The notes below the pieces were generated by a model. That model had not been told where the DNA came from. It ran no database searches and saw nothing but the letters and a program-made list of their open reading frames with translations. A DNA stretch of 64,000 nt. Origin: Trypanosoma brucei (lineage: Eukaryota). Position 1 is the first letter of the stretch. Each line of letters opens with the position of its first letter. This document shows positions 1 through 64,000 of the stretch, in pieces. The stretch is taken from assembly GCA_000002445.1 (NCBI GenBank), contig CP000071.1, positions 2,208,001-2,272,000 of the forward strand, in the 5' to 3' direction. A program made the position numbers and the translations under genes.

Positions 1-1
1 A

Positions 2-955
2 TGTGTGGCATATGTGATTTCTGTGGGTGATATCCTGAGTGCTACCTTAAAGGGTACCAACGCTCCGGATTTCCTGAAGCAGAAGTCAGGCAACCGACTG
101 CTTACAATTGGCATGTGGTTATGCTTCATGCTTCCACTTGTAATACCTCGGCGCATTGACTCCCTACGTTATGTTTCAACGTTCGCCGTCAGTTTCATGG
201 TGTACCTTGTCATCGCCATTGTAGTGCACTCATGCATGAATGGGTTACCGGAAAATATCAAGAACGTCAGTGTGGGAAAGGATGACAATGCTGAGATTAT
301 ATTGTTTAACAGTGGGAACAGAGCCATCGAAGGTCTTGGGGTGATAATGTTCGCATATGTGTGCCAAGTTGTCGCACTTGAAGTTTATGAGAACATGACA
401 AACCGGTCCGTGGGAAGGTTCGTAATTGCATCTGCAATTGCATTGGGTATCTGCTTCACATTGTACGTAATGACATCCTTTTTTGGTTACATGGACTTTG
501 GTCGTGCTGTTACTGGCTCTGTGCTTCTGATGTATGACCCAGTGAATGAACCTGCAATTATGGTCGGTTTCGTTGGTGTGCTCGTCAAGCTATGCGTATC
601 ATACGCTATTCTCGCTATGGCTTGCCGCAATGCACTGTATGATGTCGTGGGATGGGATGCCGACAAGGTTGCCTTCTGGAAGCATTGCATTGCCGTTGTT
701 ACTCTCTCTGTCGTCATGTTGTTGTGTGGCTTATTCATCCCAAAGATCAACACAGTTCTTGGGTTCGCTGGTTCCATCTCTGGTGGATCGCTGGGTTTCA
801 TTCTTCCTTCCTTATTGGTGATGTATTCCGGTGGCTTTACGTGGCAGAAGGTGGGTCCGTTTTATTATCTTACTACATACGCTGTATTACTTACAGGTGT
901 TATTGCCATTGTATTTGGCACGGGGTGCGCTATCTGGGGAACTTTCACTGGTTAG
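2..955 (+). CDS. Amino acid transporter (AAAP/AAT family), paralog A copy, 5' end cut by window edge (C-terminal ~317 aa present)
   Basis: The frame is open from position 2 to a TAG at 953-955. The translation is ~99% identical to residues 151-466 of the full paralog A gene at 2397-3797. The ORF track's start at 5 is a GTG, not a real start. Confidence 0.85.
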   Translation, partial: CVAYVISVGDILSATLKGTNAPDFLKQKSGNRLLTIGMWLCFMLPLVIPRRIDSLRYVSTFAVSFMVYLVIAIVVHSCMNGLPENIKNVSVGKDDNAEIILFNSGNRAIEGLGVIMFAYVCQVVALEVYENMTNRSVGRFVIASAIALGICFTLYVMTSFFGYMDFGRAVTGSVLLMYDPVNEPAIMVGFVGVLVKLCVSYAILAMACRNALYDVVGWDADKVAFWKHCIAVVTLSVVMLLCGLFIPKINTVLGFAGSISGGSLGFILPSLLVMYSGGFTWQKVGPFYYLTTYAVLLTGVIAIVFGTGCAIWGTFTG

Positions 956-987
956 TTGGCTTATGTGTAGCATATCGGAATGTATCG

Positions 988-1305
988 TATGATGTCGTGG
1001 GATGGGATGCCGACAAGGTTGCCTTCTGGAAGCATTGCATTGCCGTTGTTACTCTCTCTATCGTCATGTTGCTGTGTGGCTTATTCATCCCAAAGATCAA
1101 CACAGTTCTTGGGTTCGCTGGTTCCATCTCTGGTGGATTGTTGGGTTTCATTCTTCCTGCGCTATTCTTCATGTATTCTGGTGGCTTTACGTGGCAAAAG
1201 GTTGGTCCCTTTTATTACATTTCCACTTATGTTCTACTGATCACAGGTGTTATCGCAGCCGTATTTGGCACAGGTGCTACCATTTGGGCAGTTACTGTGG
1301 GATGA
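988..1305 (+). pseudogene. 3' fragment (about the last 105 codons) of a third AAT paralog, fused into the 3' UTR of the upstream AAT gene
   Basis: Positions 956-985 match the 3' UTR start of paralog A (compare 3798-3830). At a TGTAT microhomology the sequence switches into AAT coding sequence (YDVVGWDADKVAFWKHC...IWAVTVG, stop at 1303-1305). It is out of frame with the upstream gene, has no start codon of its own, and is ~85% identical to the A C-terminus rather than identical. Confidence 0.7.
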
Positions 1306-2295
1306 TTAGCGTAGGTTCTGCGCACAGGAATGCATTCTACAGCAAGAGGCCAGTCGCACATGTGAATTGTTACCCGAAAACGGCAGGTTAGAAATGTGAT
1401 ACCTGTGCAATGCAGGAATAAAAGTGTGCTTAAGTGTTTAAAAAACGAAGAAAATTAATTTAACGTTTCTCTCACCGACAAATCGTATACCTTCTCTCAT
1501 TTATCCGTTCCAACACGTATTTCAAACACGGTTCCCCTCTCCAAAACGTTATTTTATTTTGTCAATTATTTCCTTTGTTCGTGTCGACACGAGTGTTTCT
1601 CCATTTAGGAAGGGAATTTCAAGTGCGAAGAGGGGACATTGTGTTATATTTACTTTCTTTCCATCCTTCGTACACTATTTTTTCTTTGTAACGCCCTCCC
1701 TATCCGTATTATTTTATTTTTTTAATGGTTGTGCGTGAAGCACAACTGCTTAACGAAAAGCGCTTGTAGGGCCGGTGGGTAATTATTTTCTACATATTTT
1801 GTTGTATGCTCCCTAATATACTACAGAAACATTAGCAGCTGCCCACAAAGGTAGTTGTTGTAAGCTTCTGTCGCATAGTATCTCTTTCGTCTCTTTCTTC
1901 TTGCTTAAGATGTACATAAAGGATTCTTGATACATGCTACCACGTTGTGCAAACCAAATAACACTAATGGAACAGGGGCACTATCAGATTTGCTAACACA
2001 GTGGAGCATGAGCATGCAAGTGATTCCAATGATGCAGATCACGCGGAAAGGCTAATTGCTCTGTTATTAACTGCATTTGGTAATTGTACTAGCACCATTA
2101 TGTGCTCGGAGTGAGCGTTCCATAGTACTATGGCTGTGGCAAGTTTCAGAGTGTGGGATGAGTTAACAACGATGCCAAGAACGCTGGCCGCTATTCCCTA
2201 AGATGCGTCTGCACTGCCACCGTAGCAAGTAACGTCTCTAGGCAGTTAACCCTTATGTGTATGTGTAACACTCCGATGCTACTTCTCCACTCGCT

Positions 2296-2360
2296 AAGCC
2301 GTTTTGTTCCCCTTAACATTATTACTTTCCCCTTACCTCATATTTTCTATATCCATCAAG
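2296..2360 (+). promoter_or_regulatory. Polypyrimidine tract plus AG dinucleotide, candidate trans-splice acceptor for paralog A
   Basis: A CT-rich run (ttttgttccccttaacattattactttccccttacctcatattttctatatccatcaag) ends in AG about 38 nt upstream of the ATG at 2397. This is the typical kinetoplastid arrangement. Confidence 0.45.
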
Positions 2361-2396
2361 TGTATAACCACAAAGACACTTAACCACCAAAAGAAA

Positions 2397-3797
2397 ATGA
2401 CCAGCATCAATGCCCAACCACCCAACTCAGCCACTTATCCTCAGGATGATCATGGCAGCGCAGAAGTTGTGAACCCAAATCCTGAGGCACCCCTTTCCCA
2501 AAATGAACTAAAGAATAGTGGTGGTTGCTTTGCCAGGGTGAGTTTATTTATGGCAACTATCATCCCACCGGGAGGTATCGCCGCAAGCGCCTTCAACATT
2601 GCCGCTTCATCTGTTGGTGCCGGTATCATTGGCTTGCCTTCTGCCGCCAACAGCAGTGGGCTTGTGATGGCGATGATTTATCTTATTATCATTACGGCAA
2701 TGTCTGTGTTTACAATGCACAATCTCGCAGTGGTTGCTGATAAGACTAATGTGTACACGTACGAAGGAGTTGCCCGTGTCCTGCTGGGTCGCTGGGGAGA
2801 GTACTACGTAGCTGTTGTTCGTGCTTTCCATGGCTTTAGTGCATGTGTGGCATATGTGATTTCTGTGGGTGATATCCTGAGTGCTACCTTAAAGGGTACC
2901 AACGCTCCGGATTTCCTGAAGCAGAAGTCAGGCAACCGGCTGCTTACAATTGGCATGTGGTTATGCTTCATGCTTCCACTTGTAATACCTCGGCACATTG
3001 ACTCCCTACGTTATGTTTCAACCATCGCCGTCAGTTTCATGGTGTACCTCGTCATCGCCATTGTAGTGCACTCATGCATGAATGGGTTACCGGAAAATAT
3101 CAAGAACGTCAGTGTGGGAAAGGATGACAATGCTGAGATTATATTGTTTAACAGTGGGAACAGAGCCATCGAAGGTCTTGGGGTGATAATGTTCGCATAT
3201 GTGTGCCAAGTTGTCGCACTTGAAGTTTATGAGAACATGACAAACCGGTCCGTGGGAAGGTTCGTAATTGCATCTGCAATTGCATTGGGTATCTGCTTCA
3301 CATTGTACGTAATGACAGCCTTCTTTGGTTACATGGACTTTGGTCGTGCTGTTACTGGCTCTGTGCTTCTGATGTATGACCCAGTGAATGAACCTGCAAT
3401 TATGGTCGGTTTCGTTGGTGTGCTCGTCAAGCTATGCGTATCATACGCTATTCTCGCTATGGCTTGCCGCAATGCACTGTATGATGTCGTGGGATGGGAT
3501 GCCGACAAGGTTGCCTTCTGGAAGCATTGCATTGCCGTTGTTACTCTCTCTGTCGTCATGTTGTTGTGTGGCTTATTCATCCCAAAAATCACAACTGTGC
3601 TGGGGTTCGCTGGTTCCATCTCTGGTGGATCGCTGGGTTTCATTCTTCCTTCCTTATTGGTGATGTATTCCGGTGGCTTTACGTGGCAGAAGGTGGGTCC
3701 GTTTTATTATCTTACTACATACGCTGTATTACTTACAGGTGTTATTGCCATTGTATTTGGTACGGGAGCGACCATCTGGGGAACTGCGACTGGTTAA
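2397..3797 (+). CDS. Amino acid transporter (AAAP/AAT family), paralog A, full length (466 aa)
   Basis: The ORF 2304-3797 has a first plausible ATG at 2397 (MTSINAQPP...); the 31 codons upstream translate a polypyrimidine tract. The protein has multiple hydrophobic helices and AAT-like motifs (GGIAASAFNIAASSVGAGIIGLP, N-terminal hydrophilic tail). Confidence 0.85.
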   Translation: MTSINAQPPNSATYPQDDHGSAEVVNPNPEAPLSQNELKNSGGCFARVSLFMATIIPPGGIAASAFNIAASSVGAGIIGLPSAANSSGLVMAMIYLIIITAMSVFTMHNLAVVADKTNVYTYEGVARVLLGRWGEYYVAVVRAFHGFSACVAYVISVGDILSATLKGTNAPDFLKQKSGNRLLTIGMWLCFMLPLVIPRHIDSLRYVSTIAVSFMVYLVIAIVVHSCMNGLPENIKNVSVGKDDNAEIILFNSGNRAIEGLGVIMFAYVCQVVALEVYENMTNRSVGRFVIASAIALGICFTLYVMTAFFGYMDFGRAVTGSVLLMYDPVNEPAIMVGFVGVLVKLCVSYAILAMACRNALYDVVGWDADKVAFWKHCIAVVTLSVVMLLCGLFIPKITTVLGFAGSISGGSLGFILPSLLVMYSGGFTWQKVGPFYYLTTYAVLLTGVIAIVFGTGATIWGTATG

Positions 3798-4345
3798 TTG
3801 GTTTATGTGTAGCATATCGGAATGTATCGTTTTAACGGGTTTATCGAGGCATGAACAGTACTATAAGTGCTGTAAAATAATATTATCATCACTATTATAG
3901 CAATGACACTGAGCGTAAACGTTACTAATAACACGGAAGTGAATGACTAGGCGACTTCTCTTTCCGCTTCACTACTCAAAAATATAACAACACATATTTT
4001 GTTTTTCTGCTGTTTCTGACAGTATAGTCCCCAACCCCAACTGAATCGCTTCAACCCAGGTCGGTTGATGTTTTTTCCCTAGTTGGCAACGCGCTCCAAC
4101 ATATCTTCGTTTAGTCTATGCGTGGCATCTGTAGAGTGGGTGGCTGGGACAACGCCATCTGTCTCCAGTTCTCGCACACTGTTCTTCGACCGATATTTCA
4201 TTATCTATTTTTTTTCTTACTGTTTTTGTTATGTCAATTATTATTTTAGCGTGGGGTTAATCCTGTTGTATGATGTAAACTAGTTGTATTGTTGCAATTA
4301 TTTTTTTTTATTCCGAGAAAAGGTAAATTTGGGTTGTCTGATCAC
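3798..4345 (+). repeat. A-to-B intergenic spacer, copy 1 of a ~4042-bp tandem unit
   Basis: Nearly identical to 7838-8387. Confidence 0.8.
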
Positions 4346-5986
4346 ATGTTTAAACTTCTTCGTATCATCACTCCGTCCCTGGCTCTTTGGTTCTTAACAC
4401 CAGGACAGTCGACTTCGTTCACATTGCGTGGGCATCTCCCTCAGTCCCATTCGCTGTACCTTTTCTCCCCAATTTCTTCTAGACTTTCCAAAGGCACAAA
4501 AGCAGGACAGACAGCGCCTCTTATGCATCCTGACGGAACCACTGCGCCTGATTCCTGGAGGCTCACGAACCCACCAGACTCCGTTGAGGCGGGGGCCACT
4601 GAGGGTGCGGCAACAGGTTCCTCAATCCCACATGGATCACCGGAGGCAACAGGTGACAAGGTTGGTGAAAACAATGACAGAGACCAATTGACCGCTTCGG
4701 GGGGGGAACGTTCGCAGCCATTCATGGAGTGCGTCAAAAAAGTGATACCGCCGGGTGGTTTGGTCTCCACGGTGTTCAATCTCGCTGCCATGTGCATCGG
4801 TGCCGGCATCCTCGGTCTTCCCGCAGCAGCTAATAGCAGCGGTCTGGTGATGATGTTTGTGTATCCTACAGTTATTGTTTTTCTTTCCATATACTCGCTC
4901 TACTGCCTCGCCACGCAGATAGAAAGGCACGGTCTAAAGTCCTACGAAGGCATGTCGAGGGCGCTGCTGGGTCCATGGTCCGCTTACCTTACTGGCGTGC
5001 TGCGTGCGCTCAATACCTTTGGCGCCTGCGTGGCGTTTATCATTGCCGTGGGTGATATCCTGAGTGCCATTCTAAAGGGTACCAACGCTCCAGATTTCCT
5101 GAAGCAGAAGTCAGGCAACCGATTGCTAACGTCCATCATCTGGCTATGTTTCATGCTCCCACTTGTAATACCCCGCAGCGTAAACACACTCCGCTACATA
5201 TCAACCATAGGAATTACATCCATCTGCTACCTTGTTGTCGTTATCGTGGTGCATTCGTACATGAATGGATTACCCGACAACATCAAAAAAGTGCATTTGA
5301 CTGGTGCCCCAGGTGATGAAGGCATTCACCTCTTTGGCACAGGAAATAAAGCAGTGGAAGGTCCGGGCGTCTTCATGTTCGCTTTTCTCTGCCAAGCGAA
5401 TTCGTTCGAAGTATACTTGGGCATGCCGCAACCCAACGTGCACAGGTTTACAGCCTACACAGCCATCGCCATGGCCGTATGCTTCGTGCTGTGCATTTTC
5501 GCAGCCTTCTTTGGTTACCTGGATTTTGGTGGGGCTGTTACTGGATCTGTGCTTCTGATGTATGACCCAGTGAATGAACCTGCAATTATGGTCGGTTTCG
5601 TTGGTGTGCTCGTCAAGCTGTGTGCGTCATATGCATTGCTGGCAATGGCTTGTCGTAATGCACTGTATAGTTTTGTTGGGTGGGATGCCGACGAGGTCGC
5701 CTTCTGGAAGCATTGCGTTTTTGTGATCTCCCTCTCTGCGGTTATCTTATTGTGCGGTCTCTTCATCCCAACCATAAACACGGTGTTTGGCTTCGTTGGG
5801 GCTGTTTGTGGAGGCTTTCTTGCCTTCATCCTCCCTTCGCTATTCATCATGTATGGCGGGGGCTGGTCCCTGAAGACGGTTGGATGGTGCCACTACCTTG
5901 CGACATATGCAGTGCTGTTTGCAGGGGTGGCATTATGCGTATTTGGTACAGGCGCTACCGTGTACAGTGTCGCAGTGGAGTGGTAA
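4346..5986 (+). CDS. Amino acid transporter (AAAP/AAT family), paralog B copy 1 (~546 aa; start codon uncertain)
   Basis: ORF 4289-5986. The ATG at 4346 is the first one conserved in frame in both B copies; the upstream ATG at 4289 lies in a poly-T tract and is not conserved in copy 2. The core from about residue 140 aligns with paralog A. An alternative start at the in-frame Met of LMHPDG (~4526) cannot be excluded. Confidence 0.8.
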   Translation: MFKLLRIITPSLALWFLTPGQSTSFTLRGHLPQSHSLYLFSPISSRLSKGTKAGQTAPLMHPDGTTAPDSWRLTNPPDSVEAGATEGAATGSSIPHGSPEATGDKVGENNDRDQLTASGGERSQPFMECVKKVIPPGGLVSTVFNLAAMCIGAGILGLPAAANSSGLVMMFVYPTVIVFLSIYSLYCLATQIERHGLKSYEGMSRALLGPWSAYLTGVLRALNTFGACVAFIIAVGDILSAILKGTNAPDFLKQKSGNRLLTSIIWLCFMLPLVIPRSVNTLRYISTIGITSICYLVVVIVVHSYMNGLPDNIKKVHLTGAPGDEGIHLFGTGNKAVEGPGVFMFAFLCQANSFEVYLGMPQPNVHRFTAYTAIAMAVCFVLCIFAAFFGYLDFGGAVTGSVLLMYDPVNEPAIMVGFVGVLVKLCASYALLAMACRNALYSFVGWDADEVAFWKHCVFVISLSAVILLCGLFIPTINTVFGFVGAVCGGFLAFILPSLFIMYGGGWSLKTVGWCHYLATYAVLFAGVALCVFGTGATVYSVAVEW

Positions 5987-7304
5987 CGATAGAAGTGGGG
6001 CGTCACTCGTCCTTCTCCATACATGCCCCGTGTCGAGCAAATATCATTGGGCATATGCTCTCTAAAGCCCTATTGGGCTCGTGAGATGTTTTCCTCCCCT
6101 TTTATTATGTTTTAATGCGTACGTATTATCATTATTGGATTTACTCCTCTTCCGGTATGCTCACTCGAAAACGTGTACCTCCGGCCCAACCAGAGGGAGA
6201 TAGTGTAAGGACGCAGGGATACAGGCTGTGGTGCAATTATCCATTACTGTCTCATTTAATATTTTATTGATATAGCCAATCTTTTCAGCGGTAGCAGCCT
6301 TTTTGTGTGTGTTTTAACTCCTTTCGGAGCGACGTCAGTAATAAGGGAGAAAAGCGTCGATGTCTCTTGGTTACTCGTCTTTATTTTTTTTTTGGTGAGT
6401 CTCCAAGTAAGTCACTCTTCGAGTTGCACACCACTCGGGTGCATATGAATGGTGGCGCTTCTCGCTCCGTTAACTTCACTGTTTTTTGTTGTTGTAACTT
6501 AATCCCACTAACACAGCACCCGACTAGGGATGTTCCGGGAAGCTATAAAACGTGCGTGCATATTGTCAGAGAAGGATCATCTGAGCATGCTGATCGTTGT
6601 TCCCCTAGGATTCGTTCTTGATCTCCTTCTTTATCTACTCTCCCTTTGCTTTCCTTCCTCCTCATATTCTTTACGCTCTCTGTTGCAGCACAAATGTTAG
6701 CGATGGGTGACCCGGACATCCCTTAGTTCCTTCTTTTCAGCAGGTTACCTGTTGGCGTTTGATGATTGTACCAATATCGGAGCTACAAGCAAAGTTGGCA
6801 GTATGCATATATGTTACAAATCCATGTACCCGTTGAACACCACTGTGGTCTGTTTCCCATTGCGTCTCCAGGGCTGATATGTATGCATTGTGTTTACCCT
6901 GAATCATGAACGCGGCCGCGCAACTCCTGGAAAATGGTGTCTGGTACGTTCTTTGTTTTGTTCCTTGCCGCGGCTGCATGGCAGTAGACAGTTATTAGCT
7001 GGATGTACAAATACACAGAGCCTTCCTTCATAAGGTTGAAAACTAAGGATAGTCATGTGTTCTAACAAACAATCACAAGTGGATGTTTCTTCGGCACTTC
7101 ACGCCGAACCGAATGCATCTACTCTCGTCTCTTGTAATGTCTCTTGGACTCGGAAGATGGCACCCGTCAGCTCATGGGGTGTCGCGACAATGGGGAAGAG
7201 GAAGGGTTAACGCACGCACTACTGTTCGTGATGCACGAGAGCCAAATAATCTGCTGCTGACGAAGGGCGCATCGGTCTAATGGGTGTACCCCATTACCAT
7301 TACT
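5987..7304 (+). repeat. B-downstream spacer, copy 1 (1.3 kb, part of the tandem unit)
   Basis: About 99% identical to 10029-11346 apart from a small indel near 6370/10412. Confidence 0.8.
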
Positions 7305-7837
7305 GTTTAGCGCCGTCCTATGTGTTGGCTATCTGCTTCACATTGTACGTAATGACAGCCTTCTTTGGTTACATGGATTTTGGTGGGGCTGTTACTGGAT
7401 CTGTGCTTCTGATGTATGACCCAGTGAATGAACCTGCAATTATGGTCGGTTTCGTTGGTGTGCTCGTCAAGCTATGCGTATCATACGCTATTCTCGCTAT
7501 GGCTTGCCGCAATGCACTGTATGATGTCGTGGGATGGGATGCCGACAAGGTTGCCTTCTGGAAGCATTGCATTGCCGTTGTTACTCTCTCTGTCGTCATG
7601 TTGCTGTGTGGCTTATTCATCCCCAAAATCACAACTGTGCTGGGATTGGCTGGTTCCATCTCTGGTGGATCGCTGGGTTTCCTATTTCCCGCCTTATTGG
7701 TGATGTATTCCGGTGGCTTTACGTGGCAGAAGGTGGGTCCGTTTTATTATCTTACTACATACGCTGTATTACTTACAGGTGTTATTGCCATTGTATTTGG
7801 TACGGGAGCGACCATCTGGGGAACTGCGACTGGTTAA
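7305..7837 (+). pseudogene. 5'-truncated paralog A fragment (last ~177 codons), possibly expressible as chimeric ORF 7280-7837
   Basis: Matches 3265-3797 of paralog A nearly base-for-base. The upstream junction follows ...cctatgtgttggct, which in the downstream unit (11340) continues into unrelated sequence. An in-frame ATG at 7280 in spacer sequence creates a 185-aa ORF covering the last ~5 TM helices. The region around 7375-7395 carries B-like bases (FGGAVTG instead of FGRAVTG). Confidence 0.7.
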
Positions 7838-8387
7838 TTGGTTTATGTGTAGCATATCGGAATGTATCGTTTTAACGGGTTTATCGAGGCATGAACAGTA
7901 CTATAAGTGCTGTAAAATAATATTATCATCACTATTATAGCAATGACACTGAGCGTAAACGTTACTAATAACACGGAAGTGAATGACTAGGCGACTTCTC
8001 TTTCCGCTTCACTACTCAAAAATATAACAACACATATTTTGTTTTTCTGCTGTTTCTGACAGTATAGTCCCCAACCCCAACTGAATCGCTTCAACCCAGG
8101 TCGGTTGATGTTTTTTCCCTAGTTGGCAACGCGCTCCAACATATCTTCGTTTAGTCTATGCGTGGCATCTGTAGAGTGGGTGGCTGGGACAACGCCATCT
8201 GTCTCCAGTTCTCGCACGCTGTTCTTCGACCGATATTTCATTATCTATTTTTTTTCTTACTGTTTTTGTTATGTCGATTATTATTTTAGCGTGGGGTTAA
8301 TCCTGTTGTATGATGTAAACTAGTTGTATTGTTGCAATTGTTTATTTTTTTATTCCGAGAAAAGGTAAATTTGGGTTGTCTGATCAC
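7838..8387 (+). repeat. A-to-B intergenic spacer, copy 2
   Basis: Nearly identical to 3798-4345. Confidence 0.8.
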
Positions 8388-10028
8388 ATGTTTAAACTTC
8401 TTCGTATCATCACTCCGTCCCTGGCTCTTTGGTTCTTAACACCAGGACAGTCGACTTCGTTCACATTGCGTGGGCATCTCCCTCAGTCCCATTCGCTGTA
8501 CCTTTTCTCCCCAATTTCTTCTAGACTTTCCAAAGGCACAAAAGCAGGACAGACAGCGCCTCTTATGCATCCTGACGGAACCACTGCGCCTGATTCCTGG
8601 AGGCTCACGAACCCACCAGACTCCGTTGAGGCGGGGGCCACTGAGGGTGCGGCAACAGGTTCCTCAATCCCACATGGATCATCGGAGGCAACAGGTGACA
8701 AGGTTGGTGAAAACAATGACAGAGACCAATTGACCGCTTCGGGGGGGGAACGTTCGCAGCCATTCATGGAGTGCGTCAAAAAAGTGATACCGCCGGGTGG
8801 TTTGGTCTCCACGGTGTTCAATCTCGCTGCCATGTGCATCGGTGCCGGCATCCTCGGTCTTCCCGCAGCAGCTAATAGCAGCGGTCTGGTGATGATGTTT
8901 GTGTATCCTACAGTTATTGTTTTTCTTTCCATATACTCGCTCTACTGCCTCGCCACGCAGATAGAAAGGCACGGTCTAAAGTCCTACGAAGGCATGTCGA
9001 GGGCGCTGCTGGGTCCATGGTCCGCTTACCTTACTGGCGTGCTGCGTGCGCTCAATACCTTTGGCGCCTGCGTGGCGTTTATCATTTCTGTGGGTGATAT
9101 CCTGAGTGCCATTCTAAAGGGTACCAACGCTCCAGATTTCCTGAAGCAGAAGTCAGGCAACCGATTGCTAACGTCCATCATCTGGCTATGTTTCATGCTC
9201 CCACTTGTAATACCCCGCAGCGTAAACACACTCCGCTACATGTCAGCCATAGGAATTACATCCATCTGCTACCTTGTTGTCGTTATCGTGGTGCATTCGT
9301 ACATGAATGGATTACCCGACAACATCAAAAAAGTGCATTTGACTGGTGCCCCAGGTGATGAAGGCATTCACCTCTTTGGCACAGGAAATAAAGCAGTGGA
9401 AGGTCCGGGCGTCTTCATGTTCGCTTTTCTCTGCCAAGCGAATTCGTTCGAAGTATACTTGGGCATGCCGAAACCCAACGTGCACAGGTTTACAGCCTAC
9501 ACAGCCATCGCCATGGCCGTATGCTTCGTGCTGTGCATTTTCGCAGCCTTCTTTGGTTACCTGGATTTTGGTGGAGCTGTTACTGGATCTGTGCTTCTGA
9601 TGTATGACCCAGTGAATGAACCTGCAATTATGGTCGGTTTCGTTGGTGTGCTCGTCAAGCTATGCGTATCATATGCATTGGTGGCAATGGCTTGTCGTAA
9701 TGCACTGTATAGTTTTGTTGGGTGGGATGCCGACGATGTCGCCTTCTGGAAGCATTGCGTTTTTGTGATCTCCCTCTCTGCGGTTATCTTATTGTGCGGT
9801 CTCTTCATCCCAACCATAAACACGGTGTTTGGCTTCGTTGGGGCTGTTTGTGGAGGCTTTCTTGCCTTCATTCTCCCTTCGCTATTCATCATGTATGGCG
9901 GGGGCTGGTCCCTGAAGGCGGTTGGATGGTGCCACTACCTTGCGACATATGCAGTGCTGTTTGCAGGGGTGGCATTATGCGTATTTGGTACAGGCGCTAC
10001 CGTGTACAGTGTCGCAGTGGAGTGGTAA
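8388..10028 (+). CDS. Amino acid transporter (AAAP/AAT family), paralog B copy 2 (~546 aa)
   Basis: ORF 8376-10028. About 98-99% identical to B copy 1, with a few substitutions: IIAVGD to IISVGD, YISTIG to YMSAIG, QPNVH to KPNVH, CASYALLAM to CVSYALVAM, ADEVAF to ADDVAF, KTVGW to KAVGW. Confidence 0.85.
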   Translation: MFKLLRIITPSLALWFLTPGQSTSFTLRGHLPQSHSLYLFSPISSRLSKGTKAGQTAPLMHPDGTTAPDSWRLTNPPDSVEAGATEGAATGSSIPHGSSEATGDKVGENNDRDQLTASGGERSQPFMECVKKVIPPGGLVSTVFNLAAMCIGAGILGLPAAANSSGLVMMFVYPTVIVFLSIYSLYCLATQIERHGLKSYEGMSRALLGPWSAYLTGVLRALNTFGACVAFIISVGDILSAILKGTNAPDFLKQKSGNRLLTSIIWLCFMLPLVIPRSVNTLRYMSAIGITSICYLVVVIVVHSYMNGLPDNIKKVHLTGAPGDEGIHLFGTGNKAVEGPGVFMFAFLCQANSFEVYLGMPKPNVHRFTAYTAIAMAVCFVLCIFAAFFGYLDFGGAVTGSVLLMYDPVNEPAIMVGFVGVLVKLCVSYALVAMACRNALYSFVGWDADDVAFWKHCVFVISLSAVILLCGLFIPTINTVFGFVGAVCGGFLAFILPSLFIMYGGGWSLKAVGWCHYLATYAVLFAGVALCVFGTGATVYSVAVEW

Positions 10029-11346
10029 CGATAGAAGTGGGGCGTCACTCGTCCTTCTCCATACATGCCCCGTGTCGAGCAAATATCATTGGGCATATGC
10101 TCTCTAAAGCCCTATTGGGCCCGTGAGATGTTTTCCTCCCCTTTTATTATGTTTTAATGCGTACGTATTATCATTATTGGATTTACTCCTCTTCCGGTAT
10201 GCTCACTCGAAAACGTGTACCTCCGGCCCAACCAGAGGGAGATAGTGTAAAGACGCAGGGATACAGGCTGTGGTGCAATTATCCATTACTGTCTCATTTA
10301 ATATTTTATTGATATAGCCAATCTTTTCAGCGGTAGCAGCCTTTTTGTGTGTGTTTTAACTCCTTTCGGAGCGACGTCAGTAATAAGGGAGAAAAGCGTC
10401 GATGTCTCTTGGGTTTTGGTTTTTTTTCATTGCTTAGTGAGTCTCCAAGTAAGTCACTCTTCGAGTTGCACACCACTCGGGTGCATATGAATGGTGGCGC
10501 TTCTCGCTCCGTTAACTTCACTGTTTTTTGTTGTTGTAACTTAATCCCACTAACACAGCACCCGACTAGGGATGTTCCGGGAAGCTATAAAACGTGCGTG
10601 CATATTGTCAGAGAAGGATCATCTGAGCATGCTGATCGTTGTTCCCCTAGGATTCGTTCTTGATCTCCTTCTTTATCTACTCTCCCTTTGCTTTCCTTCC
10701 TCCTCATATTCTTTACGCTCTCTGTTGCAGCACAAATGTTAGCGATGGGTGACCCGGACATCCCTTAGTTCCTTCTTTTCAGCAGGTTACCTGTTGGCGT
10801 TTGATGATTGTACCAATATCGGAGCTACAAGCAAAGTTGGCAGTATGCATATATGTTACAAATGCATGTACCCGTTGAACACCACTGTGGTCTGTTTCCC
10901 ATTGCGTCTCCAGGGCTGATATGTATGCATTGTGTTTGCCCTGAATCATGAACGCGGCCGCGCAACTCCTGGAAAATGGTGTCTGGTACGTTCTTTGTTT
11001 TGTTCCTTGCCGCGGCTGCATGACAGTAGACAGTTATTAACTGGATGTACAAATACACAGAGCCTTCCTTCATAAGGTTGAAAACTAAGGATAGTCATGT
11101 GTTCTAACAATCACAAGTGGATGTTTCTTCGGCACTTCACGCCGAACCGAATGCATCTACTCTCGTCTCTTGTAATGTCTCTTGGACTCGGAAGATGGCA
11201 CCCGTCAGCTCATGGGGTGTCGCGACAATGGGGAAGAGGAAGGGTTAACGCACGCACTACTGTTCGTGATGCACGAGAGCCAAATAATCTGCTGCTGACG
11301 AAGGGCGCATCGGTCTAATGGGTGTACCCCATTACCATTACTGTTT
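10029..11346 (+). repeat. B-downstream spacer, copy 2; the tandem array ends at ~11346
   Basis: Matches 5987-7304. After ...gtgttggct it runs into unique sequence. Confidence 0.8.
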
Positions 11347-11975
11347 AGCGCCGTCCTATGTGTTGGCTCTGAAAGCAGTAAGTCGAATCTGCGCGAAGTA
11401 CTGAAGTTTTACTGCTGCGCTCTGGAGCCGCTGCACTACATGCGGAGGGGACGTATCCTGAATGTGCGCCTCAGGTAGGGAGGGAAGTAGACCTTTGTTG
11501 CTCTTTCCCCTCGGCGAATAGGCGAAATCAAGTGGAAGGGAGGCTGTGCGAAGATTTCCCACTAAAGCCCCGAAAGTGGGAGCGGTTTTGTGGACTTCAT
11601 TTTTCTGATGCTTGTATAAGTTCATAAATGTTTTGAGTGTGTCGGTGTTTTATCAATCCCTATGTGCGCTTGAATGGGCGTATTTGTGGTTCGATCGATC
11701 CTGTGGATCGGCAGGGCCTAACGACTTTTGGCGGTAAGTTTCTTTCTCCCCCTTGTCTTTTGCCTTGTTCCTCCCCCAGTAGCATGTATCCCTGAATAAA
11801 TCAAAGTGGCGCACACAACGTTCTTTCTTTCGTCTGCGTGCGTAGGCGTGCAGAAGTACATCTCTATCTAGTGGTGTGGGTTGACCTCCCATTTATTGTT
11901 CGTTAAGGCGTCATAGTTCTTTGTTTTCCTTTCTTTTTCTTTCCATCGTAAAAAACCACTGGTTCCCGAACTCAA

Positions 11976-12341
11976 ATGGGAGGAGTGAAGTTCGCCGTGC
12001 TGGCACTGCTTGTATTTGCCTTGCTGTATGTCGTCACGCGCGTTTTGTTGACACGTCACCGATCAAATCCGCGAAACGACGGACGCCAACAGCACACGGA
12101 GCCTAGTTGGGACATCACCAACGGAGCCAATATTCCTGTGGTTCAGCCAATGGAAAGCACACCACCACTGTCAGAACCAGGCGTGTTGCTGGCTATTCCT
12201 TTAGCATGGCACCGGGAGATCCCTCTGTCATCGAGACCAAGTAGAAGTGACACGGGAAATAGGCCAGTAAATCCCTTAGAACGCGCACCGGACGGACCGG
12301 AGGTCGTCTACTCTCATGCAAAGTACATCCCCCGAGCCTGA
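11976..12341 (+). CDS. Hypothetical small protein with an N-terminal hydrophobic segment (121 aa)
   Basis: A same-strand ORF preceded by a CT-rich tract (tctttgttttcctttctttttctttcc). The N-terminus (FAVLALLVFALLYVVTRVLL) looks like a signal anchor. No family recognised. Confidence 0.3.
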   Translation: MGGVKFAVLALLVFALLYVVTRVLLTRHRSNPRNDGRQQHTEPSWDITNGANIPVVQPMESTPPLSEPGVLLAIPLAWHREIPLSSRPSRSDTGNRPVNPLERAPDGPEVVYSHAKYIPRA

Positions 12342-13052
12342 AGTGCGTCTTGACAGGAGCTAAAGATAGATTCGGATGAAGGGTGCAAAAAAAAAAAACG
12401 GCGACAGCTGCAGGAGGCGTGCGGAACGCATTTAGTTGCATAAGTCAGTGTGGAGTGGGAAGTGCGGGTGAATAGGTCGTAGCAACTTGTTGCCGTATGG
12501 AACACATCGTGCTGTCCTTTTGAGGGAGACTGCGTATGCAATAAACTTTGCCCACCCTAAGCTTTGGGCCGATCTCACATTGTTGCACGGCGTGTTTCCG
12601 CTTCCTTTTAGCACAGGTATGTTATATGTGTATCCTAAAGGTGTAGGATATGTATATTTTAATAGTATCTTTGTTGCAGTTGAATGTTTATTTGTGACAT
12701 TATTATTTTGTATTATTATCATACACTTTGTCTGCGCAAATCCGCTACAGATGAAGGACTTTTTAGAGGTTGGAGAGGAAAAATAATAGTAACGATGACA
12801 ATAATGACATTCAATGGGGGGGTGGTCCACGTCACTGGGTGGGTTGACTGCCACTGCTGATGACCTTCATGATACAATACTCTTAATGCTGGTGTGTCGG
12901 TGGTCGTTGGCCGCATAGGCTTTTGCAGCACTGGCTCTGTCACTGCTAACATGGTTTCCCTCTTCTTCCTCGAACACGTATGCTCGCTGCCGCGGACTAC
13001 TCGTACATCCACATGCGTCTCTTACCTTCATATCTTTCAGTTGATAAGTACG

Positions 13053-13089
<37 letters not shown>
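13053..13089 (+). repeat. Composite microsatellite (CA)n(TA)n
   Basis: cacacacacacacacacacacatatatatatatata, read directly. Confidence 0.95.
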
Positions 13090-13273
13090 TTTTAACGCAT
13101 ATCCCTGAGGTGTGTCGTTCGCGCCCGCATTGCGCAAGCCGTGTGTCCGCTCACAAAGGCATCATACTCGTTGCTCAGCGTGACGACAATTCCCTTCGCT
13201 GGCCATCAAGCAGAGGAACTTGTGGGAGTTGTAAAACAAAGGTCAAAAAGAAAGGAGGTGGGGCCAAGGGGAC

Positions 13274-13933
13274 ATGGAAACCACGCACATAATCAACGTG
13301 GTTTCTTTTAGTGTTCTATTCTTTTGCCTACTTACGATAACAATTGAGTACGTAGTTTCGAGTAGGCGGCAGCGCCGCCTTGCGAATGCGAGGTCACGGG
13401 AAAGAGAGCATTTGGAAGTCACCAGACGTAACACCACGGACCATATGCGCAGAAAACTGACGCGACAGGCCATCGAGCTCCTTCTCGCCAACGGCTACGT
13501 GACTGAAGGAATCGCCTTAGCTTCCATGGTGGGGACTACGGAGGTGCCTGTGGATAGGGAGTTACGTCCCAATAGGCCTCGACGGAGGCCAAATTTAGTC
13601 ACCGTGGCGGACGGTAGTCGCATGAGCATAAGTCGTGTAGTGCAGCGGGCGCGAGCAAATGGCCAAGCACCCGATGCTCCACCTGGTCCTGTGCTCATGG
13701 AGCTCCTTGAGAAGCTACAGCAGCAGATGCAGCGTGAAAATGAATCACAGCCCTTCAGTGGGCCGGTACACACACCAGTGGAAGAGCTGGTGGTGCGGTT
13801 AGTGAAGTTGGAGGGGGACGCGAAGGGTCTTGAAAAGCCCTCAGCTGCAGATGAGACATATGGGAAGCCAGTTGAGTACACCATAAATCCGGCCAACAGT
13901 TCTATTTGGTACGTTGGGAACAACTGTTGGTGA
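13274..13933 (+). CDS. Hypothetical single-pass membrane protein, tandem paralog 1 (219 aa)
   Basis: An N-terminal hydrophobic segment (VVSFSVLFFCLLTITIEYVV) is followed by a basic stretch RRQRRLANARSRE. It shares blocks with the ORF at 14999 (ELLLANGYVTEGIALASMVGTTEV, SGQAPDAPPGPVLMELLEKLQ, TYGKPVEYTINPAN). Confidence 0.6.
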   Translation: METTHIINVVSFSVLFFCLLTITIEYVVSSRRQRRLANARSREREHLEVTRRNTTDHMRRKLTRQAIELLLANGYVTEGIALASMVGTTEVPVDRELRPNRPRRRPNLVTVADGSRMSISRVVQRARANGQAPDAPPGPVLMELLEKLQQQMQRENESQPFSGPVHTPVEELVVRLVKLEGDAKGLEKPSAADETYGKPVEYTINPANSSIWYVGNNCW

Positions 13934-14749
13934 AGCGGTGGCAGTGTTTATATGAAAAAAGTAGAAAGTGGGGGAGCGACGGCGCGCCTCTAATCATTTC
14001 GAGTGTATGTGTTCCGGCACAATTCAAGGGAATGTGTAAAAGGGACATGTGACTTTAATCCTCCGTTAGGAAAAAAAAAGTTGAGGAGCAAGGAAATAGG
14101 CTTCGGGTGCCGTATTTCAATTGGTTATCTCCTTAGTTGTTGTCACACATTATTTTTTGGAGCTTTCTCTGGAGGTGACTACTTCGTTGTTGTTTTACTG
14201 AAACTTCTACCCATCTTTTTTTTGTCTCCATTGATTTACCCTCACATGTCTTTGTTCCCCGTAGCGATAGTTGCTCCTTGTTATTTATTTTACTGTTTCT
14301 ACCGCCCGGTTTTGCTCAAATTTGTCATGTGATTATTGTGCAATCGTGTCATTAATAACGTCATTCTCAGCTTCTTTTCGCCTTTTAAAGTAGAAGGAGT
14401 GCAGTGCTTCGGGGGCTATAAATTGGGCTATGAATATTTCCTTATTTGTTTGATTGTTACCACCACTTTTTTATTTTATTTTACTTTCTCCTCTCTGCGT
14501 TCATATTTTTGTGTTTTTTAGACGTTATTGTCTTTTCTTTTTTCTCCTTTAATTATACACGAAAAGTGTGAAGAACCCTCTCTTTTTTTATTGTGTCAGT
14601 CACCTCCTTTCTTTCACTTTTTTCCCTTACTCCACACAATTACCCATTTCGATGCACAACCATGTATAAATTTCTTTTTTCATTGTTTGCCGTTGATCTC
14701 CCACGTGCTTATACGTGCTTATCGCCCTCATACCTTTCAGTTGATAGGT

Positions 14750-14785
14750 ACACACACACATATATATATATATATAATATATATA
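14750..14785 (+). repeat. Composite microsatellite (CA)n(TA)n
   Basis: Same flanking context (cctttcagttgata[ag]gta ... ccctgaggtgtgtcgttcgcgccc[ag]cattgcgcaa) as the copy at 13053, so part of a duplicated upstream module. Confidence 0.95.
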
Positions 14786-14998
14786 CGCATACCCCTGAGG
14801 TGTGTCGTTCGCGCCCACATTGCGCAATCCGTGTGTCAATCTGTAATTTCCCCATCGGCATAAGCGGTGGCTGGTCGGCACACCGTTGCACACACGTCAG
14901 GAAAAAATTATACATTTCAGCTCGGGATCGCCCCAGTGAACAGAAGGACGAACATTCCCTTCACAGGCCACTAGTCGAGAAATTCTTGGGCGACAGCA

Positions 14999-15676
14999 AT
15001 GGCGACAAATAAGGGAATAACGTTTCAAGTCATAGTGGGCATCGCCGCACTGCTTTCGGCGTTCATAATAATTATGATATGCATTATAGTCATCGAGAGG
15101 AGGCGTCTTCGGAATGCGAGGGCACGGCAGAACGTGCAGCTCGACCCAGCGGCACTTAATCTCACTGGTGAGCAGTTGCGCCACCGTTTGATACGCCACG
15201 CCGTTGACCTCCTTTTAGCTGATAACTATGTATGTGAGGGGATTACCTTAACTTCCACAGTGGGTGTGACGGAAGTTCTCGCGGACAGGGAATTACGCTC
15301 CACCCGCGGTAGGCCGTATTTCATTACGACGGCAAATGGTCGGCGTGCCACCATTTCACAAGTAGTGCAGCAGACGCGCGCAAGTGGTCAAGCACCCGAT
15401 TCCCCGCCAGGTCCTGCGTTGATGGAACTCCTCGAGAAATTGCAGCACGCCCGAAGGGCGGAGCCGGTACCCAATGAAGCGCTTTGCAAACAAGTGGAGG
15501 AACTGATGGAGCGTCTCATAAAACTCGAGGAGGCTAATCAAAGGAAAGATATGAAAACTGATGCAGATGAAGTGTATGGGAAAGCAGCACAGTATGCAAC
15601 GAACCCAGCTAATAAATGCGTTCGCCACGTCATGAACGCTGTTGGGGTAGGAAGAAGTCTGGTCGCTTCCCGATAA
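14999..15676 (+). CDS. Hypothetical single-pass membrane protein, tandem paralog 2 (225 aa)
   Basis: N-terminal TM segment (VIVGIAALLSAFIIIMICIIVI) then RRRLRNARARQ. Paralogous to 13274-13933 across its length. Confidence 0.65.
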   Translation: MATNKGITFQVIVGIAALLSAFIIIMICIIVIERRRLRNARARQNVQLDPAALNLTGEQLRHRLIRHAVDLLLADNYVCEGITLTSTVGVTEVLADRELRSTRGRPYFITTANGRRATISQVVQQTRASGQAPDSPPGPALMELLEKLQHARRAEPVPNEALCKQVEELMERLIKLEEANQRKDMKTDADEVYGKAAQYATNPANKCVRHVMNAVGVGRSLVASR

Positions 15677-16377
15677 AATGAGACATTTAGACAAAACAGG
15701 GAAAAAAGCGTAACCTTCCGCTTCTCTTCCATCCTATGCACACACACTACGTGCGGGCGCGCTTCCCTGTAGTCGCTCGTTTGGAGCACCGTCTAGCTTG
15801 TATTCCTTTGAAATATATGGAAAGAAAAGGAGAAAGTGGGAGGAAAGGAAAATGATTCTAATATTTTTAAAGAATTAAGAGAGGGAGTGACTAAGCAATG
15901 TGTGCGCCACAAAACCAAGGAAAAGAAGAAAGGGGGAAATCAGTAACAAAAATGCAAACGTGCGTCCGGCCACCTGTTGGGACCCAAAGTGGATGAAAAA
16001 TTGCGGTATATTTTAACTGCTTGATATGGTGAGGTGGAAACAATGGAAGGAGGAATAAAGGTGAGGAAGTTTCATATTCCTCTCTTTATTTGTTGATCTC
16101 CCAACACACACACACATATACACTTCCTCCTCATTACCATCCCCACTCATCATTCTTCTGTCGAGTACTTCCTTTCGTTTTGTTTTGTTTTCTCCCTTTC
16201 CTTCTCTTCCTGTAGTGTTCGTTTGTGTTTTTTTTTTTTAGATTGTGGACTGTTATTATTAATATTAATATTACAGAGAAAGGCGTAATGGGTAATTACC
16301 CAATATCTAGGACTACGGTATTGCTATACGTCGACGACTTGATTTATTTGTCGCCCTGTAATTGAATGGAGGGACGG

Positions 16378-16419
<42 letters not shown>
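16378..16419 (+). repeat. Composite microsatellite (CA)n(AT)n
   Basis: Read directly. Confidence 0.95.
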
Positions 16420-17335
16420 ATGAAGAAAAAAGAAATGAAAGAACCAAGTATAAAGAAATAGCACGGGGAGGAAAAGTGAAAAAGAAAGAAAAATTCGACA
16501 TTTTCTTCCACTTTGCTTAAATGTCATATTTTCGGCGTATTTCACTTTCTCCCACCTTTTTTTAAAGTGTTTTCCTTGTATGGAAAATGTACCTGGGAAG
16601 AAATCTTATTTTGGTGTGCCCATGCGTATCAGTCGTATACCTAACCATCAAAATCGGCACCACATACCTCATGTACTCATTTACTTTTATATTTCCTCAT
16701 CTTCCTTGTTACTCCTTCTTCTCTTTTTTTCTTTCCTTTCTTATGATCTGGTTTTTCTCACCCTTCATTCTTCCCTTATTGTTACCACCATGATTATGAT
16801 CATCACTACCATTATTATTCGTGTTGCTAATGGCGTTGTGTTGAGGCATTAGTTTTGTCTCCCCGTTGTTATTGGCGTTTTTTTTTTGTTTCCTCCGTGG
16901 TGTGTGTATGTTGTTTGGTTGTTGTTTCTTTTTTCTTTGTTCGGGTGTGTAGTTGCAATATTATTTCAGCTAACTTTTCATGCGGTTTTCGTACTGCTTT
17001 CATACAACTCACACAACTTTTCGTGTGTGTCTGTGTGTGTGTTCTTCTTTGCTTTCAAGTAACGATTTGATTATGAATTAACGTGTGTAAATGTACATAT
17101 ATACATATATATATATATGTTTATATATTCACGTGAAAGGTGAATTTGAAAGAAAAGTAGAGAAATATGGCAGGTGTTTTCTCGTTTCTCCCTTTTCTTT
17201 CTTTTTTTTTTTCACTTTGCTGCTTCCATGTATCCACTCTTGATTTAGTGCTACCTCATCGGTAGAGGCGTTGATGTGAGTCGAAGTAAGCAGATAGAAG
17301 TGATTGATAATATTCCCCTCATGCTTTTTCGTGTT

Positions 17336-17369
<34 letters not shown>

Positions 17370-17370
17370 G
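17336..17370 (+). repeat. Composite microsatellite (TA)n(TG)n
   Basis: Read directly. This is the reverse orientation of the (CA)n(TA)n type. Confidence 0.95.
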
Positions 17371-20057
17371 TGATAAAGAGGACGTTGTTGTTATTGCGTT
17401 TTGGAAAAGGGGGGAAAAGGAAAATAAGGGAGGGAAAAGGCAACAAAGTCTTCTCCCTCTAACTACTTCTCTGCGTTTGAAACTTTTAATTTATCCTGAA
17501 GGTTTCGAGTTACAGGGTGCTAGCGGTATTTCGTTGTTGTTGCTAAAAGTCATGCGTGTTGCTTCTTCCTGGTTGATACATCTCACGCAGTGTCCCGTCG
17601 TTTGTTTTATTGTTCAGGAACAGGCTCAACAAAAAGAAGAAAGGAGAATTTTTTAAAAAAAGTGTTTGAGGAAAGTCGCTGCCGAGACTTCTTGCACGCA
17701 CACGAGCTGTGGGTTTTGTCGATAACTGGGTTCATGTTGTGCTGATAATTTATATTCATTCCAACACGCGTTCCCACCTCTCCCTACCATCATTACCATC
17801 ATTATAAAAGAAAAGGGCGTGAGACAGTAAAAGTGTTTAAGGTAAAGAACTGCCTGGAAAAGAGGGGGGAAGAAGAGGATCAACACCGGTGACTTTTTGA
17901 GGGGAGGAGGAGGAGGAGGAACTTCATACGTGCGGTGCTCAGACCACGATTATTCAGTAAGCGAAGCAGGAGTGGGAGCCACAACATCAATCTTCTTTTA
18001 CACCAACCCTAACACAATAACTACGTTTACGCACATACATGTTCATGTTGAAGTGAACTAAGACGGCGCCGAAAGGGAACAATACACATATATGTATACA
18101 TACATATATAAGCCTAGTGCTGAGTGGTTTAAGCACGAGCCAGTATATTGGGTTTTACACCAAACCTATCGGTCGTTGCTAGTCGCCGTAACATTTTTTT
18201 GCAGTAATGAATGCAGACCTTGCAGATCTTCACTTTCAAGGTGATTCGGGATGGGTGATGTTAGCAGTCTCCTCCGCTGAAACCAGAGAGTCCATGCAAG
18301 TGGTGCTTCCTCAAAGCGCCAGATTCAAAGGGGGAAAAATGTTGGAAACGCGAAGTCGCCCTGTCAGACTTGCCGTGATGGTTTTTGTGTGTTGTACAGA
18401 AGCCGAGTGTTTTTCTTCCTTTCACTAGAGCCTGGATCAGGACCTTGGGAAAAGGCGCATTATGGGGTAAATTGGATTGTTTCATCATAAATCAGAATAT
18501 CCCACCTACTGCCCAATACGCCTTCCTTCCATTTTGGAGGGTCTTTACATTTCGACGTGCTCAACTACCGTAGGGGAACAACAGCTGCAATTAGTTCCGC
18601 GGAAACACATATAGGATAAATCAAAATATTTTCATCATCCTGGTGAGAAGAGGAATACCGCCGATGTGTGGAGTGGTGGTTGGGATAAATTCTTCAGTAT
18701 TAGCATTTGCTCACTTGGCATGGAGGCTGTAAGCCCCCATAGCAATGGTGTGTATCCTACTTGATGTTGGGTTTGCGCAGCCAGTGAAGTCGCTCTCTAT
18801 GTTGGGCATCTCGGAAGTTTGTAATGCTTCCCCGGGTGTTGCTTTTGCCCTCAAACGCTTGAATAGTTTCGGCAACGAACAAAATAAAAAAAAGACTTCC
18901 CTCTCTATAAAAGTATTCAGACGTGCATCGGTGGGGTAGGCCACCTTACTGGCGCTGTGGTTGCCGGATCCTGTTGCACGTCGGCCAAAAAAAGTTCGGG
19001 CGGGGTATCCCAAAGAAATATATATATGCACTTAAAAGGATACCGTGTGAGCCTGAACGAAAGCGATCGTGCGAGCAGATACAAGAAAATCAGGGTGAAA
19101 GTGCCGCCCACGTTCTTTTGCTGTTGTTGTTATTGTTGCTGACACAATGGGTCTCTTATGCATGTTAATGCAAAGGAGTGGTGAATCAAACGGCTGCAGA
19201 AAAGAAAGTGGGTATTTGGGATATGGCATGCAAGGCACTGTTGGGATGTGATTCGAGTTGCCTTCCCCCTTCTTAAATGCTGGAGAGTGGGTGCTCACGC
19301 GCCAATCTTGCATTAAAAGGGTACGCGTGAAAATGACAACAGAGGCGAGACATGCTGTGGCAGTGCAATGCTGCTGAAGAAAAAAGTGGAGGTGTTGGAA
19401 AACGATGATAATTTAAACCGGTACGGTGAGTTCGTTTACGCAACCCAGATGCCCGGGCATCGCGCGGCATTCGGGAACTGGGGGAGAGGGAAGTGGAACT
19501 TGAGCGGGCGACAACTATTTTAAGCCCTCTTTATGTACATTATCGCTTTTGTGCATGTAGTTATAATTGTACTCCCTTTGGATTGTTTACAGGGGATATT
19601 TTCTCCAAAGCACGAAGAGACAGCAGCGAAACCTTCAAGACGATTAAGGGAGCGGATGCTCATGTAAACGTATCAATCGGCAGGGAAAGTAACGTGAGAA
19701 GCGCACAGGCCAAAACGGCAGGCAGTACTGGAAGGTGCTCCTCCCACTAGGGGTGAAAAGAGCATCGCCGCAAGCGCACCGCTGTTTCGGGGCAGACAAA
19801 CAGGCAGCAGTTTGGGGGCGACCGAGAATTGATGGTATCTGTTAATTGCTTCCGCTCGGACCGGATTCATTTGCTGCACGAGAAGTAAAGCCTCTTTTGT
19901 CCACATGTTTGCCCATCGGGTCCTCTTAGTTATTGCAATCTCTCTTGCCATCTCACTTTTTAAAACAATTATCCGCTAGTACCCCAAGAGGAGAGATCTG
20001 CATAAGGCGGCCGAGCTGAGCAACTGGTACCCCAAAAAAAAAAAAAACAGCAATCAC

Positions 20058-21251
20058 ATGGCACGGCACCCTTTAGGGAATATGTACGCAATGACGGCAG
20101 AAAGGGCACGGGAGTACGGTTTTGTGTCCCACTACAATCACACAGGGAGTGAGGCGTCAGACAAACTAGCCAACAACATCACCCTGACAAGCGAAGAATG
20201 GGTACAGTTGTTGACCGGTCCCGTGCAATTTATAACGCAGAGTGGCGGCTGGGGTGGTGCGGGTTTTGACGCAACAGTGCTCCCTCAACTTCTTTTATGT
20301 TTTCCCTGGGTTATTGCTTTCCTGATGTTTCGGGTCTTCACCCAAAGGCAGCTCATACGTGTCGGTCTTTGGTTGCAAGTTGTTGTCCCTAAAGGTGGCA
20401 CTGCGGCGACATTAAGCAATTCACAGCGGCGGAAACTCAAGAAGTTCCAGAACCAGGTGTGGTTGGCAACGTATTACATTGTCTCTACCATCTTTGGGTA
20501 CGCCGTGCAGATTGGAAAGCCGTGGTTTGGCCTTCCCGTGAGCAAAGCAAATCGTGTTGCATTGCTTACCCCGCACCCTTACAAACCGGGCAACGGTTTA
20601 CTATGTTATTATCAGTACGGACTCGGATTTTATATCGCAGAAATGTTAGCGCTTCTTACAGAATATGACATCAAGCGATCGGATTTTGTCGAATACTTTA
20701 TTCACCACATCGTAACGGTCGCACTTATCGTTGTATCGCACTGCAGCTACGAGCACCGCTTCGGAGTGTATGTATTGTTAATTCATGACGCCAGTGACAT
20801 TATGCTGGCTTTAAGCAAGATCCTGAACTATGTTTTAGGCGCACAAGCAAAGAGGACGCGGCAGCGCAAAGCTGGTAAGAAGGTAGACGTGGTGGAGGCA
20901 AAATCCTCATTTCTTTACAGAATGATATTTTGTGAAACTACAATGAACATAGTTTTTGTCGCATTTACGGCAGTTTTCGTTTTCTTTCGATTGGTTTGTC
21001 TTCCGTACCTCGCCCTATCAAACATTGTTTATGGTGTGAAGATACGAATGTTCACCTGGAGTTACTGTTTGTTAATTTTTCTGCTGCAGGTAGCGCTTCA
21101 GGGGTTACACATTTACTGGTTCACAATCATCGTGAAAGTTTTGATCAATACAGCTCTGGGAAGTCGTGTAGATGACATTCGCTCTGAAGACGACGAAGAC
21201 GATGGTAACGTCAGGGAGAGAGCCTCGTTCAAGCACTCCAAGACGTCGTAG
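20058..21251 (+). CDS. Ceramide synthase (sphingoid base N-acyltransferase), LAG1/TLC-domain family (397 aa)
   Basis: Multi-pass membrane protein carrying the Lag1p motif with the invariant His pair and Asp residues (RSDFVEYFIHHIVTVALIVVSHCSYEHRFGVYVLLIHDASDIMLALSKI). It has an acidic C-terminal tail (SEDDEDDG). The start could instead be the internal Met of MYAMTAER. Confidence 0.8.
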   Translation: MARHPLGNMYAMTAERAREYGFVSHYNHTGSEASDKLANNITLTSEEWVQLLTGPVQFITQSGGWGGAGFDATVLPQLLLCFPWVIAFLMFRVFTQRQLIRVGLWLQVVVPKGGTAATLSNSQRRKLKKFQNQVWLATYYIVSTIFGYAVQIGKPWFGLPVSKANRVALLTPHPYKPGNGLLCYYQYGLGFYIAEMLALLTEYDIKRSDFVEYFIHHIVTVALIVVSHCSYEHRFGVYVLLIHDASDIMLALSKILNYVLGAQAKRTRQRKAGKKVDVVEAKSSFLYRMIFCETTMNIVFVAFTAVFVFFRLVCLPYLALSNIVYGVKIRMFTWSYCLLIFLLQVALQGLHIYWFTIIVKVLINTALGSRVDDIRSEDDEDDGNVRERASFKHSKTS

Positions 21252-22502
21252 AGGGTAATAAAATGGCTGGGAGAGCAGTGGGAAGATGATGACTCTATTT
21301 ACAAAATGTTATTTTTTTTTCTTTTTTCGTTATTTTTTTGACCTCCAGTGCCTCTGAGACACAGTGCTCTCCTGAGGAAACGTAAGATAATTCTGGAAAA
21401 AAAAGGGTAAACCCCCTTTAGAGTTAGCGCAGGTTGGGTGCCCAAACTCATGACCTTCAGAGGTAATGACAATCTTTTCATAAGCAGCGGTGTTAGCCAT
21501 GTTGTATTAGCTCAATTTCACTCCTTTCCCCGTAGGCACACATCATTTGTAGAGACCGCTGCCGCTGCAAACATGTCCACCCCTATATATATATATATAT
21601 ATATATACGTATCGTTGTGGATGCTTATTCCCCCCCCCCTCCCTTCTATCTTGACAAGTCTTCCCTGGATTTTCTTTTTATTTTTCTTAGACGCACATGG
21701 GTGAATATGCTCATATTTTTATATGTAGGGTGTTAATCTGACATTCCTAGTTTATTTGAGCCGCGAACATGTGCTTGGTAACACTTACGGGGATGGGGCC
21801 GGGAGCGGAGTTATTTCTGCGGACTGTTCAGACAACCTGCAGCAGTTTGTAGAAAGTTATGCGTTTTTGGATGATGGATAAAACTCAGGTTTTATCCATG
21901 TGTTTCGCTAGGATTCCTCTTCCATTCAAAGTTCGACAAGATAAGTTAGTGGAAGGAAAGGCGAGCGATATGTTGGCGCACTGAAATTGGGGCTAACTAA
22001 ACCAACTGTGAAGGAGTTATCGGGAAGGTGTTGGAAATTGCGTGGGGCCCCGAAGCCCCAAGTGGCCATTGGAAATTTTTTTTTTTGGTTCAGAGAGGAT
22101 CGTCGTGTTTTACATCGTGTTGTGGTGCGGTTGAAAGTATCATTACATTCGGGGCGAAACACTGTGGAAGGTAAAGAGACAGTATGCACCTCAGGTAAAT
22201 AAAGCCTGTTTTGACCGTTCTCTATAATTAACCTCCCTTCCCTTTGGTTTCTCCGCCCAACTATCTCCTCCCCATGCATAATTACGCGCAACGGTAGTGC
22301 CTCATTAAATGTCTTTGCATTATCATTTCGTTGGTTATTACACGTTAGTTTCTGTCTGCGTGACCTTGATTGTGTGACAGAAGTGACTCTCCTCAACTTC
22401 TTCCCCCTCTCCCTATCTTTCTAATTTGGAGTAGAATAACTAATATCACCACGAAGTTGAGTTTTTTTTTTTTCTCGTCAACAGCCACAAATAAGCGAAA
22501 GT

Positions 22503-23906
22503 ATGACATCCGGAGCTGCTGCACAAGCACCAAACAAGTGCCCTACCAATGAGGCGGCGGCGGAACCGTTACGCGTTCCAAACGTTCTCACGGGTGAACC
22601 GTTCGTTAGCCCCAACTCGAATGAAGGAGAAGCACTGGAGAAACCTGAACGGCCAACCAATGCGCTGGCGCGGTGTTTCCATTTTATCTTGCCGCGCGGT
22701 GGTGCCCTTTCCGGCATCTTCAACCTGGCAAGTGTTACATTGGGTGCCGGTATCATGTCAATTCCATCCGCTTTCAACACATCGGGCATGATCATGGCAA
22801 TCATCTATTTGGTGCTGGTTACGGTTTTTACCGTCTTCTCCATTTTCCTGATTGTGTCTGCGGCGGAAAAGACCGGCTACCGCAGCTTTGAGTCCATGGC
22901 GCGTAATCTACTCGGTCGCCGTGCTGATATTGCCGTGGGTTTTCTGTTGTGGCTTCTGTGCTTTGGCGGTGCCTCTGGATATGTGGTGGCAATCGGTGAC
23001 GTCCTCCGGGGGTTGCTTTCACATGAAAAGGTGCCGGCGTACCTTAAAACAGACAGGGCTCGCCGTCTTCTGATGGCCGCCATTTGGTTTGTCTTCATCT
23101 TTCCCTTGGCGCTCCCTAAGAGGGTGAATTCATTGCGCTATGCGTCAGCGATCGGCGTTTCGTTCATCCTATTCTTCGCCATCTGTGTGGTGGAGCACTC
23201 GGCTGAAAAGATGGTTGCCGATGGCGGTATCAAGCAGGAACTTGTCATGTTCCGCTCCGGTAATGACGCCGTGGCAGGGCTTTCGCTATTCATTTTCGCT
23301 TATCTTTGTCATGTAAACTCATTCTCCATCTTCTTTGAGATGAAGAAGCGTTCCGTCACTCGTATGACCCGCGATGCGGCGGTGAGCTGCTCCGTTTGCT
23401 GCTTTGTCTACCTGCTCACTGGATTTTTTGGCTACGCAGAATTCGGCACAACAGTGGAAGGCTCCGTTCTGAAACTTTACGACCCCTACGCAAATCCCGT
23501 CTTCTTTGTTTGCTTCGTTGGCATCATCGTAAAACTCTGCGCTGGGTTTTCGCTTAACATGCTCGCATGCCGTACAGCCCTCTTTCAGGTGCTGCGGTGG
23601 GACCTGGATACCATGTCATATGTTAGGCACAGTATCGTCAGTGTTTCATTTGCTGTCGGTTCGCTCGTTCTCGGTTTGTTCGTGCCAGACATCAACGTTA
23701 TCTTCGGGCTTGTCGGCGCCTTCTGCGGTGGCTTCATTGGCTTTATATTCCCAGCACTCTTCATCATGTACGCCGGTGGTTGGACACGCCAAAGCGTGGG
23801 CTGGGTGCAGTATATATTGACGTATGTATTGCTCATCTTGGGCGTTGTTGCAATTGTCTTTGGTACTAGCACGTCCATTTATTACACAATTAAGAAGTAC
23901 TATTAA
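22503..23906 (+). CDS. Amino acid transporter (AAAP/AAT family), divergent third type (467 aa)
   Basis: Hydrophilic N-terminal tail, then about 11 hydrophobic helices. It shares AAT blocks with paralogs A and B (GALSGIFNLASVTLGAGIMSIPSAFNTSGMIMAIIYL; LYDP; GLFVPDINVIFGLVGAFCGGFIGFIFPALFIMYAGGW) at only ~35-40% identity. Confidence 0.8.
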   Translation: MTSGAAAQAPNKCPTNEAAAEPLRVPNVLTGEPFVSPNSNEGEALEKPERPTNALARCFHFILPRGGALSGIFNLASVTLGAGIMSIPSAFNTSGMIMAIIYLVLVTVFTVFSIFLIVSAAEKTGYRSFESMARNLLGRRADIAVGFLLWLLCFGGASGYVVAIGDVLRGLLSHEKVPAYLKTDRARRLLMAAIWFVFIFPLALPKRVNSLRYASAIGVSFILFFAICVVEHSAEKMVADGGIKQELVMFRSGNDAVAGLSLFIFAYLCHVNSFSIFFEMKKRSVTRMTRDAAVSCSVCCFVYLLTGFFGYAEFGTTVEGSVLKLYDPYANPVFFVCFVGIIVKLCAGFSLNMLACRTALFQVLRWDLDTMSYVRHSIVSVSFAVGSLVLGLFVPDINVIFGLVGAFCGGFIGFIFPALFIMYAGGWTRQSVGWVQYILTYVLLILGVVAIVFGTSTSIYYTIKKYY

Positions 23907-24956
23907 GAAAGGCAAGGGAAGGAGTGCAAACGGTCCGTGAGGGGAACGGCAACTCGGTAGGCTTTGGGATGCACTTTACTGAGCAAATAAACAGCTAAAG
24001 AGTGATTTTTACTTCTTAACTTTTTATATGGGCCTTTATCCTTTATTATTTTACCCATACGGTTCTATTGTTGTACGCATCCCATACTCGAACCACTTGG
24101 CTGCGGTTTTCGCCCACAAGAACAGTTCAACCTTAGCTGCAGAAGCGTGAGACCGTTGCGGCGGAGTGGGATCCATTTTTCCATCATTTCTTTCCGTTGT
24201 TTGGTATACTTTTTTCTGTTGTTGTTATTTCTTTCCTCACTTTTTTTTCGTTGACCTTGGCAAGTTGCGGGGGGCTAGTCCTTTACACGTGTGTGAAAAG
24301 AATGACGGTCACTTGTGCGGCCTAACTAACCCAATGGGTAAACTGAACTAGCGAAACAGCTAAATGTTTTAACACCTTCCACTACAATTATTCTTTTTTC
24401 TACCAATCCTTAAAGCTACAGCCCTTCCCTCAAGTGTTTTACCTGTTTATTTTTATTTTAACTGACAAACTCTCAGCGTTGTTCTCCACCTTGGCGGTAT
24501 CGCCAAATCTCGGTTTTTACAATCTCCATCTAAAATACTGAGTTATAATTGCACACTTACAACCTCCAGCAGTCCATGTGAATACTGAATCCAGTGCCAA
24601 AAACTATTCCCTCTTTTTTCTTTTTTTATTTTTCAACCCCCAACACCTAGTGTACTACATACAGATAGAAGGGCAGCGTTAATAATTAAAAAAACACACG
24701 AACCACAGCAACACCCACCGACAATACATAGTCACCATTTCTTAACCAGTTGCGACTCATTTTATACATCAAACAAGCAGCAAAATCAACAACGAACTAA
24801 TAAAAAACTACATACCACCACAAAAAAACACAAACAAAAAGTTAAGGAAAGAACCTTCTAAAGGCAACATCACTTTTCCAGCCAACAAACATCTATATTT
24901 CACGCAAAATTCACCAAAAAAAATTTTTTAACAACGAAATATGAAGTTTTGCACAA

Positions 24957-25396
24957 AAACACGCATTCTTGCACAACCTGCACAACGTTGCATGTTTGTG
25001 CACAAAATGCGCACTATTGCGTATTTTCACGTAAAACACGCGTTCATACGTGTGTTTGTGCAAAAACAGTGTTGCAATGCAACATGTAACGTGTTTTGGC
25101 GTANNNNNNNNNNNNNNNNNNNNNNNNNNNNNNNNNNNNNNNNNNNNNNNNNNNNNNNNNNNNAAACACGCATTCTTGCACAACCTGCACAACGTTGCAT
25201 GTTTGTGCACAAAATGTGCACTATTGCGTATTTTCACGTAAAATACGCGTTCATACGTGTGTTTGTGCAAAAACAGTGTTGCAATGCAACATGTAACGTG
25301 TTTTGGCGTAAAACACGCATTCTTGCACAACCTGCACAACGTTGCATGTTTGTGCACAAAATGTGCACTATTGCGTATTTTCACGTAAAATACGCA
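24957..25396. repeat. Tandem satellite, 147-bp unit, at least 2.6 copies visible, interrupted by an assembly gap
   Basis: Units begin at 24957, 25164 and 25311 (aaacacgcattcttgcacaacctgcacaacgttgcatg...) and are ~98% identical. Each unit holds two related hairpins, cgt[ag]tttt-N5-aaaa[tc]acg, and the palindrome gttgca-a-tgcaac. Confidence 0.9.
25103..25163. other. Assembly gap (61 N) inside the satellite array
   Basis: A run of N placed exactly at a repeat-unit boundary, so the true copy number is unknown. Confidence 0.99.
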
Positions 25397-25875
25397 ATAA
25401 TTTGTAAAACTGGTAAATTCTTATGAAGGAGGTGAATATACATAAAAATTGTAATGATGTAGTTTATTCTGTTTGGAATTCTGTATTCGCTATAATTTTA
25501 TTACGCTTTTTATAGCATTCGTATTGGAGGTATTGTCTTCTAATAAATATGTCGTTGTTATTTCCAGGTGGTAATGTGGTATGTCGCTATTCTGCCTTTT
25601 ACGTTTTTTTGAAATGTTTTTTCGTGCCTTCGTGGGAGTTTCCCCCCACTGGCGCGGCAATCAGCCACCACCGTAGAGCCCTGAGATGCTATCGGTCTGG
25701 CGACTGTGGCAGAGTCTCCCTTTTTTCTTCATCCTAACACACCCTCTATAATTTTTGTTGTAGCTCCGCAGTTGAACGGAATACAGCAGATGGGGCGAGA
25801 AGCCCCCCTCCACCCCGGACTCTCCAAAAGATGTCAATTAGCAATCCTTTTGTTTTGATTTTTGTTATTCGTTTA

Positions 25876-26984
25876 TTATTCTCTCCCCCTCTTTCTGTTT
25901 CTGGTGCTTGTTGACAGCATACCCCCTCTGTCTCTGAGGGTGTCTGGACTATTCCTGCGTCCGGTGCTTTCCCTGCTAGCTCCACTCTCGGCAATAAGGG
26001 GGGAAGTTGCAGAAGGGAGAGTGGGTTGTATGACTGTTACATTAGGTGAGGACTTCACCCGCGGCCGGCTCCGTTCAACCGCAATGAGGAACTGCGCCAG
26101 CCTTTTAGAGAAGCATATATCCTGCACACACACCCCTTCTACCACAAACCTGACACGTAATTCCTTCAAACAGGGACAGTTCATCAGGTGCAGCGACGTT
26201 TCTTCGCAGTCGCCGCGTTGGCTGGTAACAGCGCGCTCTACCTTCATACCGTGGATCTTCTTTTGATGTAGGGTGAGGCCAGTTTTGTTAGTACACTGCC
26301 TTCCGCATGTCGGGCACACCAACATGGATGTGTTTGTATGTGGGGAATCAGTGGCACACAATTTTGTGCTTTTGCTGCATTTAAGCTCGACTTCTTCACC
26401 TTGTGGAAAGCCTTACAGTGTCGGATGAGGGAGTCCCTGCAACTGAGCACTTTTTGGCACACACCACACTGCACCTCGCCCTTCCCCGGGACGTCAACGT
26501 TTCCCTCACGGGCACGCTTACGAGGGAATTGCACCACCACCACGGTACCGTCCTCCGTCACTATGCTCTTATGTTTGAATTTCTTGTGTAGTGACAGGGA
26601 AGAGCGTGTACCGAAGCTCGCCTCGCACAGGTCACATTGAAACGGCAGCTTCCGTGTATCCTGAGAGGCTGGCGCTGCTGGGGCTCTACCATCTCCTTGC
26701 AATGAGTCTTCGTTCTCTCGCCCCCTTTTCACGCGACAACTACCGCTGCCTATGCCATGTATTGTTCTAAGGTGGTGTAATAGTCGGCCTGGCACTGCGA
26801 ATTTGGAGGCACAGAGGGTACAATGAAGCACCTGCGGTCTCATCGTGACTCGTGTGCTCGATGGTAGAGGAACGATCGCCACCACTGGACAGGGCTCCGG
26901 GGGGATGTCCACTGCAGGTGTTGCATCGCCGTATTTGATCCTCCGGGGGGCATCAGCTCGCACAAAGCCATGCTTGTTTACCAT
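25876..26984 (-). CDS. C2H2 zinc-finger protein (at least 4 fingers), minus strand; apparent frameshift between ORFs 26984-26244 and 26361-25876
   Basis: Classical C-x2-C-x12-H-x4-H fingers: HCTLCASKFAVPGRLLHHLRTIHG, FQCDLCEASFGTRSSLSLHKKFKH, VQCGVCQKVLSCRDSLIRHCKAFH in the first ORF, and VCPTCGRQCTNKTGLTLHQKKIHG in the second. The two ORFs overlap by 118 nt in different frames. This is the only convincing minus-strand gene in the window. Confidence 0.6.
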
Positions 26985-29900
26985 GTGCGTTACAGCACTC
27001 GACCGGCGCTAGCCATGGGCTTTGTGCTTACGCCGTCTCATTTCATCACCAGTGCGTGTCATATTGTTTTTCGCCGTCGCAGTGGTCGCACGGGTTGTTG
27101 GAGTTCGACGCTTTGTAAGCCGAGCTTTGTACTTTTCATTTCAGGCACTGCAGTGGTGTTCGCGTGTCGATATTTCGCAGCATCCATTTTCAATACCAAG
27201 AGGCAACGGGGCGGGAACGAGCCACTGCCACCTCTTCTTCGCTCGCTTTTCCCCTGACAGCAATATCGGTCCCATGTAGGTTACAATATCCTGGAGCTTC
27301 GCGTCAGGCAACTGCGGCATGTCAGTCACCCTTTCCACCATACCATCAATCATCCCATTCCATTCCACATCAGTAACTAAATACAAACTTCAATGTGGTA
27401 TACGCTTTCCCTCCCGTATTTGTAGGAGAAGCACCCGTAGCTTATTTGGGTGTTGGTCTGCCACGGTGGGATGGGTCTACTTCCAATACCATGAGCGGCA
27501 ACAGCGAGTTTGTGATTGTCAAGAGTCTGCTCAGGGGCGACGCCGGCCACCTCAACGTGGTGCCAAGTTCCAGCGCCCCGTATTTTCAGAGGAGGCCAAT
27601 AGTCAGCAGCGTTTCTCTAGTGGGGAACTCTGCTTTGCTCCAGCTCCGGCTTCTCATAGCGTCGGGGCCGGTCGCGTTTTTCTGGGGCACCGTTTTTCAC
27701 TTCTCGGTCCCGGACACGTGCCAGCACATCATAAGCAGCGTCCGGAGTTTTCTCTATGACGTTGTATACGTTTGGAAAACATCCAGTGACATTCCCGCAC
27801 CCTTTTCTATTGCTAGGGATTCTGTTGGGTTACTGCGGGCCGATGGGGCTGCATTTGCCCGCTTCACGAATATCAGTTTGTTTCCCCCACATGTTGTCGT
27901 AGCTGTCCCATTCTTTTCCCCCCCAATAATGCAGATCCCTCAGTCCACGGCCCGTGGCATCTACCAGCCGGTGATTGTAGACTGTTTCCACTGAAGTGCC
28001 GCGGAATCTGCTTCTTCCATGCTTTTATTTTCATATCTTTGTGATCTTCCGCGCGTATGAGCCTTATTTAATTGCGAAAGAGAACCCTGTTGCTGTATCG
28101 AAGTTTGAGGAAAGTAACTGGGGGCTTACACCACTTGACACAAGGGGATTGGTGATCTCGTGTGATGTATCTCCTCGTGATATTGGTCATGAAAATTCGG
28201 AAGCACTCTTCCTCTGCATTGCGCTACACCGCAGCTTTTCCATTTCACTTCTCAGACCAACATGGGCTTGGCACTACGTATGGAACGCTCTTGAGCTGTA
28301 GGCCCTTGCCGTCAGGGAGGGCGTTCTCCCAGTGTATTCTCTATGATACACCTAAAAATGATATAGCTTAATCTTCGCTATTCAACAGCAAACGCCTTGC
28401 GAGCACTCACCCACACGTCGCAGAAAACACACTTCGATTATCGACATGGCATAGGCTCGTGCTAGCGTGCTGTAAAACACTTTTGCGTTGCCGAGGCTTG
28501 GGAACCATATCAGCGGGGGCACTGCCACTATTCGAAGCATCCTGAAGTTGGTTTTTATTTCCTTTCCAGACAGTGTGTCTGTGTAGGGATTCCGCGCATA
28601 CATTGAGTCCTCAATCTAAGTACCTTCGGTATTCTCTTTGTCCCCGTAAGCGCCACATCGAGGTATAGGTGAAGCGGTGCTCATGCCGTCCGACCGAGGA
28701 GTCAATTTCCTTTTCGTCACATTGGCTTCCATCACGTATTTTATAGATCACCGTAGCACAATATGTGGAGACCCCTCTGATGTACGTGGTTGATGGTTTC
28801 CCTCGCCTTATCCCGAGCAATCAGTATTAATTTCATTCAAAGAAAAGCCATGTTATATTGGGCGTACTTCTGCTAGCCATCAGACCATCGAGTTTCCCTC
28901 CAACATGATACTTGAGATACGACTGAGCGTGGTTAGTCGCGTTACACTCTTCCCAAAACAACATTATGTTCCAAACCATTTATCTAGTCCTTACTATTTC
29001 CATCTTTTCATTGTGAAGAAAGCTAAAACATTTGATGATGCACCACCGTGCATTTAACATTTTCCGCTACCGCACCGAGCTTGTCATGCTCAACTTTCCC
29101 CCAAAAGGGCCCTCCCATACTCAAAGAATATACCATACCTATACGTGACGTTAGTGATGGACGGCTAAAAGCTGCTGAAGGGTTCAGAAGAGGATCTTCC
29201 AATGTGTGGTGGTACACTTTTCCTTCCTTATACGAAACCTCAATTTTTTCACAGTCTAAGTCGAGTATGGTTCATTCGTTTAGTAACTTTCCGTGTGCAC
29301 CTCGTGAGCGTCACCAGTTCGTATGAGTTTTCATATTTCATTTTCTTAAAAGCTGCTAGGGCATGGATGTTCAGACGACACATGATTCTGTTTTGATGTT
29401 TCGATTCTCTTCTACGGACTCATATCAAACAGTTAAAGCAAGAGCGTAAATTATTTGTTTCTGGGATGTTACTGTGTTTCGCTGCCCAGATAAAGGGAGG
29501 CAGCCGCTGAGACACGTGGTAGCTGATGCGGTGATATTATGGGTTGAAAAAGTGTTATCGTTCGGAGCTATATCATTTTTGTGTTTATAAACACTAACTA
29601 TTGTGAGTAGCTATGCCCTTTGAGAGACGAAGGGCATAGGTCAGGGAAGTGCCTCACCCGTTACCGGCCACTGGCAGAAGCTTCGTGCGCCATAGCCAGC
29701 GGAGTGCTGTGAAACATTGGAGTATATATATACATATGCTGGTGATGCATCACCCATATGGGTCTTAAACCTTTAGTCGTCACAAAAATGCACACCACCT
29801 CTTCAATGCCACACGATCCAGCGGTTGCTTCCGCATAGCACTCAGCCCTTCCTCAATTTAGTGAGATCAAGCTCTTAGTAGCGTTTATCTACAGGGTTAA

Positions 29901-32900
29901 GAAAGTTCGTGTGCCCAGTGTTGTATTGTACTGTGGTGTTCCCCTACTCACTCGTGGGGCAGCTCCAGCAGGTTGAAATAAGATCGTGGGGTAGAAGTCA
30001 ATCGTTTGCCCAAACCACATAAACTCCGCCATTTCTGCCCTTTTTGTCCTTGTACGGTCCCGTGGTCGTCCTTCCGAATTCACCCCACTTAAGTTTGGTT
30101 CATACATGAAAAAGAGGTTTCCGACACTGGCGGTTCAGGTTATCCATTGTGTTTTTCCACTAAATTACACAGGATAAGATAGGGTGATGGTACATATTTG
30201 CTGAAGTGTAGTGATATCCATGCGTACGCCCCGCGCTATCTTTACAGGGGATGCATCATGTTCGGGCTTCGCCGCTCAGTGCGGGCACTTAGTGCCATGG
30301 CCAGTTTTTGGTTGACTCGAAAATGGTTGTTGATACAGCGCCGCATTAAAGTTTTTCCTTTGGTATGTGGTTGGATGGTGCGGCATCAGGAAGGCGCGTT
30401 GGCAAGAGCACCGGCACCAATGAGTTACGCAAGTCACGTTACGCGCACTGGCTTATTTACCCCTAGCATAAAAGTGTGGTGTGACAGAGTTACTAGTGAA
30501 AGCGACGATTTGCATCCTCTCTTGTAGATAGGCGATGGCCTGCGTATCTTAGACGTGTGAAATGACTTCTGTTCATAGCTCTGCTAGAAGGTCTTCCATA
30601 ATGAGCATACGAGCATGCCGCTACCTTCTTACAGATGTAGGTTGTCTTGTGATATGTTGGTAAAAGGTAGCGCTTATGGACCTTGATTCTGTAGTTGTTA
30701 TCCTAGTTCCAGTCACGACACAGAAGGTTGAAAACGCATCAACAAGCGTTTTATAAAATATACTGGGATTACTTTCCTCTGGAACGTGGTGCAACTCTAT
30801 TGATGTTCCAATGCCAGAACTTTTATAGACCTCCCTTTGCGTGAGTGGACGGAGGTGTCCTTTGGCATGGGCAATCATCGGATAATGCGTTCCCAGGGAT
30901 CGAAGAGTGCATAGTTGTATTCCACACCGACGCCAGTTGCTACGTTGGTGCGCGGTGCTGTAGCGGGGGCACATAAATCAATGTCTTGTTGCAGTGGAAC
31001 ACCGCCGTCTTGTTATCTTCCCCTAAACGTACGACGCACCAAGCCTTGCTCCTATGTTATGGTGGCCGTCACAGCCAAATTGCCAAAGATAACCATTCCC
31101 GCACATGGGGAGGTGCCTAACCTTCCTAGCCCATCTTTTCAAACACGCCAGTCTGTCTTAATACATTTAATCTCTGCAACATATGAACCCTCTTTCATTC
31201 ATCTTATGCATTCGCTTTCAGGTTTCCTGGGGGGAAGAATTTATGTGCACTCTGATTTTTGATTTCGTAATTCAATCTTACCACTGAATTAAGCCATCCA
31301 GATGTTAGATGTTTCCGATAATATGGTCGGCCTTTTAGCCCGAAAAGTGTCCTTTCTCAGCGTTTCGCGTCACGTAATATTACACTTTCCTTTCGTGTGC
31401 CACCCGCACAACGGATATCCGTTGCAGTTCTGAATGTGTCTTGCTTGTTTGCGTCCGATGAAACCCCCAAAATTGTGTACACTGACTGAGTTTGCATCCT
31501 TTCTGTTTCTCCCATGTTTAAAGTAGAGGGTGAAAACAAGCAGTCAGAGACCCTGTAGAACATATCTACTCGTACAAATCCTGGGCAAAAGCCTTTCAGC
31601 GCTTCCCTTTAGGGAGCCCATTCAGACGATGTCACTGCCTTTAGCTTCGGCAATCTTGCCCTTGCTAACCTCACTTTTCGTTGAGCACGCTTCGACAGTA
31701 CCTCCGGTAACTGTAATGAAAAGTTTCAAAAGCCTTCTAATTGTCGCATTATCAATCCTTTTTCTACGTGCCGTGATGTACGTGAGAGATTGTGATTGCT
31801 CCATCCAAACAATGTGTGTTCTCTTTTCCCCCTTCCATGTTGTAATCCCCCATAAAGTGTCTCTTAGACCACTAGGTTACACAACTCCCTCCGTCTATAG
31901 GCGTACATTTCATGTCCTCCTTGTCAGATACCGCTACCTTCAGTGTCAGCTCGACAGCGAATAGGCTGTACATGAGTCCAGGCGCCTTATTTGATTTTAC
32001 AGTCATACAATCCATCGTTGCAATGAAGGGGTAGCGGCTTCATACCGGTCACTGTGGAATGGAATGCATCAATATTACATTCCCATATAAAGTGTTGTGT
32101 AGTTGGAACATCGCAGTTCTGTCCACCATTAAGTAGTTTACTCACCATATCGCTCGTGGATCTACTTTAAATCGATCTGGCGCTCAGATGGTAGAGATAT
32201 GTCCCACCGAGACAAATAGATTTACATAGTCCAGAACTGTCTCTACGACTCAGGAATGGTTATCCTGCTGCATGATTGCATTTACCGCTTCCACAATGAA
32301 GTTGGTGGTGCCCTCAATGGTCAGTAACCCGACTGTCATCGCTGCTGCTGCTCTCCCACGCAGTTTTTAAGTTTCCTGACCGTCACTATCTCGATGAGTT
32401 CGTACACGGTACCGATTACCATCTGCAGCCCGGGTGATCCAACTTTTTAGTTGATTCATTCAGCTCAAAGAACAGTGATGTGGTGACCTCCTTTCTCCAC
32501 CGTTCAGTAGTTTCGCCGAGTCTTGGCGGCGGTATTTTCTTTTGTTTTTTTTTAAGTGCCGAAGTAAACATGACCTTTAGTTTCCCGCATTTAACTCTTT
32601 CCCCTGCTGCCATTTGTTAGACCGATAGTTCTTTTGTTTCTTTTTCGGTTCGACACACGCAAGCAGTTCAGACAATTCTAGGTATAGGGAAAATTCATCC
32701 TTGGGGTCACCGAATTTCCTACGGAACACTTCACATACATATCCTCAAATCGCTGAGCCTCCATTTTTTCCTTTTTCCCAAGTGTGTGACACATCCTCCA
32801 TTATTAGGACAGGGTCGATGTCGGTCGCAGTGCCAATACCGATTTCGGCGAGACTCAAGCTTTTCGTCTATCAGCAGCTTGGAAGTGCTTCTTCCCCCAT

Positions 32901-34593
32901 TACCTTGCGGCCGTTTCGCTTAGTACACACTTTCTTGGGTGAATGAATACTGACCTTCCCCTATGGTTCCACGCTAAGTCATTTTACCCCCAAGTACCAC
33001 CAATACCATGACCCAATGTGGCGGCACCGAACCTCGTCTATTAGTGATTGCTGTTTCTGGCAGGCGCACCGCAGATGCAGTAGATCCACTGGGCTCGTTA
33101 TCTCCCCTTTACATTCCATTCAGCCGGCTTACAGGGCTTATCAGCACACTGTTTTCGGAAATGTGGCCAGTTCGTTCTCCCCACACGGAAACAAAGTACT
33201 ACGGCACTTGAAGTGCTCGATCCTTCCTATGTTGCTTCCCACTGCTCCACAGAAGGTAACCTCAGCCACGCCTCCTGTTAAAGCCTTTAATCGCATTCTA
33301 AGATGTCGCCCCGTGGTTTACAGAGCAGACGACACTGGGGGACGGCATTTCTATCTTAATCGCCCCGCCAAGCACGCCTCCTTTCCGGTCCTGGTGTTGT
33401 CGCACGCGGTTACCCCTCGCCGCTACATACCAAACAGTCTTGTTGTTTCGATGCTACGGAGGAACTGTCGCTTAATTTACTGCTGGTCGGAACGCCGGAC
33501 CCCTGCGCGACGGAGAAACGGCGGACGCAGCTGGGGTCGGCAATGATAGCAGCACGTTTGCGTGGCATACCTGGCGGGTGCTCCTGGTAGCCGAGGTAGC
33601 AGTTTTCTCTTACCGGAGGCTTGCTGTAAGCAACTGGCCGTTGCGTGTGTTCCTGTGTGTGGAGCGACCTCGTGTTGACGTATAACGAAGCTTCGGGTGG
33701 GGGAGTACGGCAGCCGGGGTTCGCTGGCTCCACGCATCCGAGGGAGTGTGTACGAACACCGCCATTTGGACATCACCAGATGCGCCAGCCTGTAGCCGGT
33801 ACCGGCCGGGTGGGGATGCGCCTGCCCTGCGTGCACTCGCTCGGGTACCGTATCTGTACGTATGTAAGCCGCGTGGGCGCCTTTGATCACCGGGTGGTTT
33901 CCAGCCGGCCGTCGGACTCCGTTGCTGCCTGCGTGCGAGCCGCTCGGTGAGGGTGATATAGCCACCGAGGACGGGAGCTGTCGTCTTTGTTTTTTTCTGC
34001 AGGTCTGGCTTGTTTGATTCGATAATCATGCAGATCAGGTGGTTGGTTACTCGGTCACGTTCTCTCCGCTCCTTTTGGTGATGTAACAGGAGAAGCGGTT
34101 TGTAGCACCCACTGAGGGGGTGCGTCCGCTTGGCCGATCTACGGGCGGGTCGCATCTCCCATGTTTTAAAAGCGGGGCTGCAACCAGTGTTGATTGTTTG
34201 AGGCGTCGCAGAAGCATACGGAACACGCAAGCCAGCGTTTCAACTGATTTGCTCTGTTTGAACGCGTAGTAAAGCAAAGTTCATTTGTTAGGTAACAACA
34301 AAAGCTCACCAGTGCTGTGGTGCTACTGCAGACTGCGCAGAAGACACCACACCAAAATAACATCAGTTTAGATACAGTATCTCTCGAGTGTATGAACTAC
34401 CGTAGCAACGGTGCTGACTGCGTTTTAGTGGACGGGGTTGGGGTTGTGCACGTCTTAGTGAGGCTTAGTGTGTGTGTGTGTGTGTGTAGGGGGGGGGGAA
34501 GGGGGACGTCTGCCAGGTACGGATTTTATTTGTTGCCACAGTTATGATTTTTTTTGTTTTTTGGCGTGACACGCTAGTGCACTGTATCGCAAA

Positions 34594-34595
<2 letters not shown>

Positions 34596-34624
<29 letters not shown>
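34596..34624 (+). repeat. (CAA)n microsatellite
   Basis: caacaacaacaacaacaacaacaacaa, read directly. Confidence 0.95.
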
Positions 34625-37169
34625 GTTTATTAGTGCCCTACAAGCCCTCTGAGGATCTTGCTTACTCTACTATGAAGTGCTTAATTGCTTCACGCTACTA
34701 GCGACAGTTGATAGAATGACTGGTCGCAAAAACCGTGATATTACAAGGGAGGATGAATCACTTCCGGAGTATTGGTGTCTTGTTCTCAGTAAATGCACAA
34801 GTTTCTATTTCTTTTACCGAGCAAACGCATTTAAAAATCAAATATATACCCAGACACAAGCAGCCAGGGAGAATTGGGTTTACCACTGGCTATACGACTT
34901 TTATCGTTTTCTTCGAGAGGTTTTAACGGAAAATCCCCATTTGCTGAACTTAGGTCAGTGTCACAACAAATTCTGAGGTTTTTGTGGGGCGTCTTTGTTT
35001 TTTCTTTTATCTTAGAGCCTTGGGGTCCCAAGCGTTTGTTCTGTATAATTTCATTAGTGTCGTAGAAAACTTAACGCTTCCGTGCCGATGTTCTCTTTTG
35101 AAGGAATCATTCACGCTACAGACCCCTCTAAAGACTGGTTTCACCAGCGTGGGGGAGGGACTAAACCGCAAAAAAAAAAAAAGAGTGACCGGACCCCTGC
35201 ACCTTGTCAAAGGACTAGTGTCCTGGCTTTGTAGCCAATAATATTCACCACCTTTGAGCGCTGATGCTTCTGTTTTCTTTTTTTTTTTTTTGGCTCTGAC
35301 TTAGGTGGTCCCAAGAAGGTATGGTTTAGAGAAGTATATCATTAGACTGTGCCGAGTATTGAGAAATGGATGCTCTTGAAAGTGCAACTATACCATAATC
35401 GATTGTGATTACTGCTTTTTTTTTTTTTAAAATGTCATGTTAGCACACATTTCGGCTGCTTAATTACCGACTATCAAATGACTGCTTTGTGTAACCCGTT
35501 CCAACTAAGAGGGACTTCACTGGGAACGGTTGTGGGCTTCAGTAAAATGTACGGGCTGCTTACCACTGAAGGCTGTCTCGGACGGGCAGCCCTTCTAAAC
35601 ATTTGGTCCCCATAAACTCCATATCGAATAATGATTACATTATTAAATCATCACGCTGGCGTCAAACTCCTTCGAACGTGAACACGAGAAGCTGGGGGAT
35701 ATAGTCACATTTGGAGCGGTTGTCCATGAGCAGGGTTCTTAGGCATATATGCTTTGAAGCATTTGTTCTTGTTGTTGTTTGCATCCGAGGAATTCTTGCT
35801 AACTGACAGTTTTCTGCAGGTAAAACAAAAATACGATGTTGATGGTCAACGATTCCGCCATAGTTAGTCATCACTGACTCCATATATTACGTTCACGTAA
35901 GGCAACCGGTCCTGTTTTTTCCTAGAAATTGTGTGGTAACTGGGCCCTATATTTGCCAATCATCCATACCACTGTGGGATTTACTGCGACATAGTTGGGG
36001 TAGGGGAAGGGTGTTAACGACAGACCATGTGAGTGCCTGCAAGTTTTTAGTCGATTCGCCATGGTGACGATTTCCATTGATGATCAGATGTTATTTGGGG
36101 TGTCGCCGTAAAATTTTGTATCAATCCATTAAAGTTTTTCGCCACAGTATTTTTTTCGGCAATAAGGCGAAATGTTGTGGTGCTGCTGCGACATCACAGG
36201 CGGGAAGGGAAAAATAAAAATCATTATGTACGGTTCAGTGGTCTACGATAGAGGTTTCGACTACAGATTGGCCGCTTTTTTTTTTCTAGTTTCTATTACC
36301 TCTTGCGTTTTTACGTTCAGCCAGTGGAGGTGGTTAGGCTCGTCCTTTAGATGCCTCGGGTTACAGCGGCCGTGATTCAAGCATCTACGTGAGCACTGAT
36401 AGTGCTGCGTACTGATGTCACCGTGCGTGAAATATTAGTTTCATTTATATTAACATCAGTGCATTGTGTATGATGAACTTTTGTTGTAACTGGCCCTCTA
36501 AGTTTACCCTCACTTTAATCCCACAACTCCTCATATATGTGCTTGTGCCTCTGATTCCCTTTTTTCTTTCTTTATGTGAATAGAACACGAAGGCAAAAAG
36601 GGAAGGTTCTGAGCACCTACACGCACATAGAAAACCGTGAGGGTGGAAACTTGAAACTTCCGGGGAAACGAATCTTCCTTCTCTGTTTCACCTTCCATTT
36701 GCCCCGTCTCGCTTTTCCTTCGTGTTTTACTGTTTTTAGGATCCCCTGGAATCCGTGTTTCATAGTTCCAGTTATTTAACTGACTTGCGTCACCTGGGAG
36801 GCGGAGCGAGGAAAAAAAAAAGTTAAAAATACGGACAAAAAAGTGAGTAAAAGAGATAAAAAGCGAAAAAGACTCACGCTGCCACTATTTTTGGGTGAAA
36901 GTCTGGTACGTGTGCTGACAGGTGAATTGCTGCCATAATCATTCAAAGTATTGTATATTTGCGTTTGGTTTGAACGCTCATTAACTGGCGAGGCGAAGGT
37001 GGAGAGTGGCGACAGTCGAACCAACAACATCGCTACATACTTGACTTGCCAAGTTCCTCCCTCCCTTATTCGGGTGTATCACTTCTTTTGCTTTTTCTTT
37101 TGGCTCATTTCTGGACGTCGGTAGAGGGAGGACCACATTCACGTGTTGGCTGCTCCGCTGATTATCATT

Positions 37170-37500
37170 AAAGTGGAGGCAGTGTGAGAAGAGAAGAAGG
37201 GGAAGGAGGAGCCCATTAGAAAGCAAATCGAGGGAAAGACGTGTAGAGATAGGAAGGGACAAGGGGGAAAAAAAACAACAACTAAAACGGCGGAAAAAAA
37301 GGAAGGGAAGTAGAAAATAAATAAATCGTTAAAAGTAGATATATTACACATAACAGGTTAGGGGTGGACGGAAGGCGGCAAAAGGAGTGACGAAGGGATA
37401 ATCACAACCAGACGGAAGTAGCAAGGAAAGAAGGAATCAAAGGAAGGGGACAAAAAATCGAGGTGGATTGTCTGAGGGAGAACAGAGGGGGTGCGTGGAT
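37170..37500 (+). repeat. Polypurine (GA-rich) tract of ~330 nt on the plus strand
   Basis: aaagtggaggcagtgtgagaagagaagaaggggaaggagga...ggaaggggacaaaaaatcgaggtgg, with very few pyrimidines. Confidence 0.85.
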
Positions 37501-38544
37501 TTAGCACCATTATAACATTATATCTTATAGGAGTTCACCATTTCTTTTTTAAAACAACAGCAGTACAAATTAGTGTCGAGAAGAGAAAAAGCCAAAAGGG
37601 GAGCCTTTTGTTCCGGATTACATAAGTTGTTTTTGAAAATAACTGATCAGTAAAGCAACCAAAACAGGAGGCAACTGAACATTAAAAAAAAAGAATAGTG
37701 GCGTGTTTTATATATTGTTTGTGTATTTGTTGTGTTCAAGTTCCCTATTGTATATCTAGTTACTCATTTCCGTGCTCCTTAGCGTTAGCCCTCCATTTTT
37801 TTTACTCCCTTAAGTCTCGAGCACAAGGAGAGAAGGAGAGAAGGAGGGAAGGAGAGGAAAAATTGCGGAGAGGAGCGTGGGGTGGGGACAATTAAACGGA
37901 GAGGAAAGATTTGCTTTTTTAAATTTCATTTATATTTATACATATTTTGACGTCATTTTGTTGGGAAGCGAGTAGTAAATTCTTTCCACCAGTGAGAAAG
38001 CAAAAGAAGTTGCAAGGGGGTTGACTCGTCCGTTTGTTTTGCCTTACTGTTTTGCTGGTTGAGTTGATTCGGCTCGACTTGAAGTGTGGGGCTCCTGAAC
38101 CAACCAAAAGATTAACCGAAGGTTCTGAGTGTAGGAGGTGCAGTGAAAAAGTAGCGGTAACTTCAAAAACAAAGGCATATAAGGGGGAAGGGAATCACCG
38201 TGACATTTATACTAAATCTTGCATATACCAATTTACAAATATATAGCGTTGTGAAGCAACTGGGGCATTGCCAAAAGGGTGTGAAATAGCCAGGGATACA
38301 GCAGGGAGAAAGACGCGGTGCACGCACGGTGCGAAGGAGGGAAGTAAGAGGGAGGAGGAGATTCTACTTCCCTTTTTGGTTTTGCTTTATTCTTATTATC
38401 ATTATTATTGGAACACAACTTGCATTAAATTTTTGTTATTGAGGTCTTCATCGTTTGAATTGCTTCGTTAAACACACACACACACCCACACACACAACGC
38501 CCTCAACAACGACACCGACTTAAACACGCTCACAAAATACGCAG

Positions 38545-41500
38545 ATGGGGGCTGTGCCCAGCCGTGAGTCCTTGGGGCGCGGACTGTGCCAAATACCAGA
38601 TTATGGGCAGAAGCACAAAATGGTGCTCATTCCCTTAACGAGAGAGTTCTTCCCGTCACCCGACTGTTTGCTCTTACGGCAGCTCTTTGAGGCGCGGAGG
38701 GATCCGTTTGTCCATTACTATCACACATTCGATGAGGGGTTTGCTAAGGCGCAAGCGCCAGATCCTGCTGTGGACGCTGACGCCGCAAAACTTTATGATC
38801 TCCAGGGTCTTGTTGCTCCATCAACCAGCGCCTCCGCTACCGCCCATCTCGTTGAGGGCAAGGCATGGCGTGCTGATGACTTTGTGCCTTTTAGCTGTAC
38901 ACTGGAAGAGTTCTACGACTCGTATGTGTGCCGTATGGGCGAGCGCCGCATATACGATACAGATGAACAGATGCTCAGGTTGTGCACGCGGGACCCGAAC
39001 GCGATCCGCCCTGTGCCGTGCGCGGTAGCGTTTGCTTATAACTCTGCCCCCACGCCCTCCGTACTCGGTAATAAAGAGGCGCTTGGTGGGGAGGTCATGT
39101 TGCGTGAGGATGGTAGTAATAGTGAACTGGGTAACAGCGGTGGGGAAAGTAGAGCTGAGGTAGGGGATGCAAAGGGCAGTACGCTAGAGGAAAGCAGCAT
39201 GCTTTTTGGATTGTACGTGCGTATCGTTGGTTTCGTTGGTGGTGTGAGTGACATCTGCCCGCATGGTTGTAACGATGTGTTGCTGGAGGATACGTTTCAA
39301 CTACAAGTGTTTCTTAACAAGTCGGTTGGAGACCACAACTTTGTACACGCCTTCATAACGGCCGTTTATACCTATGTAAGGCAATGGCGTGAGGCAGCGG
39401 TGATGCACATAGGGAGTATTGAGGACCAAAGGCAACCGACGGGACGTGGCTCGGTTGAGGTAGGGGAAGGGGGACATTCTAAGGTTTCCTCCACTATGAG
39501 TGGCGAGAAGCCGTTGATGACACCTCCTGCTGCGTCTGTTGTTATTGCATGCAAGCGGACCAACGTTCCAATGCTATGTTTCCAGCGGGGGTTGCGAGCG
39601 ATGCTATCACGACTCCTAGGCATTGTGGAGTCCGAGGGGATAAGTAACCCCGGAGGGCCGTGTTGTTGTCGGTGCCGCAGAAAAAATGATTGTATTCTTC
39701 AGACGCATAAATTAGCAGCTGGGGTTCCGTTGGGTACGCCACAAGACGGCGATACCAAAGTTGTCAGCGAATGTTCTTCTGCTCCTTCTTTGGAAAAAAC
39801 TACCATGTTGGAGAATGTCTTTGACATGTGGTTGAATGGCGACGTAGTGTTTGCATGTATTCCAAAGCAAATTGTAGCACGTGCTTTGGAATGTGTTGGG
39901 ATGCGCATGGGTTGCCCAGAGTGCATAATGGACATTGTGCGACCAAAACGTACTGAAACGCGGGCGGGCTGTAACACGGAAGTGAGGACGGCGCAGTCTA
40001 ATCCCCATGTCGGAGTGGCCCGGGATGTGTGCTCGCTGCACTCAACTGCCGATGCTTTTTGCCCACAAGATGCCGTTAACGCATTGGCTACCACTGCCGC
40101 TAAGGGTTCCTCCTCAAAAGGCTATGGGGGCGGTCTCAAAGTGTGCGACTCTGAGGCCGCTGCCACTGAACTACCTGCACATCAAAAGCTGCATGACGTA
40201 TTGGGCGAGACTGTGGTTGTGGAGGAATGGCCAGTGGATGGGATCGATCTGGTCAGCTTTACGAACGCCAAGGGGGATACCATCGACCGCCCGGCGCACT
40301 TGTATTGGGTAGTTGGGCGTTCAGTGACTGCCCAAGAAACCGCAGCCTCTGCCTTTTTCTCATGGTGGGCTGGTGGGAGGCTAACGGTTATGGGAGGAGG
40401 ATGTGACGTGTCGAACGAAAGTGAGCACGAAAGAAGCAACAGTGGGAAGGGGAAAGTGGATGAACGCTTGTCGGTCGGAGAGTTGCTTTACCTCAATATG
40501 AACCCATGCCAGTCAAATGCGATGCGTCAGTGGGTTCTTCAGCGTACCACGCTCCCACTGGAGGAGCTTTTGCTATCTGAACTACATGACAGCTGCAAGC
40601 TGGCACGACAGGCGCCGGTTGATGCAGAGAACTGGCTGCGCCATACTGACATCAGCGGCCCACGAGAGCGTGACAGGTCTCTACTGCTACCGCTAGGTGC
40701 TGAGGATACCAATGGGGAAGACTTGTCAGAGTTTGCTGTTGGTGTAAGACAACTTGTTGGCGAAGGTTCGCTTTGTTTGTGGCGGGTGACACTCGTGACA
40801 GGTGCAGTGCGCGCTATAGCGGTCACACCGCACTTTCTTCGCCCGCCACGGAAAAAGCGGGCGCGCAGAAAGCCAACCCGGCGCCCGTATGCTCCGGAGC
40901 AGGCTAATGCAACATCGACGGCGGTGGATGGGGCTGCACCGGTCAACAGCTTTGGGCCCTCAGCGGAGACGCAGGCATCCAAGGGCAGAAGAGCAACGAG
41001 GTCAAAGATGGTAACAAGACGGTCGGTACCATTACCAACAGCTGTCGTATCGGAAGGTGTGCTAAGGAGCGACGAACGGTCCGCCATGTCGCCATCGTTG
41101 AGCCAAGGGCTCTGCAGGGAGGGCGGAGTCCCTCCGATGGCTCCTCCTAACACCACGCCTTCTGTGGGTTTTGGTCGTGTGCGGACTCGGCAGCAGCCTT
41201 GCTGCTACGGAAACCCTGCGCTGGCTTCCCATATGGAGGTGCCTGCATTTCCCCAAGGTCAACAATCCGGTTTTGTTGCTTTCAACCAGCCAGTTGTCGA
41301 TTCTAGTCATTCCCCCGTTTCTGATGCAAGCTATGCAAATAGGCGTACGTCGACTCCTTTTCTGAGCCGCCGAACTTCAAGGGAGGATCAACTTGGGTTT
41401 ATGCCTTACGACAGTTACAATGTTTCGCGCCGCATAAGCAGTGACGTAACAAGCCAACGCTTATCTACGGCTTCCTTCACCCATTTCCCTCGTTGGGACG

Positions 41501-41859
41501 GGTGTGGAACCATCTGGCCCTACACAGGTTCGGAGGAACGGCCGAGTGTTACACGGCATTCGTCAGCGGTGGGAGGTGGGTGCACTCCCTTTTTTCAGCC
41601 GGCAGATGGATGGTCAAATTCCATGCACTCACGTTCTGGCACCCGCGAGGACTTTCACCCTTCCTGTGCCCTCCACCGGACCGGCGGAGGTTTCAGCAGC
41701 AGCGGCGGCTGCAGCAGTGAAAGTGTTGCAGGTTGTGCCCGCACTCAATTCGACTTCATTTCTGCGTCTGGACTTGGAACTGATGAGGTGTACGCCGATG
41801 GGGCGGAGGTGAGAACCCCAACACTTAATGTAACGGTGCGGCGTGGCCTGCAACACTGA
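38545..41859 (+). CDS. Large hypothetical protein, member 1 of an unrecognised MGAxPSRE N-terminal-domain family (1104 aa)
   Basis: Long plus-strand ORF behind a CT-rich tract. The N-terminus MGAVPSRE fits the N-myristoylation consensus (G2, S6, R7). It shares conserved blocks with the ORFs at 44048 and 53587 (VLIPLTREFFPSPDC, YDTDEQM, PVPCAVAFAY, VRIVGFVGG, NVPMLCFQRGLRAMLSRLLG). The C-terminal half is Ser/Pro/Arg-rich and low in complexity. Confidence 0.8.
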   Translation: MGAVPSRESLGRGLCQIPDYGQKHKMVLIPLTREFFPSPDCLLLRQLFEARRDPFVHYYHTFDEGFAKAQAPDPAVDADAAKLYDLQGLVAPSTSASATAHLVEGKAWRADDFVPFSCTLEEFYDSYVCRMGERRIYDTDEQMLRLCTRDPNAIRPVPCAVAFAYNSAPTPSVLGNKEALGGEVMLREDGSNSELGNSGGESRAEVGDAKGSTLEESSMLFGLYVRIVGFVGGVSDICPHGCNDVLLEDTFQLQVFLNKSVGDHNFVHAFITAVYTYVRQWREAAVMHIGSIEDQRQPTGRGSVEVGEGGHSKVSSTMSGEKPLMTPPAASVVIACKRTNVPMLCFQRGLRAMLSRLLGIVESEGISNPGGPCCCRCRRKNDCILQTHKLAAGVPLGTPQDGDTKVVSECSSAPSLEKTTMLENVFDMWLNGDVVFACIPKQIVARALECVGMRMGCPECIMDIVRPKRTETRAGCNTEVRTAQSNPHVGVARDVCSLHSTADAFCPQDAVNALATTAAKGSSSKGYGGGLKVCDSEAAATELPAHQKLHDVLGETVVVEEWPVDGIDLVSFTNAKGDTIDRPAHLYWVVGRSVTAQETAASAFFSWWAGGRLTVMGGGCDVSNESEHERSNSGKGKVDERLSVGELLYLNMNPCQSNAMRQWVLQRTTLPLEELLLSELHDSCKLARQAPVDAENWLRHTDISGPRERDRSLLLPLGAEDTNGEDLSEFAVGVRQLVGEGSLCLWRVTLVTGAVRAIAVTPHFLRPPRKKRARRKPTRRPYAPEQANATSTAVDGAAPVNSFGPSAETQASKGRRATRSKMVTRRSVPLPTAVVSEGVLRSDERSAMSPSLSQGLCREGGVPPMAPPNTTPSVGFGRVRTRQQPCCYGNPALASHMEVPAFPQGQQSGFVAFNQPVVDSSHSPVSDASYANRRTSTPFLSRRTSREDQLGFMPYDSYNVSRRISSDVTSQRLSTASFTHFPRWDGCGTIWPYTGSEERPSVTRHSSAVGGGCTPFFQPADGWSNSMHSRSGTREDFHPSCALHRTGGGFSSSGGCSSESVAGCARTQFDFISASGLGTDEVYADGAEVRTPTLNVTVRRGLQH

Positions 41860-43769
41860 CCTTTTGCAAAGCTTCATAGTGATGTATTGGTTTTAAAGAG
41901 CGCTCTACGTCTTTAAGTGGGCATCGTTGGGGAAGTGAGAATAGGTGCCGCTATTGCGGAATCTTTCACTAACTAGACCCAAGCACACTCTGGCTGATGA
42001 AGGTGCGCGCGTGGCGTCTGCTCCGTGAAAAATTCTGCCCTTTCTCTGTGCTGAGTGCTGCACGATCCCATATTTTGGGAAGAAACAAGTTGTGATAAAG
42101 GCAGTCTGTATCTCATGGTCTGTACGAGCCTAGGGAAAAAAAATGTAAATAGAATGTACTAAGCCAGTAAAGGTTAGGCAAGCGCACAGGCGCGGGTAAA
42201 GGGTCAGGAAAAGAGACTGAAATAAATGTGGGAAACTTATGAGGTTGAGCAAGTCGGCTTCGTCCTTTCCTTCCCCTTCTCATCGTTTCCTCTATTGTTG
42301 CCATTAAATGAAATGACCCCATTGGGAGTGGAAAAGACGTTTGTGAAGGGTCCTTAATTTATGTGATGTTTTGCTGCCAGACGTGTTGCGTCGTACTCAT
42401 TCGTTGAAGTGTATTGTGGCATACCATTCGTCGAAAGCAGTAGCAGCAACGCCAACAGCGTATCTCTTTTCTTCCGTTCTTATCTTTCGTTACTACAAGC
42501 GCGAGGGGTATCATTCTTCCTGCGCATCATTATCTCTGTTGGAGATCCTACGGTCCCGTGGCAAGCGTATGCGGATGCGTTTGCATCGTTGCACTTGTTA
42601 CCAGCGTATACCGATAAGTACTCTCACAGGAGTTCGTGTTTACGTACACGACATGCTTTTCTATTTTTTCCCCCTCTCCTGCTGCTTATTTTTCTTTGAA
42701 ATACATACACGCACACGCCGGTGTTTTAAAGTCGTTAACAGACGACATGCGATTTCTTCCCGGTATGACTCAATATCCTTTTTTTTCCTCCGCCCCACAC
42801 GTTCACCAATTTTGTTTTTCTGTTTCGTTTTGTTTTGTGTGGATGTGTTGTCCACTGTCTCCCCTCGACATTACTTTCCCCTTGGCACCTGCTTGCGTAC
42901 GTTACTCGTGCTTTTGCGGTATCAATCCCCTTACCTCATCTCCACCCGCTCTACCATTTCGATTTCCCTTTTATATCTTCTTTAGTTTCATGGCGTCCCC
43001 TGGTTGAATGGCGTTCGTGCTTCTCTTTTCATTTCGTTGCTGCTTCAACAGAACCTTCGGTGAGTGGAGACTCGAACAGTGACAGCAAGGGGGGTGTATG
43101 AATGCGTCGTCGGCGTCAGAGGCAGGCGAAATAAGTAAACAAAGGACACGCGCGGTTGTACAGGTGGTTGAATATAACATGCATACTGCTTTCACCCTCG
43201 ATGTTGCTTCTTTTTGTGGCAATAATGTGGCAATGAACGAAAATTTTCTTGTGACATTTGTTGTTTTGGAATTTATTAACATTATTATTGCTATTGTTGT
43301 TGTTTTACGGGTGAATTTGATTGCCATACGGCCCTTTCTCTTGCTCTTGCTCTTTTTTTTGTACACTGAAAATCCCTTTAGCGTGCCCCGTGAAGCTAGA
43401 AAAGGACGAGAGTATTTTAAGGATCTACTGGAAAAAGGGAATAAGAAACAACAACAAAAACAACAAAAGAGGGGCAAATCCAACTGTTGAATACGAACAT
43501 AATTTTCAACGTCAAATAGCCCAATATTTCATTTTAGCTAGAGGGAAAAGATCAGAAGGGCGAGGTACGTCTTCCTTTAAATTTTCCTCTATTTGTTTAA
43601 GGACAAAAAATATAATAGTCGATTGCTTAACCCACGCGAGGAGGCCACTAAATCTACGGGAATATACGCAAACCTATACAGTCATTGGTCGTGACATCGC
43701 CGTGTGGCCACTACTTCCTTATCCTCCCAAAGTGGGTGATATCAGAACACTGATTGTCGCGTGGTAGGC

Positions 43770-43838
43770 CTGTTTTTTTCTTTTTCTTTTTTTTTTGTTG
43801 TTGCCCCTTTTTACACTACTTGTGAATAGCCGGGGGAA
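43770..43838 (+). promoter_or_regulatory. Polypyrimidine tract plus AG, candidate trans-splice acceptor for the 44048 gene
   Basis: cctgtttttttctttttcttttttttttgttgttgcccctttttacactacttgtgaatag, ending in AG about 210 nt upstream of the ATG. Confidence 0.4.
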
Positions 43839-44047
43839 GCGCCGCTGAAAGGGAAGACACATATACATATATACACAAGGTACACCCCCACAAAATTGTC
43901 CGCATCTGCGCTTACCGGTGTGTGTTAACGGTAAAAAAGGAGGAGGAAGGGAAACAGATTGGGGAATAAGCAACAGAGATAATTATATAAATAAATATAT
44001 AACTTTTCATTGGATTACATTAACATTATATATATAACATTTTTGCA

Positions 44048-46747
44048 ATGGGTGCTGCTCCAAGCAGGGAGACACTACGACGGGGGCTATACAACGTGCC
44101 AACACAGATGAAGAATAATGTTGACAGCTCCCGATCTCAAAGCAAACCAGACATTGTACTTATTCCGCTCATTAAAGAATATTTTCCATCGGCCGACTGC
44201 CCGCTGTTCGTGCAGTTTCACAAGATGCGGTGTGATCCGGGTGTGAATTATTACTTCCGCCACCCTCTGTACCCGGGTGATTTGAGCCGCATTCCCAACG
44301 TGCATAGCAATGATGCCAGGTCTTCTAACCGATCGAGAGATGCACTGTATTCTGAATTTGTGGAGCAGACAGAGGAGAGACTCTTTGATACAGATAATGA
44401 GATGCGACAGGCACATGAGCTTTCCATGAGTGACAGGTCTGCCGGTGGATCCCCTTCCTTCCATATGGAGGGGGCGAAAACAGCAAACGTTGGGAAAAAA
44501 GTTCTTCCGATCATATGCGCAGTGGCTTTTCTCCACGATCGCGAGAAGTTTGAACAACTTCAACAGACTCAGGGGACTCCGGGGGGTAGCAGGGTGCCAC
44601 ATGTTTTGATGGGGAAGGAAAACTCGGATATTCTTGAAGGAAAGGTTGTCAACATCATCGGTTTCTTTGGTATGTTACCAAGGGAGATAGAGCGGAAACC
44701 GTTGACATCTCCGGTAATCTTCAGTCCCGTAAGTCCCGGATTAAGTGCGACCGGAAAAGGCATTGCGGCACCAAGTATGTTGAAAAATTCTCTTTCTCTG
44801 CCATGTACAGCTAGGGGGCCCAGCCATGGTTCCTCGCAAGACCTTCAGCAACTGATTGCACCGCTCTCTTCACAGGCTTCAGTGGCTAGTGGGAACGAAC
44901 TTCGCAACCGTCCCAGCTTTGTACCTACGCCGCACGTGCCACCTGAACGATGCCCGTTGACAGCATCCGCTGGTGCCTTTTCACTGGTGTCCTCTCTCGG
45001 CGGGACGCCAGCTCGGGAACCGTCGGCGAGACAGCGACCCTTCTTGCAGTCAGAAGGTTTGTTACGGGAAATGGACCAGGCGTTGTCTTACCGTTGCACT
45101 GCGTTGGAGGAGAGGCTTAGCCGGTTTGGTTTGCCGGCACCTGCGGCGCCGGAGCCGCTTACAGCTGTTGTTTTTATGACCAAGTCTGCGGGAGAGCAAA
45201 ACCTGTGTCGGGTGACTTTTGTGGCCGCCAAGACTTATCATGGCCAGCTGGTTGAGGCTGGGGTACTAAAGCAGCGTGGAAATGGCCCTTCACCACCGCT
45301 GGAATCCGAAAGGCGGTATCTCCCACCTTTGGAAACATTTAGTTTTTCATCGCTGATGACAAACGTACCGTTTATTTCATTCGTGTACGAAATGCGTTGT
45401 CGCTGGGGACGCTTTGGGTTTTTCTCTCGACGTGTGGACTCACCGTCCTTACGGATGGGTTCTCTGAATGCTTCCTCCAGTTTTACTTACGGCTTTACGG
45501 GAGGCGCACATTCAGAGGCACCGAATCCGGAAGAGACACACAGGGGCTTCGCCATGTGGCTGACAAAAAACGGTGTGTTCCATGGCCGAATCGAAAGAGA
45601 ACTGGCGGAACATCTTTGTTTTTGCATGGCAGAACAGCCCGACTTCATGTCAGTCCCAGCTGCAACACTTCCAATAGGTGGGGGTTACTGGCGGTTCCGT
45701 GGCCTTGTTGACCGTAACAACCCACGACCTATTCAGCTTTGTGGCGACGGTGCTGAAGCGGCGGACCCGCTTGATGTGTATGTCATGGGTTCCCCAGCGG
45801 TTGGTGGTTTTGACGAGGGTGATGTTTTGAAATATGACCAAACGAGCCGTTCGTGGGTGGCCAACCGGGACATCCCACTCGATGCTGTTGTCCTTGCGGC
45901 AATGCGGCCATTTTGCAAGGCTGCGCGCACAGCTCCACCCGATGACATCGGGTGGGTGACTATTGAGGTGGAAGAGCAAGACGAGATGGGGGTTGAAGAC
46001 CAGGATCATCTTGAGACGGCGGGAAAGAGGGATATGGATACCGGGGCAGTTGTTCGTCAAGAGGACCGTGATGGTACTGTGGTGAGAAAACGAGTCCACG
46101 TTCGTGAAGGGAATTTCTATATCTATCGTTTTGAGCTGAATGGTGAGGTGCATTACCACGGTACTGTGCCAGATTTCGCGAATCCCAACAAAAAGAGGGC
46201 ATCGCACAGCAGTTCTGTCGGGGCGAGGAGTGTAGCTCCCATGGGGCCAGCGGTTGTCGCACGGCGTTTTGATAATACGAACGAAAGGGGCCGTCAACAT
46301 TCTGTTGGATTAACAGCAGACCGCAGCACCAACGAGCACTCATTGTCTGTGACTTCAACGTTTTCCCCCCCCTTTGTTGAGAGTTTTATGGGGAGCGAAA
46401 GGACGAGTGCAACGTTCCTAGCAAGCCCTCTCCAGCCCGTAAGGGAGGCCATCAGTCGCTCGGTGGGGACGGTCTCGTATTCTAATCGGGGCTATGAGTC
46501 GACCGGGAGCCAGTCCTCTTTTCCTGTTGTGCCTGTGACCCCAGATACGATGTTTCCTCCATCGAGAGGGCTGACAACGCCGGTGGCGCGTCGCAGGTCG
46601 ACATTTGTGCCAGTTGGCTCGGAGGTCGAAGTGGATGAGTCGCAACGGGACACGAATGAATCGGACGGAGGGCCAACAGCATTTGTCAGGCGCTTCATAG
46701 ACTCAACGGTTTATATATGGGACTGGAGATATTGCGCAGATAGATAA
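44048..46747 (+). CDS. Large hypothetical protein, member 2 of the MGAxPSRE family (899 aa)
   Basis: N-terminus MGAAPSRETLRRGLYNVP...IVLIPLIKEYFPSADCPLF. Further blocks shared with the other two members: FDTDNEMR, LPIICAVAFLHD, VNIIGFFGMLP, NVPFISFVYEMRCRWGRFG. Confidence 0.8.
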   Translation: MGAAPSRETLRRGLYNVPTQMKNNVDSSRSQSKPDIVLIPLIKEYFPSADCPLFVQFHKMRCDPGVNYYFRHPLYPGDLSRIPNVHSNDARSSNRSRDALYSEFVEQTEERLFDTDNEMRQAHELSMSDRSAGGSPSFHMEGAKTANVGKKVLPIICAVAFLHDREKFEQLQQTQGTPGGSRVPHVLMGKENSDILEGKVVNIIGFFGMLPREIERKPLTSPVIFSPVSPGLSATGKGIAAPSMLKNSLSLPCTARGPSHGSSQDLQQLIAPLSSQASVASGNELRNRPSFVPTPHVPPERCPLTASAGAFSLVSSLGGTPAREPSARQRPFLQSEGLLREMDQALSYRCTALEERLSRFGLPAPAAPEPLTAVVFMTKSAGEQNLCRVTFVAAKTYHGQLVEAGVLKQRGNGPSPPLESERRYLPPLETFSFSSLMTNVPFISFVYEMRCRWGRFGFFSRRVDSPSLRMGSLNASSSFTYGFTGGAHSEAPNPEETHRGFAMWLTKNGVFHGRIERELAEHLCFCMAEQPDFMSVPAATLPIGGGYWRFRGLVDRNNPRPIQLCGDGAEAADPLDVYVMGSPAVGGFDEGDVLKYDQTSRSWVANRDIPLDAVVLAAMRPFCKAARTAPPDDIGWVTIEVEEQDEMGVEDQDHLETAGKRDMDTGAVVRQEDRDGTVVRKRVHVREGNFYIYRFELNGEVHYHGTVPDFANPNKKRASHSSSVGARSVAPMGPAVVARRFDNTNERGRQHSVGLTADRSTNEHSLSVTSTFSPPFVESFMGSERTSATFLASPLQPVREAISRSVGTVSYSNRGYESTGSQSSFPVVPVTPDTMFPPSRGLTTPVARRRSTFVPVGSEVEVDESQRDTNESDGGPTAFVRRFIDSTVYIWDWRYCADR

Positions 46748-48928
46748 AGTTGAGGATGTGTAGCTAGGGGAACAGGCACCCGAAGAATAAATAGGTTAGT
46801 AGCACGTTTTATATATCTTTTTATATCTTTTTGTCTTTTTTTCGTTTTATTACCATGGCCATTATTTTCTTAAGCTATTATGTGTAAAACTTTGTGTTTG
46901 CATTCTTCGTGGTAATGGTCCCCTTGCTTTTTCTTTTCCAAAGCTGCTCTTAATTTAATGTGATATTTGTGCTGCCGACTTTTCTGTAGATAAGTATCCG
47001 CTTACTTCGGGTAAAAGATGTGGGCACTAAACAACTTATTTCTAATTCCACGCTGCTTCTTTGCTAGGCGGGTGCGCTCCACAAATTGAAGCTTTTGCGT
47101 TCCGTGAGGGGTTGGTCAAAATTTCACAAATGGTATTCAAAAAAAAAAATGACGTGACACTCGTACAATGCATTAGGTTGATGCCATATCCTTTTCCGTA
47201 TCCGTATTTTGAAACGCTAAGGTGCTGTTGCTTTATGGGATGGACTCACTCACGTAGTTGTATCATTTGCATTTCCCCCTTTTAACCACCATTTTTTCTT
47301 TCTTTAAATGCCTTAGCTCTCCCAACATTTTATTTAACTGACCGTTTTTGCTTTGATTTTGACTATTGGATGACACAGTTCCGTTTCTCACCAGCCCCTG
47401 CAGCGGGTATGCTCGCTTGCTAAGACCAAACATTTTTACCTTCATGCCCCCCAATATTGTTCTCTTTGATCGTAGCCGAAACCATCCTTATTTTTCTTCT
47501 CTCGCCCCTCTCTCAATCTTTTTTCGGTTCGCTTTAGTGCTGGTAACGAACACCTCCATTTTAGCAGAGCACACGCGCAAGAGCGCATGGATCAATAATC
47601 TGTTGGTGCGGGTTGTTTCCCGTGTTCATTTTTTTCGGTGTCATGGGGGAGTATTGGGGAGGCAGCCTATGATATTCCCGAAGCTGGTGGTGTTTACACG
47701 CTGTGCGCTGGCGAATGATCATTCTTATTGTTGTTTTCAAACAACCTAACAAAAAAGACAGGAAAACGGAGGTTGTATCTTGGCGTGCGGTTTAAGCAGT
47801 CTTTGAGGCGAGGGACAGGGGGTAGGGTGTTGCTCATGCAGTAGACATTGCTTGTTTCAATGCTCAAAACATTCCTAGAAGGCTATGTTGAATTAATTAC
47901 GGTCCTGATGCGACTCTACGGAGGGCTGCACCTATCAGTGTTCGTTCCAACGAACGGTGGTAGTTGCGCTGTTCAGAACTGACCGGTGTCGAGGGACGAC
48001 CCCGAGTTCGTCCCCACTACTGCGCTTAGGGGGGACTCCATGAGAATAGCGTTGCGCCGTTCCAGTTTCAGCAAATGCTTAAAAGCCTCGGTATCCCTGT
48101 TTACAATCGGCGTGCTGTGCCACCCGAAGTCTGCAGCGTATCTCTGAATTGAGTGGACTCGAGCCAATATGACGCTTTCAGGGTCGAGTGCACGCGGAGG
48201 CTTCCTCATTCCCATCCACAGTATGGTCGGGAATCATTTCGCGTGCCGAACAAAAAGTCGTTTGTGTTTTATATCCTTGTTATACTCAACCCACTCCACG
48301 GGTGTTGCGCTGCTGGTCCTTGATTGCGCCTATTTACACCATACTTTACCTGGGAATTCGGGTTTGTTGCTTATGCTTTGTGATGCCGGGAGTTTGCCAA
48401 GGTGTTTCCCACCGCCTTGCTTCGACCTCATTGCGTCGGAGGTGATGGAGGTTGTAGCAAGAGTCAGTATCTCCGTGCATGCAGGTGCCACGAAAGGCGT
48501 TTTTTTTTGTCTACGGACCCTCGCGCGATGTTACCACGTGCGATGTGCAACCCCATTCTGTCACCCATCTAGAAAAAGGATACTGGCGTTCTCGCTGGTA
48601 AGGGGAAGACCCTTTGGTTTGTCGCACGAGTTCTCCGCGTGACCGAGTTGCTTCGGGCAAGAGGGCAATGCAGTTTCGACGTGGGCACCCTAAAGGTATC
48701 GTCTTTGACCCTTCTCATGCGGGGCGGAACCCCAACGGGTCTTGGGCTTTTGAAGTTATCACTCGAATGTGCACGGCTTGTAAGCTGACGGTTGGTGCTA
48801 CCGCCATCGATCAGCCTGTTTTATACGCATTACCTAAGGAAGGGACTTACTGTGATTCAACAGCGCAACGCCCTTTCGGTTCGGCTAAGGACCCAGCGTT
48901 CTCCTTACCTTCCGTATATTAAGATATT

Positions 48929-50632
48929 TTGTTTTTTCGATATAAGAAGGACATGCAGTTTTGTGGCGGGCTTGTTTGCCGCACACCACCACGACGATTT
49001 GCATGGAAGCAAACTTACAGCCAACTTCTACCATCACACTCCATGGTTCCCTCTGCGTACATATGCGGGCGTTTGCGCCAAGCGCACCACTACTCCGGTC
49101 GATTTGCTTGTAGCGCTGCTTCTGTTGTGGTAGAGAGTCCCTCTGATGGAGCTGGGATCCTCACTTTCACAGCCAACACAGTTGATGGCGCTGCGCGTGC
49201 GCTCAGCGAAATAATGCATGAAGCTCAGGCGCTTTCTCATTCTGTGGAACTTCGCGCGTTGGAGCGCCTGGAGGCCATCCTAAGGCAAAACGCTGACTTA
49301 CTGGCATTAGCGGAGGCCCTTGCTACGGGAATATGTTTGCGTGAAGCTCGGAACTCGATTGGGTTGGCGGCAAACGTCGTCGGAAGTTGTGCGGAACGTC
49401 TGCGTGGGTGCCCCGCCTCGGTCGCCGCCAGCGAGACCATTGATGTGGAGGACTTACTTCGTTCGTTGGGCTGCAGTGACAGGGGTATCAACTGTCACGG
49501 TATCAGGTGTGCAACTGGCGGAGGTTCCTCGGTAGCGCTGTGCTACACATCGGCCAATTACCCCCTTCAGAGAGGTGTTGAGGCTATCGCCGCCGCTCTT
49601 TTGCGAGGTCATGTGGTCGTCTGGCTGCCATCACTTGAAGCACCGCTCTCCGCGTTGTGGCTTATGCAGTTGCTTTGCCGCTCTTTCAGCTGCCAAGCTG
49701 ACGAAAACGACAGTCGGAGTGCCACTAGTGATGACAAGGGCTGCGATCCGGGCGTTGGTATGCATACCGTGGACCCTATAAATATCATTTTGTATCGCGG
49801 TGAAAACTCAATTTTACTTGAAAAGGCTTTCGGCGTACGAGGCGCCCGTGAAGGCTTGGAGCTAGTAGGGTTGACGAACGGCTTTACAGAAGGCCAAACA
49901 AACCAGTTTTCCGTCCACTTGTCGGATAGCCAAGTGAGACGTTCGGATATTAGCGCCTTGTACGCCATTGATTGGCACCATCGGTTGACTAAACCTGCGG
50001 TTGCCATTGTTAGTGTTTCCCAAGGGGAATCACAGTCATTTTCACCTTCTATCCCATTGACGGCATGCGCGGCAGTGGCGAAAACAGATTCAGCGCCTAC
50101 ACACGTGGAATGTGTAGCTGAAAATTTCTTTCATCACGCCTTTCACTGCAATGGGAGAACACTGCACCCACTTCACGTGGCGTTCATTCCCCACGAGGAT
50201 GTGCTACCGATACTCCGTTACCTTCGGGAGCGCATACGACAGGTGCGCATTGGGCACAGTCTTGACAGCAGTGTTGAGCTTGGCCCGCTTCCCACTTCTA
50301 AACACCTCTCTTTGGTGAAGGAACTTATTGAGTCTGCTACTAGCGGTGACGATGATGCTGGGGTCTGTATTCAACAGGTGTGCGGCGGGTTCGAGGTAGC
50401 GATGCCTGCAGGTTTTTTTTGCCTTCCCTGTGTGCTGTATGCCCGGCTGCCGAATGAAGCACCAGGTGCAGTTTCTTCGATGGTTGAACGAGTCATGAAG
50501 CTGCGCACGGAGTTGGATGAATTGGGAGGTGGTCCTGTAGCTCTTGTGTGCGCCTATGACCTTCGGCACCAGTTAGATGAGTTACACGTATGGAAGGACA
50601 ACGCGCAACATTATGTTGTGCATGACTGGTGA
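48929..50632 (+). CDS. Divergent aldehyde dehydrogenase (ALDH) superfamily-like protein, possibly catalytically degenerate (567 aa)
   Basis: Blocks follow the ALDH fold in order: RALERLEAILRQNADLLALAEALATG (like ALDH R..L.KLADLIE.N.DELA.LE.LD.GK), ANYPLQRGVEAIAAALLRGHVVVWLPSLEAPLSALWL (like WNFPL..A.WK.APALAAGN.VVLKP.E.TPLTAL), a VGxxxD-like block VRIGHSLDSSVELGPL, and a C-terminal ELGGGPV (like E.FGPV). The canonical ELGGKSP glutamate site appears replaced (VSVSQGESQ); a Cys is retained in AFHCNGR. The basic, Arg-rich N-terminus suggests an organellar presequence. Confidence 0.55.
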   Translation: MFFRYKKDMQFCGGLVCRTPPRRFAWKQTYSQLLPSHSMVPSAYICGRLRQAHHYSGRFACSAASVVVESPSDGAGILTFTANTVDGAARALSEIMHEAQALSHSVELRALERLEAILRQNADLLALAEALATGICLREARNSIGLAANVVGSCAERLRGCPASVAASETIDVEDLLRSLGCSDRGINCHGIRCATGGGSSVALCYTSANYPLQRGVEAIAAALLRGHVVVWLPSLEAPLSALWLMQLLCRSFSCQADENDSRSATSDDKGCDPGVGMHTVDPINIILYRGENSILLEKAFGVRGAREGLELVGLTNGFTEGQTNQFSVHLSDSQVRRSDISALYAIDWHHRLTKPAVAIVSVSQGESQSFSPSIPLTACAAVAKTDSAPTHVECVAENFFHHAFHCNGRTLHPLHVAFIPHEDVLPILRYLRERIRQVRIGHSLDSSVELGPLPTSKHLSLVKELIESATSGDDDAGVCIQQVCGGFEVAMPAGFFCLPCVLYARLPNEAPGAVSSMVERVMKLRTELDELGGGPVALVCAYDLRHQLDELHVWKDNAQHYVVHDW

Positions 50633-52460
50633 GTGCGCGGCGATATATTTGAGGAATAGGTGGGGACGTGAGCAGATGCCACATTAAGTGTTGCGTGGTA
50701 TGCCAAGTTAAATCGTACAGCTGCCGTGGAAATTAGGAGAAGAAAGTGCCGCAATACGCATTTGGTGTTAACAGTGAAACCGTGTATATGCTTGTGTGTG
50801 TGTGTGTGTGGAATTGGTGATACGGAAAGGAAATGTGCCAACAGTTCGGCGGCCAAAAAGCGGTACGATAACCTTTGTCCAGTACGCGCAGTCTGTGTTA
50901 CGTCGCGGAAGTGGAGTTTCTTTGTGCCATGGCTTGCCGTTATTGCTATTGTTATTACTGTTATTATTATTATTATCATCATCATCGGTATTAATCCATC
51001 TATTTATTTCCTGTCTGATGTTATGCCTCGAGCCATACCGCAATTCCCGCATCCTCTTTACTGTTTGCCTTCTTCATCTTTCTTTCCTCTGAAAGGGGCA
51101 CCGTGGCGAAGAAACGGCAAAAAGCGAGAAGGAAGAGGGAATAATAGGGAAGCAAAATCATTTGGGGTACTTGGAACAAGAGAAGGAGAGAGCAGAAAAC
51201 GAAAAAAAAAATAGAAATAGAAAAAAGGACTCCAAAGGGGACGTTGTGCGCGTGTAGGTGCCCAGCCGAAGACAAGCAACTATTAAGCAAGCAAACAAGC
51301 AAGCAAGTGAAGAAGAGCAAGAGGAGACGAGAGAATAATACGTTAAGTGGCAGTTAGTTGTACGTATACGCACATATTTATATATATACATATACATTTA
51401 AGTACACATATAAAGTGAGGAAACAGAATAGGGTGGAGTGCATCTGTAAAAGTCCCATCCCCGTTGTTTAGTGCACACGCAAACTTTCAAAACGGACAAA
51501 CGCGCGTTTCCGTGTGAAGAGGCCATTCTATTGCTGACACGTCTCCGCGTAGCACCTGTGCCGTCGTTTTGAATATTCGTCTGTTTTTTTTCCTTCGTTT
51601 TCTTGATAAAAGAAAATCACATATAGTTAAATTTGACTTTTGCTGATTTAAATTTTTTTTTTTTAAAGAAAAGAAAAGCGGTGTGGAATATACGTTGTTG
51701 CGGGAGGGGAAAGAAGAGACGGGAGGAAACAAAACCAGAGGTGTGGAAGCATCGAGTTCTATAACGGGAATAATATTAAATCATAGGGGGGGGGTTGAAA
51801 ACACGCAAACAGACAGGAAAAAGAAAACAACAATAACGAGAGGGGGAGTCCTGACGACGCACTGACAAGAAGTATCAAATCAGTATAGTTTTTCTTTTTT
51901 CTTTTTTCTTTTGCATCTTTCAACGACACCAGAAAAAGGGGAATAAATAAATTGTAAACTTCTTTCTGTACGCGTACTACATACGTATATACATACATAT
52001 ACATATTTATACATAGGAAAAAAATTTCGTTTCTTTTTTTTTTTTCTTTAAATTTTCGTCCACCAATCGCTCCTCTGCTTTAAACAAAACGGGACAAGGT
52101 AATAAAACAAGAGTAAAATAAATTCAAGGAAAGTAAGAGAGTCGTTTACTTTGTAACTTTTTGCTCTCTTTGCATTTGCATTTGCATTTTTCTCCTCTTT
52201 TTTGTTTTTCTCCTTTGTAATTTTATCTTTCATTATTAAAATCATAATTGTCACCATTTTCTACCGCCCGTCTTTCTGTTTCTGCTTTGCTCTTCGCGTG
52301 GATTCATTTTTTCTTTGTCACTAACTCCCTCAACTACAGTGTGTTACTTTAACACAAACCTAGCGGTTGTGCGTGTGTGCGTGTGTGTGTGTGTTTTAAA
52401 TCTTAGATAACCCTCATTGTCATTTTTTTTGATTTATATTTTGCCACCGCAGAGTCCGTG

Positions 52461-52665
52461 GAAGTAAAAGAGAGGAATAACAAAAACGATAAATAATAGG
52501 GAAAAAAAGAAGGGGAAAGGAGAGAAAAAGGTAAAAAAGGGAGAAAAAGGCGTGACAGTAGTTGTGGTTGGAGGGGGACCCCGAATAGAAAAAAAAAAGG
52601 AAGGAAGAAAAAAAAAAGAGGGAAAAGGACGGAGAGAGAAAGAGGGATCCGGGGACGGCGCAATT
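52461..52665 (+). repeat. Polypurine (GA-rich) tract of ~200 nt on the plus strand
   Basis: agaggaataacaaaaacgataaataatagggaaaaaaagaaggggaaaggagagaaaaaggtaaaaaagggagaaaaagg... Confidence 0.85.
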
Positions 52666-53557
52666 ATATAAAAAGATATACAACACACACGTGCTATCGC
52701 TTCTTTGTTCTGTGGTTTATACAAACACATTCACATCCGTATTAGTTTTCTTATTAATATATCGTGCCGCGCCACACATTTCTTGTGCAGACATATATAT
52801 TTATACACATTTGTTTTTATATAAAAGGTGAGGAATTGAAGGAGTTTTTTTTTCTTTGCGCCATCGATCTATTCGCTTTCACCACAAGTCGCCACCGTCA
52901 TTGCGCCATTAATTTACTACTCGCGGTTATTCCATCAAGGGTGGAAAGGGAGGGATTGACAGGAGATAAATAAAGCAATTCAAACCTTTTTTTTTTCTAA
53001 AAAAAGTGAGAGAAGGAAAAAAAAAGAAGAAAGTGACGGGGTGAAAACAAGTAAATCCAATAATATAAGGAGGTATAGTTATAAATAAATAAATATATAT
53101 TGGGGGAGGCGTACAAGTTAGAATATAAAGGTATTTCCAAGTAGCTTACTCTTGACATCAGTTGTTTTAATAATAATAATAATAGCATTGACTTTAGGGT
53201 TCTTGTTGACCATTTTTTTTTAAAAGGAAAACAAAATCGTTCTGCTTTTTTTTTTCCGTTTGACTAAAAACCTTTCCCTACATTGTGGAGCGGGTGCCGT
53301 TTTTTCAGTGTCTTTTTTCTTTGTAATTTGATCAGTTGAGATCGGGGAGGAGTGGGGTTAAGGGTTAGGGGTTTGTTGGATTTTTGTCTTTTTTTTTCCT
53401 TGAGAAGAGACCCAAGTAAAGAAGGAGGAAAAAAAAAGACAGATTTGTAAAGAGAGGAATTTAGAACGGAAGGGACCCAACAGAGATAAAGAGGAGAGGA
53501 GAGGAGAGGTGTGTGTGGTAGTTCCTTTTTTTTTCTTTACATTAATTTTTTCGTGAG

Positions 53558-53580
53558 GTGTGTGTGTGTGTGTGTGTGTG
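53558..53580 (+). repeat. (TG)n microsatellite directly abutting a start codon
   Basis: gtgtgtgtgtgtgtgtgtgtg ends 6 nt before the MGALPSRE ATG at 53587. The repeat contains an in-frame upstream ATG at 53560. Confidence 0.95.
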
Positions 53581-53586
53581 ACGAAT

Positions 53587-56055
53587 ATGGGAGCACTGCC
53601 GAGCAGGGAAACACAACACCGCGGTTTGTATAGCCATCGTCATGGGCGCAATAGGCGGAGTGAAGTTATTTTAGTTCCTCTTACCAGTGAGTTCTTTCCG
53701 AGTGAGAGCTGCCCTCTTTTTACGCATTTATTCCAGGCGAAGCACCACCGCACCGCCAAATATTACTATCGAGCAACACGCCCCGCCGACACGGATTGGG
53801 AATCCGATTATTATTGTCAAACGACCGCCCACGTCCGTAATATCAACATAACTGATTCAGATGATTCCGCAAAGGTCGGACACTTTGAGACATTCTTCAC
53901 GGATGATATCTCAGGACTATATCACAGACTCGTGCGCGAGACCGAGTACTGCATGTGTGAAACGGATGAGGAGCTTCGGACACGATACGAAGAGCAGATC
54001 CGCCAGCAACAGCACCATCAGCGAAAGCAGCGACTGCAAAGACCGGAGAAATCAAGCGATTATGGGACTGCTGGTGGCCGCTCGTACGAGGAATATTTTG
54101 GATTTGCTTCCGGCGCTTACACCAGTGGCTACACTGATGCTTTGGCCTTCATGAAGGGAAGGGAGCAGCACACGCACCGCAATGCGTGTGGTACGCATGT
54201 AACTTCATCGAGTGCCTATTACCTTCGTCCTATTCCATGTGCAATTGTGTCGCGGTCCGAGGCACACAAATCTGCATCTGAGACTGGGGTTGAGTTCCTT
54301 GGTTCAACGGTTAAGGTGCTCGGTATGTTTGGGCTTCTTCCCTCCATAATCCCAGTGACTGTGCATGGCGAAGTGATGGAGCAGCATATGCTGAAGGCCA
54401 CAATGTTCGTTGACAAGGATGTCGGCGACCAGATATTGGGTAACGTAGTGATGCTTGCTGTCCACATGTACGTCCGACAATGTATTGAGGCCCGTATCCG
54501 AGCTCCATACATTCCAATGGTTCCCATGATTCTTCGGACACCCATATCAAACATCCCGATGCTACAGTTTGTGCGGGAGATGCGAGTGCGTCTTCGTGGC
54601 TTGTTGGAAGCCGGTGCACCGCGCCGGGGCGGAGGAGCGGGAAGGCGTGTGGGTTCATTCCACGGCACTGAGGGAACTCGCGAGGCGGTGGAGGCATCTT
54701 CCCGTTGTGAGGCAGATATACTGTACCTTTTTGAAGAGGATGTACCCAATGCCATTTCTGCCCACCAACTTTTCCTTGATCCGGCGGAGGCACAGTCACT
54801 AAGGCTCCACCCGGCACAGAACACCAATTCTGATGGTACCATTCCGATTCTCCTCATGTCGGGCGTGAATGTGCAGGCGGCACCACTAACACATCCCTCC
54901 GTTACGAGTATGTCACATGTGCGCGTCCCGCCGTGGGCGCTTGAAGGCGCCTCCGACTCTGCAGGCGGTGGACCATCCGAAGCGTCCCCGCAGCGTGAAG
55001 CCTTCCAGGCCACGTCGCTTTTGGCAACACGACGGAACCGCTTCCGCATTTGGGTGGAAGGTGGTCGGCTGTGCATTTGGGCGAGTGCCGCGTACGCTCG
55101 GCGGGGGTGTCTTATGCTCGCTCAGAAGCTTACACAGACGGTTGACAATAATCTTTTGCCAGTACCACGCCCGTGGAATTACCGTGGTCTTTTGCGCGGT
55201 GGTATGCCAATGCCGGAGCCAGAGCTCGCCAATGATGTGTTCATTGTGGCTGAGGACATGCCGAGTATGGGGCTTTATCAGGGTGACGTTCTCCGTTGCA
55301 GCACTCCCGTGGAGATCGCTGATCAGCAACAACGGCTGTCACTGCACGGAACATCCGCAACATCTTCGTCCACGTTACTCGAGGCGATATGTGTGCACAG
55401 CAAGAAAAGTGTGACCAGCGCCTCCACACCTATGGAACCGACGACACCCGGTGGGCAGCAAAAAAGTCAGGAGAGTTTTGCAAGCAGTCACCCCACTAAT
55501 TTACTTCTACAGGATCCGGGCGAGGCCCCACCGAATGCCTTCTGGGTGTGCATTCCTTTCGACCGCGACTGTGTGAGTGCGGGACCTAATGAAAGACGGC
55601 AACAACAACATCAACTGGACACTGTGTCCCATCGGGCAACCAATGTGGAAGAGGTTCTTCTCTCGTGGATCAAAATAATTTCACTCAAGACCCGCGAAGC
55701 CAGTGAGGAGGATGTGTATTGGGTGCGTGACCCCACAACCGGAGCGCCACTCCGGGTGGATCGCTACGTTATACGCCGTGTGGAGCATGATGGCATGCGT
55801 TATTTCATTGGTGTCACCCCGCGCTTTGTTGGGCAACAGCGCCGATTGGAGAGAATGTTGGAAGACATCAAAGCTCAAGATGCGGGAAGTCCGGATTTGG
55901 ACGTGGAGCGGGAGGGGTTTCACATGTCGCCCACACACGCTGGCACAGCTTTGGAGGGTAATGATGACGACAGTGAAGACGATGATGCAGATGATGGATG
56001 CGCTGCCATGGCGCAGATGCTCAGCGGGCAGTCAAATATATTTTACAGGGAATAG
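53587..56055 (+). CDS. Large hypothetical protein, member 3 of the MGAxPSRE family (822 aa from the ATG at 53587)
   Basis: MGALPSRETQHRGLY...VILVPLTSEFFPSESCPLF. Shared blocks: CETDEELR, RPIPCAIVS, VKVLGMFGLLP, NIPMLQFVREMRVRLRGLL. Acidic C-terminus (DDDSEDDDADDG). The ORF-track start at 53560 lies inside the (TG)n tract and is judged spurious. Confidence 0.8.
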   Translation: MGALPSRETQHRGLYSHRHGRNRRSEVILVPLTSEFFPSESCPLFTHLFQAKHHRTAKYYYRATRPADTDWESDYYCQTTAHVRNINITDSDDSAKVGHFETFFTDDISGLYHRLVRETEYCMCETDEELRTRYEEQIRQQQHHQRKQRLQRPEKSSDYGTAGGRSYEEYFGFASGAYTSGYTDALAFMKGREQHTHRNACGTHVTSSSAYYLRPIPCAIVSRSEAHKSASETGVEFLGSTVKVLGMFGLLPSIIPVTVHGEVMEQHMLKATMFVDKDVGDQILGNVVMLAVHMYVRQCIEARIRAPYIPMVPMILRTPISNIPMLQFVREMRVRLRGLLEAGAPRRGGGAGRRVGSFHGTEGTREAVEASSRCEADILYLFEEDVPNAISAHQLFLDPAEAQSLRLHPAQNTNSDGTIPILLMSGVNVQAAPLTHPSVTSMSHVRVPPWALEGASDSAGGGPSEASPQREAFQATSLLATRRNRFRIWVEGGRLCIWASAAYARRGCLMLAQKLTQTVDNNLLPVPRPWNYRGLLRGGMPMPEPELANDVFIVAEDMPSMGLYQGDVLRCSTPVEIADQQQRLSLHGTSATSSSTLLEAICVHSKKSVTSASTPMEPTTPGGQQKSQESFASSHPTNLLLQDPGEAPPNAFWVCIPFDRDCVSAGPNERRQQQHQLDTVSHRATNVEEVLLSWIKIISLKTREASEEDVYWVRDPTTGAPLRVDRYVIRRVEHDGMRYFIGVTPRFVGQQRRLERMLEDIKAQDAGSPDLDVEREGFHMSPTHAGTALEGNDDDSEDDDADDGCAAMAQMLSGQSNIFYRE

Positions 56056-57936
56056 CGTGGAGGTGGTGCTGGAGTGAATGAGCGCTCCTGCAGCTGTTGT
56101 TGTTACTTATTACCGCCACAATCGATATTAATGTACCACCGCTTCCCGCGGGACCTCCTTTTTTTTTTTCTTCCCTTAACGTGTGAAAGCAGTTTTATGT
56201 TGATATTTCTGCATATGGAGTCGACTCTTTCTACTTTTTCTTTTCGTTTTTCAAAAAAAAAAATGTTCTTCGCTTTCTCACTTATATTCACTTACTGTCA
56301 GTAATACTTATGTGGGGGTTCTTTCTTTTTTCTTTTTTAAACATGTTTAACCGTGCGTAGTTGTGGGACTTCCAGTTCGCGTGTTCAGTGAAGGATATTG
56401 CGACAAAAGACGCACCAAACACTACGAAGTCAGCAACGAGCAAATGTACCGTAAAAAAAAAATGTGTAAACATGTAAATGTCGAATATCAATAATAATAA
56501 TAATAAATTATTAAAGACACTATCGACAATCATTCACAACAGCAACAGGCAAGGCAGAATGGCTGAGAAGAAAAGCATAACATGTTACTAATGAAAAAAA
56601 AAAAGGTACCAATGTGATTTAAACTCTTCTTCATGCCGGTGGAATCAATATGAGCTGTGGTGACGGTAGCCTAAATTGCTCACATCAAAGCTTAAGGAAG
56701 GAAAAATAAGTCTTTAACTTGGGTGATGGTCGCGGATGTTTATTGGACATTTTGTTTTTGCTTTTGTTTCAAGGGGGTGTGGGACATATATTTTTGTATT
56801 CAACATTACATATCATTCTTTTTGCTTTTGCTTTTGCTTTGCTTTGATTTGCTTTGCTTTGGTTTGATTTTCCCTTTTCTCTTTTCTCTTTAGTATCTGT
56901 TGTAATGATTCTTTCTCCTTTCTTTTAACATTTACTTACTGCACTTACTCTTTGCTTTATCAGTTGTTTCCATTCGCCGTTTTGTGCAACTGCATTTCTG
57001 TTATTGTGAAGCATGGGATTTATTCCTCTCCACATGTGTAAATCACATTTCATTTTCCCTTCCCTCTTTTTCTCTTCTCTTCTGTTTTTTCTTTTCCTCC
57101 CTCCCTTCCATCCTCCGTTTTTTTTTTTTGAAGGTTCAGTAGAAAAACGGTAGAAGTAAAGGATGTTGGCATGACTAGCGCGTTATTGCGTGGGTGAATG
57201 GACCGTAATGCTTTAAGTGGCGTTGTTTTGAAGGGTTTCACTTCATCTAATCTTTTCCTTACCAGAGTTTTGATGAATAGGGAAGTGGCCGCGCGTATTT
57301 GTGAGGGCCTACGTTGTGTTCTTTTTGTTTGAGATCAGAGACTTTACATATCTATTTAAGGACTTGTATGGTTAGTTATACCTTCGCTTTCTGCCGGTAC
57401 ATTAATGCTTCCACACTTCCCCCGTTGGTTTTTTTACTCCTTTCTTTTGGGCTTGAGACCGATGCGTGGTTAATCCGTTGCGTGTAGTGAGGGTAAAATA
57501 GCGACTTGATATGATGCCCTTGAATTATCTCGTTGCTTTAATGCAGGTCCTTCCCCTTCTCTACCTTAATGTACGAGCACCGGTTGTGCGTATACTCCAC
57601 TGCTATTGCCGAACTGGTAGAAGCATATAAAATAAATCTATAATAACGCTATCTCTTCATATAATTCAACTGCTCCCATCTCTCATCTCGGTTCTTATTT
57701 GTGGTATGTCTTTCACACGTGTTGTGTTTGATTGGCTGTATATGAAAATAGGAACCACAAAATAAGGCAGGATTGAAGGTGCTAGAAACAAACGAGCAAA
57801 CAGCCTAAACACCAGTAAGAGCAACCACATAAGCAAACCTGTGAAAAAGAAATATAGAACTCTGGCCTAGTGTGAACGGTTTGTTCTAAATAAAAAAAGT
57901 AGCATACAGTAGAAGCAAATAAAATAATTAGGGATT

Positions 57937-58302
57937 ATGCCTCCTGCCCCGCGCTGCACGGGACAAATTATTTGCCAGAGTTGTCAAGTAACCCTCGCGT
58001 ATCCCATCGGGGCCCCTTCCGTCCGCTGCCCGCTTTGTGCCTCCGTGACGCCCGTGAGGCAATTCAGCGTTTCATGTGTTCAATGCCGCAGTGTACTCAT
58101 CTTACCACAAAACACCAGCCTTGCCATGTGCCCTCGATGCCGTGCAGTCATGAGTATTCCCGCATGTATACGCGACGGGCAGTCGAGTTTGTTTCCTCCG
58201 AAGGAATGTGTTTATATTGAGCGACCAATTAAAAGCGAGGCGTCACGGGCTCCGCCGCGTATTGCCGTTGGAACGAAACTCGACGATGATGATGATCTGT
58301 AA
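57937..58302 (+). CDS. Small protein with two tandem LSD1-type zinc fingers and a C-terminal poly-Asp tail (121 aa)
   Basis: CQSCQVTLAYPIGAPSVRCPLC and CVQCRSVLILPQNTSLAMCPRC both fit the LSD1-like consensus C-x2-C-[RQ]-x2-L-x-[YL]-P-x-G-A-x-S-V-x-C-x2-C. There is a possible degenerate third unit (CPRCRAVMSIPACIRDG). The protein ends KLDDDDDL. Confidence 0.55.
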   Translation: MPPAPRCTGQIICQSCQVTLAYPIGAPSVRCPLCASVTPVRQFSVSCVQCRSVLILPQNTSLAMCPRCRAVMSIPACIRDGQSSLFPPKECVYIERPIKSEASRAPPRIAVGTKLDDDDDL

Positions 58303-58343
58303 CGTAAGCACTGCGGTGTGTGATCTTATTTGTGCGTGCGTGC

Positions 58344-58384
58344 ATATATATATATATATATATATATATTTATTTATTTATTTA
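58344..58384 (+). repeat. (TA)n then (TTTA)n microsatellite
   Basis: Read directly. Similar (AT)n runs occur at 58558-58598 and a (TG)n(AT)n at 59054-59094. Confidence 0.95.
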
Positions 58385-58554
58385 TACATATAGAACCATG
58401 TACATATACATGTATGTGTTTCTATATGTATTGTGTTGGTGTACTAGAGTGTAACAGAAGAGTAAATATTGGGCGTTGTCACCGTTCAAATATAGTAGTG
58501 GACCTGCGGGACATATACGCTTTTGGTGATTGCGACTTGTGATGTTGCGGCACA

Positions 58555-58590
<36 letters not shown>

Positions 58591-60440
58591 TATATATCTT
58601 TTAAAAAAGTATTTCTACTTACCTACTCAACCAGCCTCTGCATTCCCCTTCTTTCAGTCCACATTCTATTCTACTTTTTCTTTTTTTTTTTTTCGTCCCC
58701 CCTTCTTTCTTATGTTTATATAAACGTGTACTTTTTCTTTTCTTTTTGTTTCGGTGCCAGATGGAGATACAGCAACAGTTGCTTCCGTGCGACATTTGCC
58801 GTGCACATCACTTGTCCACGTCTTTTTTGTTTTAGTTTGGTTGCAGGTTTTCTTTTTTAAATTTTACACGGTGGTGAACGGACGAAAATGAAGATATATA
58901 AAAAAAAAGAAAGGAGGTTTTTTTTTTTGTTTGCTCTATTGCCTATGATTGAACGAGGCCAGTGAGAGGATGAATTGAGTGCTAAATGTTGTTGCATTTG
59001 TGTAGTGATGAAATACGGTGGGGTGTGTAAAGAGGAATGAGGGCACGTGATATTGTGTGTGTGTGTGTGTGTGTGGATATATATATATATATATGGGTGA
59101 AGTAAGGCAAAATAAATTAAAATGTTTTTTTTTTTTAAAGAAAAAGAAAGAAGGTGGAAAAAAGAAAAGAAAATAAGAACATGGTAAAGCGATCAGAGGC
59201 GTTTTTAAATATTTATTTTTGCACAGTTTTGGAGGTTCATCAGCTGTGAGAGTAACGGCAGCAAAGGTAATGATATTGTATGACCGTGACCCAATTTAAC
59301 ACAAGCACGTGGGATATAGTTTTGAGCTGATAAGTTTCACAAGCAACATTGCATGTTGGATTATAAATTCAACGGTGCATGCCGAGGTGACCCCAAAGAG
59401 GCGTAGAAAGAAGGATTCGGGCGGAACAAAAAGAAAATATACGGTCCCAAAATAAATAAACACATATTTATATGATTGTGCATTGTGACCACTAATGCTC
59501 CTTGTTTTTGTCCTTTTATTCACTGTTCGCATTTTTCCCCTCCTTTCCCAAAGGGTCTTTATAGTCACGAATCCTTTGGTCATATATTGCATTTCTTCCG
59601 CCTAAAGTAAGTGGGGTACTTTTAGGACAAATAATGCCTTCCCCATATACATATATATATATATATATGTATATGTATATGTATATGACTCAGTACTTTA
59701 CTGGGTTGTGCTGTCGTTTTTTGAAATATTGAGACGTTTCTTTCCCCTTTTTTTCTTTTTTACCACACCCCTCTACCCCACACATTTTGAAGGTGAAAGA
59801 GTTTTGCGAATCACAAGCTTCTGCTTTTCATTCCTTAGCTCTAGTAACTTTCCCTGCCCATCATTCACTTGCTTTCATTCAATTGTTTGAATGATTATTT
59901 GTCCACTTTTTGTTAACGTTTCTTTTCTTCCCCTCTCCCTCATCTTCGTACACCCTTTTTTCTCTCCTCTTCCTTTTCATCCTCAAACAAACAAACAAAC
60001 GAACGAACAATAAATAAATCAATAAATAAATAAAAGCCAGCAGTGGAGATCGCAGGGGTGCAGAAGCAGCAGCAGCAACAGCAACAGCAACACGACATTA
60101 GGAGAAGAGGCGAACATACAATAGTGCACGGGGAAGTGGTGGTGGTGGTGGTGGTGGGACAGAAAAATTTACTCGTGTGTATAATTGTTACGTGTGAGGG
60201 TGCTTTCTTTTTTTTTTTTTTTTACAGAGCATTAGTGTTTTTTATACACCCGCATTTTTATTTCTCCCCTTTCGTTTTTGCTGCTTTGGTGGGCAAGGAG
60301 AGGAGGAACTGAGGGCAAATACGGTTAACGAAAACGAGTGTAAGAGAGTCTCCGCCGTTTTTTTTTGTCCATCACTGCCACGTCTCCGGTGCCTTGATTG
60401 ACGTCCCCAACAGCGTTTCCGAACAAAACAGCGTGTGCGC

Positions 60441-63400
60441 ATGTCAACACCAATTGGTTCTCGCAGTCGTACGCATAGCATCCGAAGGGAGTCTGCTGCA
60501 TCTTTACCACAGAGTACTACGTGTAGTAGTGATAGTACCAGTCCCCCACGCGCGGTGCCTACAGACGGAACTGTGATGTGGTCGGGGAGTGACAGAACTG
60601 TGATAGGTAATGAAGTTGCTGTTGGAGATGTAAGTGCTTGTAGTGGTGACAGTTGTAAAAAAAGCGGTGGGGATCGTTCTTTTGCCTCATACGCCAGCGG
60701 CACCAGTTACGTTGACTGCTCGGGGATTGGCGCTGTTGCAAAACGATCTTGCGTGGAGGAGGAGGCTTTCCAACGCGGCCGGATTTACCTTCAGCAACTA
60801 GAATCGTGGAAGAACCTCCGTGTGCAGGCCCTGCAAGAACAACCGGGGAGTCTCGCCTGTAGCCGTTCCGCTTCACTGCGGAGCCTCAGTACTGCGACAC
60901 GGCAAGAGGTCGTGCTTTTTAGCCCACCTCGACGGCAGCGTCAGCAACAACTCCTCTCAACAAGTCCCCAACTGCAGCAGGAGGCCACATCACCACAGCC
61001 ACAACCACAGCCGCAACTGTCACCACCGCCGTCACCGGCTAAACAAGCGCAACCCCAGCTAGCGCGGCCACAATTGCAGCAGCAGCCGAAGTCGCAGTCG
61101 CAGTCGCAGTCGCAGTCGCAGTCGCAGTCGCCACAGTTATCACAACCGCAGAGACCTTTCAATAGCAGGCGCCCGGGCGACTCGGAGTGGGGTGGAGCGC
61201 ATCTACTCGAGAAGTATTACGAAGGTGAGGTGCGGCGAGTGGCACAACGCGGGCAAAGGTTGCAGGAACGTGAGTGGCGTCTGATGGAGCGGCAGTTGCA
61301 AGATGCCCGAGCAGCAGAGACTCGGGCAGTTGAAGAGGCTCGAGCCACAGCGGAACGAGTGCGGGCTCTGGAGGGGCAGTTACACGCAGCTCAGCAGGCG
61401 CTCGCGGGTGTGTCCGCTTCAGGTCGCGAAGCGCTAGAGGACTTACAGCTGCGTGATCGGCAGGTGGAGGTGCTTTCCATTGAAGTGGAGCGGCTGCGGA
61501 TGGAGAACATGACTATTGCTGTGGAGCGCCGGAAGGTTGAGTCTCTCATGAAGGAGCGTGTTGGGGAGTTGGAAGCCGCAGCGGAAGCTAGTAGGCAAAC
61601 CGAGGCGACACTGGCTGCCCGCCTGCAGGAGGCACAATACGAACTGAGCGGTCATCACCAGGTGCTGAGAGAGCGGGATGAAGCTCTCTGTCGTGAGTCA
61701 CAAAGTCATCAACTTGTAGAAGAGCGGGTTGCGGAGATGGAACGCCAACTTAAAGAGGCAACGAGCTTGGTGGATGGTGAGCGACAAGAGGCCAGGAGAC
61801 AGGCAAAGAGGCAGGCGAAGGCGCTTCAGCAGTCTCAGGCCAGGTGTGAAGAGCTTCAGCGTCGTTACAAGGAAAAGGAGCGCGAACTCACAGAGCAGGC
61901 GGAACGCTACGAAGAAATTCTCGCGGCACGAGATGCCTCCGCCGCTTCGACCACCGCTCAGATAGAAAAGGAAGTCGACGGTTACAGACGGCAATACCGA
62001 GAGCTCCAGCAACAGTTGCTTCAAGAGCGTGTTGCCATGGCCGCAGTTGCCGAGACGCAACGGGCCGAAGTGTTGAGGTTGCGTCGGACCTTAAATGCGT
62101 TGCAGGAGGAGTTGTTGTTAGAGGCAGAGGATAGTCGCGGAAGCTTGGCGGCCTCCCGAAAGCACTTGCAGGGAGAACTTGCACGGGGTCGGCACGCAGA
62201 GGCACTTCTACGAGAAGCGAGCGCAGAGGTGGCAAGGCTGCGGACAACTGTTGCAGACTTGCAGCAGAAACAGCATGGATCGGAGGGAGTACTGCATGAT
62301 TCGCCAGCTCAACTGAGCCCCAAGCAAAAACAAACTAAAAAGCAGAGGCAGAAACAGCGGCAACGGCACGACCCACCACTCCCCGAAGATGAACCAGTTC
62401 CGTTGCCTGGTGACACCACGAGTTTGCTCTTAAACGAGTGTGACGACGTTAATAATGATGATAGGTCGACTCATCATCATGATTCATACCACTGTAATGG
62501 TGGGGGGCATAACCCTCAACAGTTCCTGTTTCCTTGTAAAAAGGGTGATGATGGTGAGGAGCGATCTCCTAGTGTGCGCAATGGTACCGTGCCCCATGCA
62601 GTTGACAGGCCCAGTTCTTCGCTATCACGTGGTGAGCAGGAGAATGCGCAGGCGAACGGAGAAACTGCGCCGTCACCGGAACCATCGTACACCTGCACGG
62701 AATCGGCGACATCAGATCTTGTTAAGTGCATAGAGGAGCGGTTGGAACCGCACCTGGCTGCGTTGCAGACAAAAGTAGTCGATGCGGTGAGTGCGCTCAC
62801 GTCTGCTGGGGGTTATGGAGTGCCGGAGGAGCAGCCCCAACAGCCACATGACGACAAGTACCAACTGACGCATTTAGTCAACTCGCCACCCACACGACGT
62901 GGCACAGCGCCACAAGTGGCAGATGCAGCTCTTACGCTGGGCTGCGTGGTGAAGCTCCTCGAAGCTGTATCCACGCTAAATGTAGTCTTGCCGTACTTCG
63001 AGTCTCTGTCCTATCAAGCAGCTGCCGACGGGGTGCTTCGTGGCATGGATAAGCGGTTGGTAGAGTGTTTGCAGCAACAGCAGCGGTTACTGCGCTTCGC
63101 CATGCAGAAAATAGATGAGGGACGAGGGCAAGGGGGGAGTCCACCCGCGTCCAATGTGTTATCTGCTTCCAACGTTGCCATTGGGGATCCGCTCATCCCT
63201 GCATTAACAGTGGCTTTGGAGGAGCGTCTCGAGACATTGTTAGCCATGGCTGACCTCAGCAACTGGGCGGGGCCTTCGTCAGACCCTGCGACGGTTTCTA
63301 CGCACCCGCAGTTTGAAGAAGCTGGCAACGCTTCGGTGTCCGCAGAGCCGATGGCGTTGAGGCAAGTGACTCCGTCGTCACGTGATGAGGATCACGCGTT

Positions 63401-64000
63401 GCAACAGCTCGGGCCGGCACAGTCGCCGTTATCGCCCCCCAGGCGGTCGCGCACTGGTGATGTGCGGTCTCGACACACTTTTGGCGCTGTGGGCGGCAGA
63501 CTTGAAGTGTCGGAAAGTGGCGCCGGCATCCGCCGATTGCCGCTGCCCTCTGTTGTTGACATCATATCTTGTTCAGCACTGGGTGCGCTTAATCACAAGA
63601 GCTTCTCGATGGATCATCGTGCAGCTCCAGCCAGCGCACTTTCATCATGCTCTCCGCCGTGTTTCACCTACACCATAAGAGCTGTTGCACCTTGCACTAA
63701 TCTTCTTGTGGGACTTTCTGACGCGCAGTTGCCCCTTGAGGTGTTTTCCCCGGCGCTGAACTCCTTGTCATACCCAAACTGTTATTTCCTTCACTTGGGT
63801 CGCGGGACGCTGTATTGCCCTCGGCTCTCCATGGCTGATGTGCCGTATCCTAGTTTTATGTGCTCAGGCCCCATACTCGTGGATGAGGAGGTTACGTGTG
63901 TTCTGGACGTGGCTGCCCGGACCATTCGGTTTGTGCGGAGTGGTGTGGACTGTGGCGTCGCCTTCAACGATGTGGAGGTTTCGCTTCCACTCTGTCCAGC
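60441..64000 (+). CDS. Large coiled-coil protein, 3' end beyond the window (over 1186 aa); Ser/Thr-rich N-terminus, Q/P-rich linker with an (SQ)7 repeat, long heptad-repeat region
   Basis: I translated frame 0 by hand and found it open from the stop at 60399-60401 to the window end; the first ATG is at 60441. No plus-strand ORF in this frame appears in the ORF track, consistent with no stop before the window end. 61212-62280 encodes a typical coiled coil (EREWRLMERQLQDARAAETRAVEEARATAERVRALEGQL...). The CAGTCG repeat at 61092-61133 encodes (SQ)n. The last complete codon ends at 63998. Confidence 0.75.
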   Translation, partial: MSTPIGSRSRTHSIRRESAASLPQSTTCSSDSTSPPRAVPTDGTVMWSGSDRTVIGNEVAVGDVSACSGDSCKKSGGDRSFASYASGTSYVDCSGIGAVAKRSCVEEEAFQRGRIYLQQLESWKNLRVQALQEQPGSLACSRSASLRSLSTATRQEVVLFSPPRRQRQQQLLSTSPQLQQEATSPQPQPQPQLSPPPSPAKQAQPQLARPQLQQQPKSQSQSQSQSQSQSPQLSQPQRPFNSRRPGDSEWGGAHLLEKYYEGEVRRVAQRGQRLQEREWRLMERQLQDARAAETRAVEEARATAERVRALEGQLHAAQQALAGVSASGREALEDLQLRDRQVEVLSIEVERLRMENMTIAVERRKVESLMKERVGELEAAAEASRQTEATLAARLQEAQYELSGHHQVLRERDEALCRESQSHQLVEERVAEMERQLKEATSLVDGERQEARRQAKRQAKALQQSQARCEELQRRYKEKERELTEQAERYEEILAARDASAASTTAQIEKEVDGYRRQYRELQQQLLQERVAMAAVAETQRAEVLRLRRTLNALQEELLLEAEDSRGSLAASRKHLQGELARGRHAEALLREASAEVARLRTTVADLQQKQHGSEGVLHDSPAQLSPKQKQTKKQRQKQRQRHDPPLPEDEPVPLPGDTTSLLLNECDDVNNDDRSTHHHDSYHCNGGGHNPQQFLFPCKKGDDGEERSPSVRNGTVPHAVDRPSSSLSRGEQENAQANGETAPSPEPSYTCTESATSDLVKCIEERLEPHLAALQTKVVDAVSALTSAGGYGVPEEQPQQPHDDKYQLTHLVNSPPTRRGTAPQVADAALTLGCVVKLLEAVSTLNVVLPYFESLSYQAAADGVLRGMDKRLVECLQQQQRLLRFAMQKIDEGRGQGGSPPASNVLSASNVAIGDPLIPALTVALEERLETLLAMADLSNWAGPSSDPATVSTHPQFEEAGNASVSAEPMALRQVTPSSRDEDHALQQLGPAQSPLSPPRRSRTGDVRSRHTFGAVGGRLEVSESGAGIRRLPLPSVVDIISCSALGALNHKSFSMDHRAAPASALSSCSPPCFTYTIRAVAPCTNLLVGLSDAQLPLEVFSPALNSLSYPNCYFLHLGRGTLYCPRLSMADVPYPSFMCSGPILVDEEVTCVLDVAARTIRFVRSGVDCGVAFNDVEVSLPLCP

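What the first reader, a model, noticed from the sequence alone, without database searches (positions are those of the whole stretch)
27000..38544. An 11.5-kb stretch without a convincing ORF between a minus-strand gene start and a plus-strand gene start
Every ORF here is short and compositionally implausible (Arg/Pro/Cys-rich translations, several overlapping on both strands). By position this is a divergent strand-switch: the minus gene starts at 26984 and the plus gene starts at 38545. That makes it a candidate RNAPII initiation zone. It is far longer than a typical one, however, so it may also hold degenerate pseudogenes or mobile-element remnants, or unannotated non-coding RNAs. Features inside it include a GC-rich block (33000-34500), a run of ten Gs after (GT)n at 34470-34500, a (CAA)9 run, T-rich homopolymer runs and a 330-nt polypurine tract (37170-37500).
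Basis: partly seen in the sequence, partly recalled or inferred. Interest (0 to 1): 0.55.

Follow-up and report, generated by a model that had tools for sequence, protein, structure and literature searches.

The report
Retroposon graveyard beside a trypanosome centromere
The 11.5-kb gene-free stretch is real, but it is not a divergent strand switch: it is decayed retroposon DNA plus a long upstream spacer lying next to a collapsed 147-bp centromere-type satellite, between two gene clusters that both read rightwards.

Summary
Observation confirmed. Window 27000-38544 has no ORF longer than chance allows, and no Pfam, Rfam or tRNA hit apart from C2H2 zinc fingers.

Interpretation mostly wrong. 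The "minus gene" at 26244-26984 is the zinc-finger tail of a 5.2-kb degenerate ingi/L1Tc-type retroposon (DIRE-A, about 25845-31078, minus strand). All real genes on both sides are on the + strand.

About 440 bp left of DIRE-A's tail lies a 147-bp tandem repeat (24933-25402) broken by a 60-N assembly gap. It is about 90% identical to published T. brucei CIR147 centromere oligos. It follows the same gene order that precedes the T. brucei chromosome 8 centromere (amino-acid-transporter array, ceramide synthase, single transporter).

The region also holds:
- a well-preserved Pr77 retroposon promoter hallmark (27532-27608, +);
- a decayed reverse-transcriptase fragment (31851-32234, -);
- an unexplained GC-rich block (33000-34500);
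- about 4 kb of simple-sequence spacer like the one upstream of the orthologous gene in T. equiperdum.

Best reading: the pericentromeric flank of a T. brucei-type centromere, within which the downstream + polycistron must restart. This is a new member of a known kind. The strong cross-species conservation of the satellite is the most interesting by-product.

The parts
24933..25402 (.). CIR147-like 147-bp tandem satellite. About 2.6 units are assembled and the unit is 59.2% AT. A 60-N assembly gap (25104-25163) falls exactly at a unit boundary.
   Evidence: Self-BLAST, sequence and nhmmer. Published T. brucei CIR147 oligos match only here: the 50-mer probe at 45/50, and two 15-mers at 14/15 and 13/15. 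The best match of the 50-mer elsewhere in the window is 27/50.
25845..31078 (-). DIRE-A: a full-length (5.2 kb) but degenerate ingi/L1Tc-type non-LTR retroposon. Its 5' hallmark is at 31078 and its A-rich tail at about 25845.
   Evidence: Eight collinear tblastn HSPs against the T. theileri ingi-like element in L007; the sum of coordinates stays between 37297 and 37445. The A-rich 3' terminus ATAACAAAAAT.A.AACAAAAGGA is conserved. Many stops and frameshifts.
25876..26984 (-).
   Evidence: Pfam zf-C2H2_4 and zf-C2H2. The only homologues are 'Tbingi protein' fragments of T. theileri. Homology crosses the stop upstream of the ATG at 26984: 27005-26886 is 62% identical over 40 aa. The codon score is non-coding, -0.01 and -0.06 bits/codon.
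30888..31078 (-). Degenerate Pr77-type 5' hallmark of DIRE-A.
   Evidence: nhmmer E 5.7e-7 with a profile of Pr77-bearing 5' ends. 47/77 identical to the T. cruzi L1Tc Pr77. It was found within about 10 bp of the position predicted from collinearity (about 31090).
27529..27719 (+). Nested, well-preserved retroposon 5' end in the opposite orientation. The Pr77 hallmark proper is 27532-27608, with the CCACC box and the CGTG downstream promoter element intact at +25 to +28 (27556-27559).
   Evidence: nhmmer E 1.8e-51 and alignment A2. 54/77 identical to L1Tc Pr77, with a 24-nt identical core GCCGGCCACCTCAACGTGGTGCCA. Exact match to the ingi 15-mer GCCGGCCACCTCAAC. It accounts for the roughly 155-190 extra bp in DIRE-A at this point.
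31851..32234 (-). Decayed reverse-transcriptase fragment of a second element (DIRE-B).
   Evidence: It aligns in frame with the T. theileri RVT_1 fragment L007 8123-8533 (Pfam E 1e-20). E is 4e-6 in a restricted tblastx search. Motif A VDYAKAYDTVDH aligns with LDYVNLFVSVGH and motif C FFADD with LFAVE, with several in-frame stops. Pfam does not detect it directly.
33000..34500 (.). GC-rich block (57.8% GC in 33001-34000) with overlapping chance ORFs on both strands. Origin unexplained.
   Evidence: Composition. ORFs have negative codon scores and 24-27% Arg+Pro+Cys. No Pfam, Rfam or tblastx hit.
34468..34498 (+). (GT)10-A-G10 inside a 100-bp stretch that is 77-80% G+T. Candidate RNAPII start-region element; weak evidence.
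   Evidence: G10 is the longest G run in the window (a C10 run at 21630 equals it). Equally GT-rich stretches occur in ordinary intergenic DNA at 16.8 kb and 53.3 kb. The T. equiperdum orthologous spacer also has a (GT)12 and G8 runs.
34595..34624 (+). (AAC)10 microsatellite.
   Evidence: TRF.
36673..36860 (+). The only block alignable to the spacer upstream of the orthologous gene in T. equiperdum. It marks the right-hand part of the region as ordinary orthologous intergenic DNA.
   Evidence: blastn: 62% over 197 nt, E 1.4e-5, against L001 8286-8476. It ends about 1.7 kb upstream of the gene start in the window and about 1.5 kb upstream in L001.
37170..37500 (+). Purine-rich tract (78% A+G).
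   Evidence: Similar tracts precede the gene at 53560 (52.5-53.5 kb), occur at 16-18 kb, and occur in the T. equiperdum and T. theileri spacers.
38365..38544 (+). Polypyrimidine tract with downstream AG, an (AC)12 run and the 5' UTR of the first + gene (ATG at 38545).
   Evidence: Sequence. The gene is orthologous to T. equiperdum TEOVI_000421100.

Best explanation
The region is the pericentromeric flank of a T. brucei-type regional centromere in a salivarian trypanosome.

Layout, left to right:
1. The upstream + gene cluster ends with an amino-acid transporter gene at 23906.
2. A CIR147-family 147-bp satellite begins at 24933. The assembler could not span it, hence the 60 N; the real array is probably tens of kb.
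3. To its right lies DNA under no coding constraint, where ingi/L1Tc-type retroposons have inserted and decayed. These are DIRE-A (5.2 kb, minus strand, tail towards the satellite), a younger Pr77-bearing 5' fragment nested inside it on the + strand, and a reverse-transcriptase remnant of a second element.
4. Then comes about 2 kb of GC-rich DNA of unknown origin.
5. The last roughly 4 kb is simple-sequence spacer. The orthologous gene also carries such a spacer upstream in T. equiperdum (and a long ORF-free gap in T. vivax and T. theileri).

Shown here: the satellite's homology and its syntenic position; the retroposon identity of the 'minus gene' and of 27000-31078; the absence of coding or known RNA genes; and the same-strand orientation of both flanks.

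Inferred:
(i) The satellite assembles the kinetochore.
(ii) RNAPII transcription of the left cluster stops at or before it.
(iii) The right cluster is re-initiated from a broad unidirectional start region somewhere between about 27.5 and 38.4 kb.
(iv) The retroposon remnants are tolerated passengers, possibly contributing promoter activity through Pr77, rather than genes.
For: Strand layout. All Pfam-supported genes on both sides are on the + strand.

Satellite.
- 147-bp unit, 59.2% AT, with the gap in register with the unit.
- 45/50, 14/15 and 13/15 matches to published T. brucei CIR147 oligos (PMC8178753 supplement; PMC12975129). They occur nowhere else in the window, and chance expectation is 0.17-0.22 matches per 64 kb for the 15-mers.

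Synteny. The window's order is AAT tandem array, two small ORFs, TLC gene, a distinct single AAT, then the satellite. In T. brucei the order is the Tb927.8.7600 AAT array (n=11), Tb927.8.7730 dihydroceramide synthase, Tb927.8.7740 single AAT, then the chromosome 8 147-bp array (PMC1810246, PMC5568443, PMC1868937 Table 1).

Precedent. [quoted passage not shown] DIRE-A..

Pr77..

Reverse-transcriptase remnant..

No genes or RNAs..

Right-hand spacer. It resembles the ORF-free 4.5-kb spacer upstream of the T. equiperdum orthologue (3.5-kb and 3.4-kb gaps in T. vivax and T. theileri), where the upstream neighbour is a same-strand gene (a kinase in T. equiperdum and T. vivax).
Against: - Only about 2.6 satellite units are assembled, so array size is unknown. 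The N gap means the left and right flanks could have been mis-joined through a repeat shared by several centromeres.
- The right flank is not syntenic with T. brucei chromosome 8. Its orthologues in T. equiperdum, T. vivax and T. theileri sit behind a same-strand gene (a kinase in the first two) with no satellite. Either a rearrangement has its breakpoint here or the scaffold is chimeric.
- T. brucei gene identities come from the literature, not from direct sequence comparison.
- No kinetochore, topoisomerase-II, RNA-seq or histone-variant data were available.
- About 4 kb (32300-36600) has no identified origin.
- Pfam does not itself detect a reverse-transcriptase or endonuclease domain in the window. 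The reverse-transcriptase call is transitive, through T. theileri.
Confidence: 0.72

Rival explanations
1. One reading: a divergent strand-switch region. RNAPII would start in both directions, leftwards into a minus-strand cluster headed by the gene at 26984 and rightwards into the cluster headed by 38545.
For: One ORF on each strand faces away from the region. A GT-rich/G10 element and a Pr77 promoter hallmark lie inside. T. brucei start regions are broad, 5-10 kb (PMC9566855). Retroposons accumulate at strand-switch regions (PMC4748587).
Against: - The minus ORF is a retroposon zinc-finger remnant with homology running across its upstream stop codon and a downstream frameshift.
- Nothing else to its left is on the minus strand. 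The next genes (22503-23906, 20058-21251 and the AAT array) are + strand with strong Pfam hits.
- AT skew stays negative on the + strand from 1 to 37000 apart from short local reversals at 13-14 kb, 15-16 kb and 19-20 kb, with no switch at the region.
Confidence: 0.07
2. Scaffolding artefact: two unrelated contigs, each ending in CIR147-type repeats from different centromeres, were joined across the 60-N gap. The apparent head-to-tail arrangement and the synteny break would then not be real. The 11.5-kb region would still be a pericentromeric flank, but of another chromosome.
For: The N gap sits inside the repeat. T. brucei CIR147 units on six chromosomes are more than 90% identical, so such joins are easy (PMC1868937). 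The left flank matches the T. brucei chromosome 8 order, but the right flank's orthologues lie in a different context.
Against: Both repeat-to-unique junctions (24933 and 25402) lie within contiguous sequence, so each flank truly abuts the satellite. T. congolense and T. brucei chromosomes are known mosaics of one another (PMC13547854), so a real breakpoint at a centromere is plausible. The interpretation of 27000-38544 itself is unaffected.
Confidence: 0.15
3. The region hides real but unrecognised functional genes: lineage-specific small proteins, a domesticated zinc-finger protein, or novel non-coding RNAs.
For: ORFs 27395-27994 and 27996-28301 (+) have gene-like codon scores of 0.13 and 0.15. 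The Pr77 copy at 27532 is far better preserved than its host element. The 36673-36860 block is conserved with T. equiperdum. Rfam holds only described families.
Against: - ORF lengths are within chance.
- The two 'good' ORFs overlap the nested retroposon 5' end, lie in different frames, and have no Pfam hit (for 27395-27994; the other plus frames of 25500-31000 were not scanned). Their scores probably reflect the T-over-A bias of the + strand.
- The zinc-finger ORF scores as non-coding and is truncated relative to its homologues.
- No Rfam hit at E<=1.
Confidence: 0.06

Closest known systems
T. brucei megabase-chromosome centromeric domains, especially chromosome 8 between Tb927.8.7740 and Tb927.8.7750 (Obado et al. 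2007, PMC1868937; Echeverry et al. 2012, PMC3292466)
   Same: - A 147-bp repeat unit of about 59% AT, roughly 90% identical to CIR147 over the 74 nt that could be compared.
[quoted passage not shown]
- At least one DIRE lies next to the array, in a gene-free zone separating gene clusters.
- The array is collapsed at an assembly gap, exactly as in the first T. brucei chromosome 8 assembly.
   Different: - A different species: 4-fold degenerate sites are only 38-46% identical to the T. brucei group.
- The right flank is not the T. brucei chromosome 8 flank.
- A DIRE lies on one side only, with its tail towards the array. T. brucei chromosome 4 has head-to-head DIREs on both sides.
- No rRNA genes.
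- Centromere activity is untested here.
DIRE: degenerate ingi/L1Tc-related elements (Bringaud et al.; described in PMC4748587 and PMC1874656)
   Same: About 5.2 kb long, with a Pr77/79-bp hallmark at the 5' end, a C-terminal C2H2 zinc-finger region, an A-rich 3' end, a coding frame riddled with stops and frameshifts, and a position at a gene-cluster boundary.
   Different: The closest recognisable relatives are T. theileri 'Tbingi' fragments (30% aa identity), not T. brucei ingi, which could not be fetched. The endonuclease and RNase H domains are not detectable. DIRE-A's own reverse-transcriptase region gives only weak collinear hits. No convincing target-site duplication was found; there is only a weak 8/9-nt candidate.
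T. cruzi centromeres: GC-rich strand-switch domains made of degenerate retroelements without satellite (PMC1868937)
   Same: An 11-16 kb gene-free domain built largely from decayed L1Tc-type retroelements, containing a GC-rich block.
   Different: A satellite array is present here. No VIPER/SIRE signal was found. The flanks read the same way rather than switching strand.
Unidirectional RNAPII transcription start regions (sTSR) of T. brucei (PMC9566855)
   Same: A broad multi-kb gene-free zone upstream of the first gene of a cluster, with the upstream cluster on the same strand. GT-rich and G-run sequence is present.
   Different: No chromatin or nascent-RNA data exist here, and no consensus promoter motif is available to test. 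The start site is inferred only from the need to restart after a presumed non-transcribed centromere.

Membership tests
T. brucei-type centromeric domain (CIR147 array + DIRE/ingi) | Tandem array of roughly 147-bp AT-rich repeats | tested here: met
   147-bp period, 59.2% AT, 98-100% identity between units. Only about 2.6 units are assembled, around a 60-N gap, so array length is unknown.
T. brucei-type centromeric domain (CIR147 array + DIRE/ingi) | Sequence homology of the unit to CIR147 | tested here: met
   45/50 to probe BA3296, and 14/15 and 13/15 to the two 147R-TALE target sequences. These matches occur only inside the array. Only about 74 of the 147 nt of the T. brucei unit were available for comparison.
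T. brucei-type centromeric domain (CIR147 array + DIRE/ingi) | [quoted passage not shown] | tested here: met
   DIRE-A's tail lies about 440 bp from the array's right edge.
T. brucei-type centromeric domain (CIR147 array + DIRE/ingi) | Lies between directional gene clusters | tested here: inconclusive
   A 14.6-kb gene-free zone separates two blocks of genes, but both read on the + strand. Whether they are separate transcription units needs RNA or chromatin data.
T. brucei-type centromeric domain (CIR147 array + DIRE/ingi) | Positional conservation with a mapped centromere | tested here: met
   The left-flank gene order equals Tb927.8.7600 array, 7730, 7740, then centromere. This rests on literature gene descriptions, not on alignment to T. 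brucei sequence. The right flank is not conserved.
T. brucei-type centromeric domain (CIR147 array + DIRE/ingi) | Single such array per chromosome; topoisomerase-II cleavage and KKT kinetochore protein binding | not testable with these tools
   Needs the whole chromosome plus ChIP or etoposide mapping.
[quoted passage not shown] | Pr77/79-bp hallmark at the 5' end | tested here: met
   31078-30888 (-), nhmmer E 5.7e-7, 47/77 to L1Tc Pr77, at the position predicted from collinearity.
[quoted passage not shown] | Collinear remnants of the ingi/L1Tc polyprotein (endonuclease, reverse transcriptase, RNase H, C2H2 zinc fingers) | tested here: inconclusive
   The zinc-finger part is clear. Eight collinear HSPs match a T. 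theileri element that itself carries RVT_1. Pfam finds no reverse-transcriptase, endonuclease or RNase H domain in the window itself.
[quoted passage not shown] | Loss of coding capacity through stops and frameshifts | tested here: met
   About 190 stops per frame over 13 kb. Homology crosses stops and frames.
[quoted passage not shown] | A-rich 3' tail and target-site duplication | tested here: inconclusive
   The A-rich terminus is conserved with T. theileri copies. The only duplication candidate is weak: ATCTTTGG at 31090-31083 and ATCTTTTGG at 25832-24, read by eye.
Pr77 promoter hallmark (copy at 27532-27608, +) | CCACC box at +16 to +20 and CGTG downstream promoter element at +25 to +28 | tested here: met
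   A 24-nt core identical to L1Tc Pr77, with CGTG at 27556-27559 = +25 to +28. Promoter activity was not tested.
Divergent strand-switch region / bidirectional start region | Protein-coding gene clusters diverging on opposite strands | tested here: not met
   The only minus ORF is a retroposon remnant, and all flanking genes are +.
Divergent strand-switch region / bidirectional start region | H2A.Z/H2B.V/H4K10ac enrichment and nascent RNA in both directions | not testable with these tools
   No chromatin or RNA data.

The most novel reading that the evidence does not exclude
The CIR147 centromeric satellite keeps its period and about 90% of its sequence, at a syntenic site, between T. brucei and a species whose synonymous sites are near saturation against it. 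That would make trypanosome centromere DNA sequence-constrained, for example by direct recognition through kinetoplastid kinetochore proteins. This is contrary to the usual rapid turnover of centromeric satellites.

Two further possibilities follow. The centromere may be the breakpoint of an inter-chromosomal rearrangement. And the well-preserved, rightward-pointing Pr77 nested in the dead retroposon may be the co-opted promoter that restarts the downstream polycistron.
Probability: 0.25. Interest if true: 0.75.

Novelty: new member of a known kind. Interest (0 to 1): 0.42.

Why it matters
For annotation:
- The locus should be labelled as a putative centromere flank with DIRE remnants.
- It should not be labelled as a strand-switch promoter.
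- The 246-aa zinc-finger ORF should not be called a gene.
- The 60-N gap flags a collapsed array that long reads should resolve.

For biology:
- The window gives a second species in which a CIR147-type array follows the same transporter gene as at the T. brucei chromosome 8 centromere. The far flank differs, so centromere position appears older than the chromosome arrangement around it.
- The satellite is much more conserved than neutral DNA: about 90% identity against 38-46% at 4-fold sites.
- If confirmed on full units, this bears on the open question of whether kinetoplastid kinetochores, which lack CENP-A, are specified by DNA sequence.

Tried and rejected
**Searches that found nothing**
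- Rfam at gathering threshold over the whole window and at E<=1 over 23900-38600, plus tRNA search: nothing.
- Pfam on stop-masked translations covering most frames: nothing beyond zinc fingers. The expected RVT_1 and endonuclease hits did not appear. The plus frames of 25500-31000 were not scanned apart from one ORF.
- Self-BLAST of the region against the window: no dispersed repeats except the satellite.
- The repeat finder: only low-complexity matches and a 24-nt partial resemblance to Pr77 at 37047-37070. I judged this not to be a real Pr77.
- tblastn of the neighbours of the orthologous gene in T. equiperdum, T. vivax and T. theileri (kinase, L51_S25, paralogues) against 31000-38544: no pseudogene remnants.
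- tblastx of DIRE-A against the right part: no second copy.

**Searches that were uninformative**
- The exhaustive representative search with the zinc-finger ORF was swamped by generic poly-zinc-finger proteins.
It is not T. congolense: the orthologue is 36.7% identical.
- Literature k-mer search for the window's satellite: no hit. Homology was shown instead through published T. brucei oligos.
- Siegel 2009, on G-runs at start sites, was not available. That point rests on memory only.
- No T. brucei promoter consensus exists to test (PMC9566855).

**Ideas rejected**
- T. cruzi-type VIPER, SIRE, DGF-1 or RHS content: the organism is the wrong clade and there were no hits.
- rRNA genes, as found at the T. 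brucei chromosome 1 centromere: none.


Full report
**1.

Within 27000-38544 the longest stop-to-stop frame on any strand is 209 codons. Block-shuffled versions of the region give 162 +/- 31 codons, and 7.7% of shuffles reach the observed value. Other 11.5-kb windows of the same sequence contain frames of 423-1111 codons where they do not overlap this region.

The ORFs of at least 90 aa score as non-coding on a codon model trained on the window's nine solid genes. They are enriched in Arg, Pro and Cys: 20.5% against 14%, rising to 24-27% in the GC-rich block.

Pfam scans of stop-masked translations found only C2H2 zinc fingers at 25876-26984. These covered the minus frames of 25500-35500, the plus frames of 31000-35500 and all six frames of 35400-38560. 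Rfam, at gathering threshold and again at E<=1, and ARAGORN found nothing.

- the GC-rich block;
- (GT)10 followed by G10;
- (AAC)10;
- T runs;
- a 78%-purine stretch at 37170-37500.

**2. The positional premise fails**

The organism is a salivarian trypanosome. The 1104-aa protein at 38545 is 45% identical to T. equiperdum TEOVI_000421100, 37% to its T. congolense orthologue, 34% to T. vivax and 31% to T. theileri.

To the right, genes at 38545, 44048, 48929 and 53560 are all on the + strand. The first three are syntenic with those species; 53560 is a further + strand paralogue. To the left, everything with Pfam support is also on the + strand:
- a tandem array of amino-acid transporters (2304-3797, 4289-5986, a fragment at 7280-7837, and 8376-10028; two copies are 98% identical);
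- a TLC/ceramide-synthase-type gene (20058-21251);
- a distinct single transporter (22503-23906, 39-40% identical to the array copies).

The only minus-strand "gene" is the 246-aa ORF at 26244-26984.

**3. That ORF is the tail of a dead retroposon**

Its only homologues among 5.8 billion proteins are "Tbingi protein" fragments of T. theileri. A profile search recovered 26 such fragments (144-316 aa, T. theileri plus one from T. melophagium) scattered over many contigs.

The alignment shows similarity well beyond the Cys and His residues. It also runs upstream of the ATG: the window's ...AVTHMVNKHGF matches ...AVLHMVNKHGF, the end of a further zinc finger. It therefore crosses the stop codon that creates the apparent start. 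Downstream it continues into ORF 25876-26361 in another frame.

In T. theileri the same zinc-finger module lies 1.5 kb downstream of an RVT_1 fragment (Pfam E 1e-20).

Eight tblastn HSPs between that element (L007 6693-11341) and the window's minus strand (30752-26047) are strictly collinear. The sum of coordinates stays between 37297 and 37445.

A profile of the elements' 5' ends finds a degenerate copy at 31078-30888 (-), with E 5.7e-7. It lies within about 10 bp of the position predicted from collinearity. The A-rich 3' terminus is conserved down to about 25845.

DIRE-A therefore spans about 25845-31078 on the minus strand. Its 5.2 kb matches the size of ingi. It has all the marks of a degenerate ingi/L1Tc-related element.

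**4. More retroposon debris**

At 27529-27719 on the + strand, nested in DIRE-A, is a far better preserved 5' end (nhmmer E 1.8e-51).
- Its first 77 nt are 54/77 identical to the T. cruzi L1Tc Pr77 promoter oligo published by Heras et al. (PMC1874656).
- A 24-nt core is identical.
- The CCACC box is intact.
- The CGTG downstream promoter element sits exactly at +25 to +28.
- It also contains the exact ingi 15-mer used as a TALE target in T. brucei.

The insertion accounts for the extra 155-190 bp in DIRE-A at that point.

At 31851-32234 (-) a second reverse-transcriptase remnant aligns in frame with the T. theileri RVT_1 fragment. Motifs A and C are recognisable but mutated (FFADD becomes LFAVE), and there are several in-frame stops.

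**5. The key to the region lies just outside it**

At 24933-25402 there is a 147-bp tandem repeat (59.2% AT). A 60-N assembly gap interrupts it exactly at a unit boundary.

Three published T. brucei CIR147 oligos match it:
- a 50-mer kinetochore-binding probe at 45/50 (PMC8178753 supplement);
- two 15-mers given as TALE targets, at 14/15 and 13/15 (PMC12975129).

Nowhere else in the window does the 50-mer exceed 27/50.

The genes preceding the array are in the same order the literature gives for T. brucei chromosome 8:
- the Tb927.8.7600 transporter array (n=11);
- Tb927.8.7730, dihydroceramide synthase;
- Tb927.8.7740, a single transporter;
- then the 147-bp centromeric array "between Tb927.8.7740 and Tb927.8.7750" (PMC1810246, PMC5568443, PMC1868937).

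[quoted passage not shown] They note that the first chromosome 8 assembly likewise showed 1.5 repeat copies next to a gap. In T. congolense each chromosome has one 25-128-kb AT-rich array that lacks RNA-seq signal (PMC13547854).

**6. The right-hand part**

From about 34 kb to 38.5 kb the sequence is simple-sequence-rich spacer. The orthologous gene is preceded by an ORF-free 4.5-kb spacer in T. equiperdum, and by long gaps in T. vivax (3.5 kb) and T. theileri (3.4 kb). The upstream neighbour in all three is on the same strand (a kinase in T. equiperdum and T. vivax).

The T. equiperdum spacer also has a (GT)12, G8 runs and purine tracts. One block (36673-36860) aligns with it at a collinear distance from the start codon. 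A polypyrimidine tract with AG precedes the ATG at 38545.

Purine-rich and GT-rich tracts of the same kind occur in ordinary intergenic DNA elsewhere in the window, so they are not special marks.

The GC-rich block at 33000-34500, and about 4 kb around it, remain unassigned.

**7. How it most likely works**

Shown:
- a CIR147-family satellite at a site syntenic with a mapped T. brucei centromere;
- a flank made of decayed retroposons and spacer;
- same-strand gene blocks on either side.

Inferred from established T. brucei biology:
- the array assembles the kinetochore and is not productively transcribed by RNAPII;
- the left cluster terminates before it;
- the right cluster restarts from a broad unidirectional start region inside 27.5-38.4 kb.

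Start regions are 5-10 kb wide and have no consensus motif (PMC9566855), so sequence alone cannot place this one. Two candidates exist. One is the rightward-pointing Pr77, an experimentally proven RNAPII promoter in T. cruzi. The other is the GT/G10 element; the link between G-runs and start sites is from my memory of Siegel 2009, which I could not retrieve.

**8. Caveats**

- The N gap allows a mis-join between two centromere flanks.
- The right flank's orthologues are not centromere-adjacent in three other species. Either a rearrangement breakpoint coincides with the centromere, which is plausible given the mosaic synteny between T. brucei and T. congolense, or the scaffold is chimeric.
- Neither possibility changes what 27000-38544 is.

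**9. By-product worth following**

Between the window and the T. brucei group, 4-fold degenerate sites in two orthologue pairs are only 38-46% identical. Intergenic DNA is barely alignable. Yet the satellite is about 90% identical over the 74 nt that could be compared. That is unusual for a centromeric satellite and deserves a full-length comparison.

**10. Verdict**

- A real feature, correctly noticed and mis-explained.
- It is a new instance of a known architecture: a T. brucei-type centromere flank with DIREs.
- Interest is moderate. It rises if the satellite's conservation or a Pr77-driven restart is confirmed.

Noticed in passing
window 24933-25402 (gap 25104-25163): The CIR147-type satellite is about 90% identical to T. 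brucei oligos (45/50, 14/15, 13/15). In contrast, 4-fold degenerate sites of orthologous genes are only 38-46% identical. The centromeric satellite is therefore far more conserved than neutral DNA between these species.
   Followed up: partly
window 23906-38545, compared with L001, L003 and L004: There is a synteny break exactly at the satellite/DIRE zone. The left flank follows the T. brucei chromosome 8 gene order. The right flank's orthologues in T. equiperdum, T. vivax and T. theileri follow a same-strand gene (a kinase in the first two), with no satellite. This is either a centromere-associated rearrangement or a scaffold mis-join.
   Followed up: partly
window 38545-41859, 44048-46747 and 53560-56055: Three tandem paralogues of a fast-evolving trypanosome-specific protein family with no Pfam domain share a conserved N-terminus of roughly 60-150 aa. 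A third family member found in T. equiperdum (1080 aa) and T. theileri (1141 aa) has no detectable counterpart in the window.
   Followed up: no
window 4289-5986 and 8376-10028: Two amino-acid transporter copies are 98% identical, with a truncated copy (7280-7837) between them. This looks like a recently homogenised tandem array.
   Followed up: no
window 33000-34500: A GC-rich block (about 58% GC) carries overlapping chance ORFs on both strands. It has no detectable homology to retroposon proteins, Pfam or Rfam. Origin unknown.
   Followed up: partly
window 37047-37070: A 24-nt stretch is 79% identical to part of the Pr77 copy (TGCCAAGTTCC...). No convincing hallmark surrounds it. It is probably chance or an extremely decayed SIDER.
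   Followed up: partly
window 31090-31083 and 25832-25824 (minus strand): ATCTTTGG lies just upstream of DIRE-A's 5' end and ATCTTTTGG lies 13 nt past its A-rich tail. This is a possible remnant of a target-site duplication. It is weak and was read by eye.
   Followed up: no
L007 (T. theileri NBCO01000006.1, 498965-519831): This one T. theileri contig (NBCO01000006.1) yielded seven of the ingi-type zinc-finger fragments. Locus L007 on it holds two Pr77 copies (6359-6551 and 20343-20542). It looks like a retroposon cluster that might mark a comparable boundary or centromere-like zone.
   Followed up: no
L004 6575-10000: The T. theileri spacer upstream of the orthologous gene contains 950 N, so its composition figures are unreliable.
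   Followed up: yes

What the first reader, a model, noticed from the sequence alone, without database searches (positions are those of the whole stretch)
38545..56055. Three dispersed paralogs of an unrecognised large-protein family with a conserved, predicted N-myristoylated N-terminal domain
The ORFs at 38545 (1104 aa), 44048 (899 aa) and 53587 (822 aa) share these features.
- The start MGA[VAL]PSRE[ST]xxRGL, where G2, S6 and a basic residue at position 7 fit the N-myristoyltransferase consensus.
- A block about 20 residues downstream: [VI][LI][IV]PL[TI]xE[FY]FPSxxC[LP]LF.
- Then a YY motif, [YF]DTD[EN][EQ][ML]R, P[VI][PI]CA[VI], a glycine-rich block (V[RNK][IV][VIL]G[FM][VF]G) and N[VI]P[MF][LI]xF.
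The C-terminal halves are divergent, disordered and Ser/Pro/Arg-rich. I do not recognise this as a named kinetoplastid family. Three same-strand copies within 18 kb, separated by unrelated genes (ALDH-like), suggest an old local expansion. A conserved acylated N-terminus followed by a Cys-containing motif fits a membrane- or flagellum-associated scaffold family. If that is right, it would be a lineage-specific group of peripheral membrane proteins.
Basis: seen in the sequence. Interest (0 to 1): 0.8.

Follow-up and report, generated by a model that had tools for sequence, protein, structure and literature searches.

The report
Three PuREBP1-family genes in Trypanosoma brucei
The three genes are real, anciently diverged relatives of PuREBP1, a known trypanosome RNA-binding regulator of nutrient-transporter mRNAs; the family is lipid-modified (N-myristoylated) at its start in related parasites, and its conserved front domain is predicted to fold like an acetyltransferase, which suggests a way these regulators could sense metabolites.

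Summary
Three same-strand ORFs (38545, 44048, 53587) are significantly related (BLASTP 2e-11 to 6e-14) and share the MGAxPSRE start and downstream blocks. The window is T. brucei chromosome 8, and the genes are Tb927.8.7750, .7760 and .7780.

The family is not wholly unrecognised. Gene C is 74% identical to its chromosome-4 twin Tb927.4.4550 (PuREBP1), an essential, cytosolic RNA-binding repressor of NT8 and AATP6 mRNAs.

The N-myristoylation prediction is supported by published chemical proteomics on orthologues:
- In L. donovani, the lipid-tagged peptide G*ALPSHETHER of the C-type orthologue was sequenced.
- In T. cruzi, the B-type orthologue was enriched, and an NMT inhibitor reduced that enrichment.

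The membrane or flagellar scaffold reading is not supported.

New here:
- An exhaustive HMMER search finds only 92 representatives; all named or inspected ones are trypanosomatid. They fall into about eight subfamilies.
- The family's most conserved loop (K-x-V/A-G-D/E) sits where GNATs bind CoA.
- A second conserved C-terminal module exists.

Verdict: new members of a known but poorly characterised family. Interest is moderate.

The parts
38545..41859 (+). Gene A = Tb927.8.7750 (XP_847602.1, 1104 aa), the A-type family member. Its chromosome-4 twin is Tb927.4.4580 (45% identity).
44048..46747 (+). Gene B = Tb927.8.7760 (XP_847603.1, 899 aa), the B-type member. Its T. cruzi orthologue K4E6H0 is experimentally N-myristoylated.
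53587..56055 (+). Gene C = Tb927.8.7780 (XP_847605.1, 822 aa), the chromosome-8 twin of PuREBP1 (Tb927.4.4550), 74% identical over 100% of its length. The true start is the ATG at 53587, not the upstream GTG at 53560.
38545..38568 (+). A residues 1-8, MGAVPSRE: N-myristoylation site plus a conserved N-terminal octapeptide.
   Evidence: Of the 122 collected sequences that start MG, 120 have P5, 120 have S6, 102 have R7 and 113 have E8.
44048..44071 (+). B residues 1-8, MGAAPSRE.
   Evidence: orthologue data.
53587..53610 (+). C residues 1-8, MGALPSRE.
   Evidence: The modified peptide of the L. donovani orthologue is.
53626..54606 (+). C residues about 14-340: predicted GNAT-like fold domain. 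Elements: b1 26-31, a1 43-53, a2 108-151, b2 218-223, b3 240-259, b4 262-275, a3 283-301, b5 314-319, a4 323-335. Disordered insertions lie at 88-104 and 155-211.
38614..39615 (+). A residues about 24-357: homologous N-terminal domain, assigned by alignment to C.
44147..45415 (+). B residues about 34-456: homologous N-terminal domain. It carries a long insertion of roughly 150 aa between the VNIIGFFG strand and the KSAGEQ loop.
54415..54432 (+). C residues K277-Q282, KDVGDQ: the family's most conserved loop. It sits at the b4-a3 junction, where GNAT motif A (Q/R-x-x-G-x-G/A) binds the CoA pyrophosphate.
39319..39336 (+). A residues K259-H264, KSVGDH: the same loop.
45182..45199 (+). B residues K379-Q384, KSAGEQ: the same loop.
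54550..54585 (+). C residues N322-R333, NIPMLQFVREMR: b5-a4 junction, the position of GNAT motif B. The equivalent in A is at 39562-39597 and in B at 45362-45382.
55645..55884 (+). C residues 687-766: second conserved module (helix, short strands, beta-hairpin, then a long helix that starts at a basic patch). Fold unassigned.
40525..40863 (+). A residues 661-773: the same C-terminal module (PLEELLLSELHDSCKLARQA...LCLWRVTLVTGAVRAIAVTPHFLRPPRKKRA).
45848..46201 (+). B residues 601-718: the same C-terminal module.
46712..46729 (+). B residues 889-894, YIWDWR: the extreme C-terminal motif [YF]xW[DN][WPH], shared by many subfamilies. It is absent from A and C.

Best explanation
The three ORFs are Tb927.8.7750, Tb927.8.7760 and Tb927.8.7780 of Trypanosoma brucei chromosome 8. 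They are three anciently diverged paralogues of the PuREBP1 family, which so far has been found only in trypanosomatids.

Architecture, partly shown and partly predicted:
- An invariant N-terminal octapeptide, MG-x-x-PS-R-E, whose Gly2 is myristoylated co-translationally by NMT.
- A divergent GNAT-like (acyl-CoA N-acyltransferase fold) domain interrupted by disordered loops.
- A second conserved helix-hairpin-helix module near the C-terminus.
- Low-complexity tails.

Function, inferred from the characterised twin. C most likely acts like PuREBP1, as a cytosolic, sequence-specific mRNA-binding repressor of a handful of transcripts such as nutrient transporters, probably in complex with PuREBP2. 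A and B are likely regulators or adaptors with the same fold but other RNA or ligand specificities.

The native, acylated N-terminus appears to be needed for complex assembly rather than for stable membrane anchoring. An N-terminal tag on PuREBP1 abolishes both PuREBP2 binding and NT8 mRNA binding, whereas a C-terminal tag does not.

The GNAT-like pocket is the best candidate site for the still unknown metabolite input. This last step is inference.
For: Identity of the genes:
- Exact-sequence and cluster look-ups place A, B and C on T. brucei chromosome 8.
- Gene IDs come from Jackson 2007 (PMC2212663).

Function of the twin (PMC8053114):
- It binds RNA in vivo (OOPS, RIP).
- It binds the PuRE stem-loop together with PuREBP2.
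- It represses NT8 and AATP6 mRNAs, is essential, and seems cytosolic.
- N-terminal TAP tagging abolishes PuREBP2 and NT8 mRNA binding.
- The L. infantum orthologue co-purifies with RBP23; ZC3H41 and CCR4-NOT subunits are in the same list (PMC8575317).

Family:
- Pairwise BLASTP is 2e-11 to 6e-14.
- Exhaustive HMMER over 1.84 billion representatives gives 92 hits. All named or inspected ones are trypanosomatid.
- 118 of 137 collected sequences start MG..PS.

Myristoylation:
- L. donovani YnMyr-modified peptides were sequenced for G*ALPSHETHER (LdBPK_311430, which is the C-type orthologue because P0043 starts MGALPSHETHER) and G*TAPSAEIVPDAPFR (LdBPK_311550).
- LdBPK_200770 is listed under 'high confidence myristoylation'.
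- T. cruzi K4E6H0 (B-type) is enriched in LFQ and SILAC and reduced by DDD85646. TCSYLVIO_002913 and K4DTI6 behave similarly.

Fold:
- The AF2 model has pTM 0.74, and its core blocks have pLDDT of about 78-95.
- The weak Foldseek hits are mostly GNATs too.
- The residues invariant across all 35 aligned A-, B- and C-type sequences all fall in core elements.
Against: - No experiment on A, B or C themselves was found, apart from detection of Tb927.8.7780 in a bloodstream-form proteome.
- RNA binding by A and B is extrapolated across 22-25% identity.
- No T. brucei myristoylation dataset could be consulted.
- The GNAT assignment rests on one AlphaFold model built from a 35-sequence alignment. There is no sequence-level support: no Pfam hit for any of the 35 members, nothing real in a PDB profile search, and hhalign against RimI gives E 0.57.
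- The last G/A of GNAT motif A is replaced by Q, H, K or R.
- The C-terminal half modelled alone was poor (pLDDT 46) and gave no fold match.
- The TrypTag 'cytosolic' call for PuREBP1 may come from an N-terminally tagged, and therefore non-myristoylated, protein.
Confidence: 0.7

Rival explanations
1. These are peripheral membrane or flagellar scaffold proteins, held on membranes by N-myristate plus a nearby acylated cysteine, with disordered C-terminal halves acting as scaffolds.
For: - N-myristoylation of orthologues is real.
- About half of the extra mRNAs bound by PuREBP1/2 encode putative membrane proteins. That would be compatible with action near membranes.
- The TrypTag localisation may have used an N-terminal tag that blocks acylation.
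Against: - No Cys at positions 3-5. The only Cys in the first 20 residues is C15 in A, and it is not conserved (Y in T. vivax).
- The conserved 'FPSxxC' Cys lies in the folded core of the model, where pLDDT is about 95.
- PuREBP1 is reported as seemingly cytosolic. It behaves as a soluble complex of about 440-669 kDa and binds specific mRNAs.
- Myristate alone gives only weak, transient membrane affinity (established knowledge).
- Residues 1-10 are predicted with pLDDT 88, which suggests that they pack on the domain.
Confidence: 0.12
2. The N-terminal domain is a catalytically active GNAT acyltransferase, acylating a protein, a small molecule or RNA. RNA binding would be secondary.
For: - A conserved loop, [KR]-x-[VA]-G-[DE]-x, sits at the CoA-pyrophosphate position, and a conserved Asn sits at the start of a4.
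- GNAT enzymes that act on tRNA or aminoacyl-tRNA exist (for example AtaT; such toxins are among the hits).
Against: - No sequence-profile similarity to any GNAT family.
- Motif A is incomplete.
- No catalytic residue can be assigned.
- Depleting PuREBP1 changes only a handful of mRNAs, which fits a binder or repressor better than an enzyme.
- Large disordered insertions interrupt the domain.
Confidence: 0.12
3. The similarity is a chance or compositional artefact of long low-complexity ORFs, and the ORFs are not real genes.
For: - The tails are low-complexity.
- Many long antisense ORFs occur in the same GC-rich stretches.
Against: - Composition-adjusted BLASTP E-values are 2e-11 to 6e-14.
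- Full-length orthologues exist in many trypanosomatids.
- Peptides have been detected for orthologues and for Tb927.8.7780.
Confidence: 0.01

Closest known systems
[quoted passage not shown] 2021, PMC8053114)
   Same: - C is its chromosome-8 duplicate: 74% identity, the same length (822 vs 823 aa), the same N-terminus and the same blocks.
- A and B share the N-terminal domain, the K-x-x-G-D/E loop, the N-x-P-x-L motif and the C-terminal module.
   Different: - A and B are only 22-25% identical to C, with long unrelated insertions and tails. B ends in YIWDWR and C in an acidic tail.
- No RNA targets, partners or phenotypes are known for A, B or C.
- The original paper reports no motifs, does not mention myristoylation, and does not discuss these paralogues.
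GNAT superfamily acyl-CoA N-acyltransferases (for example Rv0802c 2vzy, PA3270 1yre, RimJ/RimL/RimI, Naa50/60)
   Same: - A conserved Gly-containing loop at b4-a3 and an Asn at the start of a4 occupy the positions of motifs A and B.
   Different: - 5-13% identity and no profile-level similarity.
- Motif A lacks its last G/A.
- Long disordered insertions are present.
- The domain is fused to further modules and to an N-myristoylated leader.
- No evidence of CoA binding or catalysis.
Dually acylated trypanosomatid membrane or flagellar proteins (calflagins/FCaBP, CAP5.5 and SKCRP calpain-like proteins, HASPB)
   Same: An MG start, and experimentally NMT-dependent labelling in the same proteomic datasets.
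   Different: Those proteins carry Cys at positions 3-5 for palmitoylation (for example the GC... N-terminal peptides) and are membrane- or flagellum-bound. This family has A, V/A/L and P at positions 3-5, and its characterised member is reported as a seemingly cytosolic mRNP protein.
Nutrient-responsive RNA-binding regulators of transporter mRNAs in trypanosomes (for example ZNK1 for ZIP3, a 2026 bioRxiv preprint)
   Same: It works in a similar way: an RBP that represses a transporter mRNA through its 3'UTR when the nutrient is plentiful.
   Different: No homology. ZNK1 has zinc knuckles and a PIN nuclease domain and is nuclear.

Membership tests
PuREBP1 family | Significant full-length sequence similarity to Tb927.4.4550. 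| tested here: met
   - C against P0027 (Q583E0): 74% identity, 100% coverage, E 0.
- A-C is 2e-11 and B-C is 6e-14, each with additional collinear HSPs.
- A profile built from A-type sequences, B and C retrieves C-type proteins at 1e-171.
PuREBP1 family | Binds RNA in vivo and represses target mRNAs; forms a complex with PuREBP2. | not testable with these tools
   Known only for Tb927.4.4550. No dataset for A, B or C was found.
NMT substrates (N-myristoylated proteins) | Met-Gly start fitting G-{EDRKHPFYW}-x(2)-[STAGCN]-{P} (PROSITE PS00008). | tested here: met
   A, B and C read GAVPSR, GAAPSR and GALPSR. 119 of 137 collected family sequences fit the pattern.
NMT substrates (N-myristoylated proteins) | Experimental labelling with a myristate analogue on Gly2, sensitive to an NMT inhibitor. 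| tested here: inconclusive
   Shown in the literature for orthologues:
- The L. donovani C-type modified peptide, and LdBPK_200770 listed as high confidence.
- The T. cruzi B-type K4E6H0, sensitive to DDD85646.

No data were obtained for the T. brucei proteins themselves.
GNAT superfamily | GNAT fold (b1-a1-a2-b2-b3-b4-a3-b5-a4-b6). | tested here: met
   [not shown]
GNAT superfamily | Motif A, Q/R-x-x-G-x-G/A, at b4-a3. | tested here: inconclusive
   K-D-V-G-D-Q (C), K-S-V-G-D-H (A) and K-S-A-G-E-Q (B) sit at the right place. The first two key positions are kept and the last G/A is not.
GNAT superfamily | Detectable sequence or profile similarity to GNAT families. | tested here: not met
   - Pfam gives no hit for any of the 35 members at E up to 1.
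- A PDB profile search finds nothing real.
- hhalign against a RimI alignment gives probability 0.09% and E 0.57.
GNAT superfamily | Binds acyl-CoA and transfers the acyl group. | not testable with these tools
   Needs biochemistry.
Dually acylated membrane proteins | Palmitoylatable Cys next to the myristoylated Gly (positions 3-5). | tested here: not met
   Across the family, positions 3-5 are A/L/G, V/A/L and P. The only Cys in the first 20 residues is C15 of A.
dsRNA-binding domain (considered for the C-terminal module) | An a-b-b-b-a fold matching solved dsRBDs. | tested here: not met
   [not shown]

The most novel reading that the evidence does not exclude
The PuREBP family would be a trypanosomatid-specific set of metabolite-sensing pseudo-acyltransferases. 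A GNAT-like pocket would bind a purine-containing or acyl-CoA-type ligand, possibly together with the protein's own N-myristoyl group acting as a switch. That binding would gate assembly with partners and repression of specific mRNAs. Each of the roughly eight paralogue types, including A and B, would then couple a different nutrient signal to a different small mRNA regulon.
Probability: 0.15. Interest if true: 0.8.

Novelty: new member of a known kind. Interest (0 to 1): 0.5.

Why it matters
Trypanosomes control genes almost entirely after transcription. PuREBP1 is the first regulator that links a nutrient (purines) to a specific mRNA, but its paper left open what the protein is and how purines act on it.

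Three points from this analysis give concrete, testable handles on that question:
1. PuREBP1 belongs to a family of about eight paralogue types, three of them in this window.
2. The family is N-myristoylated, which explains why an N-terminal tag inactivates PuREBP1.
3. Its conserved domain is predicted to be GNAT-like, with a conserved loop at the CoA or nucleotide site.

The obvious tests are G2A and loop mutants, and ligand-binding assays. The work also nominates A, B and C as candidate regulators of other nutrient responses. In addition, these proteins depend on NMT, which is a validated drug target in these parasites.

Tried and rejected
- **Pfam scans.** A, B and C, then all 35 aligned members, gave no family.
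- **PDB sequence-profile search.** Only low-complexity noise came back.
- **Foldseek against the PDB.** Nothing at E of 0.001 or better; the weak hits were mostly GNATs.
- **hhalign of the N-terminal domain against a verified RimI alignment.** Not significant (E 0.57), although the register matched motif A.
- **AFDB50 fold search.** The library was not available.
- **Profile search in the word-indexed protein database.** It failed to retrieve B and C themselves, a limit of the candidate filter. The exhaustive HMMER search solved this.
- **Link between this locus and PuREBP1's AATP6 targets.** Rejected. AATP6 is the Tb927.8.4700 array, whereas the window's transporters are the Tb927.8.7600 array (AATP1) and Tb927.8.7740.
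- **Remnant of the YRWDW motif downstream of A's stop.** None found.
- **Hidden or degenerate extra family members in the window.** None found.
- **T. brucei lipidation-profiling paper (Wright et al. 2016).** Not held.
- **Supplementary tables.** The TrypTag supplements had no occurrence of the six gene IDs. The supplements of the PuREBP1 and RBP33 papers are not held.
Full report
**1. Observation**

The three ORFs exist as described: 38545-41859 (1104 aa, A), 44048-46747 (899 aa, B) and 53587-56055 (822 aa, C), all on the + strand. Composition-adjusted BLASTP is significant for every pair:
- A-B: 4e-14
- A-C: 2e-11
- B-C: 6e-14

Each pair also has further collinear HSPs.

The listed motif blocks are present in the MAFFT alignment, except that C reads CETDEE where A and B read [YF]DTD. 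Only these three ORFs in the window start MG..PS[RAH]E. tblastn with members of other subfamilies hits nothing outside A, B and C. An ALDH-like ORF lies between B and C (Pfam Aldedh, 4.6e-17).

**2. Identity of the locus**

Exact-sequence and cluster look-ups show that the window is Trypanosoma brucei chromosome 8:
- A = XP_847602.1
- B = XP_847603.1
- C = XP_847605.1

Jackson's analysis of the chromosome 4/8 duplicons pairs the genes as follows (PMC2212663):
- Tb927.4.4580 with Tb927.8.7750
- Tb927.4.4570 with Tb927.8.7760
- Tb927.4.4550 with Tb927.8.7780

This matches the accession order, so A = Tb927.8.7750, B = Tb927.8.7760 and C = Tb927.8.7780. A is 45% identical over its whole length to its chromosome-4 twin. 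[quoted passage not shown]

**3. What is known about the twin**

PuREBP1 (Tb927.4.4550) was purified on the PuRE stem-loop of the NT8 3'UTR. The published findings (PMC8053114) are:
- It cross-links to RNA in vivo and forms a salt- and detergent-resistant complex with PuREBP2.
- It is essential and seems cytosolic by TrypTag.
- The authors found no motif and no similarity outside trypanosomatids. They do not mention myristoylation or these paralogues.
- An N-terminal TAP tag abolished both PuREBP2 co-purification and NT8 mRNA binding, whereas a C-terminal tag did not.

The L. infantum orthologue co-purifies with RBP23; ZC3H41 and CCR4-NOT subunits are in the same list (PMC8575317). Tb927.8.7780 itself has been detected in a bloodstream-form proteome, where it is listed as 'hypothetical'.

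**4. Extent of the family**

A profile of A-type sequences plus B and C was searched exhaustively with HMMER against 1.84 billion representative proteins. It returned only 92 hits at E of 0.001 or better, and 77 at 1e-10 or better. Every hit that carries a source name is from a trypanosomatid (T. cruzi, T. vivax, T. theileri, T. congolense, Leishmania, Leptomonas, Porcisia, Phytomonas, Angomonas) and is labelled hypothetical.

The sequences fall into about eight recognisable subfamilies. Of 137 collected sequences, 118 start MG..PS. Among the 122 that start MG, P5 occurs in 120, S6 in 120, R7 in 102 and E8 in 113. That is more conservation than NMT recognition alone requires. Many subfamilies, including B, also end in [YF]xW[DN][WPH] (48 of 137).

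Orthologues of the A type (LdBPK_311540) and the C type (LdBPK_311430) occur in Leishmania, and a B-type orthologue (K4E6H0) occurs in T. cruzi. The A/B/C split is therefore old. The chromosome 4/8 duplication later doubled each gene in T. brucei.

**5. N-myristoylation**

The N-termini fit PROSITE PS00008. Published chemical proteomics supports the prediction in orthologues.

In L. donovani (PMC4372256):
- The YnMyr-modified peptide G(+534.33)ALPSHETHER was sequenced for LdBPK_311430. L. donovani C-type proteins start MGALPSHETHER. The signal fell with NMT inhibitor, and the authors class the protein as a likely NMT substrate of low abundance.
- G(+534.33)TAPSAEIVPDAPFR was sequenced for LdBPK_311550, a member of another subfamily.
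- LdBPK_200770 (MGAVPSRECTSLFSYF...) is listed under high-confidence myristoylation.

In T. cruzi (PMC4974623):
- The B-type orthologue K4E6H0 was enriched by azidomyristate in both LFQ and SILAC (FDR p 0.009). The enrichment was significantly reduced by DDD85646.
- TCSYLVIO_002913, the adjacent gene, and K4DTI6 behaved similarly.

I could not obtain a T. brucei dataset. Myristoylation of A, B and C themselves is therefore a strong inference, not a shown fact.

**6. Fold**

An AlphaFold2 model of full-length C, built with a 35-sequence alignment, has pTM 0.74. Its core segments have pLDDT of about 78-95, and the disordered loops are at 88-104, 155-211, 347-372, 588-635, 657-683 and 768-822.

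The order of elements in residues 14-340 is the GNAT order. The residues invariant across all A-, B- and C-type sequences lie in these elements: P215, C218, G246, G249, F274, G280, P324 and R333.

The family's most conserved loop is KDVGDQ in C, KSVGDH in A and KSAGEQ in B. A strict regular expression finds it in 74 of 105 non-redundant members. It sits at the b4-a3 junction, where GNATs carry motif A (Q/R-x-x-G-x-G/A). NIPMLQF..R sits at b5-a4, where motif B lies.

At the sequence level there is no support. Pfam finds nothing, a PDB profile search finds nothing real, and hhalign against a verified RimI alignment is not significant (E 0.57). Its one reported alignment does put K-D-V-G-D-Q on Q-R-Q-G-L-G. 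I therefore call the domain GNAT-like in fold. I do not file the family as GNAT enzymes.

**7. The rest of the protein**

The tails of A and B are rich in S, R, G, P and T. C's short tail is acidic.

**8. Interpretation**

Shown:
- The three genes are paralogues.
- C is a close paralogue of PuREBP1.
- The family has been found only in trypanosomatids.
- Orthologues are N-myristoylated.

Predicted:
- The GNAT-like fold.

Inferred:
- C acts as a PuREBP1-like mRNA repressor.
- A and B are regulators of the same build with other specificities.
- The acylated N-terminus is needed for complex assembly. This would explain the failure of the N-terminal tag.
- The GNAT-like pocket is a candidate ligand sensor.

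The membrane or flagellar scaffold idea is weak, for four reasons. There is no palmitoylatable Cys near Gly2. The conserved Cys lies in the folded core. The characterised member is a soluble, seemingly cytosolic mRNP protein. Residues 1-10 are predicted with high confidence, as if they pack on the domain.

**9. Novelty and score**

The genes are new members of a known, named but barely characterised family. In the literature I could search, three things are not described: the family-wide view, the link between existing myristoylome tables and PuREBP1, and the GNAT-like fold. They make the open question 'how do purines act on PuREBPs' experimentally approachable. Interest is moderate, at 0.5.

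Noticed in passing
window 48929-50632 (+): An ALDH-like ORF lies between B and C. Only part of it matches Pfam Aldedh (residues 68-249, 4.6e-17), so it is a divergent aldehyde dehydrogenase-like protein. It is presumably Tb927.8.7770.
   Followed up: partly
window 41857-41859 (stop codon of A); compare P0003, P0005, P0007: A and its chromosome-4 twin end at ...NVTVRRGLQH. A-type orthologues in T. vivax, Leishmania and other species continue to a terminal GTYRWDWR motif. No remnant of that motif lies downstream of A's stop, so the brucei-group proteins seem to have lost the conserved C-terminal end.
   Followed up: partly
Other species: LdBPK_311430/311440/311540/311550; TCSYLVIO_002913/002914; T. 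vivax ERJ75_000356500/356700: In Leishmania, T. cruzi and T. vivax, further family subtypes (the MGLVPSRE type of about 2400 aa, the MGxAPSAE type and the MGLAPSR type) have neighbouring gene numbers or share a contig with A-, B- or C-type genes. These extra types are absent from this T. brucei window.
   Followed up: partly
window 1-10028 and 22503-23906 (+); 20058-21251 (+): A tandem array of amino-acid transporter genes (Pfam Aa_trans) plus one more copy, and a TLC-domain (ceramide-synthase-like) gene. By the literature these are the Tb927.8.7600 array (AATP1) and Tb927.8.7740. They are not the AATP6 array that PuREBP1 represses.
   Followed up: yes
window about 24000-38500: A stretch of 14.5 kb upstream of A has no ORF of 250 aa or more on the + strand. 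It contains a short run of N (X in the translations) near 25100-25170, inside a duplicated segment (24911-25426). It also holds minus-strand ORFs with C2H2 zinc fingers (25876-26361 and 26244-26984; Pfam zf-C2H2_4, 6e-07), in what is otherwise a + strand gene cluster. No tandem repeats were found there.
   Followed up: partly
window 60402-63998 (+), runs off the end: A long open frame (over 1199 aa) encodes a Gln-rich, coiled-coil protein with a weak SPRY match at its end. This fits Tb927.8.7800 (SPRY) in Jackson's table. It is unrelated to the family.
   Followed up: partly
window 53560-53586: The mechanical ORF for C starts at a GTG 27 nt upstream (MCVCVCVTN...). The conserved MG start shows that the ATG at 53587 is the real initiation codon.
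   Followed up: yes
PMC8053114, Figure 2C and Discussion: An untagged band of PuREBP1 size co-purifies with PuREBP1-TAP and was read as self-association. Tb927.8.7780 is 74% identical and one residue shorter, so the band could in principle contain this paralogue. Paralogue-specific peptides would settle the question.
   Followed up: no

What the first reader, a model, noticed from the sequence alone, without database searches (positions are those of the whole stretch)
48929..50632. ALDH-fold protein with a degenerate catalytic glutamate site and an organelle-type presequence
The order of conserved ALDH blocks is recognisable (cofactor-binding N-domain motifs, PLxxGxE-like YPLQRGVEA, VGxxxD-like VRIGHSLDSSVELGPL, C-terminal ELGGGPV for E.FGPV). 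The position of the ELGGKSP general-base motif reads VSVSQGESQ, and the GQxC nucleophile motif reads AFHCNGR. This suggests a pseudo-enzyme, or a dehydrogenase with an unusual active site, perhaps mitochondrial given the N-terminus MFFRYKKDMQFCGGLVCRTPPRRFAWK. It lies between two members of the MGAxPSRE family.
Basis: partly seen in the sequence, partly recalled or inferred. Interest (0 to 1): 0.5.

Follow-up and report, generated by a model that had tools for sequence, protein, structure and literature searches.

The report
Dead aldehyde-dehydrogenase homologue of trypanosomes
This Trypanosoma brucei gene (Tb927.8.7770) encodes a protein that keeps the aldehyde dehydrogenase fold but has lost the catalytic and cofactor-binding residues; it is conserved under selection in trypanosomatid parasites, while a free-living relative keeps an intact version, so it is a modestly interesting, unstudied pseudoenzyme that is probably mitochondrial.

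Summary
The ORF is a real ALDH-superfamily homologue (Pfam PF00171 E=4.6e-17; hhalign against active ALDHs E=9e-38; predicted fold matches ALDH9A1 and BADH). The window is T. b. brucei TREU927 chromosome 8, and the gene is Tb927.8.7770 (UniProt Q57U66).

- **Start codon.** The real start is the ATG at 48953 (559 aa). The quoted "MFFRYKKD" is a bacterial-code TTG artefact.
- **Nucleophile slot.** Three of four alignments place it at Leu404 (NGRTL = GQxC), invariant in the genus. The flagged Cys lies four residues upstream and is Gly in the T. cruzi clade.
- **General-base slot.** It reads Arg344 (hhalign) or Ile352 (MAFFT), not VSVSQGESQ.

Lys192, Glu195, Gly245/Ser246 and Glu399 are also lost, and about 65 residues including the PFGG motif are deleted. 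The Asn169 slot varies within the genus.

The gene is not decaying: dN/dS is 0.38 between T. cruzi and T. c. marinkellei, peptides have been detected, and it is intact across the genus. A degenerate homologue exists in Phytomonas. The nearest intact relative is a Bodo saltans ALDH that shares the N-terminal motif.

Published TargetP and MitoFates calls are positive for a mitochondrial signal, but the ATOM40-dependence measurement was not significant.

Verdict: a probably mitochondrial pseudo-ALDH with an unknown non-catalytic role. It is a new member of a known kind and of moderate interest.

The parts
48953..50632 (+). Coding sequence of Tb927.8.7770 (559 aa plus stop), the ALDH-fold pseudoenzyme
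   Evidence: The translation is identical to T. b. brucei TREU927 XP_847604.1 / Q57U66. The gene id comes from PMC5436138 Supplementary Data 4, which maps Q57U66 to Tb927.8.7770. Pfam PF00171 E=4.6e-17.
48929..48952 (+). GAC), probably 5' UTR
   Evidence: The ORF listing uses bacterial start codons. TAA lies in frame at 48920-48922, and the first ATG is at 48953. All annotated orthologues start at the equivalent Met.
48898..48923 (+). Candidate polypyrimidine tract plus AG (48922-48923) for trans-splicing; inference only
   Evidence: The sequence ttctccttaccttcc...taAG lies directly upstream of the ATG. No spliced-leader mapping data were available.
48953..49033 (+). N-terminal region (aa 1-27): a basic, acid-free leader followed by the clade-conserved motif RRFAWKQTYSQLLP
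   Evidence: There are 4 R/K and no D/E in aa 1-30, and the first acidic residue is at aa 61. R15, W18, Y22, L26 and P27 are invariant in the genus. The motif [FV]xW[KRG]Q..[FYL].P is shared with the Bodo saltans ALDH and the other clade members. TargetP and MitoFates are positive per PMC5436138. pLDDT is 37 for aa 1-10 and 84-93 for aa 21-40, so any cleavable part is short.
49130..49147 (+). VESPSD block (aa 60-65), equivalent to the ALDH 'vxNPaTGe' strand
   Evidence: E61-D65 are invariant in the genus and align with VESPSD/VENPSE of the active relatives.
49553..49570 (+). ANYPLQ (aa 201-206): the slot of the oxyanion-hole Asn169 (N202)
   Evidence: Aligned to PFNYPLE. Within the genus the slot reads N/K/N/N/N/H, plus S in P0007. 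In the Phytomonas-like group it reads A/Y/P/Y/L/Y.
49616..49636 (+). VVWLPSL (aa 222-228): the slot of the cofactor-ribose ligands Lys192 (now L225) and Glu195 (now L228)
   Evidence: Aligned to VVWKPPE/VVLKPAE. The K192 slot reads L/L/F/L/I/L and the E195 slot is L in all six Trypanosoma sequences examined.
49871..49894 (+). LTNGFTEG (aa 307-314): the slot of the FTGSxxxG cofactor loop (G245 is N309, S246 is G310)
   Evidence: and the table. N309 and G310 are invariant in the genus.
49973..49996 (+). WHHRLTKP (aa 341-348): the general-base region by hhalign (E268 slot is R344)
   Evidence: hhalign pairs R344-L-T-K-P with E-L-G-G-N. W341 and H343 are invariant in the genus. MAFFT instead pairs E268 with I352. 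Neither alignment gives an acidic residue.
50009..50035 (+).
   Evidence: The stretch is not conserved in the genus. pLDDT is below 50 for aa 357-381.
50138..50164 (+). AFHCNGRTL (aa 396-404): the nucleophile motif region; G401-R402-T403-L404 corresponds to G299-Q300-x-C302, with Leu404 (50162-50164) in the Cys slot
   Evidence: Searches agree. L404, G401, A396 and F397 are invariant in the genus. C399 is Gly in the T. cruzi clade.
50252..50266 (+). GHSLD (aa 434-438), part of a retained structural motif (VGxxLDPxxxxGPL)
   Evidence: G434, H435, S436, L437, D438, G444, P445 and L446 are invariant in the genus. G434, H435, L437, G444 and P445 stay invariant across the wider 21-sequence clade alignment.
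50384..50419 (+). GGFEVAMPAGFF (aa 478-489), a retained structural motif of the catalytic domain (GGxxxxxxGyF)
50519..50539 (+). ELGGGPV (aa 523-529): a degenerate ExFGPV motif
   Evidence: The E523 position reads E/G/R/R/R/P/R/R in the genus alignment. GGGP is invariant. MAFFT leaves the E399 column as a gap.
50540..50629 (+). Shortened C-terminus (aa 530-559): strand, helix, then a final strand VVHDW. About 65 residues present in active ALDHs are missing, including the PFGG motif.
   Evidence: A2 columns 920-1040 and the table. H557 and W559 are invariant and every Trypanosoma orthologue ends HxW. The model has strands at 529-535 and 555-558.
49406..49528 (+). Lineage-specific, poorly conserved insertion (aa 152-192) where canonical ALDHs have the oligomerisation hairpin
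   Evidence: Low pLDDT at aa 156-162 and 177-190. Length and sequence vary.
49715..49777 (+). Lineage-specific acidic, Ser-rich insertion (aa 255-275), absent from the T. cruzi clade
   Evidence: pLDDT is below 50 at aa 263-269.

Best explanation
Tb927.8.7770 encodes a catalytically dead member of the aldehyde dehydrogenase superfamily.

**What is shown**
- It descends from a kinetoplastid-specific ALDH clade that carries an N-terminal leader. The Bodo saltans member of that clade (CUG69955.1) still has every catalytic and NAD-binding residue.
- In trypanosomatids (Trypanosoma, Phytomonas and unnamed relatives) the nucleophile Cys, the general-base Glu, the ribose-binding Lys/Glu, the GSxxxG loop and the ExF motif were replaced, and about 65 C-terminal residues were deleted.
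- The structural core motifs were kept, and the gene is under purifying selection.

**What is inferred**
- The protein cannot oxidise aldehydes and probably no longer binds NAD(P)+.
- It is imported into the mitochondrion by a short basic presequence.
- It acts non-catalytically, as a binding or scaffolding module. It probably still pairs through the retained, invariant C-terminal strand (...HxW) that mediates dimerisation in ALDHs.
- The partner or ligand is unknown.
For: **Homology and fold**
- Pfam E=4.6e-17. hhalign against 18 active ALDHs gives prob 99.95, E=9e-38 over aa 34-497.
- The AF2 model has pLDDT 77 and pTM 0.80. Its Foldseek top hits are ALDH9A1, AldC, BADH and SSADH, with E about 1e-20 and TM-scores of 0.52-0.59 (normalised to the query) and 0.61-0.68 (to the target).

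**Dead site**
- Slot table: C302 is L in 6/6 Trypanosoma; K192 is L/F/I; E195 is L; G245 is N; S246 is G; Q300 is R/K; R307 is V/A/I/L; E399 is a gap; the PFGG segment is absent. The E268 slot is R/H or I/V/M.
- The only nearby Cys is not conserved.

**Functional retention**
- Eight intact orthologues span the genus, with 118 invariant columns.
- dN/dS is 0.376 between T. cruzi and T. c. marinkellei. Sd=52.5 over 387 sites against Nd=63.5 over 1170 sites gives Z of about 4.4 (my arithmetic). Flanking genes give 0.25 and 0.37.
- Two peptides were detected in procyclic organelle fractions (PMC5436138 Supplementary Data 4).

**Origin**
- In a profile search of 1.84e9 representatives, the next-best hits after Trypanosoma are a small clade (E 1e-34 to 1e-16). 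It includes the intact Bodo saltans ALDH and Phytomonas CCW65625.1.
- In the NJ tree, Trypanosoma plus the Phytomonas-like group has 100% bootstrap. The whole clade with the Bodo group has 63%.
- The clade shares the N-terminal motif.

**Mitochondrial targeting**
- The leader is basic and acid-free across the clade.
- TargetP-positive, MitoFates-positive and a TriTrypDB mitochondrial annotation (PMC5436138 Supplementary Data 2).
Against: - No direct evidence exists for any non-catalytic function, partner or phenotype. No paper in the searchable library names the gene.
- Import is not demonstrated. The ATOM40-knockdown ratio was 0.757, p=0.27, from 2 peptides, and the protein is absent from the Panigrahi mitochondrial proteome column. 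It was not found in the TrypTag or hyperLOPIT supplements as held, some of which are truncated.
- The AF2 model was built from an alignment that includes active ALDHs, so the fold match is not independent of the sequence homology.
- The E268 register differs between alignment methods.
- Loss of NAD binding is inferred from residue identities and was not measured.
- The orthology of the Bodo protein rests on a moderate bootstrap (63%) and a shared motif.
Confidence: 0.75

Rival explanations
1. It is still an enzyme with a re-wired active site. In African trypanosomes, for example, Cys399 of AFHCNGR could act as nucleophile with a different base, or the fold could catalyse another reaction.
For: The single-sequence phmmer alignment to 4qyj pairs this Cys with the catalytic Cys. 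Cys is present at that position in T. brucei, T. congolense, T. vivax and T. theileri. N202 is retained in T. brucei. W341, H343 and N309 are invariant near the former active site.
Against: - The Cys is Gly in T. cruzi, T. c. marinkellei, T. rangeli and P0007, although the gene is under purifying selection there.
- Three profile or multiple alignments place the nucleophile slot on the invariant Leu404.
- The cofactor ligands K192, E195, G245, S246 and E399 are all lost, and the C-terminal part of the catalytic domain is deleted.
Confidence: 0.07
2. It is a decaying gene relic with no function: an ORF that happens still to be open.
For: The protein evolves fast: 40% identity between T. brucei and T. 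cruzi, and 12-13 amino-acid differences between T. brucei subspecies. It has variable insertions, low abundance (2 peptides) and no published phenotype.
Against: - Intact ORFs of similar length exist in all eight Trypanosoma lineages found, and homologues exist in Phytomonas and other trypanosomatid-like organisms.
- dN/dS of 0.38 is like that of the neighbouring genes and significantly below 1.
- There are long invariant blocks, such as PLSALWL, GHSLD, GGGP and the terminal HxW.
- The protein has been detected.
Confidence: 0.05
3. It is a dead ALDH as described, but it is not mitochondrial. The conserved N-terminal segment would then be part of the fold or an interaction motif rather than an import signal.
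For: - Residues 21-40 are modelled with high confidence as part of the body (pLDDT 84-93).
- The N-terminal motif is sequence-conserved, which is unusual for presequences.
- The ATOM40 knockdown effect is not significant.
- The protein is absent from the mitochondrial proteome column and was not found in the held spatial-proteomics supplements.
Against: - TargetP and MitoFates are both positive, and TriTrypDB carries a mitochondrial annotation.
- The first 10-17 residues are basic, acid-free and of low confidence in the model, like the short trypanosomatid presequences known from the literature (my knowledge).
- Other clade members start MFRR/MLRR/MFRK.
- Two of three replicate ratios fall on ATOM40 knockdown: 0.74, 1.05 and 0.56.
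Confidence: 0.2

Closest known systems
Bodo saltans NAD-dependent aldehyde dehydrogenase, putative (CUG69955.1, A0A0S4J061) and unnamed environmental relatives (P0015, P0017, P0022, P0023)
   Same: - They are the closest non-trypanosomatid relatives in a profile search of 1.84e9 representatives.
- They share the N-terminal [FV]xW[GKR]Q..[FL]VP motif and the VESPSD, VVW.P, GH(A/S)LDPS..GPL and GGF....P.G(Y/F)F blocks.
- They group with the trypanosomatid proteins in the NJ tree (63% bootstrap).
   Different: They keep NYPLE, VVWKPPE, FTGS...G, LELGGN, SGQSC, E.FGPV and the PFGG C-terminal segment, so they look catalytically competent. The trypanosomatid proteins have lost all of these.
Aminoaldehyde / betaine-aldehyde / 4-aminobutyraldehyde dehydrogenases (ALDH9/ALDH10-type; e.g. 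PDB 6vr6, 3iwk, 2wme)
   Same: They are the best structural matches of the model, the best solved-structure match of the intact Bodo relative (3iwk, E=7.6e-66) and the top NCBIfam models. They share the two-domain ALDH fold.
   Different: No NCBIfam model reaches its cut-off. The T. brucei protein scores 42 bits against a cut-off of 593, and even the active Bodo-type proteins stay below cut-off. The catalytic and cofactor residues and the C-terminal segment are missing.
Known non-catalytic ALDH-fold proteins: human ALDH16A1 and cephalopod/scallop Omega-crystallin (from my own knowledge, not tested here)
   Same: The ALDH fold is retained without the catalytic Cys and serves binding or structural roles. 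This shows that dead ALDHs can be maintained by selection.
   Different: They have independent origins in different ALDH families. ALDH16A1 is a longer two-ALDH-domain protein, and crystallins are abundant lens proteins. The present protein is low-abundance, kinetoplastid-specific, probably mitochondrial and C-terminally shortened. No direct comparison was run.

Membership tests
ALDH superfamily (Pfam PF00171), membership by homology and fold | Significant match to the family profile | tested here: met
   PF00171 E=4.6e-17, 62.2 bits against a gathering score of 23. hhalign E=9e-38.
ALDH superfamily (Pfam PF00171), membership by homology and fold | Cofactor-binding and catalytic alpha/beta domains plus a C-terminal oligomerisation strand | tested here: met
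   AF2 model with pLDDT 77 and pTM 0.80. All 50 listed Foldseek hits are ALDHs, with E about 1e-20 and TM-scores of 0.52-0.59 (query-normalised) and 0.61-0.68 (target-normalised). Caveats: the model's alignment included active ALDHs, and the oligomerisation hairpin region is of low confidence.
Catalytically competent NAD(P)+-dependent aldehyde dehydrogenases | Nucleophilic Cys (Cys302, GQxC motif) | tested here: not met
   The slot is Leu404, invariant in the genus. The nearby Cys399 is not conserved.
Catalytically competent NAD(P)+-dependent aldehyde dehydrogenases | General-base Glu (Glu268, ELGG motif) | tested here: not met
   R344 by hhalign or I352 by MAFFT. No conserved acidic residue lies in the region. 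G270 and G271 are also lost.
Catalytically competent NAD(P)+-dependent aldehyde dehydrogenases | Oxyanion-hole Asn (Asn169) | tested here: inconclusive
   Asn is present in T. brucei (N202). Elsewhere in the genus the slot is K, H or S, and it is A/Y/P/L in the Phytomonas-like group.
Catalytically competent NAD(P)+-dependent aldehyde dehydrogenases | Cofactor ligands: Lys192, Glu195, the Gly245-Ser246...Gly250 loop, Glu399/Phe401 | tested here: not met
   The slots read L225, L228 and N309-G310. The E399 column is a gap and the F401 slot is L. Actual NAD(P)+ binding cannot be tested with these tools.
Catalytically competent NAD(P)+-dependent aldehyde dehydrogenases | Complete catalytic domain including the C-terminal PFGG segment | tested here: not met
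   About 65 residues present in the active relatives are absent between the GPV strand and the last strand.
Mitochondrial presequence-bearing proteins of T. brucei | N-terminal basic, acid-free targeting signal recognised by predictors | tested here: met
   There are 4 R/K and no D/E in aa 1-30. TargetP and MitoFates are positive according to PMC5436138 Supplementary Data 2. I could not run the predictors myself.
Mitochondrial presequence-bearing proteins of T. brucei | Experimentally shown organellar localisation or ATOM40-dependent import | tested here: inconclusive
   Detected in the organelle-enriched fraction with 2 peptides. ATOM40-RNAi ratio 0.757, p=0.27. Not found in the held TrypTag or hyperLOPIT supplements.
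Known pseudo-ALDHs (ALDH16A1, Omega-crystallin) | Common descent with those proteins | not tested
   The nearest relatives found are kinetoplastid ALDHs, which argues for an independent origin. No direct comparison with ALDH16A1 or the crystallins was made.

The most novel reading that the evidence does not exclude
The dead ALDH fold may have been recruited, at or before the origin of parasitic trypanosomatids, as a dedicated non-catalytic subunit or assembly factor of a kinetoplastid-specific mitochondrial machine, for example in mitochondrial gene expression or kDNA maintenance. A partly degenerate metagenomic group has lost the Cys but keeps Lys192, Glu195 and Gly245. It may represent an intermediate, NAD(H)-binding stage of this step-wise conversion from enzyme to scaffold.
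Probability: 0.12. Interest if true: 0.6.

Novelty: new member of a known kind. Interest (0 to 1): 0.35.

Why it matters
Trypanosomatid mitochondria contain many proteins of unknown function. From my own knowledge, several characterised ones are enzyme folds re-used as structural parts.

This gene gives a clean, datable example of an enzyme turning into a pseudoenzyme. It is intact in the free-living Bodo saltans and dead but still under selection in the parasitic trypanosomatids examined, with possible intermediates in metagenomes.

It also corrects database labels such as 'aldehyde dehydrogenase family, putative'. Those labels would wrongly add an ALDH activity to metabolic reconstructions of T. 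brucei.

The finding is not a major surprise. Pseudo-ALDHs and dead-enzyme paralogues are known phenomena, and the function here remains unknown.

Tried and rejected
1. **Wrong gene id.** I first inferred Tb927.8.7810 from paralogue tables in PMC2212663. The UniProt mapping in PMC5436138 shows it is Tb927.8.7770.
2. **First AF2 run.** With only the eight Trypanosoma sequences the model was unusable (pLDDT 53). It was replaced by a 21-sequence alignment.
3. **Word-indexed search.** A search with the alignment of Phytomonas-like sequences returned only two of its own members, so whether Leishmania proper has an orthologue stays unresolved.
4. **Synteny of the P0014 contig.** Its neighbours are unrelated to the T. 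brucei neighbours. The downstream gene is a PRP1-type ABC transporter 41-44% identical to Leishmaniinae proteins. This places that organism among or near trypanosomatids but gives no synteny support.
5. **Literature.** No paper in the library names Tb927.8.7770, Tb08.6H23.40 or Q57U66 in its main text. The gene is absent from the held supplements of TrypTag, the structure-based annotation paper and hyperLOPIT.
6. **afdb50 fold search.** The library was not available.
7. **A subunit of a solved trypanosomatid complex.** Rejected, because neither the sequence nor the genus profile finds an identical or near-identical chain in the PDB sequence set.
8. **Rfam and tRNA scans of the window.** Both were empty.
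9. **Cys-on-Cys register.** The register was considered and rejected in favour of the register supported and by conservation.
Full report
**What the sequence is.** The window is Trypanosoma brucei DNA. The ORF at 48929-50632 (+) exists as described, but the tool that lists ORFs uses bacterial start codons. Codon 48929 is TTG and is preceded by an in-frame TAA at 48920. The first ATG is at 48953. From that ATG the 559-residue translation is identical to T. b. brucei TREU927 XP_847604.1 / UniProt Q57U66. It differs at one residue from the T. equiperdum protein and at 12-13 residues from T. b. gambiense and a second T. b. equiperdum strain. Supplementary Data 4 of Peikert et al. 2017 (PMC5436138) maps Q57U66 to Tb927.8.7770 (old id Tb08.6H23.40; 60.3 kDa; 'hypothetical protein, conserved'). 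The rest of the window fits chromosome 8. It holds an amino-acid-transporter array, a TLC-domain gene (dihydroceramide synthase Tb927.8.7730 in PMC5436138) and AATP11. The two flanking genes that begin MGAAPSRE and MGALPSRE are paralogues of each other (BLASTP E=6e-14).

**Is it an ALDH homologue?** Yes, well beyond chance.
- Pfam PF00171 matches at E=4.6e-17 (62 bits; gathering score 23).
- The single sequence finds PDB ALDHs at up to 3.7e-7, and a profile of the eight Trypanosoma orthologues finds them at up to 5.5e-14.
- hhalign of that profile against 18 active ALDHs gives probability 99.95 and E=9e-38 over residues 34-497.
- An AlphaFold2 model from the eight orthologues alone was poor (pLDDT 53). 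With 21 clade sequences it reached pLDDT 77 and pTM 0.80.
- All 50 listed Foldseek matches in the PDB are ALDHs (ALDH9A1, AldC, betaine-aldehyde, aminoaldehyde and succinate-semialdehyde dehydrogenases), with E about 1e-20 and TM-scores of 0.52-0.59 (normalised to the query) and 0.61-0.68 (to the target). That model's alignment contained active ALDHs, so I treat the fold match as corroboration, not as independent proof.

**Where the catalytic residues fall.** I used catalytically intact close relatives as a bridge (see below) and three independent alignments: hmmsearch of the genus profile against PDB chains, a 21-sequence MAFFT alignment and hhalign.
- All three align G401-R402-T403-L404 with G299-Q300-x-C302. 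The nucleophile slot therefore holds Leu404 (window 50162-50164), which is invariant in the genus.
It is Gly in T. cruzi, T. c. marinkellei, T. rangeli and a further Trypanosoma sequence.
- Only the single-sequence phmmer alignment pairs Cys with Cys, and it needs a compensating two-residue gap.
- For the general base, hhalign pairs E268 with R344 (WHHR-LTKP against QLE-LGGN), while MAFFT pairs it with I352. No acidic residue is conserved anywhere in this stretch.
- The slot-by-slot table shows further losses that are consistent across the genus: K192 to L/F/I; E195 to L; G245-S246 to N-G; Q300 to R/K; R307 to V/A/I/L; E399 to a gap (the candidate E523 reads E/G/R/P in the genus); F401 to L.
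- About 65 residues containing the PFGG motif are absent between the GPV strand and the last strand.
- Asn169 is present in T. brucei (N202) but is K, H or S in other species.
- The structural motifs are retained: G126, G219, P226, the VESPSD strand, GHSLD...GPL, GGF....PAGFF, GGGP and the last β-strand. That strand ends with an invariant H-x-W at the very C-terminus.

**Is it a relic or a maintained gene?** It is maintained.
- Intact orthologues of 516-583 residues exist in T. congolense, T. vivax, T. cruzi, T. c. marinkellei, T. theileri, T. rangeli and one unnamed Trypanosoma. They are 36-48% identical to the T. brucei protein and share 118 invariant columns.
- I fetched the T. cruzi and T. 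c. marinkellei genes and computed Nei-Gojobori rates: dS=0.150, dN=0.056, dN/dS=0.376. The two neighbouring genes give 0.25 and 0.37.
- From those counts, pS=0.136 and pN=0.054 differ by about 4.4 standard errors (my arithmetic).
- This test was done in the clade that lacks even the non-canonical Cys.
- The orthologue of the upstream T. brucei neighbour lies two genes upstream in T. cruzi, so synteny is partly conserved.
- The protein was detected by mass spectrometry in procyclic organelle-enriched fractions (2 peptides, 5.2% coverage).

**Where it came from.** A profile search of 1.84 billion representatives found only 29 proteins at E ≤ 1e-10. After the Trypanosoma orthologues comes a small set (E 1e-34 to 1e-16) that falls into three groups.
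- **(a) Intact proteins.** These carry NYPLE, VVWKPPE, FTGS, LELGGN, SGQSC, E.FGPV and PFGG. One of them is the Bodo saltans 'NAD-dependent aldehyde dehydrogenase, putative' CUG69955.1.
- **(b) Partly degenerate metagenomic proteins.** These keep K192, E195 and G245 but have T/I/F/R in the Cys slot and G or C in the Asn slot.
- **(c) Long, strongly degenerate proteins.** These share PSxxxxLSALWLM, GHSLD and VCGGF and the shortened C-terminus. One is from Phytomonas sp. EM1 (CCW65625.1). Another lies next to a PRP1-type ABC transporter whose best matches, at 41-44% identity, are Leishmaniinae proteins.

In a neighbour-joining tree, Trypanosoma plus group (c) has 100% bootstrap support. Long-branch effects cannot be excluded. 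The whole clade including the Bodo group has 63%. All groups share an N-terminal motif, [FV]-x-W-[GKR]-Q-x-[LYF]-x-x-[FYL]-[VL]-P, upstream of the first ALDH strand. Against bacterial family models the intact members are nearest to aminobutyraldehyde and betaine-aldehyde dehydrogenases but reach no cut-off. The T. brucei protein scores 42 bits against cut-offs above 500. The best solved relative of the Bodo protein is pea aminoaldehyde dehydrogenase 3iwk (E=7.6e-66).

The simplest reading is inference. A kinetoplastid ALDH that was active in the free-living bodonid lost catalysis in the trypanosomatid lineage, and group (b) is perhaps an intermediate stage.

**Localisation.** The corrected N-terminus (MQFCGGLVCRTPPRRFAWKQ...) has four basic and no acidic residues in its first 30 positions, and the first D/E is at residue 61. 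Other clade members start MFRR, MLRR or MFRK. In the model, residues 1-10 are disordered (pLDDT 37), while residues 21-40 pack on the body (pLDDT 84-93). Any cleavable signal must therefore be short, as is usual in trypanosomatids (my knowledge). Supplementary Data 2 of PMC5436138 lists Tb927.8.7770 in the mitochondrial reference set. The grounds are a TriTrypDB mitochondrial annotation and positive TargetP and MitoFates predictions. It is not in the Panigrahi/Mach mitochondrial proteome column. In the ATOM40-knockdown experiment its ratio was 0.757 (replicates 0.74, 1.05, 0.56; p=0.27), which is not significant. I rate mitochondrial localisation as likely (about 0.7-0.8) but not shown.

**How it most likely works.**
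- *Shown:* ALDH descent and fold; absence of the catalytic Cys and Glu and of most cofactor ligands; deletion of part of the catalytic domain; purifying selection; expression.
- *Inferred:* it cannot oxidise aldehydes and probably does not bind NAD(P)+. It works by binding rather than by catalysis, probably in the mitochondrial matrix. It may still dimerise through the retained and invariant C-terminal strand.
- *Positions constrained only in trypanosomatids:* W236 in LSALWLM in both Trypanosoma and the Phytomonas-like group, and W341/H343, N309 and the terminal HxW within Trypanosoma. These are candidates for the new interface.
- It is not a chain of any solved trypanosomatid complex in the PDB sequence set.
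- No paper in the searchable library mentions the gene.

**Rivals.**
- A re-wired active enzyme is unlikely (about 0.07). The only candidate Cys is dispensable in a clade where the gene is still under selection, and the cofactor site is gone.
- A functionless relic is unlikely (about 0.05), given dN/dS, the breadth of conservation and protein detection.
- A non-mitochondrial location remains possible (about 0.2).

**Comparison with what is known, and novelty.** By homology and fold the protein belongs to the ALDH superfamily. It fails four defining features of catalytically competent ALDHs: the Cys, the Glu, the cofactor ligands and the complete catalytic domain. A fifth, the Asn, is inconclusive. 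It should not be annotated as an aldehyde dehydrogenase. Dead ALDH-fold proteins are already known (ALDH16A1, Ω-crystallin; my knowledge), and dead-enzyme paralogues are common. This is therefore a new member of a known kind, not a new kind. Its value lies in three things: the clear contrast between a free-living and a parasitic lineage, the correction of a misleading annotation, and an unstudied, probably mitochondrial trypanosomatid protein. I score interest at 0.35.

Noticed in passing
window 44048-46747 (+), 53587-56055 (+), and weakly 38545-41859 (+): The 'MGAxPSRE' genes that flank the ALDH-like gene are true paralogues (BLASTP E=6e-14, about 28% identity in the N-terminal part). They start with an MGxxxS N-myristoylation-type motif and have no Pfam domain at E ≤ 10. 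From the gene order in PMC2212663 and PMC5436138 they are probably Tb927.8.7760 and Tb927.8.7780, which have chromosome-4 paralogues. The 1104-aa gene at 38545 shows weak similarity to the T. cruzi relatives. The listed GTG start at 53560 is a bacterial-code artefact, and the likely start is the ATG at 53587.
   Followed up: partly
window 49307-49309 (codon 119 of the ALDH-like gene): TREU927 has Leu at residue 119 (ADLLALAEAL). Every other Trypanosoma orthologue, including T. equiperdum and T. b. gambiense, has Ser at this otherwise invariant position. This is either a strain-specific substitution or a sequencing error.
   Followed up: partly
window 2304-10028 and 20058-23906 (+): Three tandem amino-acid transporter genes (Pfam Aa_trans, E 1e-45 to 1e-48), a TLC-domain gene (dihydroceramide synthase, Tb927.8.7730) and a further transporter (AATP11, Tb927.8.7740). 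This is the known chromosome-8 AAT array.
   Followed up: partly
window about 24000-38000: About 14 kb has no ORF of 250 aa or more on either strand. GC skew turns negative (24-34 kb) and a few 150-250 aa ORFs lie on the minus strand. This is unlike the rest of the + strand polycistron and might be degenerate or repetitive sequence, or a pseudogene region.
   Followed up: no
proteins P0024, P0026, P0027, P0028, P0046 (metagenome and SRA assemblies, not in the window): A partly degenerate ALDH group shares the clade's N-terminal LWGQ motif. It keeps Lys192, Glu195 and Gly245 but has T/R/I/F in the catalytic Cys slot and G or C in the Asn169 slot. It may be an intermediate stage of the enzyme-to-pseudoenzyme transition. 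The source organisms are unknown.
   Followed up: partly
window 50650-53560: The intergenic region downstream of the ALDH-like gene is long (about 2.9 kb) and of low complexity. It has (TG)n/(CA)n-type runs that translate as CVCVCV, and poly-pyrimidine and A/T-rich tracts. GC falls to about 0.39-0.45. This is typical of trypanosome UTR and intergenic sequence. No Rfam or tRNA hit was found anywhere in the window.
   Followed up: partly
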